DNA of 64,000 nucleotides from Calditrichaceae bacterium (GTDB lineage: Bacteria; Calditrichota; Calditrichia; RBG-13-44-9; J075), in NCBI GenBank assembly GCA_013360445.1, contig JABWBP010000003.1:2811-66810 (forward strand). Direction: 5' to 3'. Each line of letters opens with the position of its first letter. Position 1 is the stretch's first letter. This document shows, piece after piece, positions 1 through 64,000 of this stretch. The position numbers were made by a program, and so were the translations under genes. The notes beneath the pieces were generated by a model that was not told the origin of the DNA, did not search any database, and saw only the letters and a list, made by a program, of their open reading frames with translations.

Positions 1-846
1 ATAAGTGCCGGTAAACCCCAGGGGCGCCCAGGCTTCCGTCTCAGTGCGGAAAGAGAGCGCCCGCGCCTGGCCAAAGATGGCCAGGTAAACATACGCCCAG
101 GTGTCGCCGCCGTCGGTGGTTTGAGCCCTCCGGGAGCCTAAATCAAAATCGCCGCCGATAGCAATCACGTTCAGGGAATCCTTGAAATGCATGTCAAAGT
201 AAGGTTCCGGGCCTACCACTTTGGGAGTCCAGCGCTGGCCGCCATTGGTAGTCTTCCAGATTACCCCCCAAATATCAAACTTCCCGCCCATGGCAAAGCC
301 GTATTGGGGGGAAAAAAATTTGAAATTTTGAATGGGATATTGTGCTCCCGGCCCCGGATCAATGATTGCCTGGAGCCAGGTGCTTCCGCCGTCAGTGGTG
401 CCCAGGATCGTTCCGAAATCTCCGCCCAGCCAGCCTTTCAGGGAATCGAAAAACACTACCGTATAGAGAAATTCTTCCGGAAACACTTCCTGCTCCCAGG
501 AATCCCCGCCGTTGCTGGTCTTTAGCATAATGGTTCCGTAAGTGGTATCATTCTCTGCCGGGTAGAAATTGGCCAAAGCCCAGCCAAAATTCTCATTCAG
601 CATAAAAATATCGATAATGCGGTCATCAATATTGGAATTCTGTTCTACCCAACTTTCCCCGCCGTCAATGGTCTTGAGGATGATGCCCTGCTCCCCGGCC
701 GCCCACCCCTGCTGGTTGTCAAGAAAATGCAGATCGATTAAATCCTTGGTGGTCGGTTTGTTCAGAAGGGTCCATTCTCCCTGCCCGTAGAGGTTGAGGG
801 TAATGGCGAGCATTAATAGAAAGTATAGATAGAAGTGTTTTTTCAT
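1..846 (-). CDS. Secreted YCF48/BNR (Asp-box) repeat beta-propeller protein, runs off the window edge
   Basis: Translated by hand from ATG at 846: MKKHFYLYFLLMLAITLNLYGQGEWTLLNKPTTKDLIDLHFLDNQQGWAAGEQGIILKTIDGGESW. Signal peptide, then repeated xTxDGGxxW Asp-box motifs. Confidence 0.8.
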   Translation of the reverse strand, partial: MKKHFYLYFLLMLAITLNLYGQGEWTLLNKPTTKDLIDLHFLDNQQGWAAGEQGIILKTIDGGESWVEQNSNIDDRIIDIFMLNENFGWALANFYPAENDTTYGTIMLKTSNGGDSWEQEVFPEEFLYTVVFFDSLKGWLGGDFGTILGTTDGGSTWLQAIIDPGPGAQYPIQNFKFFSPQYGFAMGGKFDIWGVIWKTTNGGQRWTPKVVGPEPYFDMHFKDSLNVIAIGGDFDLGSRRAQTTDGGDTWAYVYLAIFGQARALSFRTETEAWAPLGFTGTY

Positions 847-943
847 TATTATCAGACAGCCTTTAAGGTTTTATTTGTGATATTTGGCTCCTTGAAATGT
901 CAATGATTCCATGGGCTAAAGAATCCGGATTTAAAGGATCGAA

Positions 944-1777
944 CTATCTTTCCATTTTCTGCATCACTCCATACACCTCCACCAACTGCCGGATCGCCTC
1001 CGGGAATTTTTCCAGCGCCAACTGCGAGCGGGCGTCGCTGAGGGCGTTGGGCGGATCGGGATGCACTTCCATGAACAGGGCGCTCGCCGCGCCGGTAGCC
1101 AGCGCCGCCCGCGCCAGGGGCAGGATGAACTCCGGCTGGCCGCCGCTGGCGCTGCCTTCTCCGCCGGGAATCTGCACGCTGTGGGTGGCGTCGTACACCA
1201 CCGGGTAACCGCTGCGGGCCATGATCACCAGCCCGCGCATGTCCACCACCAAATTCCGGTATCCGAAGGTGGTTCCCCGCTCGGTCAGGAGAATGCGGGT
1301 GTTGCCGGTCCCGGCGACTTTTTCGGCGGCGTTTTGCATGTCCTCGGGCGCGAGAAACTGCCCTTTTTTGATATTCACCGCCCTGCCGGTGCGCCCCGCG
1401 GCTAACAGCAGATCGGTCTGGCGGCACAAAAACGCGGGAATTTGCAGCACCTCCGCCACTTCCGCCACCACCGGCGCTTCCAGCTCGTTGTGGATGTCGG
1501 TTAGCACCGGAAGGTTGAATTCCCGGCGCACTTTTTCCAATATTCCCAACGCCTGCGCAAAATCAATCCCGGTGAAGCCCTTCAAGGAAGAGCGGTTGGC
1601 TTTCTTGTAAGAGGCTTTGAAGATGAACTGCACCGGGAGGTCGCGCACGGTTTTGGCGATGGATTCCGCGGTGTGCAGGATCATTTTCTCATTCTCGACC
1701 ACGCAGGGGCCGGCGATGAGGGTGAGCGGTTGACCCGCGCCCACGGTGAGGCGTTCGGTGATTTGAACCTGTTTCAT
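944..1777 (-). CDS. kdsA: 3-deoxy-8-phosphooctulonate (KDO8P) synthase
   Basis: AGPCVVE, KASYKKANRSS, LQIPAFLCRQTDL, KKGQF and DATHSVQ motifs. ATG at 1777 overlaps the upstream stop (TGATG). Confidence 0.97.
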   Translation of the reverse strand: MKQVQITERLTVGAGQPLTLIAGPCVVENEKMILHTAESIAKTVRDLPVQFIFKASYKKANRSSLKGFTGIDFAQALGILEKVRREFNLPVLTDIHNELEAPVVAEVAEVLQIPAFLCRQTDLLLAAGRTGRAVNIKKGQFLAPEDMQNAAEKVAGTGNTRILLTERGTTFGYRNLVVDMRGLVIMARSGYPVVYDATHSVQIPGGEGSASGGQPEFILPLARAALATGAASALFMEVHPDPPNALSDARSQLALEKFPEAIRQLVEVYGVMQKMER

Positions 1778-2412
1778 CAATGCGCTTCTTTATGCGCCGC
1801 GGTGTCTTCCGAATCATGCAAATGGCCGGGAGCAGGCTTCGCCGCTGCTTCATACAGCCGTTCGACATAATGAACGAATTCCACGTACGCTTTCACGAAT
1901 TCCCTTCCGGCTTCTACATTATCGGGATCGAATTTCTTTTCGGCCATCAACTGTTCAAAGTGTTTTTGAATCCCGTTCTTTACCGCCTCATTCAGCAGTT
2001 TCAGCAGGGGATCCGCGGAACCGTTCTCCAGCGCACGGTCTGCGGCCGGAATTGCGGGACCCAGATCGCGCCCGGCGGGCTTCAGCCCTGTATAAGGCGC
2101 CCCTTCACCGGCGCGATGGATTCGCACCAGCGTCTCGAAAAAATACATGTCGGCCAGTTCCCGGGCTGCGGAGCTCAGTTTTCGCACCTCCAGCGTTTGC
2201 TGAAAGGCCTTTCGGATTTCGGGTTCATCGTCTTTTTGCACCCAGATCAGCGCCAGGTTCACGTTGCCGCTTTCCAGCGCTTTTTGGGCGGCTTTAACGA
2301 CCGGGCCATCCAGGCCGTCGCAATGGGCAAGAACCTGGCTGGTTGCCGTCAACAAACTTAAGAACAAAAGAATTAAAAAGGGAAGCCCGGTGATAATGTC
2401 GTTGCGTTTCAT
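1777..2412 (-). CDS. DUF6448-like exported protein (HCDxxDGPVV N-terminus, His-rich tail)
   Basis: Signal peptide, then HCDGLDGPVV, FFETLVRIHRAGEGAPYTGLKP and a His-rich C-terminus. Confidence 0.8.
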   Translation of the reverse strand: MKRNDIITGLPFLILLFLSLLTATSQVLAHCDGLDGPVVKAAQKALESGNVNLALIWVQKDDEPEIRKAFQQTLEVRKLSSAARELADMYFFETLVRIHRAGEGAPYTGLKPAGRDLGPAIPAADRALENGSADPLLKLLNEAVKNGIQKHFEQLMAEKKFDPDNVEAGREFVKAYVEFVHYVERLYEAAAKPAPGHLHDSEDTAAHKEAH

Positions 2413-2425
2413 GGGTACTCTCCTG

Positions 2426-2586
2426 TTCTGTGTATGGGCGAAGCATTCCGTGCACGGTTTTTTCCGGAAAACTGTACGCTTTCCCGGGAATGCTTCGCCC
2501 CTTCTGTGTATGGGCGAAGCATTCCGTGCAGGGGTTTTTTCCGGAAAACTGTACGCTTTCCCGGGAATGCTTCGCCCCTTCTGTGT
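2426..2586. repeat. Tandem doublet (76-77 bp unit) of a REP/REPIN-like hairpin
   Basis: Two near-identical units, each GGGCGAAGCATTCC...GGAATGCTTCGCCC (14-bp inverted repeat). Confidence 0.85.
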
Positions 2587-2589
2587 CCG

Positions 2590-4230
<1,641 letters not shown>

Positions 4231-4285
4231 CTAACGATTTGTATTTTTTTATAGCCATTTGCTTGCCCCATTGGGGTCGCGCATC

Positions 4286-4412
4286 ATGAAATTGTCATTT
4301 CGCTGCGCGGTCATTTGCTGCGCGTCATTCGTTGTCATTAATTGTTGCACTGCTTCTTACTTCTCACTTCTCACTTTTCACTTTTCACTTCTCACTTTTC
4401 ATTTTTCATTTC
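4286..4412. repeat. GTCATT-motif array followed by a TT(T/C)TCAC heptamer array
   Basis: gtcatt occurs four times in 4295-4340, then ttctcac/ttttcac tandem copies. The kdsB stop codon lies inside the heptamer array. Confidence 0.75.
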
Positions 4413-5141
4413 CAGCAGTCTTTCCACCGCTTCCACGTCTTCCGGGGTGTCCACTCCCGGGGAAAGCATGTCCGCTTCCACTAATTTCAAGGAATATCCG
4501 CGCTCCAGAATGCGAAGCTGTTCTAACTTTTCCCGGGCCTCTAACGTCCCTTCCGGCCAGCTCAAAAATTCCATCAGAAAGGCTTTGCGGAACACGTACA
4601 CCCCGATATGGCGGTACAGCCGCGGCAGGGGGGAAAATTCCTCATCGCGGTGAAAGGGGATGGGCGCGCGGGAGAAGTAGAGGGTATTTCCGTTCGCATC
4701 GGTAATTACTTTTACGACCGCGGGATTGCGCCATTCCGCTTCGGTTTTCAGGGGATATCCCAGGGTCGCCGCAACCGCCTGGGGATCATCCAACAGCTTC
4801 CGCACCGCCTCTCCTACCGCCCGGGTAGAAATCAGCGGCTCGTCGCCCTGCAAATTGACCACGATTTCCGCCTCCAGGTCGCGGGCCACAAATCCCACCC
4901 GCTCGCTGCCGTTGCGAATTTCCGCGGGGGTTAAAGAGGCTTCTCCCCCGAAATCCCGCACGGCCTCCAAAATACGGGAATCGTCCGTGGCCACCAAAAC
5001 CCGGTCCACCCCGGGGATTTGCGCGGCTCTTTCATAAACCCGGCGGATCATCGGTTTGCCGCACAGGGGAATCAAGGGTTTGCCGGGCAGCCGGGTAGAA
5101 GCGTAACGGGCGGGAATAATCACCGCGATGCGGTCTTTCAT
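4392..5141 (-). CDS. kdsB: 3-deoxy-manno-octulosonate cytidylyltransferase
   Basis: IPARYASTRLPGKPL, VNLQGDEP, HIGVY and EKLEQLR motifs. Confidence 0.97.
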   Translation of the reverse strand: MKDRIAVIIPARYASTRLPGKPLIPLCGKPMIRRVYERAAQIPGVDRVLVATDDSRILEAVRDFGGEASLTPAEIRNGSERVGFVARDLEAEIVVNLQGDEPLISTRAVGEAVRKLLDDPQAVAATLGYPLKTEAEWRNPAVVKVITDANGNTLYFSRAPIPFHRDEEFSPLPRLYRHIGVYVFRKAFLMEFLSWPEGTLEAREKLEQLRILERGYSLKLVEADMLSPGVDTPEDVEAVERLLEMKNEK

Positions 5142-5327
5142 TTGATCACCCCGGGCGTTTTAAAGAAGCCGCCCTGGTTTGAACGTGTATCCATTAAGCC
5201 AAAAGGTCGTGCGAAAATAAATAATCGGCGCGGGAAAAACAACTGATAATACCAAAGGCAGCAGGCAAAAAAAATGCGCTTCGGCGGCAGCGGAAGCGCA
5301 TTACAGTTTCGGTTTTGCAGGAAGAGC

Positions 5328-6275
5328 TTATTCTTCGAATTCCTCATCATACTGATATTGAATGTCATTCAAGATAAACTTGCGGGGATCCTGGGCTTTA
5401 CCCTTGTAATGCACTTCGTAATGCAGATGGGAGCTGGTTGCCAGCCCGCTGCTGCCCACTTCGCCGATTTTATCTCCCCGTTTCACGAACTGGCCCTTGC
5501 GCACGTAAATTTTGTTCATGTGGCCGAAGTAGGTTTCAAAGCCGTACACGTGATTCAGTTGAACGAACAAGCCGTAGCCGCCGTTTTGCCCGGCCGCTAC
5601 CACGTAGCCATCGGCCGGGGCAATGATGGGCGTGCCGCGTTGCCCGGCCAGGTCGATTCCCCGGTGGAAATGAATGCGGCGGTGAATGGGATGCCGCCGG
5701 TTTCCGAATCCGCTGGACAGATAGGCATCCAGCACCGGCACCAGCACCGGCAGGTAGCGCAGGGAATCCTGGCGGCGCTCCACGGTGGCCAGCAACTTCT
5801 GGTAACTGTTCTTCTCTAAGCGAACTTCGCGTTCGAGCTTGTCGAGAAGACTCAAATTTTGCAGGAGCTCATTTCCAAAGGAGAGTTCATGGACATTCAA
5901 ATGGCTTGCCGGCTCGGCATTGGCCCCCCCGATCCCTACCTGGCGCACGTCGGAATTGATGGGCGGCAAATCCAGCATGGTGCGGATTTGATCGTCCCGT
6001 TCTTCCAAAAAACCGATGCTGGCGCGGATTTCATGAATCTTTGTCCCGATCTTTTCCAACTCTTCTTTAAGAACTAAATTTTCCTTTTTGAGCTGGTTGA
6101 TCTTGGAGTTCTGGCTGAAGTCGATGATAAAATCCACGGAATATTTAAGGAGCAGAACGATAATGGCAAAACAGGCGAGGGAAATCAGGGCAATTTTCTT
6201 GAACGAAAGACTGAATTCTTTGATCTCGGAGGAGTTATTCGGATTAACATATAGAATTGTCGGTTTCTTTTTCAT
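5328..6275 (-). CDS. M23 family metallopeptidase with N-terminal membrane anchor and coiled coil
   Basis: HRGID and HLHYEV zinc motifs; N-terminal hydrophobic segment. Confidence 0.92.
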   Translation of the reverse strand: MKKKPTILYVNPNNSSEIKEFSLSFKKIALISLACFAIIVLLLKYSVDFIIDFSQNSKINQLKKENLVLKEELEKIGTKIHEIRASIGFLEERDDQIRTMLDLPPINSDVRQVGIGGANAEPASHLNVHELSFGNELLQNLSLLDKLEREVRLEKNSYQKLLATVERRQDSLRYLPVLVPVLDAYLSSGFGNRRHPIHRRIHFHRGIDLAGQRGTPIIAPADGYVVAAGQNGGYGLFVQLNHVYGFETYFGHMNKIYVRKGQFVKRGDKIGEVGSSGLATSSHLHYEVHYKGKAQDPRKFILNDIQYQYDEEFEE

Positions 6276-6585
6276 CGTATCAGAACCTCTATTTGCTGTC
6301 GAAGCTTAATAATTTACCACTGGAATGGAAGAAAATAACCAAATCGCCTATTTTTGTCAATACTTCCTCAAAATAAACTTAAAATCTTTGTTCTTTTCGG
6401 AATTTCTGCTCTTAGAGAAAAAATTCCCCCCTCTCCGCTTTTTCAAGGTCTTTTTACTTCCATCCGTTCTTTGGGATTAGACGTTCGATCCGCGGATTCG
6501 AAAATACGCCTTTTTCAAATATTAGCTCAGGAGTTTGAATCCATGGTAAAAGTGCTTAAAGTGAGGGGCATGAAGGCGGTTGATC

Positions 6586-6981
6586 TTATTGGAACAGGGC
6601 TTTAATGCTGCCCCAGGTTTTGGCAAAGCTGCTAATTTTGAGCATTACCGTAATCGATTCCGTCACCTGGAAAGTGCCGTCTTGATTGCGAACGCGCAAA
6701 CGGTAATAATAGACATTCTTAAGCCCCGCCAAATTGCCGTCGATGTATTGGTATTCGCTGTTATTTCCCCTGGGAGTTACTTCACCGATTTTTTTGAAAT
6801 CCCGGTTATTGGCGCTTCTCTCTACAATGAAAAGGTCGATATCGTTCTCTTCGCTGGTTTTCCAGGTGAGAATGATTTTATCCTGTGAAGGCTCTCCGCT
6901 AAATTCAATGATCACTGCGTCTGCATACACGGCCAGCGCAATCAGCAAGATACCGAACAATGTTATTTTTAGCTGCTTCAT
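6586..6981 (-). CDS. Small secreted FN3/Ig-like protein ending in a TWGxIK motif
   Basis: Signal peptide; LTWKTSEE..F.VERS..F..IG.V..Y.YID..YYYRL..DG pattern; C-terminus KTWGSIKALFQ. Confidence 0.75.
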   Translation of the reverse strand: MKQLKITLFGILLIALAVYADAVIIEFSGEPSQDKIILTWKTSEENDIDLFIVERSANNRDFKKIGEVTPRGNNSEYQYIDGNLAGLKNVYYYRLRVRNQDGTFQVTESITVMLKISSFAKTWGSIKALFQ

Positions 6982-7073
6982 CAATAACTTATCATTTTAG
7001 CCGCCCCAAATTAAACGATTCGATCACAAAAAGCAAGCCGGTATTTTGAATTTTTCGAAAACCGGGCAGCGAC

Positions 7074-9770
7074 TCAAAAATCGAATCCGAAAGAGAAGTG
7101 CACCATTTCCCGTTTGCCCGGCAAGGAAGCGTAACTTAATTTGAGCGGTCCCAGCAGAGAGTTGATCGCAAAAGACACCGAAAGGGAATGCAGGAAATCC
7201 GAACCTTCGATTTTCGCATCGGCTCTTTCCCAGGCCGCTCCGATAGAATAATTCCCAAGCAGGTAAGCCTCTATCGGCAAATTCCAGCGGATCCGGTAGC
7301 GGATGTCCAGGCCGGCCTGGATAAACTGGCGCCCGAATTTTTCGCGCTCGTGCAAACCCGGGAAATTGTTCTGCCCCCCAAAAAAGAAAAATTCCGTAAA
7401 CGGCAGGGTCAAATCCGCGCTGCCGGCATATAGATAAGGATGATAGTTCAGTTTTTTGTCGAAAATCGGATAGTATCCTTCCAGTCCCAGGAAAATTTTG
7501 GTAAACGGTTTGGAGCTTTCCAGGATTTGCTGGTTGCCGGTTTCCCAATACCAGCGGTTATAAATCCCGTTTTCCGGGAAGGGGATTCGGTCCCGCTTAT
7601 CCACCACGGAACGGATGGTGAAGGAGCGCAGCCGGTATTTGTCCTGGTAAGGAAAGGCGGGATCACCGGAAGTTACGCTGATGTTTTCTACCCTTAATTC
7701 CGCAGAAATAAGACCCAGGCGCTTGATCTGCTGCCCGATCACAAAATGCCCCCCGCGCACGGTAGTCATATACTCTCCCTGCAAAACCAGGCCTTGATAA
7801 TAGCGGTCCTCCCGCTCCTCATAATAAATCGATAGACGTGACGTCAAATAAGTTTTATAGAGCCGCACCGCGTTGAGCAGGCCCTCGGCGTGGCGGATAT
7901 AATCTCCCACGGAACCGAAAAGGCTGGCCTGGGTGGCGGTACCCAGGAAATTGTCGTTGAGCAGCTCGACGAATCCCTCCGCTTTTCTTTCTAACGATAC
8001 ATGGGCGCCCAGCCGGGCGATGGAATATTTTCGTTCTTTGACTTTAATAATCAGCACATTTTCCTGGTTTTCCTTGACGGCGTTGATCAATACCCGGTCG
8101 AACAGGTCGGTGCTGTAAATATTCTGAATACCTTCGGTTGCCTGGGCGGCCCGGAACAACTCTCCTTCGCGCAGGGGAAATTCCCGCAAGATGACCAGGT
8201 CGCGGGTGACACTGTTCCCGCTAATCCGAATCCGGTCGATATACCCCTCATCAACTTCGATCTCCAGGTTCCCGGTCTCCGGTTGATAGGCGATGGAGCG
8301 AATCTGCGCCAGGGAGTGCCCCTGGCGGATCAATTGGTTCCTCAATTCGACCATGCGCTTTTCCAGGATGACGATATTTAAGATTTTGCCGGATAATTCC
8401 GCCGCCAGGGGGGCGAAAATCGAGTCTTGCAGCACCCCCCGGTGCCGGAAAACCACCCGGTTGATGTGCGGCTGCTGCAAGACCCGGAACACGGCCTCGC
8501 GCTGCTCCCCGTCCTCGCGGATAACCGCGTAAGCATCTTCCAGGTATCCGCTGTTGTACATCATGCGCAAATCCGTTAGCAGGTCTTCCCGATAGATTTC
8601 CTTGCCCGGCGCAGTTTTAAACCGTCCCCGGAAGGTTTCTAAAATCTCCCCGGACATCCCCTCCACCCGCAGGGCGGTTATCGCGCCAAGAGATTCGTAT
8701 TCCCCGCGCCGCAGCGCCTCGGCCCGGGCGATTACCCCGATCAGGGAGTCCATGGAACACACGGCGGAGCGATATCCCATTTGAATGATGGAATCCGACT
8801 CCTGGAAATTTCCCCCTTTGATCTCCCCCAGGTCGGGCGTGAGCAGGAAATCCGCTTTGCGGCGATTTTCCTCCGTGGAAGCGGCCATCATGATGGTGGT
8901 GGCCTGGTCGGCGATCTCCCAGGGAAGATTGATCTCCTCTTTTTTGCGAAGATGGGAAGTGGCGTCCACCGCGATGACGATATCCGCGCCTTCTTTAAAA
9001 GCAACCTCGACCGGAAGGTTATCGGTAATGCCCCCGTCCACCAGCCAGAGGCTGTCGATTTCCACCGGGGCGAAGAGCAGCGGAAAGGCGCTGCTGGCGT
9101 TGATCGCTTCCGCCAGGTCGCCGCTGTCGAGCACGATCTTGCGCCCGCTGATGATATCCGTGGCCACCGCCCGGAAGGGAATTTTCAGGTTGTCGAAATT
9201 GTTGGCGGCCTGGAAATTGGCTTGCAGCAGGCGGTTGTAAAGGGTCTGGAAGACCTTCTGGCCCTGGGAAATCGAGGAGGGGATGGTGGGAACGAAACCG
9301 TCCAGGCGGAATTGCAGTACGTGGCGGCGGGGAATGTCTTTCTGGGAGAAAAAAAGCTGGGAGCGGTAGGTTTCGTCGGCAAAGATGCTGTTCCAATCCA
9401 CCTCCCGGATGATCTGCTCGATCTGCTCGGCGCTGAATCCCGCGGCGTAAAACCCGCCCACGATGCTGCCGCTGCTGGTTCCCACGATCAGGTCGATGGG
9501 GATATTGCGCTCCTCGAACGCCTTCAACACCCCGATGTGGGCAAATCCCCGCGCGCCCCCGCCGCTGAGCGCCAATCCCACCTTCATTTTTTTCAGGGGA
9601 AAATAGCGCAGGTTGCGCAGGGGGAGCTCCGGCTGGGCTTCTTTCTCCAGGGCGACGCGGATTTCTTCACGCGCTTCCCCGGCGTGGAGGGGCAGGCATG
9701 AGCACCAAAGGAAACAGGCGATCATCAAAAAAGAACCGGAAATTGCCGGGAGCGCAAGAAATAGTTTCAT
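7074..9770 (-). CDS. Patatin-like phospholipase with POTRA and Omp85 barrel (PlpD-like)
   Basis: LSGGGARG, GTSSG and DGG catalytic motifs; POTRA-like IRISGNSVTRDLVILRE; C-terminal HFSFGFDF beta-signal. Confidence 0.9.
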   Translation of the reverse strand: MKLFLALPAISGSFLMIACFLWCSCLPLHAGEAREEIRVALEKEAQPELPLRNLRYFPLKKMKVGLALSGGGARGFAHIGVLKAFEERNIPIDLIVGTSSGSIVGGFYAAGFSAEQIEQIIREVDWNSIFADETYRSQLFFSQKDIPRRHVLQFRLDGFVPTIPSSISQGQKVFQTLYNRLLQANFQAANNFDNLKIPFRAVATDIISGRKIVLDSGDLAEAINASSAFPLLFAPVEIDSLWLVDGGITDNLPVEVAFKEGADIVIAVDATSHLRKKEEINLPWEIADQATTIMMAASTEENRRKADFLLTPDLGEIKGGNFQESDSIIQMGYRSAVCSMDSLIGVIARAEALRRGEYESLGAITALRVEGMSGEILETFRGRFKTAPGKEIYREDLLTDLRMMYNSGYLEDAYAVIREDGEQREAVFRVLQQPHINRVVFRHRGVLQDSIFAPLAAELSGKILNIVILEKRMVELRNQLIRQGHSLAQIRSIAYQPETGNLEIEVDEGYIDRIRISGNSVTRDLVILREFPLREGELFRAAQATEGIQNIYSTDLFDRVLINAVKENQENVLIIKVKERKYSIARLGAHVSLERKAEGFVELLNDNFLGTATQASLFGSVGDYIRHAEGLLNAVRLYKTYLTSRLSIYYEEREDRYYQGLVLQGEYMTTVRGGHFVIGQQIKRLGLISAELRVENISVTSGDPAFPYQDKYRLRSFTIRSVVDKRDRIPFPENGIYNRWYWETGNQQILESSKPFTKIFLGLEGYYPIFDKKLNYHPYLYAGSADLTLPFTEFFFFGGQNNFPGLHEREKFGRQFIQAGLDIRYRIRWNLPIEAYLLGNYSIGAAWERADAKIEGSDFLHSLSVSFAINSLLGPLKLSYASLPGKREMVHFSFGFDF

Positions 9771-9783
9771 AATTTGTTACTGT

Positions 9784-9940
9784 TCAGCCACAGAGACCAC
9801 AGAGATCACAGAGGAAGAATTTTGGATATCCACCACTTCGTGGAGAGCATTTAGAGCCTTATATCTCTGTATTTGGAACATAAAGCGGTTTGTTCAGAAA
9901 TTTTTTTATGTCTCTGTGCACTCTGTGGCCTCTGTGGCAA
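9784..9940. repeat. Inverted CACAGAG-type 9-mer arrays around a short relic sequence
   Basis: Left arm gccacagagaccacagagatcacagag; right arm ctctgtgcactctgtggcctctgtggc. Confidence 0.75.
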
Positions 9941-10170
9941 AATGCCTGAATAGTTAGCATATTTTTCATAATAAGGCCCATGCTGCACCGCGGTTTCGTT
10001 TCAAGCGGTGCAATTTTAACCAAAAAAAGGGGTGGTAAAAAGGAAAAAGATTTGGGGGGGGAGAAATTGCTATAACGGGTGTGATTACCTGTGCGGGCGA
10101 GTTCTATCAGCGTCTCCTGTGCTCCCAGAACCCGGAACGGAATAGTTTTATACCATGTTGATGTACTCTA

Positions 10171-10572
10171 TCACAACAAAATTCTGAATCCAAATTGTTT
10201 AAAATGATAGTCTGCGGTAAATGCCTCACTTATGTTTTCTCGTTGCATAACGACGAATGATGAAATGTCGGTTAATCCCCAGTCTTTATCAGAGTATTTC
10301 TTGTAGAGTTCCAGTGCTTGATCGAATATCTCATCCGTAATCTTTGTTCGCTGAATATCTTCTGAAGTCTGCAAATGGTTCAATGTCTTTATAGCCAATT
10401 CCTTATGTTTAGCCAGGGCATTTCCGATTTCCACGACAATGTAATCGGTTATAATAAAGCGAACCTCCTCCAACTCTAATGCCTCGTTTACCTGAACGGC
10501 TTATTTATGGAGAGTATCTCTTTTATTTACCAGAGCAAGTATTCCACCTGTATCTAAGAAAATCTTTCTCAT
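10171..10572 (-). pseudogene. PIN-domain (VapC-like) toxin with an in-frame stop
   Basis: MRKIFLDTGGILALVNKRDTLHK* with TAA at 10503-10501. The same frame continues AVQVNEALELEEVRFIITDYIVVE...GLTDISS...AFTADYHF. Confidence 0.8.
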
Positions 10573-10784
10573 CTCTTGGAACCATACAAGTAATGGTCAT
10601 GATTCGCTGCCAAATCCTCAACTCCTAAATCTTCCGCAATATGAATTAGTTTCGATAAGACGTTTTTATATCTTTTTACGGCCGTTTCAATGAATTTTTC
10701 ATAACTTCCATCAAAATCGTTTTGTACAATTTCTCTTAATTGTCTTTCTATCTCTGGTTTTAATTTTAATGCAAGTTGTAACAT
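10569..10784 (-). CDS. Putative antitoxin of the PIN toxin
   Basis: 71 aa; DLAANHDHYLYG tail typical of antitoxins preceding PIN genes; ATGA overlap with the toxin start. Confidence 0.75.
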   Translation of the reverse strand: MLQLALKLKPEIERQLREIVQNDFDGSYEKFIETAVKRYKNVLSKLIHIAEDLGVEDLAANHDHYLYGSKR

Positions 10785-11031
10785 TTCAGTACTCCTTTCC
10801 CGAAGTGATGCCTTTGCAAAATAATTGTTCGTTTAAAATCTTTTCGGTAACATATCAATTTTGGAAAAACATATCCAGTAATTTTTTGTGCATTTTTTGG
10901 TAATCGCTAAATTTGACCGGTGGTTCCCATGAGGTAGATAACACTATTAACAACCTCCCGGAGCTTTAGAACCTCGGGGGGAATTTGAGGGGCGCTATTC
11001 TTCTATTTCTGCCGCCAGCTCGAAGGCGCTG

Positions 11032-11535
11032 TTATGCGCCATGTTCCTGGCGGATGGCAAGAATTCGATTGATATGGTGGAAGACATGATTTGCCTGCAT
11101 CTCCACAACAAATCCCACGGACACGCGAGTGATTTGTCCATTCGGTTCGCGAAATTCGACGGATCGCTCCCATGCGTCCGCTCTCTGGGCAAGGAGGTCG
11201 AGAATGTGTGTTCGAGTTGCCTTGAGCAGATCCAGGGAAGAACTCACAGGGCGGCGCGCATAGGCCCAGTTCGACGCCCAGGTCGTTTGCGGGATAGGCC
11301 AATACCAGTCGAGGTGAAATTCCGCCTGTTCGTTCCCCAGGGCCATCTTGATACAGGATTTCCAGATATCGTCGCCATCTGCGATATGGTGGACGATTTC
11401 ACGGATTGACCAACCTCCCCGGGATGGCGCCATGTCGAGACCGGATTCCGACAAACCCTTGATGGCGTTCTCCAATTGAGACGGTCCATCCGCGTACTGC
11501 GCAAGGATTGTCGCCTGGTCGCCTGTGGCTTTCAT
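11032..11535 (-). CDS. DinB/YfiT-like family protein
   Basis: WSIREIVHHIAD and HVFHH His motifs. Start chosen at MKATGD (uncertain). Confidence 0.85.
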   Translation of the reverse strand: MKATGDQATILAQYADGPSQLENAIKGLSESGLDMAPSRGGWSIREIVHHIADGDDIWKSCIKMALGNEQAEFHLDWYWPIPQTTWASNWAYARRPVSSSLDLLKATRTHILDLLAQRADAWERSVEFREPNGQITRVSVGFVVEMQANHVFHHINRILAIRQEHGA

Positions 11536-11608
11536 GTCGGATGCTTTCGATACCATGGTCGATGGGTGGCGCTTAACGTCAATACCCCGCAATACTGCGC
11601 CGGCATTC

Positions 11609-14600
11609 TTAATCCTTATTCGGCTGGCGGGATAAAATCTCGTAATAAGATTTTATAAACTCCTTGTATTCCGAAGAATACCCCTCTTTCAGCGCTTCTA
11701 ACATCTCCTTGCGAAGCTGGTTTTCCCGTTCCAACAGCTCCTGCTTCAATTGCGGGGGGGATTTGGCGGTCACGTTATCTTCCCGCTCGGCCTGGCGCTT
11801 TTTGGAGTATTCCTTCTCGCGCACGGATTTCTGGGCGTCCAACAGCCGGGAGAGGATGCGCTCCTGGCGCTCGATGACCTTGCGGTCCAGGCGCTGCTGC
11901 TTCAGCTCTTCGATCACCTCTTCCATCTCCTCGCCCAATTCGCCCAAACGGCCCGGCACGTCCTGGCGGTTGCCCATTTCCTGGTTCAAATTTTCCAGGG
12001 AGCGGCGGATCATCTCCTGCTGCGCGGCCAGGCGGGCCATGGCGTCCGGGGATAGCTGCATCTTTCCCTGCCCCTGCTGCTGCAACAGTCCCATGCTCTC
12101 CTGGTTCAACTGCCCCTGCTGCCCGGCCATCTGCTGCATCTGCTGTAAAAATTCCTCGAAACCGGAAGCGGAATTCGACTGCATCATCTGGTCCATGGAA
12201 TTCTGCATCGACATGACCGCCTGGTTGAAATCTCCCATGGCGCGCTGCTGCGACTGCGCCGCCCGTTTGGGATTGCGGTTCTCCAGGCTCGCCAGGGATT
12301 CTTCCATGTTCTGCACCAGGGAGGACATGGTCTGGCTCATCTGCGGGGAGAGGAAGAAGGTCTTTTTGGAAATGTCGATCAACTCTTTGATGATTTGCGC
12401 GCTGTTTTCCCGTAATTGCGACTGCTGGCGGGCGATGTCGGTAATCTGCGGGGAGGCCACGTCCGCCTGGTCGGATTTCTCGAACAGCTGCTCCTGCCGG
12501 AAGGAAGAGCGCAGCAAATCCTGCTGCACCTTCTGCATGGCTTGCAGCAATTCTTCTTTCTGCATCCGGTTCATGTTCTGCTGCGCCTGCTGCATCATGC
12601 TTTGCAGCATCTCCAATTGCCGCTCCAACTGCTGCCCGCTCTGCCGGCACTGCGACATCTGCCCCTGCCGGATTTGCTGCTCCATTTGCTGCATCTGTTG
12701 GCCGAGTTGCTGCTCCTCCATGAACTCCTGCGCTTTTTCTAACTCCCGGGCGATTTCCGCCATTTCTTTCTGAAACTCTTCTTTGGCCTGCTGAAGTTTT
12801 TCTTCGAAAAAGCCGGTATCTTTTTCCAGGTTGGCTTCCTTGTCGGCTAATTGCTCTTTCTGCGCCTCGCTCAAATTCTCTTTCTGTAACTGCTCGTTGA
12901 TGGCTTTCTGCTCCTCCGCCAACTTTTCGGCCATTTTGGCCAGCTCATCCATTTTCTGTTCCAACTGTACCCGTTTCAGCAGCTCGTAAGTGCGCTCTAT
13001 TTTCTGCTCGAATTCTTCCATGGAGAACTGGAACTGCTCCATGGCCTCTTTCAGCTCTTCCATATTGGCGTTTTCCAGGGCTTCCTGGAGCTTTTTCATC
13101 GCTTCCAACAGTTCCGGGGAGGCCAGGTCGCGGAACATCTGCTGCAATTCCATGAACTTTTCCAGGGTCTCCGGGCTAATCATGTTCTGGTTATCCAACT
13201 GGTTGGCCAGGTCTTCGATTTCCTTGCGGATGTCTTCCAACTTCTCCAGGGCTTGCTGCTGCCGCTCCATCTGCGCCTGGATTTCCTTTTTGCGCTCCCA
13301 GGAAAGCTCTTCTTCCCGCTTCATCTCCCGGTTGATCTCTTGCAGTTTCTCCTTCAATTCTTTGGCGTCCCGGGCGACGTCCCGGGTTTCCTCCACCTGC
13401 TCGTTCATGGCCTGCTCGGTTTGCTCCAGAATATCCGTGAGCGAGGGCAGGCGCAGGATGTAGGATTTGCTCCGGGCGCTCTTGGGTCCGGCGACGGCGT
13501 CGTTGTCCCACACCTCCGCAAAATATTCTACATAGTCTTCGGGTATAAGGTATAAGGAAGAGAGGTCCCAGGCGTATTCGGCGATGGCGCGATTGGGATC
13601 CAGCGCCTGGTAGGGCAGCGGCAGGGCGAATTCCGTGGTGTCGCCGCGGGAGCCGGCGTGAACGTGAAAACCCTTCAGCAGCAGCTTGCTGAAACCGTAA
13701 TCGTCGCGCAGGTTCAACAGCAGGGGGATTTGCAATTCGTCGCCCAAATCCAAATCCTGGCCGGGGCGGGCGATTTCCACGTAGGGGCTTTCATCGGAGA
13801 GGGCGAATACCGAATACGTCACCGGCTGGTAGTTGGAAATGCCGTCGCTGTCTTCGATGATGATGCGATACCGGGTATCTTTTTCCACCACAAAACTGCC
13901 CCGGGCGCGGTTTTCCGCCACGGCCAGGGGCAGGCTCAAGGAGTCTTGCGACGAGGCCGCGGCGTCGCGGAACCATATCGCGGCTTTGGCCAGTTTTTTG
14001 TTTGCTTCGATTTCCAGCTCGACCCGGGTGCCGCGCAGGGCGGTCACTTCCCCGCTGTTGGGGGGCAAAAACGCGGCGGGGAGGCGGGTGTAAGCGGGAT
14101 AGACCAGTTTGGCCTTCAGCTCCCGGATGAAGGGGCGCTCTAACACGGTGACGATGCCTCTTTCGCTGCGCGCCAGCCGGTTCTGGAAGGTAGCCATTTC
14201 TACCCGCGCCTCGAACCAGTAAGAGAAGCCGGTTTTGGCATGATTCATCTCGTAGGAAAAGCTTTTGCCGGAAATTCCGCTAAGCTCTAACCGCTCCGTC
14301 GCCGCGGAATCTCCCGGAACGGCTTCGGTGCGAATTACCAGCCAGAGTTTGTGGGGGGTCACGCCCTCGTACTCGCCGCGCAATTGCAGGGCCTCGTTCT
14401 TCAACACGGTCAGGTTGCCGGAGAGGTTTTTCAAGGTTACCGGGAGCGGTTTTTCGAATGACTGGGTGGGATAGAGCACCTTTAAAATCGCCTGGCTCAT
14501 GGACGCGGGGAAAATAATAAACAGCAGCGCGAAAATCGTGGCGGCAATAAGCAGGCGATTGGCCGGTTTGCGAAGGATTTGCAGGGAAATGATACTATAA

Positions 14601-15046
14601 AAATTGGTATGGCGGAATTTTTCGTAGAGCTGCTTCAGAGAGAGGTTTTTGAAGGGCGGGTAAACCGCTATGCCGCGGTCGTGATAGATTTGCAGGAAGT
14701 TGACCAGCGAATCCTGCACCGCGGGGTCGTTTTTGCCGATGCGGCGGGACAGCTCATACAAATCCGCTTCCGCGGGCCGGAGCGCCCGGCGCAGGTTGGG
14801 AGCAATCTCCCGTATCGAGAAGAACAGAACCAGCCCGCCCAGGAGAACCCAGAAACCGAGGCGCAGCGGCGCGGCCACGTCGAACGCCATATCTATCAAC
14901 GCGAACCCTAACAGCAGGGCCGCCGCGACCGCCAGCAGGCGCAGCAACGCCCGGGAGGCGTTCAGCAGGTAATAATTCCGGTTTACCTTCAACAGCTTTT
15001 GGTAGGCGGCCTGGTAAAGCTGATCGATTTCGGGTTTGGGGGACAT
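11609..15046 (-). CDS. DUF4175-like membrane protein with long Q/E-rich coiled coil
   Basis: N-terminal TMs, YPAYT, DDYGFSK, and C-terminal RQERILSRLLDAQKSVRE..YKEFIKSYYE. Confidence 0.8.
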   Translation of the reverse strand: MSPKPEIDQLYQAAYQKLLKVNRNYYLLNASRALLRLLAVAAALLLGFALIDMAFDVAAPLRLGFWVLLGGLVLFFSIREIAPNLRRALRPAEADLYELSRRIGKNDPAVQDSLVNFLQIYHDRGIAVYPPFKNLSLKQLYEKFRHTNFYSIISLQILRKPANRLLIAATIFALLFIIFPASMSQAILKVLYPTQSFEKPLPVTLKNLSGNLTVLKNEALQLRGEYEGVTPHKLWLVIRTEAVPGDSAATERLELSGISGKSFSYEMNHAKTGFSYWFEARVEMATFQNRLARSERGIVTVLERPFIRELKAKLVYPAYTRLPAAFLPPNSGEVTALRGTRVELEIEANKKLAKAAIWFRDAAASSQDSLSLPLAVAENRARGSFVVEKDTRYRIIIEDSDGISNYQPVTYSVFALSDESPYVEIARPGQDLDLGDELQIPLLLNLRDDYGFSKLLLKGFHVHAGSRGDTTEFALPLPYQALDPNRAIAEYAWDLSSLYLIPEDYVEYFAEVWDNDAVAGPKSARSKSYILRLPSLTDILEQTEQAMNEQVEETRDVARDAKELKEKLQEINREMKREEELSWERKKEIQAQMERQQQALEKLEDIRKEIEDLANQLDNQNMISPETLEKFMELQQMFRDLASPELLEAMKKLQEALENANMEELKEAMEQFQFSMEEFEQKIERTYELLKRVQLEQKMDELAKMAEKLAEEQKAINEQLQKENLSEAQKEQLADKEANLEKDTGFFEEKLQQAKEEFQKEMAEIARELEKAQEFMEEQQLGQQMQQMEQQIRQGQMSQCRQSGQQLERQLEMLQSMMQQAQQNMNRMQKEELLQAMQKVQQDLLRSSFRQEQLFEKSDQADVASPQITDIARQQSQLRENSAQIIKELIDISKKTFFLSPQMSQTMSSLVQNMEESLASLENRNPKRAAQSQQRAMGDFNQAVMSMQNSMDQMMQSNSASGFEEFLQQMQQMAGQQGQLNQESMGLLQQQGQGKMQLSPDAMARLAAQQEMIRRSLENLNQEMGNRQDVPGRLGELGEEMEEVIEELKQQRLDRKVIERQERILSRLLDAQKSVREKEYSKKRQAEREDNVTAKSPPQLKQELLERENQLRKEMLEALKEGYSSEYKEFIKSYYEILSRQPNKD

Positions 15047-15121
15047 AAGCTCCTCGGTTTCGCTTACGGAATATAAATTCGACCTGCTCCCTTATTATTC
15101 CTCTCCGCTAAAAATAATCAC

Positions 15122-15787
15122 TCAATGTAACAATGCCCACAGCAGGATATTGGTTCCCATCTGCAAGGCGGCGCGGCGAATTTCCGGGGGGTCGTTGTGG
15201 ATCTCCGCGTCTTCGCAGCCGTCGCTGATGTCGGTATTGAAGCTGTAAAACGCTATCATCCGCCCCTCGAAGAACAATCCGTAGCCTTTGGGCGGCCCCC
15301 CGCCGTGTTTGTGCACCTTGGGCAGGCCGTTGGGAAACTGGTAATTGATGTGATAGATGGGATGGGAAAAGGGCAGTTCCACCCAGTCGGATTCCGGGAA
15401 TACCTTTTTCATCTCCCGGCGAAAGGAGAGATCCATGCCGTAATCGTCATCCGCCCACAGGAATCCCCCGTTGATCAGGTACTCCCGCAGCTTGCGAGCT
15501 TCCTCGTCGGAAAATTTGATATTTCCATGCCCGGCGATATAGGCCAGGGGATGCTTGAAGAAATCCTTGTCCAAAATCCCCAGGGCGATTTCCCGCTCCG
15601 TGGCGGCCACGGCGGCGTTCCGGCGCATAAACTCGAACAAATTGACGAAGGTGGTGCGGTTGCCGTACCAATCGCCCCCGCCGCCGTATTTGATACGCAC
15701 CACGGTGACGGGGGACTGGGAAAAAGCCGGCGCTTGCAGGCACAAACCGGCGAGTATGATCGAATACGCGAGGTTTTGAAACTTCAT
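15122..15787 (-). CDS. DUF4159 family exported protein
   Basis: Signal peptide from MKFQNL; KYGGGGDWY, GHGN, GGFLWADDDYG and LPKVHKH motifs. Confidence 0.88.
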   Translation of the reverse strand: MKFQNLAYSIILAGLCLQAPAFSQSPVTVVRIKYGGGGDWYGNRTTFVNLFEFMRRNAAVAATEREIALGILDKDFFKHPLAYIAGHGNIKFSDEEARKLREYLINGGFLWADDDYGMDLSFRREMKKVFPESDWVELPFSHPIYHINYQFPNGLPKVHKHGGGPPKGYGLFFEGRMIAFYSFNTDISDGCEDAEIHNDPPEIRRAALQMGTNILLWALLH

Positions 15788-15937
15788 AGGATTGATGCGG
15801 TGATGGATGGTGGTATGGCAGCGAACTTCCAAACTCACCACTCTCGATTCACATCCCGGGCGCGAGCGCGCCAAAGCATGAGCGAATTGAGAATGGTGAA
15901 GGATTAGCCGGATCGCCGTGAATCTTCACTGAAATCT

Positions 15938-16729
15938 TTATGCACCGCTCTGCATATTGCGATAATTAGCGGCAAACGCCCGCCGCTTATCACGGCTGTT
16001 CAAATTCATCTTCTTCAGCCAGGAACGCACTTTAAGCCAGCCGACCCGGGTGAAACCGAAATCCGCGGTATTCAGCCACTTATGAATCCGGTAAGCGCCG
16101 AGATCGGGGTTCTTGGCCACAATATAGCGAATCTTGTCTTCCACGGACATGCTGACCATGTCGAGAATGCTCGGTTTTTTAGCGGCCGGGCGCGGGGTTT
16201 GGGACGGTTCCTGCGCCGGGGTAACCCGGGGCGGGCGGGCGGGTTCTTCCGCGGCGCGAGGCGGGGTATCCATCCGGCTGATGGTAGGCCCCTGCGCCGC
16301 CGGCTCCGGGGAAAAGGCCGGGCGCGCGTCCTGCGCTTCCCGGGGAGTGCTGGAAACCATTTCTACGTATTGAGATTCCTCGAATTTATTGATCGCCGCT
16401 TCGATGGTATCGTAAACGTCCAAAATGTGGTGAAATTCCAGCAGCTCGAAGATTTCATAGACATCCGGGATCATCCGCACTAACTTCAAGTCGCCGTTGT
16501 TTTCCCGAATCTGTTTGATTTCGCTGATAAAAATCCCCCAGCCCGCGCTGCTGATGTAGTCCACGTTTCCCAGGTCGATAATGATTTGATACTTCCCTAT
16601 CTTCAAAAGATTGTTCAACTCCCGTTCTACTTCCGAAGAAGTGGTCGTATCAATATACCCTCCGACCCTGATAATCGAAATCTGGCTGTGAGCCCCCGCA
16701 GCCTGGGTGGATACCTGAATGCCTTCCAT
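15938..16729 (-). CDS. STAS anti-anti-sigma (RsbV/SpoIIAA-like) domain, Pro-rich linker and C-terminal HTH-like domain
   Basis: GYIDTTTS and IIDLGNVDYISSAGW (phosphoacceptor Ser). The C-terminal ~60 aa are homologous to the neighbour's HTH. Confidence 0.85.
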   Translation of the reverse strand: MEGIQVSTQAAGAHSQISIIRVGGYIDTTTSSEVERELNNLLKIGKYQIIIDLGNVDYISSAGWGIFISEIKQIRENNGDLKLVRMIPDVYEIFELLEFHHILDVYDTIEAAINKFEESQYVEMVSSTPREAQDARPAFSPEPAAQGPTISRMDTPPRAAEEPARPPRVTPAQEPSQTPRPAAKKPSILDMVSMSVEDKIRYIVAKNPDLGAYRIHKWLNTADFGFTRVGWLKVRSWLKKMNLNSRDKRRAFAANYRNMQSGA

Positions 16730-16823
16730 TCATTCCTCCGTATAATGGTTTCCGGTCTGTATGGTTAAACGTCCTTGTTTATTCTTAATTCTCATTTACT
16801 GATAGGGCCGTCAAATTTTTTGG

Positions 16824-19508
16824 CTATTTTTCCGTCTCCTCGTCTCCCACAATATCCACTTTGCTTTCCGCATCTTCCTCCACCGGCTCCTCGAAATCGT
16901 TTTCCCCCGCTGCCCCCTCCTGCGCTGCAACCGGTTTCTGGTTGGAAGGTTCGGAGGGAAAAGCGCCGGGAATACGTTTTCCGCGCGCGGAGATCATTTT
17001 TTCCTTCGCGCGGGATTTGGTCGGGGGAAGGTTGGGCATAAAGGGCATTTCCGCGGTCTTCTGATCGTCGCTGCGGAAACCGACCATCACTTCCCCGTCC
17101 AGGGTTAGCAGCGGGGTTCCGGGAGGTTTGAGCCGCTTTTTCCCACCGCGCTGCACAAAGGCGAGCCGCTGTTCTTTGGTATTCAATTTTGCCCGCCGCA
17201 ACTCTTCATAGACCAGGAACGGCGAAATCTCCGTATATGCATATTTTTCCGTGTTCAGCATATCGCTGATCTTCTTAGGCCCAAACTCCGGGTATTGCCG
17301 GATAATATCATACATTTTTGTTTTAACTTCAATACTTAAATGCCGCAATCCCAGGTTGGTGTAGCCGTGCAGCATTTCCCGCAACAGGTCGTACCCGCCT
17401 TCCTGGTAAATGCGCTTGTAGCGGTAGAAGGTGGTGGGGGAAACTCCCACTTCTTTGCAGGTATCGGCAACCGACTGGTTGTTATCGGCCTGCACCTGTT
17501 CGAACAATTTTTTGAACGTATTTACCTTAACATCGACCGCCGCCATGTTTTCTTTAATAGCAACTAAGGTAATATCGTCATTCTGTTCGAACCCGCCGGT
17601 AAAGGCCAAGATATCCTCTTTGATGCTCCGGACGAATTCCTCCACGTCTAAGTGCCCGTATTTGCGGATGGCGGCCAGGAAGCGCTCTTCCCCGTAGAGA
17701 TCCCGCTGGGGATTCATGGCTTCGGTAACCCCGTCGGTATAGAGAATGAAAATATCGTCCGGGTGCAAACGAATGCGGTCGGCCTGGATTTTTTCCCCGA
17801 ACAGGCGAATGTCCGGCAGGGTAATCCCCACCGGAAAACCGGAGGGATTGAGATAGTAGGTTTCCTTGCTCTTCCCGCGATAGAGGATCATGGGATTGTG
17901 CCCGGCGCTGGCGAAAGAGACCATGCGCTCCCGGGAATCTAAGATCACGTACAGCATGGTCACGAACATACCCTTGCGGATATCGTCGGTCACAAAGGCA
18001 TTCACCCGGGTCATAATGTCTGCCGCGTTGTCATTGCCGCGGGATTCCAGCCGTAAGGAAGTGCGGATCATGGTCATTACCAGGGAGCCGGGAACCCCCT
18101 TGCCGGAGACGTCGGCCACGCAAATCCCGATCGACTGGTCGTCGATCTCCATAAAATCGAACAAATCCCCGCCCACCTCTTTGGCGGATTGGTAATAAGA
18201 GGCGATGTCGTATCCCACCACGTCCGGGAAATCATCCGGCAATAGCATCTGCTGGATTTCCTGCGCCACCTGCAACTCTTTCTGCATCCGCTGCTGTTCG
18301 ATGACGCTGATCTGCGCTTCCCGGAATTTATTGGTCACTTCGCTAAAAGCCTGGGCAATTTCCCCTACCTCGTCGCTGGCGTCGATGTCGATCTCGTCCT
18401 GGTCCACCTGCCCGCGGCCAACCTGGCGCACCCACTCGGCTAATTTATGGAACGGTTTGGTGATCAGGGTAACCAGCAGGGCAATTCCCGCGGTTCCCAG
18501 GGCAAAAACCAGCAGCAGGATAAAGATCAGGCGGTTCTTTTGTTTTATCACCAGGTGGTGAATGTAAACCTCTTCTATTCCCAGCAAGGTGTATCCGATT
18601 GGCGCCGGATCGATGGATAGTTGAATGGGAGAAACGAAATAATAGACCATGCCCGAGTCGGTCATAGCGGTCTGGTACACCGTGACGTCTTCAAAGGTAG
18701 CCGTGGTTTTCAAGTTATCGAAGCGCATCGATTGGGGGACCATCTCCAGATTGATGGGATAGAACGCGATTACCTCCAGGTTCTGCTTCAGGATCATCAC
18801 CATGCGGAGCATTTCGCTGCGGCTTTGCTGAATGGATTTGGCGTTTTCAAAGAGCTGGGTATCTTTCTCCTGGCGAAGCGGCTCGTAATTGACCCGGGCG
18901 AAATCATTGCTGATAGAAGTGGCTTCGGCAAACACTTTTTCCCGAACGTCGGCCTCGATCCCCGCCTTGAGTAGAAAATAGGCCGCCAGGGTCAAAACTA
19001 CCATAATGATCGATGTTACCATGAAGGATTTATTGCGCAGCGACAGGGAGCCAAACCAGGAGAGATATTTCGATTCTTCCACTGCTTCCCGGGTCTTGGC
19101 CAGCCGCAGCTCGTTGCCGTGGCCGGTGATGTTATACTGGATGTCATCCATCAGCTTGCGCATCATGTGGATGCCCAAACCGCCCTTCTTGCCGATCTGC
19201 ACGTATTTCTGCAAATCCGGATCTTTGACCTGGCGGGGATCGAAGCTCCTGCCCTGGTCGATGACCACGATGGTAACACTTAAGCGGCGGATAATGGCGC
19301 GGATGGTGATTTTGCCGTCTTTGATGTCCTTGTAACCGTGGCGGATGATGTTGGTGCAGGCTTCATCCACCACCAATTTGAAGGAATTGATGATCTTGTC
19401 GGAAATTTTGTACTTCTTCCCGATCTGCTCGATGAAGTCCCGAATTTCCTTCAGGTGCGCCATCGAGGCAGGGACGACAATTTCTTCTTTTGAGATATTC
19501 TTAAACAT
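16824..19508 (-). CDS. Membrane fusion: RsbW-type kinase, TM-periplasmic-TM, HAMP, SpoIIE/PP2C phosphatase, HTH pair
   Basis: EACTNIIRHGY, DQG and GGLG GHKL boxes; two TMs; HAMP DEVGEIAQAF; VGGDLFD, ADVSGKG, YTDGVTEA and DDIT PP2C motifs; SVADTCKEVGVSPTTFYRYK HTH. Confidence 0.88.
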   Translation of the reverse strand: MFKNISKEEIVVPASMAHLKEIRDFIEQIGKKYKISDKIINSFKLVVDEACTNIIRHGYKDIKDGKITIRAIIRRLSVTIVVIDQGRSFDPRQVKDPDLQKYVQIGKKGGLGIHMMRKLMDDIQYNITGHGNELRLAKTREAVEESKYLSWFGSLSLRNKSFMVTSIIMVVLTLAAYFLLKAGIEADVREKVFAEATSISNDFARVNYEPLRQEKDTQLFENAKSIQQSRSEMLRMVMILKQNLEVIAFYPINLEMVPQSMRFDNLKTTATFEDVTVYQTAMTDSGMVYYFVSPIQLSIDPAPIGYTLLGIEEVYIHHLVIKQKNRLIFILLLVFALGTAGIALLVTLITKPFHKLAEWVRQVGRGQVDQDEIDIDASDEVGEIAQAFSEVTNKFREAQISVIEQQRMQKELQVAQEIQQMLLPDDFPDVVGYDIASYYQSAKEVGGDLFDFMEIDDQSIGICVADVSGKGVPGSLVMTMIRTSLRLESRGNDNAADIMTRVNAFVTDDIRKGMFVTMLYVILDSRERMVSFASAGHNPMILYRGKSKETYYLNPSGFPVGITLPDIRLFGEKIQADRIRLHPDDIFILYTDGVTEAMNPQRDLYGEERFLAAIRKYGHLDVEEFVRSIKEDILAFTGGFEQNDDITLVAIKENMAAVDVKVNTFKKLFEQVQADNNQSVADTCKEVGVSPTTFYRYKRIYQEGGYDLLREMLHGYTNLGLRHLSIEVKTKMYDIIRQYPEFGPKKISDMLNTEKYAYTEISPFLVYEELRRAKLNTKEQRLAFVQRGGKKRLKPPGTPLLTLDGEVMVGFRSDDQKTAEMPFMPNLPPTKSRAKEKMISARGKRIPGAFPSEPSNQKPVAAQEGAAGENDFEEPVEEDAESKVDIVGDEETEK

Positions 19509-19523
19509 CTTCCACTTTCCGCT

Positions 19524-21461
19524 TTATTGATTCCCCCGGGTACGGTTAATACGATCTTCGGTCGTTTTAATAGCATCCTGAAGTTTTTTGTTGTAAGGAT
19601 ATTTTTCCGCCAAAGCTCTCCAGATCTCCAGCGCCTTATCATAACGCCCGGCCAGGAAATGTTCCGTGGCGATGAGATACTGCCGTTCGGATTCCGGATC
19701 CATCTTCTCCCGTTTGGTGCCCAGTTCGCGCTGGGTCTGTTCGTAGTATTTGCGGATCGCCTCGTTGGAGGGATCGAGCTGCAGCGCCTCCTCGAATACC
19801 GTGTTCGCTTCCTGGTACTCGCCTAATTCCAGCAGCGCCAATCCTTTCACGGTATATTGCTGCAATTTGATGCGCCTGGTGAGGGTGCCGATCTCATCTT
19901 TCAGCTCCGGCGCTTCCGGGGAGAGCAGGAAAGCCTCGCTGAGAATCCGCAGCGCATCGGAATAATTGCCCTTTTGGAATTCCTGCCGCGCCGCCAGCAC
20001 CAGCTTGCGCACTTCCGCATTCAACTGGCGGTTGGTGGTGTTGATCGCTTCGTTGATCAACGCTTTGGTCGAACTATCTTCACCCGCTATATCGAGGGCT
20101 AAGTTAAACTCCTTCAGGGCGTCGGTGAACTGTTTCTTCTGAAGGTAAACATGTCCCTGGTCGAAGCGCAATTTAATAAGTTTTTGTGTTTCCTCGGCCA
20201 GTTTCTTATCCACCGCGTTGTCCAACGCCTCTTCCAGCCTCCGGTCGAGTTGATTGTCGATCAAAAACTTGGTGCTGTCGAAGAGAACTTTCGCTTCTTT
20301 ATTAAACGGATCATCCGTGATTACCTGTTGGAATTCGGAATACGCATCGAAATAATTCCCTTGCTGGAATTCCTGTTTACCCCGGCTCATGTGCTCGGCA
20401 ATCCGCTGCCGGCGATCTTCTTCTTTGGTGCGCTCCACCAATTCCCGTTCCCGGCGCTTGCGTTCCTCGTTCGCAGCAAAGATTTTTTCTTCCCGCGATT
20501 TTCCCAGGTTGAAGGTGATCGAAAAACGATGGGAAGCGCCAAAATCGCCTTCGGTGCTCAAATTGCCGAAAGCGTAATCAATATCCACGAATTTATAGCG
20601 CACCCCGGCTCCAAAGGCGGGAGTGCCCTGGTCAAAACCTGCCCGCACCGTGCCCATGTCCCGGAAGACGTATTCGCCGCCGGCGTGAATCACCCCTCCC
20701 TCGAATTCACCCTGGGCGTAATCGAGCAGAATATTCAATTTACCGCTCTGGCCGAGGGGCAGGCTTTTCATGACTCCAAAGGTAAGCTGGTAGGCCAGGG
20801 TGTCGGTGTTGGCGCCTAATTTCAGCTGCGGTTTGACTAAATTTTGAAAGTGGAAGCCGAAAGAGAGGTTCCTCAGAAACGGGGAATCGAATTCCGGGCG
20901 ATACATCAACCCCGCATCCAATCCGAAGGCGCTGGTTACCTGGTTAGTGTAGGAAAACGATTGCCGCTGCACTTTAAAGGTAATGCCCGGGGTGACGCCG
21001 TACCAGATCTTTTTGGCGTAAGCAATATAGATCTCGCTGAAATCATAGTCTGCGGATACCCCCTGCAACACCTGGTTGTATTCCGTGACGACATTGATGT
21101 CCCCCACTACCACCCGGGAATAGCCGATCCCGATGGTGCCAAACTGCAAGGTGGGATAGAGGAAGCCGACGAAATCGTAACTGGCCCCGCTCACTACCAG
21201 GGGGGTATGGAAAAGGGAAAAAGAAATCCGCGGCGCGTATTCCAGCCCGGCGGGGTTCCAGAAAATCGCCGAGGGATCATCCGCCAGGGCCACAAAGGCG
21301 CGCCCCAGCCCGAAAGCCCGCGCGCCGGCGCCCACTTCGTGCAGGATGGTCTGGGTTCCCGCAGTTCCCTCTTGCGCGTAAATCTGCGAGGGCGCAACGC
21401 TCAGCATCCCTGTCAAAAGGAGCGCCCACGCTCTCCCGGGAATTTGTTTCAAACCTCTCAT
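19524..21461 (-). CDS. PorV/PorQ-like outer-membrane protein with C-terminal TPR repeats
   Basis: GAGARAFGLGRAFVALADDPSAIFWNPAGL motif; barrel ending HRFSITF; then several TPR helices. Start at 21461 or 21500. Confidence 0.85.
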   Translation of the reverse strand: MRGLKQIPGRAWALLLTGMLSVAPSQIYAQEGTAGTQTILHEVGAGARAFGLGRAFVALADDPSAIFWNPAGLEYAPRISFSLFHTPLVVSGASYDFVGFLYPTLQFGTIGIGYSRVVVGDINVVTEYNQVLQGVSADYDFSEIYIAYAKKIWYGVTPGITFKVQRQSFSYTNQVTSAFGLDAGLMYRPEFDSPFLRNLSFGFHFQNLVKPQLKLGANTDTLAYQLTFGVMKSLPLGQSGKLNILLDYAQGEFEGGVIHAGGEYVFRDMGTVRAGFDQGTPAFGAGVRYKFVDIDYAFGNLSTEGDFGASHRFSITFNLGKSREEKIFAANEERKRRERELVERTKEEDRRQRIAEHMSRGKQEFQQGNYFDAYSEFQQVITDDPFNKEAKVLFDSTKFLIDNQLDRRLEEALDNAVDKKLAEETQKLIKLRFDQGHVYLQKKQFTDALKEFNLALDIAGEDSSTKALINEAINTTNRQLNAEVRKLVLAARQEFQKGNYSDALRILSEAFLLSPEAPELKDEIGTLTRRIKLQQYTVKGLALLELGEYQEANTVFEEALQLDPSNEAIRKYYEQTQRELGTKREKMDPESERQYLIATEHFLAGRYDKALEIWRALAEKYPYNKKLQDAIKTTEDRINRTRGNQ

Positions 21462-21499
21462 AGCGTGATCTCTATGCTTTTTTTGAAATCGCGATAACA

Positions 21500-24400
21500 C
21501 TACTTAATATAAACCACTTTCGTCTGGAATGTAGCGCCGCCGCCGCTGCCATAGTTGACCTTCAGCACAGCTACATACACCCCGTTCACTACCCGCTCGC
21601 CCTGGGAATTCCTGCCGTCCCATTCCAGCGCCGAGGTATGCAGCCCCGCGGGCAGGCCGTTTACCGCGCTGCTCCAGACCAGCCGCCCGGTAAGGGTAAA
21701 GATGTGCAATTCCGCGTTCCCACTGTTTTCCATCAGGAAATTAAACCGGGTAACGCCCGGGGGCGCCCCGGGAAGCCGGGTTTCCATTCCGAAGGGATTG
21801 GGATAATTATGGAAAATTTGCTGCGGGTCCGAAGAAAGCAGCGTTACCCGGGGAGATTGAAGCTGGATTGCCGCCAGGGGAGCGCCTAAGGAATCCACCA
21901 CGTTCACCCTGCCCACAAACCCTCCGGAGGCGTCAACCTGCTTCAGTTGAATTCTGAAATTCCGGCTGATGGGCTGGTTGGCCATATCGATGCGAATCAC
22001 TAAGCTGTCGCTTTCTTCCGCCGCGAGGGTATCCACCGGGCTGAAATTGATCTTTACCGGGTTGGCGGTCTGCTCGGTGATCACCACCTCGCCTAAGCGA
22101 TCCGGGGGGCTGCCGGGTTTGCCCAATTGCTGGCGGTAGAAATCATAGCTGACTACTTCCACCCGGGAAATCAGGTTGTGCATATCTGCGACCGGGGTCC
22201 CGGTTTCCCCGTCCAACACCGCAATGTCAAAATTGTTGATAAAAATTGTTTCCACGGTGTTGGGATTGATGAACGCCGCACCTAACACCCCAATTTCCCG
22301 CTCTCCCTGGATGTAACTGTTATCGACTTCCACCACGTCATCCAGCGGCTTGATAGTGATCTGGCTGGAAACCATGTTGATGTCAAATACCAGGGTATTG
22401 ACGCCGGTGCTGGCCGGGGCTTGGGTGTTGACGTCTGACGGCAACTGGGTAGTGAAACCGAGGGTAAAGACGGTATTCACGTCGAAATTCGGGGCCAGCA
22501 GGGTCCACTGGAAGCTGGCGGTATTGGTCTGGTTGTCGATGACAAAATCCTTTTCTTCGGTTTCCCCACCGGCAAACTGGAATCCCACCTCGCCGATATT
22601 CAAACGCACCCTTCCGGTTCCCTGCACGTCCGCTTCGCCGGCGTTATTTACCGCCGCCTGCAGTACGAATTGCTCGCCCTTCAACACCCGTACGGAAACG
22701 GTCTGGCTGGCCAAATTCAACAGGGCTTTGCGCTGCACGCTCACCGGCAGTTCCACCGTATCCCGCACCACGGCGGCGTTGGGCGGGGGCGTATTGGCGT
22801 CGCGCCCGCTCACAATTACCGTCAGGACGCCCGGCAGGGTCGGTTGGGGAATATTCTGATTGGCGCGGATGGCCCAGTTCACCACCGCGTTCTGCCCGAA
22901 CTCTTTCAGGGAATCCGCGGGGTTGAGGAAGGAAAAGCCCTCCGGCAGCCGCAAGGTTCCGCTGCGCTCGATCACGTTCTCCGGGGCATCTACCTCCACT
23001 TCTAAAATTCCCACCTGCTCGGTGGACCAGACCGCCGGCGCGGCGTTGCGGATGATGGTAATCTCCGGTTTCTCGGCGATGAAGATCGCCGTAGAATCGC
23101 TGCCCACCTCCACGGCCGCGGGAAGCCCGGAATTAATATCCGGGGGCCGCGCGGTGATGGTTACTTTCACCAGCGAGGTATCCACCAGCGCGTTCAACTC
23201 GCGGTAGAGGCCGGAAAGTTCGTCTTCGACCCGGCGCAGCTCCGCGGGTTTTTCGATCCCGCGGAAAACCGCAGCGCCCCGGGCCGGGTTCCCGGCGCTC
23301 CCCTCCCCTTCCGCCGCGCCGGTCTGCTGCACCGCAACAATCAGGCGGGCTTTTTCCTGCTTCGCGCCGTGAATCCGGCGCAGCAGCGCCGCCGCCTGGC
23401 CGTTTTCCGCCGCCTGGATGGTCCAGCGCACCGGGGTATTCAGATCAAATTCTTTGACTAAACTATCAGGGTCGATCACCAGTTTTTGCCCCACCGAGAG
23501 GGTCAATTGCCCTTTCGGCGCCGCCGCAACCCCGGCCTGGCCGACGTTGGCGACTACCGCTTCATACACAAAGAATTGTCCCTGGCTGACGGTATTGTTC
23601 ACCGCGCCGCCGGCAACCCGCCCATCAACCGCCAAAGTGGCGCGCTTCTGAACGTACAGATAGAGGAACGCGGAATCTTCTAACGTCACCGTATTGCTGA
23701 CCTGGGAAGTCCCGCGAATTTTCACCTTCAACTCTTCCCAAATATTGGTCAGGGAATCGGGAACCTGGATGTTCCACTGCACCGGGGCTCCCGCGGCGGA
23801 AATGGGCGCAACCAGGGAATCCAGCGTGAAAATATCCGGCAGGTAGAGCGTGGCCACCCGGTTGATGAAATTGCCGCTGATTTGCGGCTCCACGGTCACC
23901 CGCACCTGTTGCAGGGTGGAGACCGTCAAACTGTCGGTTCCCGGGGCGTTGAGGTACGCAGCGGAGATGGCGAAAATCCCCACCTCCACGATGGTAAGGG
24001 TGTCGGTATCGCTGCCCTTTTCCAGGTGCACGCCCATGCCCGGGAAACCGTTTTCATCCCAGGAGAGGGTGCTGTCGATGGAAGCGGTGAGCAGGTAGGG
24101 GTTCCCGCTGCCGCTGGCCCCGGGTTTGGTGCGCATTTGCCAGGAAATCAAGGCCTGCTTGTTCACCAACTGCACGGTTTTAACGGTATCCGCGGGGTTC
24201 AGCAGCCGGAAGGCGGTGGTATCGAACGCCAGCTTTACGGTCACGTTGTTATTGGGCTGAATATCCGCTTTGCCGGTATTGCTGATCAATCCTTCCAGGG
24301 TAAAATCCTGATTCTGGGTGAGAGTATCCAAACCGGCGCTTAAGTTGTCGATGCGCAGGGAGGCGCGGGTTTCCACGGACAGGTTGAAGGAGGCCAGCGC

Positions 24401-27400
24401 CTGGCGGACGTGCGCGGGCTGGTTGGTATTCTCATCCCGCGCGGTAGAATCTAACCGGGCGAGAATCAAGGGCTGCTGCGCGGGTACGGTTTCCGGGGCG
24501 AAGATGCGGATGGTATCCGCCTCCGCAAACCCGGTCTTGATGCCGTAATTCAGCAAACTATCGCCCGCAGCCAGCCCCTCGATACGGAATCCCTGCGGCA
24601 CTTTGATGGCAATGTAATTGGAATCATCCGGCAGCACCGCCGCCTCGCCCTGCTTTTCCACCCAGATTTGCACGTCGAAGGGCTGGTAGGTGCTCACCGT
24701 TCCCAGGGTCGCCCCGGGCGGATCCACCACCGCGGCGCGCATCACCATCTCGGCGCGTTCCACCACGGTGACCTGCTGGGTTGCGGTATCGCTGAATTGC
24801 CGGGTGGAATCGCCGCCGTCTATGCCGCTGGCGCGCACTTGCAGATCAAAAGTCTCGCCTAAAATCCCTTCTCCCCCGCCGATGCGTAATCTTTCGCCCT
24901 GCTTTTTCTGCTGCCCACTGTTCTCGTTCACTGCTCCTTGAGCCGGGAGGGCGAAATCCCGATTTGTATCCAGGATGGATACGTTTTTATCGGGATGCCG
25001 CCTGCCCCCGCCCGTTTTCCCCAACATTTGCAGGATATTCTCCGCCACGCTAACCGGCCACTCCGCGGTAACCAGGTCCCCTTGCAGGGTTTGCTCGATG
25101 GAATCCGGATCGGTGGAGAATCCCGGGGGCAGAATTACCCGGGCGGTGCGGTTCCCGGCCCGAACGTTGCCGGAAAAAATGATGGTTGCGCTCAGGCGGA
25201 AATTCTGCCCGGTGGAAACCGTAGAGTCGATCCCGCCCGGCGGGGCAATAATGCTGATATCCGCCACTTCCACCTTCCCGCTCTCCACCACCCGCACCAA
25301 TAGGGCCAGGCTGTCGCTGGTCAAAATTACCGGCGCGGCGGTATTCAAATCCGGCGGGATGGCAGAATAAAACACCCGGATGGTGTCCGCAGGGCCGGCG
25401 GTGGTATCCGCGGAAGCCTGCACCTGCCAGCTACCGCTGAGAATTGCCGGCCCGATGGGCAGTTGGGCGTTGGGTGAAACCAGGGTGTAATCGGCCGGCA
25501 ATTGAATCCTTACCGAACCGTTGCCAAAGGGGCTTTGCCCGCTTCTGACAATATCGAAACTGACCGTAAATTCCTGCTCCTGGGAATAAACCTCCCCGCC
25601 GGGAAGCTGCGCCGCCAGGGCCAGCTGGGTAGGCGCTTGCACGGTTACGTCTTCGCGGTTATCCAGGGGCTCCCCGATAGCCACCGGGGTGTTAGAGGTA
25701 ACCGAAAATGCTTCTAAAATGACCATGCGGTAGCGCAGGGTCTGGCTGGCCCCCCCGGCGGTAAAGGGGAAGTCGCGGCGGAAACTGGCTCCGGGAGCCA
25801 GCACCGTATCGCTGATGGTCTGGGTGAACACCACGGTCTGGTTGGCGTCGTTGAAGAGGCGGATGGTCACGTTGGTGACGGAATCTTCGCCGCTGTTTTG
25901 CAGCACCAGCTTCAATGCATAGGGCTGGTTGAAGTTGACCGTGCCGTTGGCGGCGTTGGGCACATTCACCAACGCCAGGCTGTCCACGAACAGTTCCGAA
26001 GGGATGATCACCCGCACCGAATCATATACCGTGGAATCGGCGGCCAGGAGGATGACCCCGGGCTTGCGCACGTCGTTGTAGTTCACGCGCAAATGCGCCC
26101 GCACCAGCCCCGGGGGGTGAACCCCGGAAATGATGAAGTTGCGGGTGAGCACGGCCGCGCCGGAGGGGGGGAGGATAAACGGGAAATTCTGCGACTGGGT
26201 TTGCAGGCTCCAGAGCGCGCTGATGTCGTTGCCTAAGCTGTCGCGGAAAACGTCGATGGCGGCGTTGAGGTTGGCCGCGGACTGCCCGGAATTGCGCAGG
26301 AAATAGCGGATTTGCACGTTCTCCTGCCCGGCGATCACTGCATCCGGAACCACGGAAACGGAGTCCACTACCACGATAGCTTCCGGCAGCACGGTCAATT
26401 GGCCGGCAAAGGTGCTATCCAGCGCGGTCAGAGTATCCTGGTTGGGCAGGTCGCCGAAAACATGGAAAGCGACGTCGTAGAGGCCGGCCAGGAAATCGGC
26501 GCTGATGGAATCCGCCTGGAAAGCGATCTCGCTGGTATCCGGAACTTGCTGGAAGGGGGTTCCCCGGATTACGAAGCTGCCGTTCACCGGGGCGCGGTAA
26601 ATATGCTGAGGATCGCTGAATTGCAGGTAAGAACTATCCGCCCGCACAAAGAAATTGGCGCTGCCGGTGTTGATGAAGCTGGCCCGGAAAGCTGCCAACT
26701 GCCCGTTCACCACGGAATCGGGCATGAGACTGCCGACAACATACTCAATTTTAGCGCCGCTGCTGATGTTGAAGAAACCGGTTCGGGAAATCGGCCCTAA
26801 GGAGCCGTTGCCGAAGGTCAGTCGAACCGTTACCGCCACCTCCCCGGCGCGGGCGCTGGGGGGAACGGTGAATTTCCAGCGCAAGGTGTCCGCGGCGGGG
26901 GTAGTGCCCACCTGGGTAAGGGTATCGAGCCGGGTGGGCACGATGGGCAGCGTCTGGGGTACGTCGGTATAGACGAATTCCAACACCCCGGGATCGATGC
27001 TGACCGGCGCGGTATTGTTTTTCACCAGCGCATCCACTATCACCCCGGTGTCGCCCGCGACGGTTTCAAACGGGGTTACCCGCACCAGGATGATGGAGAC
27101 GTCTCCCCCGACGTTGATAAACGCCTGGGTATTGATGTCCTGCGAAAAAGCAAGCTGGTGGGGCGGCTGGTAAAAATTGCCCTGAACGCCCAGGATCAGG
27201 CGGAAATCGCCCGCCTCGGTCATCACCAGGTCCTCGAATGCCAGCACGCTGGTTTCCCCGGGCAGAATGTTCATGTCCGAAGAATCGGGCACAATGGCCT
27301 GGGAGGAAAAGTTGTTGGGATCGTTCGCTTTTTCCACCCGCAGGAAGGTAGCGGCGTTCAACTGCAAAGCGACGCCGCCGAGATTGGTAACTTGAATTTT

Positions 27401-30400
27401 GAAATCCGCGGTATCGCCGATATCGAAAGCCGGGGAGGAGATCAGGGCATCGAAACGAATATCCGGCTGTGCGGAGATCACAAAGCTGTCCAGGGAATCT
27501 CCCGCCGCGGAAACCGGCTTCCCGGAGCTGACTTCCACTCCCTGGGCGGTCGCCCCGGCGTAAATGGTGCTGTCCCCGTTGGGCAGGAAAATGTTGGCCG
27601 GAACGTCAATGCGGTAATTCACCTGGGTCTGCTGGCCGGGGTTGAGGATTACCGGGAGGGTGCCGGTCTGCAAACCGACCGGGAAATTGGGCGCATTGTG
27701 CAACACCAGGTTGACGGTGTTGAGCTGCGCGGCGCCGGCCCCGTTATTCTGCACCGTGATGCTCGCCGGCACCCCGTTCTGGCCCAGGAAGGCCGAATCC
27801 GGGGAAATCGCCAGCGCCGTAATCGCCAGGTTGCCGCGCGGGCGGATGATCAGGGTTCCCGCTAAGGATGTATCCGCAAACGCGGTAGAATCGGTCAAAT
27901 CTAACCCCGCGGCGGCAATGCGCACGTTCACCGGGCCGGGGCTGGCGCTGTCGGAGACGTTCAAAGTGAATTGCACCGGCACGGATTCACCGCCCGGCAC
28001 TACCGGCAGCACCGTGGGGTTGACCAGGGCGCCGGTAACCGTATCCCCGCCCACGCTGAAGAGCGCCTGCAGGCCGGTCACCCGCGCGGAAGAGGTGCTG
28101 TCATCCCCGTTAGTCGCCAACACGCTGGCCAGGATGCCGCCCTGCCCCTGGCTGGCGGTATCCGGCGCCAGGGTAACGGCGCTGAAGCTGAAATTGGCCG
28201 GTTTCAAAATATTCAGGGTTCCGGGAACTACCGCCCCGGTATCTGAAATCATTATCCCGAAGAGGAGGTCGGTGGCCTGGTAACTCGCGTCAATAGTAAC
28301 CGCTCCGGCCGGCATGGTATCCGCAACGGCCAGGCCGAACTGGAAATTGGCGGTATTCCCGGGGGCGATTTGCACCGGCAAGGGCGTTATGAGCGCAGCG
28401 CCAATTCCCGGGCGGGAGGGAATCAAAGCGACGGTATCGACCCGCACGGCAATATTGGACAAGTTTTTGATCCGCGCCGCCGCCTGCAAGCCGATCTGGC
28501 CCTGGTTGGCGTTGCCGGGCGTTACCTGCACGGATTGGATTTGCACCTGCGCCGCGGTTACCCCCTCGGTAATCTGCAAAGTATCGAGGTTCTCAATAGC
28601 GACGTCGGTGTAACGCTTTGCGGAGAAGGTGTCGCTGTGGCTGACGCTCAAATCCAGGAAATCGCTGCCGATGGCGGAATTGGGGCTGACGTCGATAGTA
28701 TAAATGAATTCCCGGGTCGAATCGCCCGCCAAAACCACCGGCAGGAGCGCCGGAGAGGTTAAAGTGATGGTGTGCGGATTATTGAACAGCACCGCGACGT
28801 CGCCGTTGTCAATCCTTGCGGGAGACTGGCCGTCGTTGCGCACCGTAAAGCGGAACTCCACCCCCGGCTGGCCGGGGCTGACAGTATCGGGGTTCAGGAA
28901 ATGGGCCTGGAGAGAGAGCCGGGCGCGGCTGAGCACTACAAAAGTATCGGAATCCGCCGGGGCGCGGTTGAAAATCTTCCCGGTGTTAACGTCGGTGTAG
29001 CTGTAACGCACCTTCACCTCTTCCACCCCCGGCGGGTAGTTGGGGCCGAGGGAGAAGATAAATTCCACCGGCGGGGTGGTATCGCCCGCGGCCAGGGTAA
29101 AGGTCGAACTGCTGTTCGGGGGAATATTATTGAGCACTGAGGTCGAAAGGGTCATTCCCTGGGGCAGCGCAAACCGCGCCGGGGCGTTCAGGGCGCCGCT
29201 GTTGGTAAGGCGCACCAGGGCGCGCAGGGAATCCTGGTTCTGCGCCGCGGTATCCGCCAACGCAATGATGCCGGCGACCACCACCTCGGGCGGGTTCTGC
29301 ACCAAAACGGAATCCGTTGCCGTTAGCGTCGTATCAAAGGTAATCCCGTTCTCCACGCCGAACAGGCGCATATTCACCGGGTAAGGGGCGGCCTGGGCGG
29401 GGGAAACAATCGAATCAGAGCGGAATTCCACCTCCACCGGGTTGATGACCCCGCCCGCGGGAACGGAGTAGCTCTGGCGCAGGTACACCGTGTCGGCTCC
29501 AAAGGCCAGGTAGGAGAAATTAGGATCCAGCAATACCGCAAAATTGCCGTTGTTGATCAGGCCGGCGGTGAAAACAACCGGCTCCGCGGTGGTAAGGGTA
29601 TCCGGCGTTAGCGACTGCACGGACAGATTGGCGCTGCTCCCCACGGAGAATACGAAATTGGTATCCGAGCTGGCGTTCACCGGATTGCCGGAGAAGGTGG
29701 TTCCCTGGAAATTCCCCGACACCGTGTAAGAGCCAGCGGCGGTTCCGGGAATGGTGGCCACGAATTCGAAATCATGGGTATTGATATTGGGCGGCAGCAC
29801 CGTGGGATTCCCCGGCGAAGGTACGATATTGGACTGCGGGATGGCGGTTCCCCCGGCAAAGTTCAAAAATACGCTGTCCACGTTCACGGTTACCGGGCCG
29901 AATTTATTGACCCGCATGGTGAGGGTGAGGGTATCTCCTAAGGTGACCTGGGTTTTGGAGCCTAATACCCGGGCGACCGAGAGGGTGAAGATCGACAGTG
30001 AATTGTTGGGAAGCACGATATTGCCGCCTAACAGGGCGTTTTCGCCGCTGCCGCGCAGGAACACCTCCGGGGCGTAGCTGACGCTGGCGAAATTGGTATC
30101 AACGATGGCGGGGATGAAATTTATTGTGGTGATCCCGGGCTGCAAGGTTAGCGGATTGTCTAACAAAGCGGAGAAAAGGGCGCTGCCGCTGCTGAAGGAG
30201 AAGCGGGTCGCCCCGGGGTTCAATTCCACCGGGTTGGGGGAAAGGTTTTCCAAATCTAAACTGAATGCTGCCGAAGCGCCCGGCGACACCGCCACGGGGT
30301 TCAAATTCCCGGCGTAGCGGATGTGGAAAATATGCAGGTCCAGGGTATCCACCCCGGCGATGAAGGCGCGGAAGAAAGTGGAATCATTGCCCGTGTCCGT

Positions 30401-33400
30401 AGTAACCACGTTGATCGCCCGGCCCTGGGCGTCGGTAGTTACCTGGGTGAATTCGAACTGGGTGTTGTTGAATCCCGGCAGGGCTGCGAAATCGACCACG
30501 GTATTGGGCGCCGGGTTTCCGAAGGCGTCGCGGGCGCGCAGGATTACGGTAATATTCTCTCCCCGCACGGCGGCGATGGAATCCCGGGGAATCTGGCGCA
30601 TGGAGATCAACTCCAGCAAGGTTGCCCCGGCGGGCAGGGCGGCGGCGTAGGCGGTATCACTGGCCAGCGCCGGAAACGCCAGGGTCGCTACCATTTTCTG
30701 AATCCCCGCCGGCGCTCCTAAGGTCCAGGCCGTGGCGGCCTGCCCGGAAGCGTTGGTCAGCCGGGAGGGCGGGTTTGCCGCGCCGTTCTGCGGCTGGGGA
30801 ATGAAATCGAGGGTAGAATCCGCAATCGGGTTATCATAAATATCTACCAATTGGAAACGCAGCGAATCGCCGAGAACCACCCCGGCGACGCCGGTCTGGT
30901 TGTTCCCCGCGACCAACAGGATGCGGTCCGGCGCCCGGTGCTCCGCAAAAGTGGTAAAATCCACCAAATTGGGATTGGTGGAAGCGGAAAATGCGCGAAC
31001 CACGTAAGTCCCCGCCTTCGTTCCCAGGTGAATTTGCGTTTGCACCCGTCCCTGGGCGTTGGTGGAGCCGTTGTTAACGGTCAAAAATTCGTTCGCTGCG
31101 CCGGAGGGTTTCTGCACGATGGCAAAGCTGATCGGGAAATTGGGTACCGGGTTGCCAAACGCATCCGTGACCACCACGCTGAGGTTCTGGGTTAACAGGC
31201 TGTCCACCAGACCGGTGGTATCGGCCGGCTGCTCCCGGGTGAGCACCAGCGCCGCGCCGGGAATGACCGTGGCGGTAAAGAAAACCGTATCCGGGTTGGT
31301 AGGCTGGCCGAGAATGGTGGCCGCCAGAGTATCCGGGGTGGCGGTATTGTGCACGGTCCAGCCGGTGCTGGCAACGCCGGAGGCGTCGGTTACATCCGTG
31401 GGATTGCTCACGCTGCCCCCGCTGAGGGGTACGAAAGTAACCGTGACGCCCTCCACCGGGTTTAAAAATTGATCCAGCACCTGCACTTCGATGGGCAGGG
31501 GCAGCAGGGAGTTTACCGGCGCGGTTTGCCCGTCCCCGGCAAATTTGATCAACGAATCCGGCGCCGCCGCCCGGATGGTCACCGGGTCGCTGACGCCGTT
31601 TTTGAGCGGATTGGCCTGGCTGCGCGCGGTGAGCCGGAAAACGCCGATCTTATCGCTGCTGGCGGTGAAGCCGGCTACCCCGGCGCTGAGGGTGGCGCTC
31701 AGGGGAGAGATGGAGACGTCCGGATTATCGCTAAAAAATTCCGCCACGGTGCTGTTATCGTTGCTCACCAGGTTGTCGTTGACATCGAAGCCCCGCACGG
31801 TTATGGAGATGTCGCTGCCGGCGGTGGTATCGAAAGTGGCGGGAGTGACCGTGAAATAGCTGAGCGGCCCCGGTACCGTGGTGACATCGAACTGCACGAA
31901 CACCCCGGGACTGCCGACCAGGGTGGCATTCGCCTCGTTCAAGCCGGCAGCCGGGCCGGTGGTAAACAGCGCCTGGGCGATACCCTGGCCATCGGATACC
32001 ACCGTCTGGCTGTTCAAGCCTGCGAAATTTCCGCCCCCGCTGACCACGTCGAAGCGGACCGATGCCCCGCTGACCGGGTTGGACTGGCTGTCGGTCACCC
32101 GCGCCCGCAGCAGCCGGTTGGAGCCCGCGGCAATGCCGGTAGTGTCGCCGCTGACTTTACTCACCATCGAAGGAAGGCCGGGATTGACGGTGATGATCCC
32201 GGTCTGGGCGGTCAGGGTGCTGTTATTAAAATTAGTCGCCCGGGCGGTAAAAGTCCCCGCTTTCGTTTCAACCACTACAAAATTAAAAAAGCTGTTATTG
32301 TTGAAGTATCCTTTCGGCGGATATACCGCGGTGGTGCTCCCGAATACCTCAATCGTGGCGCTGTCGTTATTTGCTACCGGGGCGCCGAATTGATTTAGCG
32401 CCGTCACGGTAAATTGGATGGAACCGCCCGCGGTAATCGTGGCGGTTTGCGGCGTTATGGTATAATTCGTGATCGGGCCGGCGGTCAAGGTAATCGCGGG
32501 GCTGTTTTGCGCCGCGGTAGAGAATCTCAGCCGGGGATAGAGACGGGATTCAAAAGTATATGGTCCCAGGGTCTGGTTGGGCACGCTGATGCGGAAACTG
32601 ACCGCAATGTTGCTCTTGACCGTATAGGGCGGCAGTTGGATATACAAACTATCGTTGCCGGAATTATAGAACCAGGTGGCGATAGTAGGCAGGGCGGTGT
32701 ATTCCGCAGCCGACGGCGGGGTGGCGCGCTGGATGAAGAAAAAGTTCGTCCCATCCACCGCGATGGAATCGACCACCGTAACCGGGCTGGAGAGCGGGTT
32801 GTGAATTCGCAGCACGTCCGCCTTGCCCATTTGCTGCAAAATGGTTGCCGCGGTGGTAATAGTATTGAGGTTGAAGCGGAATTTCTGCCCGTTGGTCCCC
32901 ACGGCTACCTGAGCCGGTTGCAAATTCGCTATCGCGCTGATATTGGCGGAAGGGAAAAAGAGGATCGCCCGCCCGTTGGCCAGGCTGGGATTATTAAAGG
33001 AATAAGTGTTGAAATCCAGCCCGAATTTGACCCCCACGGTGGCGCTGCCGCCCAATTCTCCATTGCTGCCGGTTCCCAGGCTCAAGTATTGCAGTTTGAT
33101 GAGGTTGGTAGTTTCGTACAGAATCACCTGGAAGGTGAGGGGAGAACTGCCCGCTTTCAGGGAGACGTTTTTATATTCGATGACCAATGCCCGGTAAGGG
33201 GCGACGCCGATCACTTTTTGGTACACCCGGGCGGTGCTTTCGCTCAGGATCAAATCATCCCAGAATACCGCAATCATGGAGTCCGGGGCGTTGCCGCCGG
33301 ATAAATTATCATTCGTAAAATAGGGATCGCTGGCCCCGTAATTCCGGAACGTCAAATATCCGTTGCTGCTGGCGTAAACGGTATTGAAGGGCTGGTCATA

Positions 33401-33622
33401 ATAATTGAATGAAAACCCCGAGGGGAAATTCACCGTGTAGAAAACGTCGTCATCGGAGGTAGTCCCAATAACGGTTCCGTCGGATATTTCCACCCAATGA
33501 AATTCGACATCCGGGTCGCTTGCCCTTCCCATGCCGGCGGGAGAAATCTGGGCAAATAAAACGCCCGGCGTTATGATCAGGATTGCGAAAAATGCAGACA
33601 GCAGTCTCCCAACCAATTTCAT
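21500..33622 (-). CDS. Giant (4040 aa) secreted Ig-repeat surface protein with C-terminal T9SS-like/FlgD-Ig sorting domain
   Basis: Signal peptide; invasin/Big_1-like repeats (VTDxxGNPV); many beta-sandwich repeats; C-terminal HNYPNPF..IFTLTGRLV..WDGRN..GVY..KVVYIK. Confidence 0.9.
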   Translation of the reverse strand: MKLVGRLLSAFFAILIITPGVLFAQISPAGMGRASDPDVEFHWVEISDGTVIGTTSDDDVFYTVNFPSGFSFNYYDQPFNTVYASSNGYLTFRNYGASDPYFTNDNLSGGNAPDSMIAVFWDDLILSESTARVYQKVIGVAPYRALVIEYKNVSLKAGSSPLTFQVILYETTNLIKLQYLSLGTGSNGELGGSATVGVKFGLDFNTYSFNNPSLANGRAILFFPSANISAIANLQPAQVAVGTNGQKFRFNLNTITTAATILQQMGKADVLRIHNPLSSPVTVVDSIAVDGTNFFFIQRATPPSAAEYTALPTIATWFYNSGNDSLYIQLPPYTVKSNIAVSFRISVPNQTLGPYTFESRLYPRLRFSTAAQNSPAITLTAGPITNYTITPQTATITAGGSIQFTVTALNQFGAPVANNDSATIEVFGSTTAVYPPKGYFNNNSFFNFVVVETKAGTFTARATNFNNSTLTAQTGIITVNPGLPSMVSKVSGDTTGIAAGSNRLLRARVTDSQSNPVSGASVRFDVVSGGGNFAGLNSQTVVSDGQGIAQALFTTGPAAGLNEANATLVGSPGVFVQFDVTTVPGPLSYFTVTPATFDTTAGSDISITVRGFDVNDNLVSNDNSTVAEFFSDNPDVSISPLSATLSAGVAGFTASSDKIGVFRLTARSQANPLKNGVSDPVTIRAAAPDSLIKFAGDGQTAPVNSLLPLPIEVQVLDQFLNPVEGVTVTFVPLSGGSVSNPTDVTDASGVASTGWTVHNTATPDTLAATILGQPTNPDTVFFTATVIPGAALVLTREQPADTTGLVDSLLTQNLSVVVTDAFGNPVPNFPISFAIVQKPSGAANEFLTVNNGSTNAQGRVQTQIHLGTKAGTYVVRAFSASTNPNLVDFTTFAEHRAPDRILLVAGNNQTGVAGVVLGDSLRFQLVDIYDNPIADSTLDFIPQPQNGAANPPSRLTNASGQAATAWTLGAPAGIQKMVATLAFPALASDTAYAAALPAGATLLELISMRQIPRDSIAAVRGENITVILRARDAFGNPAPNTVVDFAALPGFNNTQFEFTQVTTDAQGRAINVVTTDTGNDSTFFRAFIAGVDTLDLHIFHIRYAGNLNPVAVSPGASAAFSLDLENLSPNPVELNPGATRFSFSSGSALFSALLDNPLTLQPGITTINFIPAIVDTNFASVSYAPEVFLRGSGENALLGGNIVLPNNSLSIFTLSVARVLGSKTQVTLGDTLTLTMRVNKFGPVTVNVDSVFLNFAGGTAIPQSNIVPSPGNPTVLPPNINTHDFEFVATIPGTAAGSYTVSGNFQGTTFSGNPVNASSDTNFVFSVGSSANLSVQSLTPDTLTTAEPVVFTAGLINNGNFAVLLDPNFSYLAFGADTVYLRQSYSVPAGGVINPVEVEFRSDSIVSPAQAAPYPVNMRLFGVENGITFDTTLTATDSVLVQNPPEVVVAGIIALADTAAQNQDSLRALVRLTNSGALNAPARFALPQGMTLSTSVLNNIPPNSSSTFTLAAGDTTPPVEFIFSLGPNYPPGVEEVKVRYSYTDVNTGKIFNRAPADSDTFVVLSRARLSLQAHFLNPDTVSPGQPGVEFRFTVRNDGQSPARIDNGDVAVLFNNPHTITLTSPALLPVVLAGDSTREFIYTIDVSPNSAIGSDFLDLSVSHSDTFSAKRYTDVAIENLDTLQITEGVTAAQVQIQSVQVTPGNANQGQIGLQAAARIKNLSNIAVRVDTVALIPSRPGIGAALITPLPVQIAPGNTANFQFGLAVADTMPAGAVTIDASYQATDLLFGIMISDTGAVVPGTLNILKPANFSFSAVTLAPDTASQGQGGILASVLATNGDDSTSSARVTGLQALFSVGGDTVTGALVNPTVLPVVPGGESVPVQFTLNVSDSASPGPVNVRIAAAGLDLTDSTAFADTSLAGTLIIRPRGNLAITALAISPDSAFLGQNGVPASITVQNNGAGAAQLNTVNLVLHNAPNFPVGLQTGTLPVILNPGQQTQVNYRIDVPANIFLPNGDSTIYAGATAQGVEVSSGKPVSAAGDSLDSFVISAQPDIRFDALISSPAFDIGDTADFKIQVTNLGGVALQLNAATFLRVEKANDPNNFSSQAIVPDSSDMNILPGETSVLAFEDLVMTEAGDFRLILGVQGNFYQPPHQLAFSQDINTQAFINVGGDVSIILVRVTPFETVAGDTGVIVDALVKNNTAPVSIDPGVLEFVYTDVPQTLPIVPTRLDTLTQVGTTPAADTLRWKFTVPPSARAGEVAVTVRLTFGNGSLGPISRTGFFNISSGAKIEYVVGSLMPDSVVNGQLAAFRASFINTGSANFFVRADSSYLQFSDPQHIYRAPVNGSFVIRGTPFQQVPDTSEIAFQADSISADFLAGLYDVAFHVFGDLPNQDTLTALDSTFAGQLTVLPEAIVVVDSVSVVPDAVIAGQENVQIRYFLRNSGQSAANLNAAIDVFRDSLGNDISALWSLQTQSQNFPFILPPSGAAVLTRNFIISGVHPPGLVRAHLRVNYNDVRKPGVILLAADSTVYDSVRVIIPSELFVDSLALVNVPNAANGTVNFNQPYALKLVLQNSGEDSVTNVTIRLFNDANQTVVFTQTISDTVLAPGASFRRDFPFTAGGASQTLRYRMVILEAFSVTSNTPVAIGEPLDNREDVTVQAPTQLALAAQLPGGEVYSQEQEFTVSFDIVRSGQSPFGNGSVRIQLPADYTLVSPNAQLPIGPAILSGSWQVQASADTTAGPADTIRVFYSAIPPDLNTAAPVILTSDSLALLVRVVESGKVEVADISIIAPPGGIDSTVSTGQNFRLSATIIFSGNVRAGNRTARVILPPGFSTDPDSIEQTLQGDLVTAEWPVSVAENILQMLGKTGGGRRHPDKNVSILDTNRDFALPAQGAVNENSGQQKKQGERLRIGGGEGILGETFDLQVRASGIDGGDSTRQFSDTATQQVTVVERAEMVMRAAVVDPPGATLGTVSTYQPFDVQIWVEKQGEAAVLPDDSNYIAIKVPQGFRIEGLAAGDSLLNYGIKTGFAEADTIRIFAPETVPAQQPLILARLDSTARDENTNQPAHVRQALASFNLSVETRASLRIDNLSAGLDTLTQNQDFTLEGLISNTGKADIQPNNNVTVKLAFDTTAFRLLNPADTVKTVQLVNKQALISWQMRTKPGASGSGNPYLLTASIDSTLSWDENGFPGMGVHLEKGSDTDTLTIVEVGIFAISAAYLNAPGTDSLTVSTLQQVRVTVEPQISGNFINRVATLYLPDIFTLDSLVAPISAAGAPVQWNIQVPDSLTNIWEELKVKIRGTSQVSNTVTLEDSAFLYLYVQKRATLAVDGRVAGGAVNNTVSQGQFFVYEAVVANVGQAGVAAAPKGQLTLSVGQKLVIDPDSLVKEFDLNTPVRWTIQAAENGQAAALLRRIHGAKQEKARLIVAVQQTGAAEGEGSAGNPARGAAVFRGIEKPAELRRVEDELSGLYRELNALVDTSLVKVTITARPPDINSGLPAAVEVGSDSTAIFIAEKPEITIIRNAAPAVWSTEQVGILEVEVDAPENVIERSGTLRLPEGFSFLNPADSLKEFGQNAVVNWAIRANQNIPQPTLPGVLTVIVSGRDANTPPPNAAVVRDTVELPVSVQRKALLNLASQTVSVRVLKGEQFVLQAAVNNAGEADVQGTGRVRLNIGEVGFQFAGGETEEKDFVIDNQTNTASFQWTLLAPNFDVNTVFTLGFTTQLPSDVNTQAPASTGVNTLVFDINMVSSQITIKPLDDVVEVDNSYIQGEREIGVLGAAFINPNTVETIFINNFDIAVLDGETGTPVADMHNLISRVEVVSYDFYRQQLGKPGSPPDRLGEVVITEQTANPVKINFSPVDTLAAEESDSLVIRIDMANQPISRNFRIQLKQVDASGGFVGRVNVVDSLGAPLAAIQLQSPRVTLLSSDPQQIFHNYPNPFGMETRLPGAPPGVTRFNFLMENSGNAELHIFTLTGRLVWSSAVNGLPAGLHTSALEWDGRNSQGERVVNGVYVAVLKVNYGSGGGATFQTKVVYIK

Positions 33623-33634
33623 AGAGCTACCCCA

Positions 33635-34153
33635 CTAATTAAGTTCGATGGTTACGTCTTTGATTTTTTGCAGGCGGGCTTCCGGGCCAGGCGGGCGCTC
33701 GCCGGCCTGGAACACGGTAACCTGCGACGGCGCAGCTTCGGATTGCGGCAGCGTTACTACCACGGCCAGGGTTGACTGCGGTTGTAATTGCTGCCGCACC
33801 CCGGACAGGTCAATGCTCAGCCAGCCGGAGGCTTCGTCGTCGAACCAGTGCACCGTTCCGGGAATTTCTACCGCCGCGTCGCTGCGCCGGGACCATAACT
33901 GGCTGCCGTCGATGCTGATGCGCACCAGCGCCAGGTTCGCTTTGCCGGAGTCGCCTAACACCAGGAAATTTACCGGGGCGGCCAATTCATTCCCCGCTAC
34001 TTCGATGGTAATCTCCCGGGAAGCGCCGGCCGCGCCGGGGGAGGAACCATCCTGCGCCGCAGCCGCCGGGGAAAACACCAGCATCAGCCAGATCCCCAGG
34101 GTTGTGGACAGCGCTCCCGCTGAAATTTTCATTTCAGGCTTTTTGTGAAACAT
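33635..34153 (-). CDS. Hypothetical secreted protein, first gene of the giant-protein cluster
   Basis: Signal peptide ending SPAAAA|Q; ends 12 bp before the giant gene. Start uncertain (34132, 34153 or 34270). Confidence 0.65.
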   Translation of the reverse strand: MFHKKPEMKISAGALSTTLGIWLMLVFSPAAAAQDGSSPGAAGASREITIEVAGNELAAPVNFLVLGDSGKANLALVRISIDGSQLWSRRSDAAVEIPGTVHWFDDEASGWLSIDLSGVRQQLQPQSTLAVVVTLPQSEAAPSQVTVFQAGERPPGPEARLQKIKDVTIELN

Positions 34154-34427
34154 GTTCAAGGTCCTGTGAATAATGTTGAAGGCAGATTGGGCTGGAGAAA
34201 GAGGAGATAACCACCGGCTCCGCGACGGGTTTATAAGGGCATTTTGACGGATGTAGGTATATGAATTCATGCTGAATTACCCCCAGTAATACTCTCGACG
34301 GCTACCCGGCGATCATTAGAATATTTGTAAAAGACCATCACATACATTCAATAATATACCAAAAACAACCCCTGACTTGAGAAAATATTCCTGCCCGGCA
34401 GGGCAGGTGGTGATAAGTGTCACAGGA

Positions 34428-34506
34428 GAAAATGTAAAATGAAAAATGAAAAGTGAAAAATGAAAGGTTCGTATGCAATTTACACTTTACATTTTTCACT
34501 TTGCAT
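34428..34506. repeat. Inverted heptamer arrays (AAAAATG / CATTTTT type)
   Basis: aaaatgtaaaatgaaaaatgaaaagtgaaaaatgaaa ... tttacactttacatttttcactttgcatt, abutting the TPR gene stop. Confidence 0.75.
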
Positions 34507-35654
34507 TAAATAATGGCTTTGATGAGAGAAAGGAATTCCCGCCCGTCGTTTTCCACTAAGCGAAGATTCTTGGCAGCTTTATCGAAATGGGGATTGATGC
34601 GGGTGGCGTCGCGGAAGTTATCCAGTCCTCGCAAAAAATAGTGCCGACATTGCATCAAGTGAACCAGCGCCAGGTATTGCCACAAATCCGGGTAGGAGGG
34701 ATTTTTTTGCAGCGCGGCGGACAATTTCTCCTCGAATCCTTTTAGAACCTCCGCATTCATCTCTTCATCCCCGAAAAACAGCCGCAGGTAAAATTTATAG
34801 CCGATGATTTCCGGCGGAATGTGGCGGATGAAGTGCTGCTCCCGGTATTTGTGCATCAACGCCAGGGATTTGCGCAAATCCATCTTTCCCAGCGCCTTGT
34901 TGATCAGGTAACTCTGGTTGCGATCCTCCACGTTGCCGTAGTGGTCGATTTTTTTCAGAAGAATCTTCAAAAAATCGGTGCTTTTTTTGAGCTCTTCCTG
35001 CTTTTCTTCTAATTTTAAGACCAGGATTCGCTGCAAGATCGCTTCGGAGAGGTTGAAATAGGCTTCGATATAGGCAGGATTGTGTTTCAGCGACTCTTTA
35101 AAATAATGCAGGGCCTGGCGGAAATTCCGTTTTTCCAGCATGATCAAGCCCAGCAGATTATAAGCGTCCGGGTAGCGAAGGTGCTGGTTGGTAAAGGCGG
35201 AAAGGATATCCAGGGCCTGGTTGTAGCGCTTTTGCAAATAATAGCAGCGCCCCAGATATACATAACTGCTGTGGCGGTTGGGCTCCAGATCCAGCACTCG
35301 CTTGAAGTGCTTTTCCGCTTTGTCGAAAATATGGGTGAAGAGAAACACCTGCCCGATCTTTTCATGGGCGGAGGAGGTTTCCTGAGCAAAAACACGTTCG
35401 GAGATTTCGAAGAGGTTGTCGATTTCTTCGATAATGGACTGATGAAATTGGTCCACTACCTGGCGGAGGCGGTTTTCCGGGCCTTTATCCTGTTCCGAAT
35501 TCCTGCGCTCGTAATGAGAATGCTCCACGAAGAGCAGGCGGCCCTTTTCAAATACTTCCGTGCGTATGATTCCCTCATCCACTAAGGTAGAGGTTTGGAT
35601 ATGGAACTCCCGGGAAGCAACGGAAATGTTTTCATTTAATCCGATATCGCCCAT
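34506..35654 (-). CDS. Tetratricopeptide-repeat protein
   Basis: Several TPR motifs (YPDAYNLLG, NPAYIEAYFNL, NPSYPDLW). Start MGDIG inferred. Confidence 0.85.
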   Translation of the reverse strand: MGDIGLNENISVASREFHIQTSTLVDEGIIRTEVFEKGRLLFVEHSHYERRNSEQDKGPENRLRQVVDQFHQSIIEEIDNLFEISERVFAQETSSAHEKIGQVFLFTHIFDKAEKHFKRVLDLEPNRHSSYVYLGRCYYLQKRYNQALDILSAFTNQHLRYPDAYNLLGLIMLEKRNFRQALHYFKESLKHNPAYIEAYFNLSEAILQRILVLKLEEKQEELKKSTDFLKILLKKIDHYGNVEDRNQSYLINKALGKMDLRKSLALMHKYREQHFIRHIPPEIIGYKFYLRLFFGDEEMNAEVLKGFEEKLSAALQKNPSYPDLWQYLALVHLMQCRHYFLRGLDNFRDATRINPHFDKAAKNLRLVENDGREFLSLIKAII

Positions 35655-35896
35655 AATCCTCGAATACCAGGCCTCAAGCACTTTTTACGATAAACCCCGG
35701 CCACTCCCTCCCCGCTTTGTACCGCGTGGTTTACGATCTATATTTCCCACTTCATACTTTGCAATCCTTACCTTCCATTATCGAATCGCAGAATGCAAAC
35801 CTTGATGGTTATTTAAAACCGGTGGGAAAATAGCGCTCTTTCGCAATAAAAAAAATGCGCTCCGCCACTTACTCGAAAATATTGCCGTACGGAGCC

Positions 35897-36301
35897 TTAG
35901 TGCTTGCGCTTTGCACGTTTATGGGAGAGAAAAACGACCAGGAAGGTTTGCACGGCTCTGCTGGCCGCCGATATGAAGTCCACGGTACGCAATAGCGGCG
36001 ATTCGATTTCTCTCTTCACCCGCCTTTGGAAACCGACGATATCGCCCATCGCTCCCCGCACCTGGTCGAGCGCCTCGCCTAAGGATTCGGCCTGGTAGCG
36101 CCCGGTTTGCAAAATTGCGGAGAGATTGGCGGATATCTCGCGTACGTTTACCAGTATGTCCGGCAAATCCCGGTCTAACTTTTCCGAAAGATCCTCCATC
36201 TTTTTTATGGTTCGCCGCACCTGGAGAATTGCGGGAATCAGAAAAGCGACCAGAATCAGCAACGCAATGCTGGCTATCAGGGTGCTGATTTCCCAGATCA
36301 T
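35897..36301 (-). CDS. DUF948 (YoxC-like) membrane protein
   Basis: N-terminal TM plus coiled coil; follows a YtxH-like gene. Confidence 0.75.
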   Translation of the reverse strand: MIWEISTLIASIALLILVAFLIPAILQVRRTIKKMEDLSEKLDRDLPDILVNVREISANLSAILQTGRYQAESLGEALDQVRGAMGDIVGFQRRVKREIESPLLRTVDFISAASRAVQTFLVVFLSHKRAKRKH

Positions 36302-36697
36302 TTACGCTTCTTTTTCTTTTTTGCCGCCTTTTTCTTCCTTAAAGGCGCTTTTGGCGGCGTCCAGCGCTTCTTTCAAACGTCCCTTGCTTCCCTCGACGGT
36401 AGTTTTCCCCTTTTCGATGATATCGTCAACGATGTCTTCCACTTCTTCGGCTTTTTTGCGGGCGTCCACTTCCAGGTCTTTCAGCCGGGTAATCGCCGAA
36501 TCATAGGCTCGGCGGGCTTTGGTCATGGACTCTTCGTACTCTTCCCGCGCCCGGTCATACAAATCATCTACTTTTCTGCCGATATCTTCACGGGTTTCCT
36601 TGCCGCTTTTGGGGGCATATAGCAAGGCGACGATTGCGCCAACGGCTCCGCCAATGAACAATCCTTTCAGAAAATCCAGGGTACGGTGATCGGACAT
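36302..36697 (-). CDS. YtxH-domain protein
   Basis: FLKGLFIGGAVGAIVALLYAPKSGKETR signature; GAGGAG RBS before MSDHRT. Confidence 0.9.
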   Translation of the reverse strand: MSDHRTLDFLKGLFIGGAVGAIVALLYAPKSGKETREDIGRKVDDLYDRAREEYEESMTKARRAYDSAITRLKDLEVDARKKAEEVEDIVDDIIEKGKTTVEGSKGRLKEALDAAKSAFKEEKGGKKEKEA

Positions 36698-36844
36698 GGT
36701 TTTTCCTCCTCTCGTTGAATCGGAAGCGTTGAAATTTAGAGTTCCCCTCTCCAAACTCCCCAAACTTGCCCTGCTAAGTTACAATAGTTTTGCGCTATAT
36801 TAAACAAAAAAATAAGAATTTATCGCTTCTCCGGGGGCGCATGC

Positions 36845-36956
36845 CAAATTGCGCAGCAGAATTTATTCTGCGCTGTCAGTGCAAAATGTATTTTGTGGCG
36901 AAGCCCCAACCACGGGGTAAACCACTCCTTCCGGAGCACTTCTGCTGCGCAATTTG
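36845..36956. repeat. 17-bp perfect inverted repeat (REPIN-like relic)
   Basis: CAAATTGCGCAGCAGAA at 36845-36861 and TTCTGCTGCGCAATTTG at 36940-36956. Confidence 0.7.
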
Positions 36957-36992
36957 TAATCCACTCCCTTCTGGTATCGCCGGAGCGAAATT

Positions 36993-37916
36993 TCAAAACG
37001 TCCCGAACCGGGCAGCCACGGGACGATGATCGGAAACCTCGCTCACATAGAGGGAATAGTACTGGTCGAGTTTGAGCACCTGGGTGGTTAAGGGAAGATA
37101 GGCGGTATCAATGGAAGTGGTAATGAGAATGTGGTCGATCAGGGAATTAAAACCTCCTAACAGGTAGGAAAACTCGCTGCTGCTCCCGGCAAAGGGCAGG
37201 GTCAAAAATTTGTAGCGCAGGGTATCTTCCAGGAAAGGAAGAAATACATTGCTGGACGGGGGGTCCTCCAGTTCGTCGTTCCAATCCCCGGCGACAACAA
37301 AATCGGGATCGCTGCCCGATTGCAGTTGTGAATCAATGTAGTTTTCTAATTTTTGAATGGAATTTCGGCGGCGAACCTGACTTTGCGGATTTCCATCCTC
37401 GGCCTTCAAATGCACCACGATGAGGTTAAAATCGAAGGTGCGGCCGTTTTTGCTGGCGAGTAAAGATAGTTGAAAAGGGGGGCGGGAGGCGAAATCATAC
37501 AAATCATTCACAAACAGGTAGGTTGAATCCAGCACCTCGATAACGGATTTTTTGAAAATGATCCCGGTTTTGAAGGAGCTGGATAACTCATTCAGCCGGC
37601 CGTCGTACATATCCGCCCCTGCTGCGGCGTTGAGGCTGTCCAACAGATTCCGGAATTCAAACGCGTTGTTGATTTCCTGAACCGCGTAGAGGTCTGCATC
37701 CAAATCCAGAACGATTTCCTTCACGTCGGAAACGGTCTGGCCGCTCTTGGGGAAGGTTTGGATGTTCCAACTGGCGATTTCCAGGGTATTTTCCTCTCCG
37801 AAGCGGGGAATATTGATCTTCGGCAGTTCCTCTACCGCGTCGGTAGCTTTTTTGGAGCAGGCCGTTAGCAGCAGGGCGAATATGCTGATGATGATAAATT
37901 TAACAGAAACCGGCAT
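36993..37916 (-). CDS. Endonuclease/exonuclease/phosphatase-family lipoprotein
   Basis: Lipobox LLTAC; SWNI, AVQE, VHLKA, AGDWN, IDHI and SDHRPV motifs. Confidence 0.88.
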   Translation of the reverse strand: MPVSVKFIIISIFALLLTACSKKATDAVEELPKINIPRFGEENTLEIASWNIQTFPKSGQTVSDVKEIVLDLDADLYAVQEINNAFEFRNLLDSLNAAAGADMYDGRLNELSSSFKTGIIFKKSVIEVLDSTYLFVNDLYDFASRPPFQLSLLASKNGRTFDFNLIVVHLKAEDGNPQSQVRRRNSIQKLENYIDSQLQSGSDPDFVVAGDWNDELEDPPSSNVFLPFLEDTLRYKFLTLPFAGSSSEFSYLLGGFNSLIDHILITTSIDTAYLPLTTQVLKLDQYYSLYVSEVSDHRPVAARFGTF

Positions 37917-37945
37917 GTTGCCAACCTGTTTTTCCGGTTCAAAAT

Positions 37946-37988
37946 AGATTGGCAATTACCAATTGGTAATTGCCAATTGCCAATTATT
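37946..37988. repeat. Heptamer array (GCCAATT type), partly palindromic
   Basis: attggcaattaccaattggtaattgccaattgccaatt directly after the ndk stop. Confidence 0.65.
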
Positions 37989-38406
37989 AGCCTACCAGAT
38001 CCCGGTCGGAAAAGAAGAATTTGATTTCCGCCCGGGCGGTATCCGGCCCGTCCGAGGCGTGCACGCAATTGAACTGGATGCTGCTGCCGAAATCCCGCCG
38101 GATGGTTCCCGGGGCGGCGTCTTTCGGGTTGGTGGCGCCGATGAACTCCCGGTAGGCTTTGATGCAGTTCTCTTTTTCCAGCACCATCGCCACCACCGGG
38201 CCGCTGCTCATGTATTCGGTCAGCTCCCCGTAAAAAGGGCGTTCTTTGTGCACCGCGTAAAACGTTTCCGCATCTTTCCGGGTCATGTGCACCATGCGCA
38301 GCGCCTTGATGGCAAATCCCGCTTTTTCGATCCGGGCGATTACCTCGCCGATATGTTTGCCGGAAACGCATTCCGGCTTGATCATGGTGAAGGTGAGTTC
38401 TGACAA
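37987..38406 (-). CDS. ndk: Nucleoside diphosphate kinase
   Basis: TFTMIKPE, FYAVHKERPF, GATNP, PGTIR and NCVHASD motifs. Confidence 0.96.
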   Translation of the reverse strand: MSELTFTMIKPECVSGKHIGEVIARIEKAGFAIKALRMVHMTRKDAETFYAVHKERPFYGELTEYMSSGPVVAMVLEKENCIKAYREFIGATNPKDAAPGTIRRDFGSSIQFNCVHASDGPDTARAEIKFFFSDRDLVG

Positions 38407-38434
38407 GGGGTTTCTCCTGTGCTGTCTGTTGCGT

Positions 38435-38704
38435 TTATTTTCTTTCGATTTCCTGCAACCGTTGCTCTAACAATAAATTGGCCAGGCTTTCGGCGCTTAA
38501 ACCGCGGGCGCGGGCTATTTTTCGTACCCGCTCTACCAATTCCTTATCAAGCGAGACCAGGTAACGGCGACGCGCCTGCTCCGAAATTTTGAATTCCTCC
38601 ACCGGCTCGGTCTGGTCCCAATAATCCGCCAGGCTGTGAGAATCCCAGAATTCAGCCATTTCCTCGTAGCTGGTAAGCTTTGGTATTTTTTTACCTGCGC
38701 CCAT
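38435..38704 (-). CDS. CopG/BrnA-like antitoxin
   Basis: KKIPKLTSYEEMAEFWDSH N-terminus and RHH-like C-terminus. Confidence 0.8.
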   Translation of the reverse strand: MGAGKKIPKLTSYEEMAEFWDSHSLADYWDQTEPVEEFKISEQARRRYLVSLDKELVERVRKIARARGLSAESLANLLLEQRLQEIERK

Positions 38705-38974
38705 ATAACTTCCTTTCTCTACTATCCATGTCACGGGCACTTAAAATCTACGCCTCATGGGTTTGCTTATAAACAAAGTAAACGATAACATAACGCCCGA
38801 TGCGCTTTGCCCGAGAGCAGCATACAAATCTTCCCCTTTTCGATGCCCTTTCTGAACTTTTCGTACTACTGGATCACCGAAAAGTACTTGCTCTACTTCT
38901 TCCGGCGTTAATCCATGTTTCCGGGCGAGTTTATCGATTATCTCGGGACGCCAGATTATATCAGCAATTTGCAT
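38691..38974 (-). pseudogene. BrnT (DUF497)-like toxin with frameshift and stop
   Basis: IIW..KHG...EVEQV N-terminus. After a 1-nt shift near 38797 the frame reads RYVIVYFVYKQTHEA*ILSARDMDSRERKLYGRR*, with TAG at 38750-38748. Confidence 0.8.
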
Positions 38975-39002
38975 CCTGCTCTCTCACGCCATCAATCAGG
39001 TC

Positions 39003-39878
39003 TTACTTCCCCAGCACCTTCTTCACCGTCTGCCCGATCACCGCGGGGCTTTCGCAGACGGTGATGCCGGCGTCTTTCAGCGCCTTCATCTTCTCCGCCG
39101 CGGTGCCCTTTCCGCCGCTGATGATCGCCCCGGCGTGTCCCATGCGCTTGCCCGGGGGGGCGGTCTGCCCGGCGATGAACGCCACCACCGGCTTGTTGAA
39201 GTATTGTTTGACCCAGGCCGCGGCTTCCTCTTCGGCGGTGCCGCCGATCTCGCCGATCAACACCACCGCCTCGGTTTGCTCATCCTTCCGGAACAGTTCC
39301 AGGGCGTCGATGAAACGCGTGCCGATCACCGGATCGCCGCCGATGCCGATGCAGGTGGATTGCCCCAACCCGATCTGGGTCAACTGGTGCACCGCTTCGT
39401 AGGTGAGGGTTCCGCTGCGGCTGATCACCCCGACCGATCCCTCCTTATGGATGAACGCCGGCATAATGCCCACTTTGCACTTGCCGGGCGAAATTACCCC
39501 CGGGCAATTGGGGCCGATCATCCGGGTACCTTTTTTCTTCAAAAAATGATACACTTTCAGCATATCTTTGGCGGGAATGCCCTCGGTAATGCACACCACG
39601 GTTTCGACGCCGGCATCCGCGGCTTCGTACACCGCGTCCGCGGCAAAGGAGGGGGGAACGAACAGCACGGAGACGTTCGCGCCAGTGGCGTCCACAGCGT
39701 CTTTTACGGTGTTGAAGATGGGTACTTTTCCCTCGAATTTTTGCCCGCCTTTACCGGGAGTGACCCCGGCGACTACTTTGCTGCCGTACTCGATCATTTG
39801 ATTGGTGTGAAACGCGCCTTCTTTTCCGGTAATTCCTTGCACCACAATCTGGCTGTTCTCATCAACGATAATGCTCAT
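39003..39878 (-). CDS. sucD: Succinyl-CoA synthetase alpha subunit
   Basis: [22 protein letters not shown] and MGHAGA motifs. Confidence 0.97.
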
Positions 39879-39892
39879 GTTCGCCTCATTTT

Positions 39893-40082
39893 GTAATGTC
39901 ATTGGTTGTCATTTGCTTCGCGTCATTTGTGGTCATCGATGGTCATTGGCGCTTCGCGCGTCATTGATTGTCATTGGCTTCGCGTCATTCAATGGTCATT
40001 CGGCTCCGCCGTCATGTATGACCAATGACGCGCTAAGCGCAACTGACCATTAAATGACTACCAATGACGCGCTAAGCGCAAA
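39893..40082. repeat. Inverted GTCATT / AATGAC motif arrays between sucC and sucD
   Basis: About ten gtcat(t) units followed by aatgac units, including ccaatgacgcgctaagcgcaa twice. Confidence 0.8.
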
Positions 40083-40085
40083 AAC

Positions 40086-41246
40086 TCACCGAATCATGCT
40101 GACCACCTTTTTCGCCCCGTCTTCCAGCGAATTCGCCACCTCGAAGTTCATGCCCGATTCTTTCAGCAGCACCGCCGCTTCTTCCGCATTGGTGCCTTCC
40201 AGGCGGATCACCATCGGCACCTTTATCTCGATGGATTTGGCCGCCTCGATGATCCCTTTGGCCACCCGGTCGCAGCGCACGATCCCGCCGAAGATGTTCA
40301 CCAGCACCGCTTTCACGTGGGGATCGGAGAGCAGGATATGAAAGCCGTTGCGCACCGTATCCACGTTCGCGCCGCCGCCCACGTCCAAAAAGTTCGCCGG
40401 CATTCCCCCGGCTAATTTGATAATATCCATGGTGGCCATGGCCAGCCCGGCCCCGTTTACCATGCAGCCCACGTTGCCGTCCAACTTGATGTAATTCAAG
40501 TCGTGCTTGTGCGCCTCCACTTCTAAGGGGTCTTCTTCGTGGATGTCGCGCATCCCGGCAATGTCTTTGTGGCGGTAGAGGGCGTTGTCGTCGAACCCGA
40601 TTTTGGCGTCTAACGCCAGCACTTCCCCGGCTTTGGTGACCACCAGGGGATTGATTTCCGCCAGGGAAGCGTCGCTATCCGCAAAGGCATTGTAAAGCGC
40701 CAGGATAAACTGGGTGGCGTTTTTGATCTGGTCGCCGCTCAACCCTAATTTGAAAGCCAGCCGCCGCGCCTGGAAGGGCTGCATGCCTACTTCCGGCTCC
40801 ACGTATTCTTTGAAAATCTTTTCCGGGGTTTGCGCGGCCACTTTTTCGATCTCCACCCCGCCCTCGGTAGAGGCCATGACCACCAATTTGGAGACCGAAC
40901 GGTCGAGCACGATGCCCAAATACAATTCCCGGGCGATGTCGATACCCTTTTCGATGAGCACTTTGCGCACTTCTTTGCCTTCCGGGCCGGTCTGGTGGGT
41001 CACTAACTTCATGCCGAGCATTTTTTCTGCCAGCTCGCGCGCTTCCGCGGGGCTTTTGGCGATTTTTACCCCCCCGCCCTTGCCGCGTCCCCCGGCGTGA
41101 ATTTGCGCTTTCACGACAAATACATTACCGCCTAATTCCTTAGCCGCCTGCTCCGCTTCCGCGGCGGAAAAGGCTACCTTTCCGCCGGGCACTGCCACAC
41201 CGTACTTCCGCAGGATCTCTTTTGCCTGGTACTCGTGAATGTTCAT
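40086..41246 (-). CDS. sucC: Succinyl-CoA synthetase beta subunit
   Basis: [32 protein letters not shown] and NIFGGIVRC motifs. Confidence 0.98.
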
Positions 41247-41411
41247 GTCTTTTTTCTCCTGTCTGATTTTATCTCGGATATTTTATCCGCTTTTTCATCC
41301 GTAACAATTTTCATTACGAAGCAACCACTACTTCGTTCTTCACCGATTCAGCCGCAAAAGAATGGTTTTCCCAGACGATTCCATAGCGTTCACCTTCACA
41401 GTAGATGTGGG

Positions 41412-41639
41412 CTACATATTTTCGATAAATTCTTCCGGTGTGACTTTAACCTGTTTGAGAATTCCGTGAAGGGTACCAATTGCAAGTTCTCTATGGAGAG
41501 GGACAACGCAGCCTACTTCACCATCCGGGGTCTGTTTCTTCAGTATCACATGGCTGCCTTTTTGCTTGAGTTGCTTGAATCCAAAACGCTCCAGGATATT
41601 TATCACCTCTTTGCCAGAGAGACGAGGAAGCTTAGGCAT
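41412..41639 (-). CDS. hicA: HicA-family toxin
   Basis: 75 aa with GF...QKGSH and VVPLH..LAIGTL..IL motifs. Confidence 0.85.
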   Translation of the reverse strand: MPKLPRLSGKEVINILERFGFKQLKQKGSHVILKKQTPDGEVGCVVPLHRELAIGTLHGILKQVKVTPEEFIENM

Positions 41640-41841
41640 AACTCGCCTCGAAAGTAGTCAATAGCGGTCGATTGAGGTCAGGGAGCGGAAATTCTTCCAA
41701 ATATAGCTCTGTCGCTTCTTTTAGATTGCTAATGGCTTCTTCAATCGTATATCCCTGGCTGACCGTGCCGACCTCAGGACATTCCGCTACATATAAATCA
41801 TCTTCTTTGTGGATAATGGCGGTAAATGTTTGGCGCTGCAT
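41632..41841 (-). CDS. hicB: HicB-family antitoxin (short form)
   Basis: YVAECPEVGTVSQGYTIEEAISNLKEA signature. Confidence 0.85.
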   Translation of the reverse strand: MQRQTFTAIIHKEDDLYVAECPEVGTVSQGYTIEEAISNLKEATELYLEEFPLPDLNRPLLTTFEASYA

Positions 41842-42043
41842 GGATGCCTCCACTAATGATCTCATCAGTAAAAGTTCATAAAATTACACCTACTGTTTTC
41901 CCCAAATCAATTTTCATTTCGCCGCCAATATAAAAAATTTTGCTCGCTGAATCCCGCGCAAAAAAATTATTGAACCGCCTCTCCCGATTCCCGGCTGAGC
42001 GCTGAGCGCTGATTGCCGGGGGCTGAGGGCTGAAAGCCGCGCT

Positions 42044-42991
42044 TCAGGCGACAATCACCGTTCCCGCCCGCCCGTGCGCCGCCGCGGCGGATTGTTCGAT
42101 GGAGGCGATCACCACCCGCTTTCCCCCGTTTTCCAGAAAATTAAGCGCCGCCTGGATTTTCGGCCCCATGCTCCCGGCGGGAAACTGCCCTTCGGAAAGG
42201 TATTTCCTGGCCTCCGCCGCGGTCAGGCGATCCAAAAAGGTCTGGTTGGGTTTGCCAAAGTTCAGCGCCACTTTATCTATCCCGGTCAGGATCACCATTT
42301 CATCCGCTCCTACCCCGTTGCCTAACACCGCGGAGGCCAGGTCCTTGTCGATTACCGCGTCCACCCCTTCTAACCAGCCGTTGCTTTCCAGGTACACCGG
42401 AATGCCCCCTCCCCCGGCGGCGATCACGATCACGCCGTTTTCCACTAACAACTGGATGGCTTTCTTCGCCACGATCTCCCGGGGAACCGGGGAGGGAACT
42501 ACCCGCCGCCAGCCTCGCCCGGGGTCTTCCTTGACGATCCAGCCCTGGGTTTGCGCCAGCTCTTCCGCGCGCGGTTTATCGTAAAACGGCCCCACGAATT
42601 TGGTAGGATTCTTCAGCGCCGGATCGTTCCTGTCCACCAGCATTTGGGTAACGATGCAGGCCGCCTCGCGCTTAATGCCGCGATCGTGCATTACGTTCAG
42701 CAAACACTGCTCCAGCATGTAGCCCATTCCGCCCTGGGTATCGCCCACCAGCACCCCCAGGGGCAGGCGGGGCACCACTTTGGCGGAGAGTTCTACCCGG
42801 ATCATCTCGTTGCCGATCTGGGGGCCGTTCCCGTGGGTGATCAGCAAACGGTGTCCCATTTCGACCAATTCCAATACCCCCGCCATACTGCGCCGGGTAT
42901 TGGCGAATTGCTGGTAAATGTTGCCTTCTTCGTCTTGCTGGGTGATGGCGTTGCCGCCCAACGCCACCACGATGGTTTTCTTTTCGTTCAT
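42044..42991 (-). CDS. arcC: Carbamate kinase
   Basis: VALGGNA, THGNGPQ, GGGGIPV, VIDKD and GSMGPK motifs. Confidence 0.96.
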   Translation of the reverse strand: MNEKKTIVVALGGNAITQQDEEGNIYQQFANTRRSMAGVLELVEMGHRLLITHGNGPQIGNEMIRVELSAKVVPRLPLGVLVGDTQGGMGYMLEQCLLNVMHDRGIKREAACIVTQMLVDRNDPALKNPTKFVGPFYDKPRAEELAQTQGWIVKEDPGRGWRRVVPSPVPREIVAKKAIQLLVENGVIVIAAGGGGIPVYLESNGWLEGVDAVIDKDLASAVLGNGVGADEMVILTGIDKVALNFGKPNQTFLDRLTAAEARKYLSEGQFPAGSMGPKIQAALNFLENGGKRVVIASIEQSAAAAHGRAGTVIVA

Positions 42992-43015
42992 AATTGATAC
43001 CGTTTCGGAGCCTAT

Positions 43016-43127
43016 GCGGTGTTTAAGTGTTTTGGTGTTTTGGTGTTCGAGTGTTATAGTACGGTGAGAAGTTATCTATTCACGAAAACACGAAAACACT
43101 GGAGCACTATAACACCAAAACACTGAA
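43016..43127. repeat. Inverted octamer arrays (GTGTTTTG / AAAACAC type)
   Basis: gtgtttaagtgttttggtgttttggtgttcgagtgtt ... cacgaaaacacgaaaacact..aacaccaaaacact. Confidence 0.75.
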
Positions 43128-43142
43128 AAATCTGCTGAAGGA

Positions 43143-44456
43143 TTAGAAAAACTTCTTCAGCGCGTCGCTGAGGTCCGGCTTGCCGATTTCCTGAAGCTCG
43201 TATCTGACCCGCACCGCCGGTTTGTTCAGCTTCACTAATTTGCGCAAATCAATCGGCGTTCCGATGATCACCACGTCGCAATCGGTTTTGTTGATAGTCG
43301 CTTCCAGGTCGCGGATTTGCTTATCCCCGTAGCCCATTGCCGGCAGCAGAGTGCCGATTTCCGGATATTTCCGGAACGTTTCGGTAATGGCGCCCACGGT
43401 AAAGGGGCGCGGATCGATGATCTCCGCCGCGCCGAATTTCTCCGCCGCCACAATGGCCGCGCCGTAGGCCATCTCCCCGTGGGTCAGGGTGGGGCCATCC
43501 TCCACCGCCAGCACCCGCTTGCCTTTGATCAATTGATAATCTTCCACGAAAATCGGGGAGGCGGCTTCGATGACGACCGCGTCGGGGTTCAGGGTATAAA
43601 TCGAGTCGCGCACCGCGTTGATGTCTTCCGGGTAGGCAGTGTCGATTTTATTGATCAGCAGCACGTCGGCCATGCGCAGGTTGGCCTCGCCGGGGTAGTA
43701 GCTCACTTCATCGCCGGGACGGTGGGGGTCCAGCACGGTAATGTGCAAATCCGGCCGGTAGAAAGGCAGGTCGTTATTTCCCCCGTCCCACACGATGACG
43801 TCGGCCTCTTTCTCCGCTTCCCGGAGAATTGCTTCGTAATCCACCCCGGCATAAATGACGTTGCCGCTGACGATGTGCGGTTCGTATTCTTCGCGCTCTT
43901 CGATGGTGCAATCGTGTTTGTCCAGGTCTTCCAGCCGGGCAAAACGCTGCACCCGCTGGGCGACCAGGTTTCCGTAGGGCATGGGATGGCGCACCGCGAC
44001 CACTTTTTTTCCGGCCTCGCGCAGCAATTGCACCACTTTGCGGGTACTCTGGCTTTTGCCGCTGCCGGTGCGCACCGCGCAGACCGCAATGATCGGTTTG
44101 GAAGATTTCAGCATGGTATGGCGCGGCCCCAGCACCTTGAAATCCGCCCCCGCGGCGTTGGCCAGGGCGGAGCGGGACATCACGTAATTGTAGGGAACAT
44201 CGGAGTAGGAAAATACCACTTCATCGACCGTAAATTTTTGAATCAGCCCGGTAAGCTCGCTTTCAGGGTAAATATCAATTCCTTTGGGATAAAGCTTTCC
44301 GGCCAGTTCCGGGGGATATTTCCGCCCGTCAATATTGGGAATCTGGGTAGCGGTGAAGGCTACCACTTCGTACAGCTCGTTATTGCGAAAAAAGGTGTTG
44401 AAATTATGAAAATCGCGCCCGGCGGCGCCCATGATGATCACTTTTGTGCGTGCCAT
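43143..44456 (-). CDS. cDPG-synthetase-like P-loop protein, probable arginine synthetase (ArcE-like)
   Basis: GAAGRDFHNFN, AVRTGSGKS Walker A, RHPMPYG, TIEEREEYE, WDGGNND and EDGPTLTHG motifs; adjacent to arcC. Confidence 0.75.
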   Translation of the reverse strand: MARTKVIIMGAAGRDFHNFNTFFRNNELYEVVAFTATQIPNIDGRKYPPELAGKLYPKGIDIYPESELTGLIQKFTVDEVVFSYSDVPYNYVMSRSALANAAGADFKVLGPRHTMLKSSKPIIAVCAVRTGSGKSQSTRKVVQLLREAGKKVVAVRHPMPYGNLVAQRVQRFARLEDLDKHDCTIEEREEYEPHIVSGNVIYAGVDYEAILREAEKEADVIVWDGGNNDLPFYRPDLHITVLDPHRPGDEVSYYPGEANLRMADVLLINKIDTAYPEDINAVRDSIYTLNPDAVVIEAASPIFVEDYQLIKGKRVLAVEDGPTLTHGEMAYGAAIVAAEKFGAAEIIDPRPFTVGAITETFRKYPEIGTLLPAMGYGDKQIRDLEATINKTDCDVVIIGTPIDLRKLVKLNKPAVRVRYELQEIGKPDLSDALKKFF

Positions 44457-44777
44457 CAGTTTGCTCCTCTGGTATGGATCGTTTCAAATTTAAAAATTAA
44501 GCATCGATGCCGGTGACTACCGGGGATAAACATCCTCAAACTTTGCTTTTCAAAAACGAACGGATGGGTGTCGAACAACGCGGAAAAATCGCAGCAGGCG
44601 TTAACTAAAGCCGTACCATTGCTGGCACGCAATCAAATAGGTCTCCCAGATAATGAGTAATCTATCCATGAGCCTATTTAGCAGTGAATTCCATTAAAAG
44701 CAATCGAAATGTACAAAAAACTGCCCGATTAATGAAAAAATCGTTGCAAATTCGGCAAAAAAAACACTACATTTGCC

Positions 44778-44795
44778 AGTGAATTTTTGTTCACT
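44778..44795. promoter_or_regulatory. Palindromic operator resembling an ARG box
   Basis: AGTGAATTTTTGTTCACT versus WNTGAATWWWWATTCANW (1 mismatch), in the divergent arcE-like/dnaN intergenic region. Confidence 0.3.
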
Positions 44796-44926
44796 GTTTT
44801 AACGCCGGGAATCGTGCGCCAGGTGGTCTGCCGCAGCAGGGGTTTTGATTTATTTTTCTTGTAAAAATTATCATCATTCCCTATTTTCGATAGTTTAAAT
44901 CTTGATTCTATAGCGTGGAGGAAAGT

Positions 44927-46051
44927 ATGAAATTCAGCATCCAGCGAGACGAAATTTACGAGGCGCTGCAAAAAGTGGCCAGCGTTATTCCCCAGCGATC
45001 TACCATTGCCATGACCCAGAATATCAAGTTTAGCGTTGCGGACGGGCAGTTGGAATTGATGACCACGGACCTGGAAATTACCATGGTATCGTTCGTGAAA
45101 CCCCAGGAGGTGACCGAGGAGGGCGCTATCGCTCTGCCGGGGCGGCAAATTCACGATCTGGTGCGGGAATTGCCCAATATTTTGCTGACCTTTGAATCCG
45201 ACGCCAATCATCGCCTGGAAATTCGCTCCGACTTCGGGCAGTATAAAATCGGGGGGGAGAATCCCACGGAATTCCCCCACAAACCGGCCATTACCGAGGT
45301 GCATGAAATCCAGCTTCCCAACCGGATCCTGAAACGGTTGATCGAAAAAACTATTTTCGCTACCTCCACCGACGAACTTCGCCCGGCCCTCACCGGGGTA
45401 TTTTTCGAGCTGGGCGAGAACTCGATACAAACCGTCGCCACCGACGGCCACCGCCTGGCCATGTTAGGATACCGGGATGATTCTCTTCCGATAGAATCCA
45501 TGAACGCGATCATTTCCACCCGGGCTTTGAATTTTGTGCTCCGCAGCGTCGAATTTGAGGGTGTGACCGCCATGGCGCTGGGGAACAAACACGCCCTCTT
45601 CCAGATGGACAGCACCCGGCTCTACGCCCGCTTAATCGAGGAAATGTATGTGGACTACAACCGGGTGATTCCCAATGACATCAATTACGAGCTGACCATC
45701 AACAATGCGGAGTTGCTCGCTTCGGTAAAACGGGTCTCGCTGTTTTCCAATCCCATTACCGCCCAGGTGGTGCTTCACATTACCCCCCAACGCCTGGAAA
45801 TTCACGCCGAAGACATGGATTATGGCGGCGAGGCGAATGAAGCGATCGCTCACCAATCCTTTACCGGCGAGGATTTTACCATCGGGTTCAATTCCCGCTA
45901 CCTGCAAACCGTGCTCCGGCATGTGGATTCCCAACAAGTAGTATTGAAACTGGTGCGCCCGGATTACGCGGTATTGCTTCAGCCCACGGAAATGCCGGAG
46001 AACGAAAAACAGTTGATGTTATTGATGCCCATCCGGCTGGAAGAGGCATAA
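44927..46051 (+). CDS. dnaN: DNA polymerase III beta clamp
   Basis: TTDLE, RPALTGV, VATDGHRL, IGFNSRYL and LLMPIR motifs. Confidence 0.97.
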   Translation: MKFSIQRDEIYEALQKVASVIPQRSTIAMTQNIKFSVADGQLELMTTDLEITMVSFVKPQEVTEEGAIALPGRQIHDLVRELPNILLTFESDANHRLEIRSDFGQYKIGGENPTEFPHKPAITEVHEIQLPNRILKRLIEKTIFATSTDELRPALTGVFFELGENSIQTVATDGHRLAMLGYRDDSLPIESMNAIISTRALNFVLRSVEFEGVTAMALGNKHALFQMDSTRLYARLIEEMYVDYNRVIPNDINYELTINNAELLASVKRVSLFSNPITAQVVLHITPQRLEIHAEDMDYGGEANEAIAHQSFTGEDFTIGFNSRYLQTVLRHVDSQQVVLKLVRPDYAVLLQPTEMPENEKQLMLLMPIRLEEA

Positions 46052-46053
46052 CC

Positions 46054-46117
46054 GGGTTGGAGTGCTTCGGTGTTCAGGAGACCCTATAACACTTGAACAC
46101 CATAACACGAAAACACT
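46054..46117. repeat. Short inverted octamer array between dnaN and recF
   Basis: gagtgcttcggtgttc ... aacacttgaacaccataacacgaaaacact; same family as 43016-43127. Confidence 0.65.
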
Positions 46118-47248
46118 ATGAAATTGCAGCGATTGTCACTGGTCAATTTTCGGAATTATAAAGAGGCTCACATCCAATTTTTTGAAGGCGTGCATGTAAT
46201 TTACGGAGAGAACGGCTCCGGGAAAACCAGCATTTTGGAGGCGATTCACTACTTAGCATTGACCAAGAGCTTTCGCACCACCAACGATAAAAATTTGATT
46301 TTGAATACCGAAAAAATGTTTCGCATCCAGGGAGAATTCAGTTCCGGCCAGGGAACGGCCATTCAATCGGCGATCGGGTACTCCCCGGCAAATGGCAAAT
46401 CCCTGACCGTTAACGGGCAGAAAGCGCAGAAATTTTCCGACTACATCGGGGAAATCCCCCTGGTCTTGCTCCACCCGGCAGATCTGACCCTGTCCCAGGG
46501 CGGCCCGGCGCAGCGCCGGCGCTTCCTGGATATTTTATTGTCGCAATCCAGCGCCCTCTACCTCCACAGCCTGATCCAGTACAATCGCTCCCTGCGCCAG
46601 CGCAACCAACTTTTGAGCGAGGCCCGGGAGGGGAAATGCGATCCCCAGCTGCTGAAATCCTGGGAAGAGAACCTGATCGCCCACGGTACGGAATTGATCC
46701 GCAAACGCCAGGAAGCCACTGCCCGGCTCAGCGAGTCGGTAAAACAGCATTACCGGGGGTTGAGCAATAGCGAAGACAAGGTCAAAATCATTTACCGCTG
46801 CAATGTAGAAACACAAAGCAACCAATCCCTCGCCGAGGCGTATCATCGCCTGTTCGAGCAGAGCCGGGCGAAGGAGGTAGAATACGGCACGACCCTGCCC
46901 GGCCCTCACCGCGATGATCTGCTGTTTTTACTGAGCGGCAAACCGCTGAAAGATTACGCCAGCCAGGGAGAGCATAAAACCTTCATCATCGCCTTGAAGC
47001 TGGCGGAATTCCAGCACTTGCAGCAGCAGCGCCTGCAAGCGCCCATTTTGCTGTTCGACGACATTTTCGGGGAGTTGGACGCCAACCGCATTCAGCAGAT
47101 GTTGCAGCAGCTTGGCCACATCGGGCAGGTGTTCATCACCACCACCTCGAGGAATTTTTTCGACAAAATGGGCCCCGCGAGCATTTCTGACCTCCCGATC
47201 CATTATTACCGGGTGGAGGATGGCGGAGTCGCCGCGACGGAAGCGTGA
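46118..47248 (+). CDS. recF: DNA replication and repair protein RecF
   Basis: NFRNY, GENGSGKTS, RRRFLD, GPHRDD, SQGE and LLFDDIFGELD motifs. Confidence 0.96.
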   Translation: MKLQRLSLVNFRNYKEAHIQFFEGVHVIYGENGSGKTSILEAIHYLALTKSFRTTNDKNLILNTEKMFRIQGEFSSGQGTAIQSAIGYSPANGKSLTVNGQKAQKFSDYIGEIPLVLLHPADLTLSQGGPAQRRRFLDILLSQSSALYLHSLIQYNRSLRQRNQLLSEAREGKCDPQLLKSWEENLIAHGTELIRKRQEATARLSESVKQHYRGLSNSEDKVKIIYRCNVETQSNQSLAEAYHRLFEQSRAKEVEYGTTLPGPHRDDLLFLLSGKPLKDYASQGEHKTFIIALKLAEFQHLQQQRLQAPILLFDDIFGELDANRIQQMLQQLGHIGQVFITTTSRNFFDKMGPASISDLPIHYYRVEDGGVAATEA

Positions 47249-47403
47249 AAGCGGCGTTCGGGAGTGCAAAGCTTCAGCTTTGCCTTAACTTCCCCCAATT
47301 GCTTTACACGAGTAACGCGTTGGGGCATTGGGGTAACGGATTATTGGATTAATGAAGATCGGAGTCGAACCATCCGATAATTGAACCGTCTGGGTGGAGA
47401 TGT

Positions 47404-47694
47404 ATGGCGAAGGGAAGAGAAACCCACATCCGCGAGGCCATCTTAGGCTTTTTCAAAGCCGCGGGGATGCGGGAACGCTTCGATGAGAACCTCGCCATCG
47501 CTTTCTGGGACGTGTGCGTGGGCAAGGAAATCGCCCGGCATACCGATCCCCAAAAAGTAAAGGAGGGAATCATCTTCGTGAAGGTTGACAACGACGTCTG
47601 GCGAAACGAATTGCTGTTTTTCAAACACCAGATCATTCAAAAACTGAATGAAAAGATCGGGAAAAAGGTAATTCAGGAAATTAAATTTTACTAA
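47404..47694 (+). CDS. DUF721 / DciA-like protein
   Basis: W..VG..IA.HT and V.V....W..EL pattern; canonical position between recF and gyrB. Confidence 0.8.
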   Translation: MAKGRETHIREAILGFFKAAGMRERFDENLAIAFWDVCVGKEIARHTDPQKVKEGIIFVKVDNDVWRNELLFFKHQIIQKLNEKIGKKVIQEIKFY

Positions 47695-47701
47695 GGAATG
47701 A

Positions 47702-49645
<1,944 letters not shown>

Positions 49646-49666
49646 AAAAATATGGAGATGATACCG

Positions 49667-50038
49667 ATGGCTGAAAAAAATAATTCTCAGCCCGTTGTTG
49701 TAAGAACCAGCCGGGGATTAACGATTGCCGGTACCAGAATTACACTTTATGCCATTATGGATTACCTGAAGCTGGAATGGCCAGCAAAGCTGATCCGGGA
49801 TCGGCTCAATCTTACCGACGAACAACTTAATGGCGCTTTGGATTATATTGAAGCCCATTTAGAAGAAGTCGAGGCCGAATATCAGCTTGTCCTGAAACAA
49901 GCAGAGGAAATCCGGCAATACTGGGAAGAGCGCAACAAAGAACGGTTTGCCGAAATTGCCGCGTTACCCCCCAGGCCCGGCCAGGAAAAAATCAAGGCAA
50001 AAATTCGCGCTCGTAAAAAAGAATTGAACCTGCCATGA
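49667..50038 (+). CDS. DUF433-family antitoxin
   Basis: IAGTRITLY..LT.EQ..AL.Y signature. Confidence 0.82.
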   Translation: MAEKNNSQPVVVRTSRGLTIAGTRITLYAIMDYLKLEWPAKLIRDRLNLTDEQLNGALDYIEAHLEEVEAEYQLVLKQAEEIRQYWEERNKERFAEIAALPPRPGQEKIKAKIRARKKELNLP

Positions 50039-50429
50039 TCAAGTTCCTGGCGGATCATAATATCGAAGGGCAAGCAGAAATTCTTTGGGGTACGATGGCG
50101 GCGGAAGGATGGGTAGAGTTTTTCTCCCTCAAACTGTTAACTTTCGCCGATACCGGCTTGTCTTATGAAAGTAATGATCGGGAAGTTTGGAGATTCGCTC
50201 AAGCAAATCAAATTATTCTCCTCACCGATAATCGCAACATGGAAGGCGATGATTCCTTGGAGCAAACCATACGCGATGAGAGTGTGCCTTCATCCCTACC
50301 CGTTTTAACGATTGGGAATGTGGGAAGGATAGATGAAAAGATATATCGAATCAGATGTGCTACCCGGATAGAGAAATACTAATCGACATCGAAAATTATT
50401 TAGGAACCGGTCGGATTTATGTGCCATAA
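50035..50429 (+). pseudogene. DUF5615/Mut7-C-like PIN toxin, frameshifted near the 3' end
   Basis: FLADHN, D.EVW.FA and ILLTDN motifs. The ORF stops at 50382, but the expected tail EILIDIENYLGTGRIYVP* lies in another frame ending at 50429. Confidence 0.7.
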
Positions 50430-50486
50430 CATTTTTAAAAATCGACCCCCATTGGAAACAATAAAATAACCGAGGTATATTAAAGA

Positions 50487-52925
50487 ATGGAACTCCAACG
50501 CCAGCGCATTGTCCCCTTAGATATTCAGGAGGAGATGCGCAATTCCTACTTAGATTACTCCATGTCCGTCATCGTGGCGCGGGCGCTGCCGGACGTGCGC
50601 GACGGCCTGAAACCGGTGCACCGCCGGGTGCTCTACGGCATGTCCGAGTTAGGCTTGCTGTTCAACCGCCCCTATAAAAAGAGCGCCCGGGTGGTCGGGG
50701 AAGTGCTCGGTAAATTCCATCCCCACGGCGACACCGCGGTGTACGATACCATGGTGCGGATGGTGCAGGATTTTTCGCTGCGTTACCCGCTCATCGACGG
50801 GCAGGGCAACTTCGGCTCGGTAGATGGCGACTCCCCCGCGGCCATGCGTTACACGGAAGTGCGCCTCTCCCGCATCGCCAATGAGGTGCTCCGCGACCTC
50901 GACAAGGATACCGTGGATTTCCGCCCCAATTTCGACGACACCCTCACCGAACCGGTCATCCTGCCCTCCCTGCTGCCCAATTTGCTCTGCAACGGCGCTT
51001 CCGGGATCGCGGTGGGCATGGCTACCAACATTCCGCCCCACAACCTCCGGGAAGTGGTGGACGCCCTGGTCGCCCAGGTTGACGACCCCGAAATCCCCGT
51101 GGAAACCCTGATGAAGCACATCAAGGGGCCGGATTTTCCCACCGCCGGAATCATTTTCGGCAGCGAAGGAATCAGGGAAGCCTACAAAACCGGGCGGGGC
51201 AAGGTGATCGTACGGGCGCGCGCCAACATCGAGCATACCCGCGGCAGCCGCGACCGCATCATCGTTTCCGAGCTTCCCTACCAGGTCAATAAAGCCTCGT
51301 TGATCGAAAAGATCGCCGAGTTGGTGCGCGGCAAAACCATCGAGGGGATCGCGGACATCAACGATGAATCCGACCGCGACGGGATGCGCGTCGTCATCGA
51401 GCTGAAGCGCGACGCCCAGCCGGAAGTGGTGCTCAACCAGCTTTTCAAGCACACCCAGATGCAGAATACCTTCGGGATTATCAACTTGGCGCTGGTGGAC
51501 GGGCAGCCGAAGATTATGGATCTCAAGGAGATGTTGAAGCACTTCATCGACCACCGCCACGTGGTGGTGCTGCGCCGCACCCGCTTCGAGCTGGACAAGG
51601 CGGAAAGACGCGCCCACATCTTAGAAGGCTACAAAATCGCCCTGGACAACATCGATGAGATCGTGCAGATCATCAAAAAATCCCGCAGCCCGGAAACCGC
51701 GCAGGAAAACCTGATGAAGCGCTTCAAGCTCTCGGAAATCCAGGCCAAGGCGATTTTGGACATGCGCCTGCAACGGCTTACCGGTCTGGAGCGCAAGAAA
51801 ATCGAGGACGAATACCGGGAAGTCATCAAAACCATCGCCCGCTTGAAGGCGATTTTGGAGAGCCGGGCGCTGCAAATGCAGATCATCAAAGAAGAGCTGC
51901 TGCACCTGAAGGAAACCTACGGCGACGACCGCCGCACCGAAATCGTCCGCGATTACGAGGAGTTCTCCATCGAAGATATGATCGCGGAAGAGGATATGGT
52001 GATCACCATTACCCGCGACGGGTACATCAAGCGCTTCCCGGTGAGCGGGTACCGCCGCCAGAACCGCAATACCCGGGGCAGCACCGGCGCGGTGGCCAAG
52101 GGGGAGGATTTCGTGGAGCACCTGTTCATCGCCTCCACCCACAATTACATCCTTTTCTTCACTGACAAAGGGAAGTGCTACTGGCTGAAGGTGCATGAAA
52201 TTCCCCAGGTAGGCAAGGCCGGCAAAGGCCGGGCCGTGGTGAATATGATCGAGTTGGAAAAAGACGAGCAAATTCGCGCGTTTATTAACGTGAAAGAGTT
52301 TTCCGACAAGGAGTACATTACCATGGCCACCCGCGAAGGGGTGATCAAGAAAACCAACTTAGCCGCCTTCGGCAATCCCCGCCGCGACGGGATCATCGCC
52401 ATCAAGATCAATCCCGGCGATACCCTCATCGAAGCCAAACTGACCGACGGCAGTAACGACATCGTGCTGGCCACCTCCGCGGGCATGGCGATCCGCTTCA
52501 GCGAAACCGAGGTGCGGGAAATGGGGCGGGCCGCGGCGGGCGTGCGGGGCATCTCCCTGGGCAAAAATGATGTGGTGGTCGGGATGGTGGTGGTCAAACG
52601 CGACGGAACCCTGCTGGCGGTTTCTGAGTTAGGCTTCGGGAAACGCACCGAAATCAAAGAATACCGCATCACCCACCGGGGCGGCAAGGGGATCAAAACC
52701 TTTAAGGCCAGCGACAAAACCGGGCGGCTGATTTCCCTCATGGAAGTGGTTGACGACGACGATTTGATGCTGATTACCAACAGCGCCATCATTCTGCGCA
52801 TCCACGTGGGCAACATCAAATCCACCGGGCGGGACACCATGGGCGTGCGGTTGATCAAATTGGACAGCGGCGCCCGCGTCAGCGACGTGGCCCGGGTGGC
52901 TTTTACCGATGAAGAGGAAGAGTAA
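50487..52925 (+). CDS. gyrA: DNA gyrase subunit A
   Basis: [21 protein letters not shown] catalytic Tyr; C-terminal pinwheel repeats; degenerate GyrA box QNRNTRG. Confidence 0.97.
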
Positions 52926-52942
52926 TTGGGTAAAGGTGAAGT

Positions 52943-52999
52943 TTTACGGAATACGCAATACGGAATAGGGAATGCGTAAAGCGTATTCCGTATTGCGTA
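52943..52999. repeat. Inverted heptamer arrays (AATACG type)
   Basis: tacggaatacgcaatacggaata ... gcgtattccgtattgcgta. Confidence 0.7.
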
Positions 53000-53026
53000 G
53001 TGAACGATCAAAATCGAGAAAAAACC

Positions 53027-53647
53027 ATGAAAAAGATTTCCGAATCCACCATTCGAAGGTTGTCGAAGTATTACCGTTCCCTGGAGCAATTGGTCGAAAA
53101 GAGAACCGACACCGTTTCCTCCGACCAGTTAGCGGAGATGGATGGAATTACCTCCGCCCAGGTGCGGAAAGACCTTTCCTTTTTTGGAACTTTCGGAAAA
53201 AGAGGACTGGGGTATAACACCAAAGCTCTCAAAAAGCAAATCGGGGAAATTCTGGGTCTGGTCAAAGAATGGCGCGTGGGAATCATCGGGGCCGGGAATA
53301 TCGGCCGGGCCCTGGTAAATTTCGGAGAGTTCAAAAAGCAGGGATTCAAGGTTACCCTGATCATGGATTCCGACCCGGCGAAGGTAGGAGAGCGCATTCA
53401 AGACCTGACCGTGGAGAGCACCGACCGCCTGACAACGCTGGTAAAATCCCACAAAATCGAGATCGCCATTGTCGCCGTGCCCACCCATGCCGCCCAGCGG
53501 GTGGCGGACGATCTGGTGAAGGCGGGTGTGCGGGCGATCTTGAATTTCGCTCCCATCAGCCTGAAAGTGCCTCCCAACGTGCAGGTCAAGTACGAAAACC
53601 CCGCCATCGAGATCGAATCGCTTTCATATTTTTTGAAAAATTCATGA
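53027..53647 (+). CDS. rex: Redox-sensing transcriptional repressor Rex
   Basis: STIRRLSKY, QVRKDLSFFG..GKRGLGY, GAGNIG and ILNFAP motifs. Confidence 0.95.
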   Translation: MKKISESTIRRLSKYYRSLEQLVEKRTDTVSSDQLAEMDGITSAQVRKDLSFFGTFGKRGLGYNTKALKKQIGEILGLVKEWRVGIIGAGNIGRALVNFGEFKKQGFKVTLIMDSDPAKVGERIQDLTVESTDRLTTLVKSHKIEIAIVAVPTHAAQRVADDLVKAGVRAILNFAPISLKVPPNVQVKYENPAIEIESLSYFLKNS

Positions 53648-53649
53648 TC

Positions 53650-53742
53650 AGATGGTTGCATGGCTGAATGGTTAAATGGTTTAATAGTTGGTTATTGATA
53701 TTTCAACAATTTAGCCATTCAGCCATCTAACCATTCAACTAT
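53650..53742. repeat. Inverted octamer arrays (ATGGTTAA / TAACCAT type) between convergent genes
   Basis: atggttgcatggctgaatggttaaatggtttaatagtt ... caatttagccattcagccatctaaccattcaactat; overlaps the stop of the radical SAM gene. Confidence 0.75.
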
Positions 53743-55023
53743 TTCCCGCCCGGGCAAAATTTTCACCATAGTCTTCCGCCCGAAATCCCGCTCGAATTCT
53801 TCGTTGCTGCCGTACACGTACCCGAAAGCGCTCCCCCAAATCGTCGCTTTTTCCATGCACAGGTACATAAACACCTCATCCCGCCAGGGTTTGAGGGCAT
53901 CGTACATGGTTCGGAACATCCGGATTTTGACCGCATCGGGATAGGTGAGCTTGCCGTGCGGATCCGCAACCATTTCCATCTGCAAGATTTTAGTCTGGTG
54001 ACCCAACTGGCGAATCTTCTGGATTGCCGGTTTGATCATAGTAATGGAGCCGAAGGAGATGAACGACACCTCTGCCGGGCTGAACCGCCGGAGCAGTTCG
54101 CCGGCGATGGCCGGGTACTCCTCCTCCCAGCCGGCGTAATACACCATGGGGTGAAAATGAAACGCAACCTTAACGCCCCGTTCCGCCACGGCGCGGGCGG
54201 CTGCGAGCCGCCGGGAAAGGCTGGCTGTAAAATGTTCCTCGTTTGCGATGATGGTGGGGGTGTTCAGCGACCAACTGCACACAATGTTGGAGGGTGTTTC
54301 GTTTTCCAGAAAATAAGCGACGTTGTCGGACTTGGTCTTGAATTCTAACAAAATATTGGGATGCTCCGCGGCAAAGCGGCACAAAGCATCCAAGTTGCCG
54401 TTGCGGTTGCCCCAGGCTAAAGAGTCCGAAGACTGCCCGGTGCCGAAATGGTAGAAGCGCCCCGGTTCGATGGGGATGGCCTTCAACTTTTCGGCGAAAT
54501 CTTCATCGAATACGATCCGCTCGCTGTAGAAAGTTTGAATGGTGCAATAACTGCACCCGAAGATGCAATTTTCCACCGCGTCGATGGTGCGGAGGTTGCA
54601 GCAGACCGTTTTAGGAGAGGCCACCGGGCAGGAACCCCAGATCTTTTTCTCAGATTTTTCCGTGACGATCTTGCTCTTTTCCCGTTTCTTCGGGCGGACC
54701 AATCCCTGTTCCGGGTAGCGCTTCGGGGAGCGCCGCAGCTCGGTTAAATGAATTTGCAGGCGCCGGAAAAGCTGTTTCTTCAGCGCCGCTCCCCGGGAAC
54801 CGTTTCGAGCGGACTCCGCCTCCCACCAGCTTTGCAAATCCGCTTCTCCCCAGCTTGCCAGGTCGCGGCAGGCCTCCACCGCCTGGCGGAATTCCTGGAA
54901 GCTGAAGCGATGGGCAAAAGCAATCTCCCGGATAAAACGCTGCTGTTCCGGGTCCAAAGCCTCGTAGAGCGTTTTATGCTGGAATGAAGCAAATTTTTCG
55001 GAGTAGTTGAGTTTGTGGTTCAT
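53719..55023 (-). CDS. SplB-like radical SAM protein (spore photoproduct lyase family) with N-terminal extension
   Basis: CPVA..CC, NCIFGCSYC (CxxxCxxC), GQSSDSL, EFKTKS, SWSLN and YLCME motifs. Confidence 0.82.
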   Translation of the reverse strand: MNHKLNYSEKFASFQHKTLYEALDPEQQRFIREIAFAHRFSFQEFRQAVEACRDLASWGEADLQSWWEAESARNGSRGAALKKQLFRRLQIHLTELRRSPKRYPEQGLVRPKKREKSKIVTEKSEKKIWGSCPVASPKTVCCNLRTIDAVENCIFGCSYCTIQTFYSERIVFDEDFAEKLKAIPIEPGRFYHFGTGQSSDSLAWGNRNGNLDALCRFAAEHPNILLEFKTKSDNVAYFLENETPSNIVCSWSLNTPTIIANEEHFTASLSRRLAAARAVAERGVKVAFHFHPMVYYAGWEEEYPAIAGELLRRFSPAEVSFISFGSITMIKPAIQKIRQLGHQTKILQMEMVADPHGKLTYPDAVKIRMFRTMYDALKPWRDEVFMYLCMEKATIWGSAFGYVYGSNEEFERDFGRKTMVKILPGREIVEWLDG

Positions 55024-55043
55024 GGTTTTAAAAGGTAAATCTT

Positions 55044-55244
55044 GTACTATCACCTGATCTTTGAGAATTTTCGGGGAATACGCGGTTTCAACACCCCTTT
55101 GACCTCACCTAACCCCTCCCGGCGCTTCGCGCCACCCTCCCCTTCCCTCTCCTGCCAGGAGAGGGAAGGGGAGGGTTGGGGTGGGGATGGGTGAGGTTAG
55201 GCGACAGAACGACATGGAAATTCTCAAATATCAGGTGATAGTAC
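55044..55244. mobile_element. 201-bp MITE with 27-bp terminal inverted repeats and 12-bp target-site duplication
   Basis: GTACTATCACCTGATCTTTGAGAATTT and AAATTCTCAAATATCAGGTGATAGTAC (1 mismatch); AAGGTAAATCTT at 55032-55043 and 55245-55256. Confidence 0.88.
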
Positions 55245-55287
55245 AAGGTAAATCTTAATACGTAAAAAACGGAACACGTATTACGTT

Positions 55288-56919
55288 TCACGGATTCATC
55301 CGCAAGAAATCCAGCGCCACGTCGGCGCGCACCCCGATATTGATCCCCACCGCCTCCTTGATCCGTTTGGTCACCATGGTTACTTTGTCGCTGCCGTCGG
55401 GATTTTTGAGCACGTTGCCCTGGGGATCGAGGGCCGGGGCCGGCACCACCACGGTTACGTTGCCCAGCCCGCTGTAGTGAACCCCCACCACCTCGCCGTT
55501 CTTGTTGAAAATGGGGCTGCCGCTGTTTCCCCCGGAGGTCTCGCAATTGTGCTGAATGTAGTTGCTCTCGATCATCCGCCCCACCGCGCCGGTGGAGAGG
55601 GTGGCGATGGGATTGTTGACATCCATGGTAATTCCCGGAAATCCCAACACTGCCAGGTCATAACCGCTTTCGAGCCTGGTAAGGTCGCCGGCGGGGGGAA
55701 ATTTGACCGGCTTCAGGGAGCCGCCGCCGGTATTCACTTGCAGATAGGCCAGGTCCGGGCGGTAACTTTTGGACTCATTGTACTGGGGGTGAATTTGAAT
55801 GTTAGAGATCTCGTAGATTACCTCCGGGCGCTTGTTCATAATTGCCACCCCGACGACGGAGGGGTTCATCTGCGTCGCCTGTAAAATCGGGACGGCCACG
55901 TGGGCGTTGGTCAGCAGCCCGTCTCCGCTCACGGCAAAGCCGGTGCCGATTGGCTCGGCGCTGAAATCCTGCTTGTTCATAATCGCGATCATAAAAATCG
56001 ACTCGCGGTTCTCCGCCGCCACTTCCTGGAAGCTTTTCAGGGATTTCAGGAGGTCGTTGGAAAGATTGTCCAGGTTGGTGAGCTGGCTGCGGGTTCTTTG
56101 CAGGTCGTCCATGATCGCGGCGGTGCGATCCTGTTCCTGGTTGAGCATGTCCTGCATGGCCTGCATCTGCGCCCGGCTGACCGTGGCGTCGCGCTGTGCC
56201 TGGTCGAGCTGTTCCTGGATCGCCTGGGTGCGCTGCTGCGATTCGGAGAGCTGCTTTTTGAAATTATTTTCCACCGCGGTCAGCTCCTGGCGGTGCTGAT
56301 TGGCGGCGACCCGGAGATCTTTTTTGAGCTGCGCGTTCATATAAATCAACCCGCCCACGCTGCCCAACAACAACACCACAATCACCGCGGAAACGATGCG
56401 CAGTTTTTGGGAGGATTTGGTGACCGCCTGGCTCACCATTTCGCGCATGAACACCGTGGTGCTGCCGAAACGCCCCCCGCGGCTCTGCTTCGCCTGCGCC
56501 AGGGCGTCCTGGATCATCATCTGCACGGTTTTTACCCCCGGCCCGCCGCTTTTTTGCGCTCCTTCCCCGGCGCTCACCGAGGTCGCCCGGAGCGTCGCCG
56601 GCGCGGCCGCGGGTATCTCGCAGCGCACCTGCGGGCCGCCCTTGCCGAATTCGATCACGTCGCCGTCTTTCAAAACCTGGCGCTCGCTAACCCGGTTTCC
56701 GTTCACAAAGGTTCCGTTGGTGCTGTTGAGATCGTAGAGCAGGAAGCGGCCCTCTTCTAAGCGGATTTCCGCGTGATTTCCGGAAGCGCGAATGTCTTCT
56801 TTCGCGTCGAAAGCCACGTCGTTGCCGGGCTGCCGCCCGAATTTGATCGACTTAGGGTCGTGAAACGCCTGGGTTTGTCCCTTCCGCGCTCCAAAAATGT
56901 GAATGAGCCTGATTTCCAT
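55288..56919 (-). CDS. FHA domain, TM, coiled coil and trypsin-like serine protease
   Basis: FHA motifs FGR, SGNHA and STNGTFVNG; triad motifs LTNAHV, PDLA and GGNSGSP. Confidence 0.9.
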   Translation of the reverse strand: MEIRLIHIFGARKGQTQAFHDPKSIKFGRQPGNDVAFDAKEDIRASGNHAEIRLEEGRFLLYDLNSTNGTFVNGNRVSERQVLKDGDVIEFGKGGPQVRCEIPAAAPATLRATSVSAGEGAQKSGGPGVKTVQMMIQDALAQAKQSRGGRFGSTTVFMREMVSQAVTKSSQKLRIVSAVIVVLLLGSVGGLIYMNAQLKKDLRVAANQHRQELTAVENNFKKQLSESQQRTQAIQEQLDQAQRDATVSRAQMQAMQDMLNQEQDRTAAIMDDLQRTRSQLTNLDNLSNDLLKSLKSFQEVAAENRESIFMIAIMNKQDFSAEPIGTGFAVSGDGLLTNAHVAVPILQATQMNPSVVGVAIMNKRPEVIYEISNIQIHPQYNESKSYRPDLAYLQVNTGGGSLKPVKFPPAGDLTRLESGYDLAVLGFPGITMDVNNPIATLSTGAVGRMIESNYIQHNCETSGGNSGSPIFNKNGEVVGVHYSGLGNVTVVVPAPALDPQGNVLKNPDGSDKVTMVTKRIKEAVGINIGVRADVALDFLRMNP

Positions 56920-56948
56920 GGATGGTTCCTGTTATGTGGTGGAGAACT

Positions 56949-58649
56949 TCACTCTTTGCCCAAATTGGCAGAATCGGGAGAAGCGGGCTGCCGGAGGCCG
57001 GTCAGCTTTTCTTTCAATGATCTCAATATATCCAGCCCCTGCAAAAATTTCTTTGAGCCGCTCCGCGCCTCCTCAACGTCGCTGCTCAACAGGGAGGGCT
57101 GGGAGGTTTGCAGCAATTCCCGGGCGGTAGCCAGGGAATCGTTGAGCGATTGCCAGCGGGGGTGGCGGCGATCCAGCGCCGCCATCCGGGTTTGCACGTA
57201 GGGATAGGCGGAATCGACGGCGTTCTGCAGGTAGCGCTGAAGCCCGGCGTGAAATTCCTGCGAAGGCAACCCCGCCAAGCGTTCCGTTTCCGCGGAGGTG
57301 AGGGCGGGAAGCGAATTCCCGGGGTTCACGGCGTCGGTTTTCTGTTTGATCTGCCCCCAATTTTCCAGCCAGAACGCCCGCAGAACCGCTCCTGCGGCGC
57401 CGTCTGGCGGGCGGCTCGATTCTCTCTCCAGTTCGGCTTTCCAGCCGGCGAGGTGCTTTTCCGCGGAGTCGCCCAAGGCGGCGGCGCGGTTGAAATCGTT
57501 TTGCTCCAGCGCGGAGCGGGCTTCTTTTAGAAAACCGGCGACTCGCGCGGTATCTACCAGCAGCGGGTGAGAGGCGGGGAGCAATTTCAGATTCTCCCGG
57601 TTCCCGGCCAGGTAGCTCTCATAGCGATTGCGGAGCTGGCTCAGGCGGTCGCCGGTCTGTTTCTGGCGCTCCTGGCGGATCATGAAACCCGCAACAAACC
57701 AGGCCAGCATCAATCCCGCCGCCGCTAAAATGATTGCCAGCCAGACGGTTTTCAACCGGCCCCTGGAACCAGCCTGAGCAGCGTCTTCATCGGAAGCAAG
57801 AGCGGCCTCGAACTTGCGCAGCACCCGGGGAACCGGGACTTCGTTCTCTTTGGGAGCCGGGAGCCCGGAGCCGGAAAAGCGGCTGAGCACCGCGGTGATG
57901 TTATCGGGGCCGCCCCGTTCGTTGGCGAACATGATCAGGCGCTGCACCGCTTCGGAGAGGTCCGGCGCCCCGGCCACGATCTCGCGAATCTCCTCTTTTT
58001 GGACCACGCCAGATAACCCGTCGCTGCACAGCAGCAGGTAATCCCCGTCGCAGGGCTGGATCGAGACCGCCGCCACGCTGAGTTTTCCCTGGTTCCCCAG
58101 CGCCTGCAGGATCACGTTGCGCCGGGGGTGGACTTCCGCTTCTTCTTCGCTAATTTTCCCCGCTTCGATAAGCTGGTTGACGAATGACTGGTCGCGGGTA
58201 AGCTGCCGGATCATATTCTGCCGGATCAAATAGGCGCGGCTGTCTCCCACCTGGGCAATATAGATTTTATCTTTGAAAAACCCTGCCAGGGTAGCGGTGG
58301 CGCCCATCCCGCGCATCTGGGGATGCTGTTTGGCGTGGTCTAAAATCGCGCGGTTGGCCGCTTCCAGCGCCTGCACCAACTGTTCCACAAAGCGGGATTC
58401 CCCGGAGGACTGGAGGCCGCGCAGTTTTTCCCGGGCGGTTTTCACCGCCAGGCTGCTGGCAACCTCCCCGGCCGCCGCACCGCCCATGCCGTCGGAAACC
58501 ATGAAAATGGGCGTGCCGCCCTGGGGAGAAAATTCCATCACCCTGGGGAGCCGGTTGCCCTGCTCGCTGCTAAAATCGCCGACCAGGAAGCTGTCCTCGT
58601 TCCCGTCGCGCGCCCTGCCGATGTCCGTTTGTGCGAATGCTTTGATCAT
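56949..58649 (-). CDS. Stp1-type PP2C Ser/Thr phosphatase with TM and extracytoplasmic helical domain
   Basis: GR.R..NED, VSDGMGG, VGDSRAY, CSDGL and GGPDNIT motifs, then a TM. Confidence 0.92.
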   Translation of the reverse strand: MIKAFAQTDIGRARDGNEDSFLVGDFSSEQGNRLPRVMEFSPQGGTPIFMVSDGMGGAAAGEVASSLAVKTAREKLRGLQSSGESRFVEQLVQALEAANRAILDHAKQHPQMRGMGATATLAGFFKDKIYIAQVGDSRAYLIRQNMIRQLTRDQSFVNQLIEAGKISEEEAEVHPRRNVILQALGNQGKLSVAAVSIQPCDGDYLLLCSDGLSGVVQKEEIREIVAGAPDLSEAVQRLIMFANERGGPDNITAVLSRFSGSGLPAPKENEVPVPRVLRKFEAALASDEDAAQAGSRGRLKTVWLAIILAAAGLMLAWFVAGFMIRQERQKQTGDRLSQLRNRYESYLAGNRENLKLLPASHPLLVDTARVAGFLKEARSALEQNDFNRAAALGDSAEKHLAGWKAELERESSRPPDGAAGAVLRAFWLENWGQIKQKTDAVNPGNSLPALTSAETERLAGLPSQEFHAGLQRYLQNAVDSAYPYVQTRMAALDRRHPRWQSLNDSLATARELLQTSQPSLLSSDVEEARSGSKKFLQGLDILRSLKEKLTGLRQPASPDSANLGKE

Positions 58650-58674
58650 TTTCGTAATCGTTGAAAAAATGGAA

Positions 58675-58806
58675 AGTGATACGTGAAACGTAATGCATAA
58701 AAGAGTTTACCCTGCGCTCAGTTTATCCTGAGCTTGCCGAAGGGTCGAAGGGTAATGCGTAATTCGTATTCCGTTTTTACGTTTTACGCATCACGCATCA
58801 AGCCTC
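58675..58806. repeat. Heptamer arrays around a CCTGAGCTTGCCGAAGGG motif
   Basis: gtgatacgtgaaacgtaatgc ... tttttacgttttacgcatcacgcatc, with central cctgagcttgccgaagggtcgaaggg. Confidence 0.6.
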
Positions 58807-58808
58807 AT

Positions 58809-60899
58809 CTACCTCATATAAACGTCCACGTAATCCCACACTCCGTCGCAGGGGCTTTCGCCCTCCTGCATGCGCCAGTAGCGCCGCCCCTCATAGCTGC
58901 GGAAGGTGTAGCGCCCTTCCCGAACGCAGGGATTGCCGTTGTTGTTGCCGGAGACTTTGGTGGTGATCTTGCCGTTGAAAATGAAGCCGTTTGACTCTAC
59001 CTTCTCGATCACCCCGTCGATGCGCAGGTAGCCGTCGCCGCCGCGCTCCCGTTGCTCGCCTTTGATGCTGAGCAAACCGGATTGCCCCTCTGTGACGGTC
59101 GCTTTGCCGAAATAATCCCAACTGATCCACTGTAAAGAGAAGAGGTGATCGCCTAAAAGCGCTTCATAGGTGCGGCGATCCGCCACCTGGGTTTTGAAGG
59201 AAAGCTGGTCGTAAATGCTGGTTTGCGAAGGGTTCAGGGTGTAAGAACGGAAGGTGAGGATCAGGGCGGTAACGGTCTCGGTAACCGGCGCGTACCCCTC
59301 CCGGGAAACAGAAATCTCGTAAGTTTCCCCCACAGTCACCGGGAAGGTTCTCTGGCCGCCGCTTCCCACCGTTGGGTAAACCGGGATTGCCGAGCCGGCC
59401 TGCCGCACGCTCACTTGGGCGTCTTCCGGCGCAACGGAAATCTTCAATTCACCGGGTTTTTTCTCCGGCTGCAGTTGGATCGAGAGGGTGGTTACTTCAT
59501 CTTTATAGATCCAGGCGGTTTGTTGGGCGCTCTCATACCCGTCTTTCGAAGCGGTAACGGTGTATTCCCCGGCGGGAAGGCGGTAAGCGAAGCTGGATTC
59601 ATCCAAAAACTCTTCATCGAGGGCGGCCTGCGCCGGAATGATTCGATAGGATTGCGGCGCAGGGATGGAAAATCCGAGCCGGCCCCCTTGCGGCCTGCCG
59701 GCCCCGGCCGAAGGGATGGGCGTGATATCATCCGGCGACACCTCCGGCGAATAGACCTCCACATACGCCCCCGCGGGGGTAACCCGCACGGTCAGCTCGC
59801 CGTACTCGGTCGCAAAAAAGAGAAAATAAACCGCCAGGAGCGCTAAAATCAGCAGGGCCGGGGCGGCGATTTTCACCCACCCGGGCAGGTTCTTGAAACC
59901 TCCCCCGCCCCCATCGCCGCGGTACACCTCGGTTTTCTCGATTCCCGTAGCGACCGCGGTTTTGTCGATGCTTACCTCGGTTTTCGGGATGAGCGATTTG
60001 GAGAGCCTGCCGGTCTTGGCGGTTTTGGTCTGCGGCGCGCCGGCCGCCGCTTCCAGGCTCTGCTGCAGCTCGCTGATGGATTGAAAGCGTTTGGCGGGGT
60101 CTTTTTCCAGGGCCTTCAGCACGATTTTTTCCACCGCCTCGGGAATGGCTATATTGGGGCGGAATTTGCGCGGGGGGACCGGTTTTTCCTTCACGTGCTT
60201 CATCAGCAGTTTGAACGGGGTATCCGCCTGGAAAGGGGTCTCGCCGGTGAGCAGCTCGTACATGATGATTCCCAGGGAGTACACGTCCGAGCGGTGATCT
60301 AAGGGCAGCCCCTCCACCTGCTCCGGCGACATGTACTGGGGCGTGCCGATGATCATCCCGGTCTGGGTGAGCCGGGTCATCCCCTGCTGCTCCCCCAGCA
60401 CCTTGGCGATCCCGAAATCCAGTACTTTTACTTCCTCGGAACCGTCGCGTTTGCGGGACAGGTAGATGTTGCTGGGCTTCAAATCCCGGTGAACGATGCC
60501 TAAGTCATGCGCTTCCGCCAGGGCGTAACACACCTGGCGAACAATGTTGGCGACGCGCGGCAACTCCAGCGCCCCGCTTTTGCGGATCACGTCATCTAAA
60601 CTCTCTCCTTCGATGTATTCCATCACCAGGAAGGAGAGGCTGCCTTCCACCCCGAAGTCGTAAATGTGGATGGCGTTGGCCTGGCGCAGCTTGCTGGTGG
60701 TTTTCGCTTCCCGCTGGAAACGTTTCAGCGCCTCTTCGTTGCCGGTCATGTGCGGGTGGAGGATTTTGAGCGCCACGATCCGCTCCACGCTGGTTTGCAT
60801 GGCCTTGTACACCACCCCCATGCCTCCTTCGCCGAGCTTCTGCAGGATTTCATAGCGCCCGGCGATGGTCTTGCCGATCATCTGGTCAGTTTGCTCCAT
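58809..60899 (-). CDS. Hanks-type Ser/Thr kinase with TM and PEGA-like extracellular repeats
   Basis: GEGGMG, VALK, HRDLKPSN, DFGIAK, GTPQYMSPE and SDVYSLG motifs; TM; PEGA-like segments. Confidence 0.95.
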   Translation of the reverse strand: MEQTDQMIGKTIAGRYEILQKLGEGGMGVVYKAMQTSVERIVALKILHPHMTGNEEALKRFQREAKTTSKLRQANAIHIYDFGVEGSLSFLVMEYIEGESLDDVIRKSGALELPRVANIVRQVCYALAEAHDLGIVHRDLKPSNIYLSRKRDGSEEVKVLDFGIAKVLGEQQGMTRLTQTGMIIGTPQYMSPEQVEGLPLDHRSDVYSLGIIMYELLTGETPFQADTPFKLLMKHVKEKPVPPRKFRPNIAIPEAVEKIVLKALEKDPAKRFQSISELQQSLEAAAGAPQTKTAKTGRLSKSLIPKTEVSIDKTAVATGIEKTEVYRGDGGGGGFKNLPGWVKIAAPALLILALLAVYFLFFATEYGELTVRVTPAGAYVEVYSPEVSPDDITPIPSAGAGRPQGGRLGFSIPAPQSYRIIPAQAALDEEFLDESSFAYRLPAGEYTVTASKDGYESAQQTAWIYKDEVTTLSIQLQPEKKPGELKISVAPEDAQVSVRQAGSAIPVYPTVGSGGQRTFPVTVGETYEISVSREGYAPVTETVTALILTFRSYTLNPSQTSIYDQLSFKTQVADRRTYEALLGDHLFSLQWISWDYFGKATVTEGQSGLLSIKGEQRERGGDGYLRIDGVIEKVESNGFIFNGKITTKVSGNNNGNPCVREGRYTFRSYEGRRYWRMQEGESPCDGVWDYVDVYMR

Positions 60900-61106
60900 A
60901 AACCTTGCTCATGTTAGTACAAAGCGATATTTTACCGGTGACTCTATCCTCAATCATTCAAGGATAAAGAGTGAAGGATATAGGGATAAATAGGGCATTT
61001 TAAAGCAGGTGTTTAAATTTGGCAGAAAACACTCTTTTCCCCCGGCAGCGATCTCGCTCCCCCCGAACGGTAAAAAACGGCGAAATGTAATCATTTTTTT
61101 TTAAAC

Positions 61107-61136
61107 TGCAAACTTTTTGATGTGTGATTTTGTCAA
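61107..61136 (+). promoter_or_regulatory. Possible ECF-type autoregulatory promoter
   Basis: TGCAAAC-N17-TGTCAA about 25 bp upstream of the sigma ATG; resembles AAC/GTC ECF elements. Confidence 0.3.
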
Positions 61137-61159
61137 ATGTTTGAAATTGGCGGAAAGAT

Positions 61160-61732
61160 ATGGATGCTCGCGAGACCGAATTGATCCAACGCGCCCAGCG
61201 CGGCAGCGCGGAGGCCTTCGATGAACTGGTGCGGCTGCACGACCGGCAGATTTTGCAGATGATCTACAGCATCGTGGGCAACCGGCAGGACGCCGGGGAC
61301 GTGTACCAGGAGACCTTCATCCGCGCCTTTTCCCGGATCTCCACTTTCCGCTTCGAGAGCGAGTTGAGCACCTGGCTGGGGCGGATCGCCATCAACCTGG
61401 CCTTGAATTGGCGCAAGCGGCTGCATCGGAAGAACGTTTTCTCCCTGGAAGCGCAAAGCGAGTCTCCGGAAGACTCCCCGCGGGAAATCCGCGCGGAGGG
61501 AGAAGAAGGCGCAGAAGATGCCCTGTTGAGCCGGGAGCTGAGCCGCCAGGTCGAAAACGGCCTGCGCCGGCTGCCGGCGCAGCAGCGAACTGTGTTCATT
61601 CTCAAACATACCCACGGTTACAAGATCAGGGAGATCGCGGAGATGCTCGGCTGCGCGGAAGGAACCGTGAAAAACCAGCTTTTCAGGGCTGCGGAGCGGC
61701 TGCGGCAGGTCTTGCAGCCGTACTTTTCTTAG
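61160..61732 (+). CDS. ECF RNA polymerase sigma factor
   Basis: DAGDVYQETFI, STWL.RIA.N and EIAEML..EGTVK motifs. Confidence 0.95.
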   Translation: MDARETELIQRAQRGSAEAFDELVRLHDRQILQMIYSIVGNRQDAGDVYQETFIRAFSRISTFRFESELSTWLGRIAINLALNWRKRLHRKNVFSLEAQSESPEDSPREIRAEGEEGAEDALLSRELSRQVENGLRRLPAQQRTVFILKHTHGYKIREIAEMLGCAEGTVKNQLFRAAERLRQVLQPYFS

Positions 61733-61764
61733 ACCTCAAAGGTTTTTGGAAACCTTTGAGGTCT
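61731..61764. repeat. Perfect 15-bp-stem REP-like hairpin
   Basis: AGACCTCAAAGGTTT-TTGG-AAACCTTTGAGGTCT. Confidence 0.8.
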
Positions 61765-61792
61765 TGGGGAAACAAGCAAATCGGGTGTAGTG

Positions 61793-62791
61793 ATGAAAGC
61801 ACATGAAAAGTATCGTAAGAACCTGGCGCTGCACGCCTTCGGGGAACTGAACGAAGCGGAACGCGCCGAACTGGAAGCGCACCTGGGCGCTTGCGCCGAA
61901 TGCCGGGCGGAGTTAGAACAGCTCCGGGCGCTGCGCCGCGCCGCCCCGGCTCAGCCCGCCTGGGAGCCGGATGAAGCCGCCCTGCAAAGCCTGCGCAACC
62001 GCGTTTCCCGGGAAATCCGCCGGCGGGCGCGTAAATCCGCCGGTTTGGGGGAGCAACTGTTGAATTTCCTCCAGCCCGCCCCGCTGCTGCGCATCGGTCT
62101 GGCGGCGGCGCTGTTCATCATCGGGTTTTTCCTGGGGCGGCAGGGCCTGCCCTCCAAACCGGGCGACGCCGACGCGGTTCTGCAGGATTTGTTGACCGCC
62201 AGCGGCCAGGTTCAATCCGGCAATAGCGCCGTCAATCCCCTGCTGGCCAGCGTGGAGCGGATCGAATACGATTCCCAAACCGGCAAAATCCGCATTTTCT
62301 ACACCACCTTGAATGACATCGAGCTGCGCGGAAACCTGCTGCGGCAAACCGGCGACGATGCCGCCATTCGCCAACTGCTGCGGGAAGCGCTGTTAGAAGA
62401 GCAAAACCCCGCGGTGCGGTTGCACGCGGTGAAGGCGGTAACCTCCCTGGCGGAACAAAACGCTCCCCTGGGGGGAGACATCATCGAAGCGCTGGCAATG
62501 CTGTTAGAAAAGGAGCAAAACCCGGGCGTGCGCCTGAGAGTGCTGCGGGCGCTCAAACACGCCCAACCCCATCCGGCATTGAAAATCACCCTGCTGCGCA
62601 TTTTGCTGGATGATCCCAATCCCGCCCTGCGGATAGAAGCGCTGGAAGCCCTGCTGAGCGGGGAATTGAGCGCCGAGGACCTCAATATCCTGAAAAAGGT
62701 CGCCCGGCAGGATTCCAACAGCTATGTGCGCTCCCTGGCCGGACAGGCGCTGGATAAAGCGGAAAAGGCGCCAGCGCCAGCGAATATCTGA
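61793..62791 (+). CDS. Anti-sigma factor: zf-HC2 (ZAS), TM and HEAT repeats
   Basis: HLGACAEC; TM; repeated E.NP.VRL..AL HEAT motifs. Confidence 0.88.
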   Translation: MKAHEKYRKNLALHAFGELNEAERAELEAHLGACAECRAELEQLRALRRAAPAQPAWEPDEAALQSLRNRVSREIRRRARKSAGLGEQLLNFLQPAPLLRIGLAAALFIIGFFLGRQGLPSKPGDADAVLQDLLTASGQVQSGNSAVNPLLASVERIEYDSQTGKIRIFYTTLNDIELRGNLLRQTGDDAAIRQLLREALLEEQNPAVRLHAVKAVTSLAEQNAPLGGDIIEALAMLLEKEQNPGVRLRVLRALKHAQPHPALKITLLRILLDDPNPALRIEALEALLSGELSAEDLNILKKVARQDSNSYVRSLAGQALDKAEKAPAPANI

Positions 62792-62815
62792 ACAAAACAC
62801 CCAAAGGAGTCTCAC

Positions 62816-64000
62816 ATGAAACACACCTTCCTTTCCAAATGGCTGATTTTGGGCCTGTGGGTAATTCCCCTGCTCCTCTGCGCCCAGGACCTTCGCAAAG
62901 AGAACGGCCGCTACACCTCCCAGGCGGTAAAAACCTTCACCGTGGGGAGCGGGGGGCGGCTCATTTTAGACGGTTTTTCCGGGGACGTGAAAATTTCCTC
63001 CGGGACCCAATCCAACGTGGAGGTGCGGGAAACCCTGCGCATGGACGTTTCCTCCGAAAGCGAGGCGCGGGAAATGCTGGAGCGCGCGCAAAGCAGCTAC
63101 AGCGTATCCGGCCAGACCATCCGGGTTGACGGCCGCAACAGCGACCGCTGGGTGAGCCGCCGGATCGAGATCCGGGTTCCCCGGCCGTTCGACCTGGATA
63201 TCAGCGCCTCCGACGGCGACGTGGAGGGACAAAATCTGCAGGGCAGTCTGCGCCTGCACACCTCCAACGGGGACATCACCCTGGCCGCGGTCGCCGGGGA
63301 GGTTCGCCTGCAAACCTCCGCCGGGGATTTGCACCTGGAAGACATCGACGGGCCGCTGGAGGCGGCGACTTCCGCGGGGGACGTAAAACTGCGCAACGCC
63401 CAGGGAACCGTTGACCTGCGCACCTCCGGCGGCGACATCAGCGCCTACAACCTGCTGAAAGACGCAATCTTGAAGACCGCGGGGGGAGACATTTACGTGG
63501 AAAAAGCCGGGGGCAACCTGATTGCGAACACTTCCGGCGGCGACATCGAAGCGCGGGAGTGCTCCGGCGAGACTGAATTGCGCACCTCCGGCGGGGACAT
63601 CGAGGTGCGGGGCGTGGGCGGCAGCCTGCAAGCCCAAACCAGCGGCGGGGATGTTTTCGGCGCGGATTTGAACGGCGCGGTAACCGCCCGCACCAGCGGG
63701 GGCGACGTGGAGTTGCAGAAAGTCAACGGGGCGGTGCGCGCGGCCACTTCCGCAGGGGACATCGAGGTTGAAATCACCCTGCAAAATTTCAAAATGGAGC
63801 AGCGCATCAATTTGCAGAGCAGCGCCGGCAGCATTCGCCTCACTATCCCGGAAAAATTGCCCGCCAGCATCAGCGCGGAGATCGTGAACGCCGGGGGGCG
63901 CTGGAAACGCTTTGACATTTACAGCGATTTTCCGCTTACCCGGCAGGAAGAAGCCGGGGGGGGAAGCCTGCGCATGAGCGGGGACATCAACGGCGGCGGG
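62816..64000 (+). CDS. DUF4097 beta-strand-repeat exported protein, runs off the window edge
   Basis: Translated by hand from ATG 62816 after an AGGAG RBS: MKHTFLSKWLILGLWVIPLLLCAQ, then repeated TS(G/A)GD(I/V) motifs. Confidence 0.85.
   Translation, partial: MKHTFLSKWLILGLWVIPLLLCAQDLRKENGRYTSQAVKTFTVGSGGRLILDGFSGDVKISSGTQSNVEVRETLRMDVSSESEAREMLERAQSSYSVSGQTIRVDGRNSDRWVSRRIEIRVPRPFDLDISASDGDVEGQNLQGSLRLHTSNGDITLAAVAGEVRLQTSAGDLHLEDIDGPLEAATSAGDVKLRNAQGTVDLRTSGGDISAYNLLKDAILKTAGGDIYVEKAGGNLIANTSGGDIEARECSGETELRTSGGDIEVRGVGGSLQAQTSGGDVFGADLNGAVTARTSGGDVELQKVNGAVRAATSAGDIEVEITLQNFKMEQRINLQSSAGSIRLTIPEKLPASISAEIVNAGGRWKRFDIYSDFPLTRQEEAGGGSLRMSGDINGGG

Follow-up and report, generated by a model that had tools for sequence, protein, structure and literature searches.

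The stretch of DNA analysed here (the window, 64,000 nucleotides from a Calditrichaceae bacterium) carries five minus-strand genes in a row, which encode a small secreted protein, a giant Ig-repeat protein, an outer-membrane barrel extended by a TPR tail (barrel-TPR), an inner-membrane receptor and a STAS-HTH protein, with successive intergenic gaps of 12, 38, 15 and 94 nt (Table 1). The earlier note had described this run of five co-oriented, closely spaced genes followed by DUF4159 and DUF4175, and both the layout and its coordinates proved exact. If translation of the barrel began at the GTG at 21500, the giant and barrel genes would overlap by 1 nt rather than lie 38 nt apart; judging from the sequence, the start is probably the ATG at 21461, which yields a signal peptide. 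No sigma factor gene was seen near the cluster, and our literature search found no paper that describes the cassette.

Table 1. Genes, domains and candidate sites of the cluster (positions in the window)
Feature	Position	Strand	Basis or remark
DUF4159 and DUF4175 block	11609..15874	-	downstream neighbours kept in Calditrichota only; outside the conserved core
DUF4175	11609-15046	-	downstream of DUF4159
DUF4159	15122-15874	-	downstream of STAS-HTH
STAS-HTH protein, anti-sigma-antagonist type	15938..16729	-	motif DYISSAGWG
Inner-membrane receptor, 894 aa	16824..19508	-	kinase/sCache/HAMP/PP2C/HTH architecture
Receptor periplasmic sensor domain, residues 183-325	18534..18962	-	model pLDDT 88.5
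Predicted receptor contact residues 214-224, 250-258	18735-18869	-	co-fold interface
PorV/PorQ-family outer-membrane barrel with TPR tail, ORF 658 aa	19524..21500	-	NF033709
Periplasmic linker helix and TPR tail, residues 336-658	19527..20495	-	sequence and model
Last TPR repeat, ORF residues 602-647	19560..19697	-	predicted receptor contact
Barrel part, residues 55-332	20505..21338	-	family score, model and fold search
Giant secreted Ig-repeat protein, 4040 aa	21500..33622	-	signal peptide; C-terminal sorting-type domain
Giant protein CTD, last 110 aa, T9SS-CTD-like	21503..21832	-	HNYPNPF motif
Small secreted protein, 172 aa	33635..34153	-	signal peptide ending AAAAQ; ATG at 34153
Palindrome GTGA-N6-TCAC, candidate operator	34410..34423	.	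promoter region upstream of the small gene

The palindrome upstream of the small gene occurs once within the 64-kb window and 31 times in the 6.0 Mb genome, and about 20 nt downstream of it, in the direction of transcription, lies GGAATATTTT. The palindrome is found at the same intergenic position in 10/10 loci of three Calditrichia families and is missing from two loci of other families and from one second-phylum locus. The small secreted protein has no family match; in each of the 10 other Calditrichia loci examined, and in one second-phylum locus, the gene immediately before the giant one is likewise a small ORF, of 158-240 aa, with weak similarity (26-33% by tblastn, 6/9) and a single invariant Trp.

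The giant protein contains Big_1, Invasin_D3, NPCBM_assoc and CARDB domains in addition to a conserved, weakly NIDO-like N-terminal region of about 400 aa (giant-N), and orthologues ranging from at least 3534 to more than 4495 aa hold the same position across Calditrichia. Scanned alone, its CTD reaches 27.5 bits for FlgD_ig (cut-off 27), 22.3 bits for TIGR04183 (cut-off 23) and 23.0 bits for CHU_C (cut-off 27), compared with 33.4 bits for the CTD of PorU itself; these scores, at or just beneath the curated cut-offs, count against the signalling reading given below.

The barrel is a member of the PorV/PorQ family both by score and by fold. Residues 55-332 match NF033709 with 121.7 bits (cut-off 90), TPR repeats extend to residue 658, the model (pLDDT 83.4) displays a barrel followed by a 44-residue helix and helical repeats, and the best Foldseek matches, 8gl6_F and 6h3i_F, are named PorV in the PDB. 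It shares with canonical PorV the NCBIfam family, the 14-strand-type barrel fold and a gene that adjoins that of a CTD-bearing protein, but it scores only 38.9 or 32.2 bits against the canonical PorV model (cut-off 250), its gene is paired with that of a signalling receptor, and PorV lacks the periplasmic helix/TPR tail of about 320 aa (the canonical model has 367 positions and the genome's own canonical PorV ORF 363 aa). That canonical PorV (254.7 bits, cut-off 250) is encoded together with SprA, two PorU, about 19 other PorV/PorQ paralogues and at least 47 ORFs with CTD-like tails (51 of 214 candidates scored); a GldM search gave no match in this genome, nor in any control genome. We know of no TPR tail or receptor in the cargo/barrel pairs of the PorP/SprF-like type. 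Such pairs, in which the gene of a large secreted protein with a type B CTD precedes that of its own barrel, whose presumed role is to anchor the cargo by its CTD (PMC9143113), resemble the arrangement seen here; however, the PorP/SprF model did not match the window barrel at E<=0.01, the latter belongs to the PorV/PorQ family, and the CTD of the giant protein is only T9SS-CTD-like, with type B not assigned.

The receptor consists of an RsbW-type serine kinase (HATPase_c_2, residues 12-138), two transmembrane helices flanking a periplasmic sCache/PDC domain at about 183-325, a HAMP domain (345-388), a PP2C phosphatase (SpoIIE, 456-652) and a transposase-type HTH module (674-785), and it also bears a conserved LKPPGTPLLTLDG motif and a disordered tail. 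Its best NCBIfam phosphatase match is SiaA, at 76.5 bits far under the cut-off of 700. In fold, the sensor domain is closest to the sensor domains of WalK, DctB, KinD, CitA and LuxQ and to the periplasmic domain of Chlamydia RsbU. Some of the PDC-fold relatives WalK, LuxQ and CitA are regulated by protein partners. In the STAS-HTH protein, a Pro/Gln-rich linker leads to a C-terminal HTH_21-like module of about 65 aa, homologous to receptor residues 721-785. The catalytic motifs of kinase, PP2C and STAS domains are invariant in 24-26 sequences, and a substrate-type STAS protein is conserved together with the receptor.

The cluster is expressed, with 129 raw metatranscriptome reads covering 24 of 30 bins. 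Their depth sums to about 23.6 where the first mate lies on the plus strand vs about 3.7 where it lies on the minus strand, a bias that fits minus-strand RNA. Contigs of the RNA library span the giant, barrel and receptor genes (18339-23298 and 16965-23318) or the receptor, STAS and DUF4159 genes (15000-17805). Separate transcription, which would have told against the earlier note, is thus opposed by strand-biased reads and contigs that cross gene junctions, although contigs that cover two genes fall short of proving one transcript.

What is conserved as a core is the order of two genes: barrel-TPR comes immediately before the receptor, and the two overlap or stand 3-25 nt apart. This order holds in 59 of 69 Calditrichota loci, the remainder being nine loci without room and one with a 100-N assembly gap; four of 41 relatives (G021, G023, G031 and G034; completeness 84-92%) have paralogue-level barrel matches only. 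Since the conserved order within Calditrichota reaches clearly unrelated genes, such as a patatin-Omp85 gene, synteny in this phylum alone is weak evidence. The pair is also adjacent in 18/18 carrier genomes of a second phylum (20 species), whose two genomes without the barrel are also without the receptor, and in 16/16 loci with room of a third, metagenomic lineage, retrieved using no other query than the barrel-TPR protein, their copies of which are 22-29% identical to that of the window. These counts include related genomes and are therefore not independent. The neighbourhood conservation that the earlier note proposed to check is borne out for the pair, whose adjacency is kept across three lineages down to 22-33% identity while every other neighbour changes; neither the second phylum nor the third lineage has DUF4159 or DUF4175 beside it.

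The cargo gene behaves differently from the pair. In Calditrichota the gene just before the barrel encodes a CTD-bearing protein, and in 16/16 third-lineage loci with room such a gene overlaps or abuts the barrel gene on its upstream side. In the second phylum the pair is flanked by hflX and by unrelated genes, with no cargo gene beside it, and the giant homologue is found 12-165 kb away or on another contig, followed by UvrD and a TPR protein instead of the barrel. The idea of a dedicated barrel, put forward in the earlier note, thus fits the two lineages in which the giant or another CTD cargo gene is adjacent, but the unlinked arrangement of the second phylum means that the barrel need not be private to the giant protein.

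Co-folding of the TPR tail with the periplasmic domain of the receptor gave a passing score of 0.69, against 0.02 for the best of three controls, in a single co-fold on self-made 26-row alignments; such scores are model confidence rather than measurement. The pass mark is attained by 116 of 157 solved complexes and by 2 of 215 mismatched pairs, counts that are only a rough guide here because of the self-made alignments. Co-fold runs share at least 97% of contacts, and the pLDDT of the partner is at least 84. The predicted interface uses the C-terminal-most repeat of the tail, the end farthest from the barrel, and no other 45-residue stretch of the tail is better conserved over the three lineages (of 280 stretches compared, the eight best begin at 590-598); on the receptor side, contact helix 214-224 falls within the most conserved 15-residue stretch of the sensor domain, starting at residue 216, outside which the domain is variable. 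When alignments of two lineages were used, conservation at the interface did not significantly exceed that of the remaining residues (permutation p 0.29 for the sensor domain and 0.13 for the tail). Taken as a prediction, the link between TPR tail and receptor that the earlier note proposed stands well above its controls, and the two domains may bind each other.

It is tempting to hypothesize that the cluster is a trans-envelope signalling cassette that relays the state of the surface to a phospho-switch, a reading to which we give about an even chance. A divergent PorV paralogue would sit in the outer membrane with its long helix and TPR solenoid reaching into the periplasm, where the last repeat would dock on the single-Cache (PDC) sensor domain, at its part distal to the membrane; the HAMP domain would pass the signal on, and the receptor would balance its own PP2C phosphatase against its own RsbW-type kinase, both of which would target a serine in STAS-domain proteins. 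In Calditrichota, where the cassette would form a single operon with the giant gene, the CTD of the giant protein would most likely be held by its private barrel, in the manner of PorU held by PorV and PorZ by PorQ, and the state of this surface protein would then be relayed inward. Output may pass through the HTH_21-like tails of the STAS proteins here and through a diguanylate cyclase in the related lineage. A GGDEF cyclase comes next in 9/12 third-lineage loci with room, followed by Wza-like and ParA/AAA_31 genes, and the genome's second STAS-linker-HTH_21-like gene sits inside an exopolysaccharide cluster; the outputs are likely to be matrix or exopolysaccharide production. As to the outside-in relay of the earlier note, the conserved pair and the co-fold speak for the physical link, whereas the direction of the relay, the sensing of a surface and the giant protein as input are what we infer.

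In the FecA-FecR-FecI system, a periplasmic extension of an outer-membrane barrel contacts the periplasmic domain of an inner-membrane regulator and alters gene expression. The present cassette shows no homology to it and has no TonB-dependent transducer, FecR or ECF sigma factor, but a T9SS-type barrel, a C-terminal TPR extension and a phospho-switch output. LuxQ-LuxP and WalK-YycH/YycI (PDB 1ZHH, 9A5D) likewise are sensors of PDC fold controlled by protein partners, although in our proposal an outer-membrane barrel supplies the partner, in the form of its tail, and not a periplasmic binding or membrane protein; Chlamydia RsbU (PDB 6MAB) has this periplasmic fold too and belongs to the partner-switching PP2Cs with a periplasmic sensor. 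In SiaABCD of Pseudomonas aeruginosa, a small partner protein, whose phosphorylation depends on a HAMP-PP2C phosphatase in the membrane and on a kinase, switches a diguanylate cyclase (PMC7278518). Third-lineage cassettes read exactly receptor, STAS, GGDEF and follow the same logic, but here one protein carries both kinase and phosphatase, the cluster in the window is without a cyclase, and a protein partner is proposed where the signal of SiaA is unknown. Finally, SypE/SypA of Vibrio fischeri (PMC3610818 and PMC10120452) similarly combine an N-terminal RsbW-type kinase and a C-terminal PP2C in one polypeptide with a STAS substrate, involve no sigma factor and govern biofilm polysaccharide; SypE is cytoplasmic with a central receiver domain, in contrast to the TM-sCache-TM-HAMP centre, the additional HTH module and the proposed outer-membrane input of the window receptor.

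Rather unlikely, in our view, is a pair that is real but monitors type IX secretion or the envelope as a whole, for instance cargo load on PorV-like carriers or outer-membrane stress, and not the neighbouring giant protein, in which case adjacency to the giant gene would be a habit of some lineages. The 18 second-phylum carriers without a cargo gene beside the pair would fit, as would the many paralogues and CTD-tailed ORFs of the genome; yet the giant-N orthologue, like that of STAS-HTH, accompanies the pair in 8/8 second-phylum carriers tested and is missing in 2/2 genomes without it, and the abutting or overlapping CTD genes of the two other lineages likewise speak against this reading. The periplasmic domain of LapD governs retention of the LapA adhesin. 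By analogy, control could run from the inside out: the cytoplasmic state of the receptor (STAS binding and the phosphorylation balance) would act through HAMP and the sensor domain on the TPR tail and change the way in which the barrel retains, releases or accepts the giant protein. We consider this improbable: the same physical link (adjacency and co-fold) and the cargo gene upstream in two of three lineages suit it, and a receptor holding both opposing enzymes needs no net enzymatic output of its own, but its output domains are enzymes with a co-conserved substrate-type STAS protein, no c-di-GMP or other cytoplasmic input domain was seen on it, and the third-lineage diguanylate cyclase and polysaccharide export genes reproduce an outside-in layout like that of SiaABCD (PMC7278518). 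It is just as improbable that there is no physical link and the genes are neighbours through co-regulation or a common process, the tail binding something else and the sCache domain, like its counterparts in CitA, DcuS or Chlamydia RsbU, sensing a small molecule: most of the nearest folds are indeed small-molecule binders, and the two-lineage conservation test and the nature of co-fold scores agree with it, but the adjacency outlasts all other neighbours, the co-fold lies far above all three controls and the interface matches the conservation maxima of both partners.

If the trans-envelope relay is true, the cell surface of these bacteria could talk directly to a cytoplasmic switch.

The five genes that the earlier note had described as co-oriented do follow one another head to tail along the minus strand, over 15938-34153 of the window, in a 6.0-Mb metagenome-assembled genome of the Calditrichota (Calditrichia). 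The giant secreted protein contains zero cysteines and, by self-BLASTP at E 1e-5, no internal repeats; its N-terminus comes near NIDO-like clusters of the protein atlas at 0.77-0.78, which is under the counting level and a lead only. Its C-terminal end reads HNYPNPF...KVVYIK, and the tail scanned alone came out at or a little below the curated cut-offs of three related models for sorting domains: 27.5 bits with FlgD_ig (cut-off 27), 22.3 bits with TIGR04183, which is type A (cut-off 23), and 23.0 bits with CHU_C, which is type B (cut-off 27). Both the translocon and the sortase of type IX secretion (T9SS) are encoded in the genome (SprA, 583.6 bits, cut-off 200; two PorU, 773.6 and 535.3 bits, cut-off 420), along with a canonical PorV on contig C121 (NF033710, 254.7 bits, cut-off 250), about 18 further PorV/PorQ paralogues and at least 47 ORFs with a match to the C-terminal domain of PorU itself (51 of the 214 candidates scored). 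The family search for GldM is uninformative, with zero matches in this genome and equally zero in every control genome. According to the Caldithrix abyssi genome paper, no gliding machinery of the Bacteroidetes type was found there; by term search, the paper makes no mention of Por secretion (PMC5317091).

Features of the cluster and of the neighbouring DNA in the window
Feature	Coordinates	Strand	Length	Content
Small secreted protein		-	172 aa	no family match
Giant protein	21500-33622	-	4040 aa	signal peptide; Ig-like domains of Big_1, Invasin_D3, NPCBM_assoc and CARDB type
Barrel-TPR protein	19524-21500	-	658 aa	residues 55-332 PorV/PorQ family; remainder TPR
Receptor	16824-19508	-	894 aa	kinase/sensor/PP2C chain
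Receptor segment LKPPGTPLLTLDG	17094-17132			receptor residues 793-805, past the HTH
STAS protein		-	263 aa	STAS, linker and HTH_21-like module
Terminator-like hairpin	34407-34390			between the upstream TPR gene and the small gene
Palindrome GTGA-N6-TCAC	34410-34423			upstream of the small gene; sole copy in the window
Upstream TPR protein	34506-35681		391 aa	weak RomY N-terminal match, 29.5 bits (cut-off 50)
Patatin-Omp85 protein	7074-9770		898 aa	fusion of patatin-like phospholipase, POTRA and Omp85 barrel; syntenic with the cluster throughout Calditrichota
recF, gyrB, gyrA	46118-52925	+		downstream

The barrel-TPR, receptor and STAS-HTH genes are each single-copy in their own genome. A full-length barrel-TPR orthologue (40-89% identity) was found as a single match in 33 of the 41 genomes of the class and in pieces in 4 more, and the last 4, which are 84-92% complete, have paralogue-level barrel matches only. 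The order giant C-terminus, barrel-TPR, receptor and STAS is held in 20 fetched loci wherever the contig permits, the receptor with STAS being present in 19, the giant C-terminus likewise in 19 (one contig end each) and DUF4159 in 15. A scan with a receptor profile, from which the best 80 of 510 relatives were kept, gave 69 Calditrichota-type loci; barrel-TPR lies immediately upstream of the receptor in 59 of them, 9 others begin inside or at the receptor, and STAS follows the receptor in 65, the other 4 having no room. The cassette is also present in genomes of the Caldithrix abyssi type, a cultured carrier (locus L074). The one remaining locus, L049, comes from a MAG filed as a complete chromosome: at 9300-10100 a run of 100 N at the junction adjoins the receptor match, which starts only at residue 127, and barrel and giant are missing upstream. 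This is an assembly gap that makes the locus unreadable, and the giant gene probably failed to assemble. The Calditrichota gene order extends further over DUF4159, DUF4175 and the patatin-Omp85 gene, so that synteny within the phylum is general and by itself little proof. Regions of the recF/gyrB/gyrA type often flank the replication origin, and the presence of these genes downstream therefore places the cluster near such a region; the GC skew of the window is not decisive.

The earlier note had proposed to test conservation of the neighbourhood across Calditrichota and FCB genomes. The adjacency of barrel-TPR and receptor recurs in a second phylum and in a third lineage. The other 11 of the 80 kept loci, labelled 'Bacteroidota bacterium' or 'bacterium' and with a receptor identity of 45-49%, belong to a separate phylum of which the collection holds 20 species genomes. 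Barrel-TPR (32-35% identical over its full length) stands there 3-25 nt upstream of the receptor. The pair has hflX on its upstream side and, downstream, a 3-keto-disaccharide-hydrolase-domain protein, FadL and a GDSL lipase, with no giant, STAS, DUF4159 or DUF4175 gene within 10 kb. Both genes are present and always adjacent in 18 of the 20 genomes and both are absent in the remaining 2, which may reflect one single loss. All eight carriers tested encode elsewhere in the genome a STAS-HTH orthologue (46-51% identity by tblastn, both domains) and an orthologue of the giant N-terminus (32-37% identity, in ORFs of up to 6593 aa). Intact giant N-terminal orthologues of seven carriers score E 1e-37 to 1e-46, and in the eighth, G044, the match is confined to a later stretch of the query (residues 452-598, E 1.3e-14) and lies at a contig end; the two non-carriers have generic STAS matches only and weak giant N-terminal matches (E 1e-14 to 1e-15). 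The third lineage was fetched from barrel-TPR alone, by scanning 8 representatives of a subgroup of about 608 aa against metagenome contigs; among 73 loci, 17 have a barrel plus tail match, to which we added L158, cut at its contig start, and 55 barrel-only or short-fragment loci were left out. In all 16 loci with room, the gene immediately downstream of the barrel is a receptor (28-33% identical, with kinase, sCache_3_2, HAMP and PP2C and without the HTH), and in all 16 with room on the other side a CTD-bearing gene of 503 to more than 2663 aa lies immediately upstream, often overlapping by 4 nt. A STAS gene follows the receptor in 9 of 13 loci with room and a GGDEF diguanylate cyclase comes next in 9 of 12; past the cyclase lie genes for a Wza-like exporter, for a protein related to that of the window's upstream TPR gene, and for a ParA/AAA_31 protein. 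Some of these loci encode the HTH_21-like tail by itself, as an ORF of 100 aa, and others have it fused to STAS.

The barrel itself belongs to the PorV/PorQ family (NF033709, 121.7 bits, cut-off 90), and its best Foldseek matches, ranked above FadL, are chains named as PorV in the PDB entries of F. johnsoniae translocon complexes (8gl6_F, E 1.3e-10; 6h3i_F, E 2.9e-9; target TM-score 0.66-0.67). With the canonical PorV equivalog NF033710 it reaches only 38.9 bits, and 32.2 bits at rank 16 of 20 in the genome search, against a cut-off of 250, and it is therefore an extra, divergent PorV/PorQ paralogue. In the structural model (pLDDT 83.4), a helix of 44 residues leaves straight after the last strand, and helical repeats make up the remainder of the chain. 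Searched with a profile, 1.84 billion representatives gave 1701 proteins at E<=1e-30, a count in which TPR-only proteins are included; among the best 150 representatives at 50% identity, at least 66 carry barrel and tail within one match. The receptor begins with an RsbW-type serine kinase domain (HATPase_c_2, 12-138). Two TM helices that enclose a periplasmic domain (about 140 residues) lead to HAMP, a PP2C phosphatase (SpoIIE, 456-652) and an HTH module (674-785) resembling the N-terminus of IS481/IS3 transposases; LKPPGTPLLTLDG and a disordered tail complete the chain. The parts of a partner-switching module of the RsbW/RsbU/RsbV type are present (HATPase_c_2, 103 bits; SpoIIE, 165.7; STAS, 70.8; TIGR00377, 67.9, cut-off 53.45), and the positions invariant in alignments (N53, D84/G86, D448, D466, D592/G593, D644/D645, and the STAS motif DYISSAGWG) cover the N- and G-box residues of the kinase and the metal-binding aspartates of PP2C. 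None of the 28 window ORFs scanned belongs to a sigma factor family that the kinase might hold. In a model of receptor residues 150-400 (pLDDT 88.5), the stretch enclosed by the two TM helices adopts a single PDC/Cache fold, with WalK, DctB, KinD, CitA, LuxQ and the periplasmic domain of Chlamydia RsbU as the nearest solved folds by Foldseek; the window's sensor domain has no Pfam match, and one third-lineage orthologue reaches 28.4 bits with sCache_3_2 (cut-off 28.4). In the STAS protein a variable Pro/Gln-rich linker leads to a C-terminal module of 65 residues that is homologous to receptor residues 721-785 (BLASTP E 9e-8). The receptor segment LKPPGTPLLTLDG is nearly or wholly invariant in Calditrichia and the second phylum and missing from the shorter third-lineage receptors. 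At three loci (L019, L028 and L029, from three families of the class) the receptor ORF is 1105-1201 aa long and carries, beyond the acidic disordered tail, an extra conserved helical region of about 150 residues at the C-terminus.

It had also been proposed that the TPR tail reaches the periplasmic domain of the receptor, and the co-fold agrees with this: the pair of tail (324 residues) and periplasmic domain (143 residues), for both of which 26-row alignments were drawn from the same genomes, scored 0.69 (runs of 0.69, 0.67 and 0.69) against 0.02 for the best of three controls, with at least 97% of contacts shared between runs and a partner pLDDT of at least 84. The mark applied to such scores is attained by 116 of 157 solved complexes and by 2 of 215 mismatched pairs, rates which are only rough here because custom alignments went into the co-fold. 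We know of no solved complex of this kind, so that a pass owed to a structure already known to the predictor seems unlikely. The predicted contacts join the last TPR repeat (ORF residues 602-616 and 638-647) to receptor residues 214-224 and 250-258, which places the contact at the tail end most remote from the outer membrane. When three lineages are aligned, the most conserved 45-residue windows of the tail (the top 8 of 280) start at 590-598 in alignment numbering, within the last repeat, and in the sensor domain conservation over 15 residues peaks in the window that begins at residue 216. Both the site of contact and these conservation maxima fit the topology, and neither was an input of the co-fold. 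Conservation of the interface is clearer in this later analysis than in a permutation test on two-lineage alignments, where interface residues did not stand out significantly in conservation (p 0.29 and 0.13). The modelled contact supports binding of the tail to the sensor domain, and we hold this single step to be rather probable.

On the output side, the genome encodes a second protein with STAS, linker and HTH_21-like tail (375 aa; STAS E 3e-34, tail E 2e-13), whose gene (L213 9399-10523, minus strand) lies within a cluster for exopolysaccharide biosynthesis and export on contig C7, at about 46000-64000, with a priming sugar transferase, a deacetylase, Poly_export, a GNVR/AAA_31 protein, GT4 and MBOAT. 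In the SiaABCD system, the phosphorylation state of SiaC depends on a kinase and a membrane PP2C, and SiaC in its unphosphorylated form activates the cyclase SiaD (PMC7278518). The third-lineage layout of receptor, STAS, diguanylate cyclase and polysaccharide export follows the same logic; the window's receptor scores 76.5 bits with NF038263 (cut-off 700) and falls outside that family, and the window's cluster has no GGDEF gene. Given this layout and the STAS-HTH_21-like gene of the exopolysaccharide cluster, we think that the switch controls matrix production. Like SypE, the receptor unites kinase and PP2C in one chain, but its centre is TM-sCache-TM-HAMP, with no Response_reg match where SypE has its receiver, and it is not a member of that family. 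The likeness to FecA/FecR/FecI is in logic only, the TonB-dependent transducer, the FecR-type anti-sigma factor and the ECF sigma factor all being absent from the cluster. Candidate roles of the HTH_21-like tails are DNA binding or tethering to the homologous module of the receptor. In third-lineage cassettes, relatives of the upstream TPR protein (21-25% identity) are flanked by the Wza-like and ParA-like genes, so that this protein may itself stand on the output side. Two T9SS-tailed proteins, one of 290 aa and an S8 subtilase, adjoin the C7 exopolysaccharide cluster.

The stretch was found in six RNA runs of three studies, from activated sludge and aquatic samples. In one raw-read run, 129 reads fall over 15000-34999 and cover 24 of 30 bins, with a summed depth of about 23.6 for first mates on the plus strand and about 3.7 on the minus strand; as usual for stranded libraries, this excess denotes minus-strand RNA, the strand of the genes. 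Contigs of RNA libraries span the junctions of giant, barrel and receptor (18339-23298 and 16965-23318), of receptor, STAS and DUF4159 (15000-17805) and of the small gene and giant (27213-34148), which is no proof of a single transcript. The gaps inside the cluster contain no terminator-like hairpin, and region-wide counts of such sites are at chance (31 seen against 27.6 expected). Across three Calditrichia families, 10 of 10 loci retain the palindrome despite diverged flanks, and its half-sites resemble CRP-type sites; about 20 nt past it, the minus strand reads GGAATATTTT / GGA(A)TATTTT. As a regulon marker the palindrome was rejected, its 31 genome sites, 11 of them outside long ORFs, giving no obvious regulon: the genes beside them are unrelated (ABC-F, SCO1, DUF423, rhodanese, PAS kinase, M28 peptidase), and at one site a pair of a small and a large gene shows no homology to the cluster's small and giant genes.

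The reading that we find most likely, with about an even chance for the whole chain from surface protein to matrix genes, is an outside-in relay. The giant surface protein would be held by a private PorV-type barrel, whose TPR tail would pass its state to the Cache-HAMP receptor; the receptor would alter the phosphorylation of STAS, which in turn would act on matrix genes. The same parts might be used in the reverse direction, in an inside-out, LapD-like control of the adhesin. A second rival, in which the receptor monitors the envelope or type IX secretion in general and is not tied to the giant protein, is to be set beside both the second-phylum loci, where the giant orthologue is encoded elsewhere, and the third-lineage loci, where a CTD-bearing gene adjoins the barrel. 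The last, that there is no physical link whatever, would sit with the permutation test, and the co-fold speaks against it. Within the outside-in relay, it is tempting to go further and regard the cassette as a touch sensor of the FCB group, in which load on a surface adhesin of several thousand residues, held in the private PorV-type barrel by its uncleaved CTD and transmitted by the barrel's rigid helix/TPR tail, would flip the kinase/phosphatase switch of the receptor and turn on the matrix (c-di-GMP or exopolysaccharide genes); we consider this specific version unlikely.

We found in the open-access literature no description of a coupling between a PorV-type barrel and partner switching, nothing relevant on type IX secretion in Calditrichaeota or on a STAS-HTH transcription factor and, among the titles and abstract openings listed, nothing on a barrel-TPR fusion. 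To our knowledge, the signals for membrane PP2C phosphatases of partner switching (relatives of SiaA and RsbU) are mostly unknown, and surface sensing in bacteria outside Proteobacteria is an open question. The touch sensor, if true, would be the first relay from outer to inner membrane made of type IX secretion parts and the first known protein-ligand input for a partner-switching phosphatase. As input to the receptor we propose a defined contact between proteins, made with an outer-membrane barrel from the type IX secretion family, and since the predicted interface is specific and mutable, the question is directly testable. As the barrel-TPR family is large, a result would bear on many lineages from sludge, sediment and water that are uncultured.
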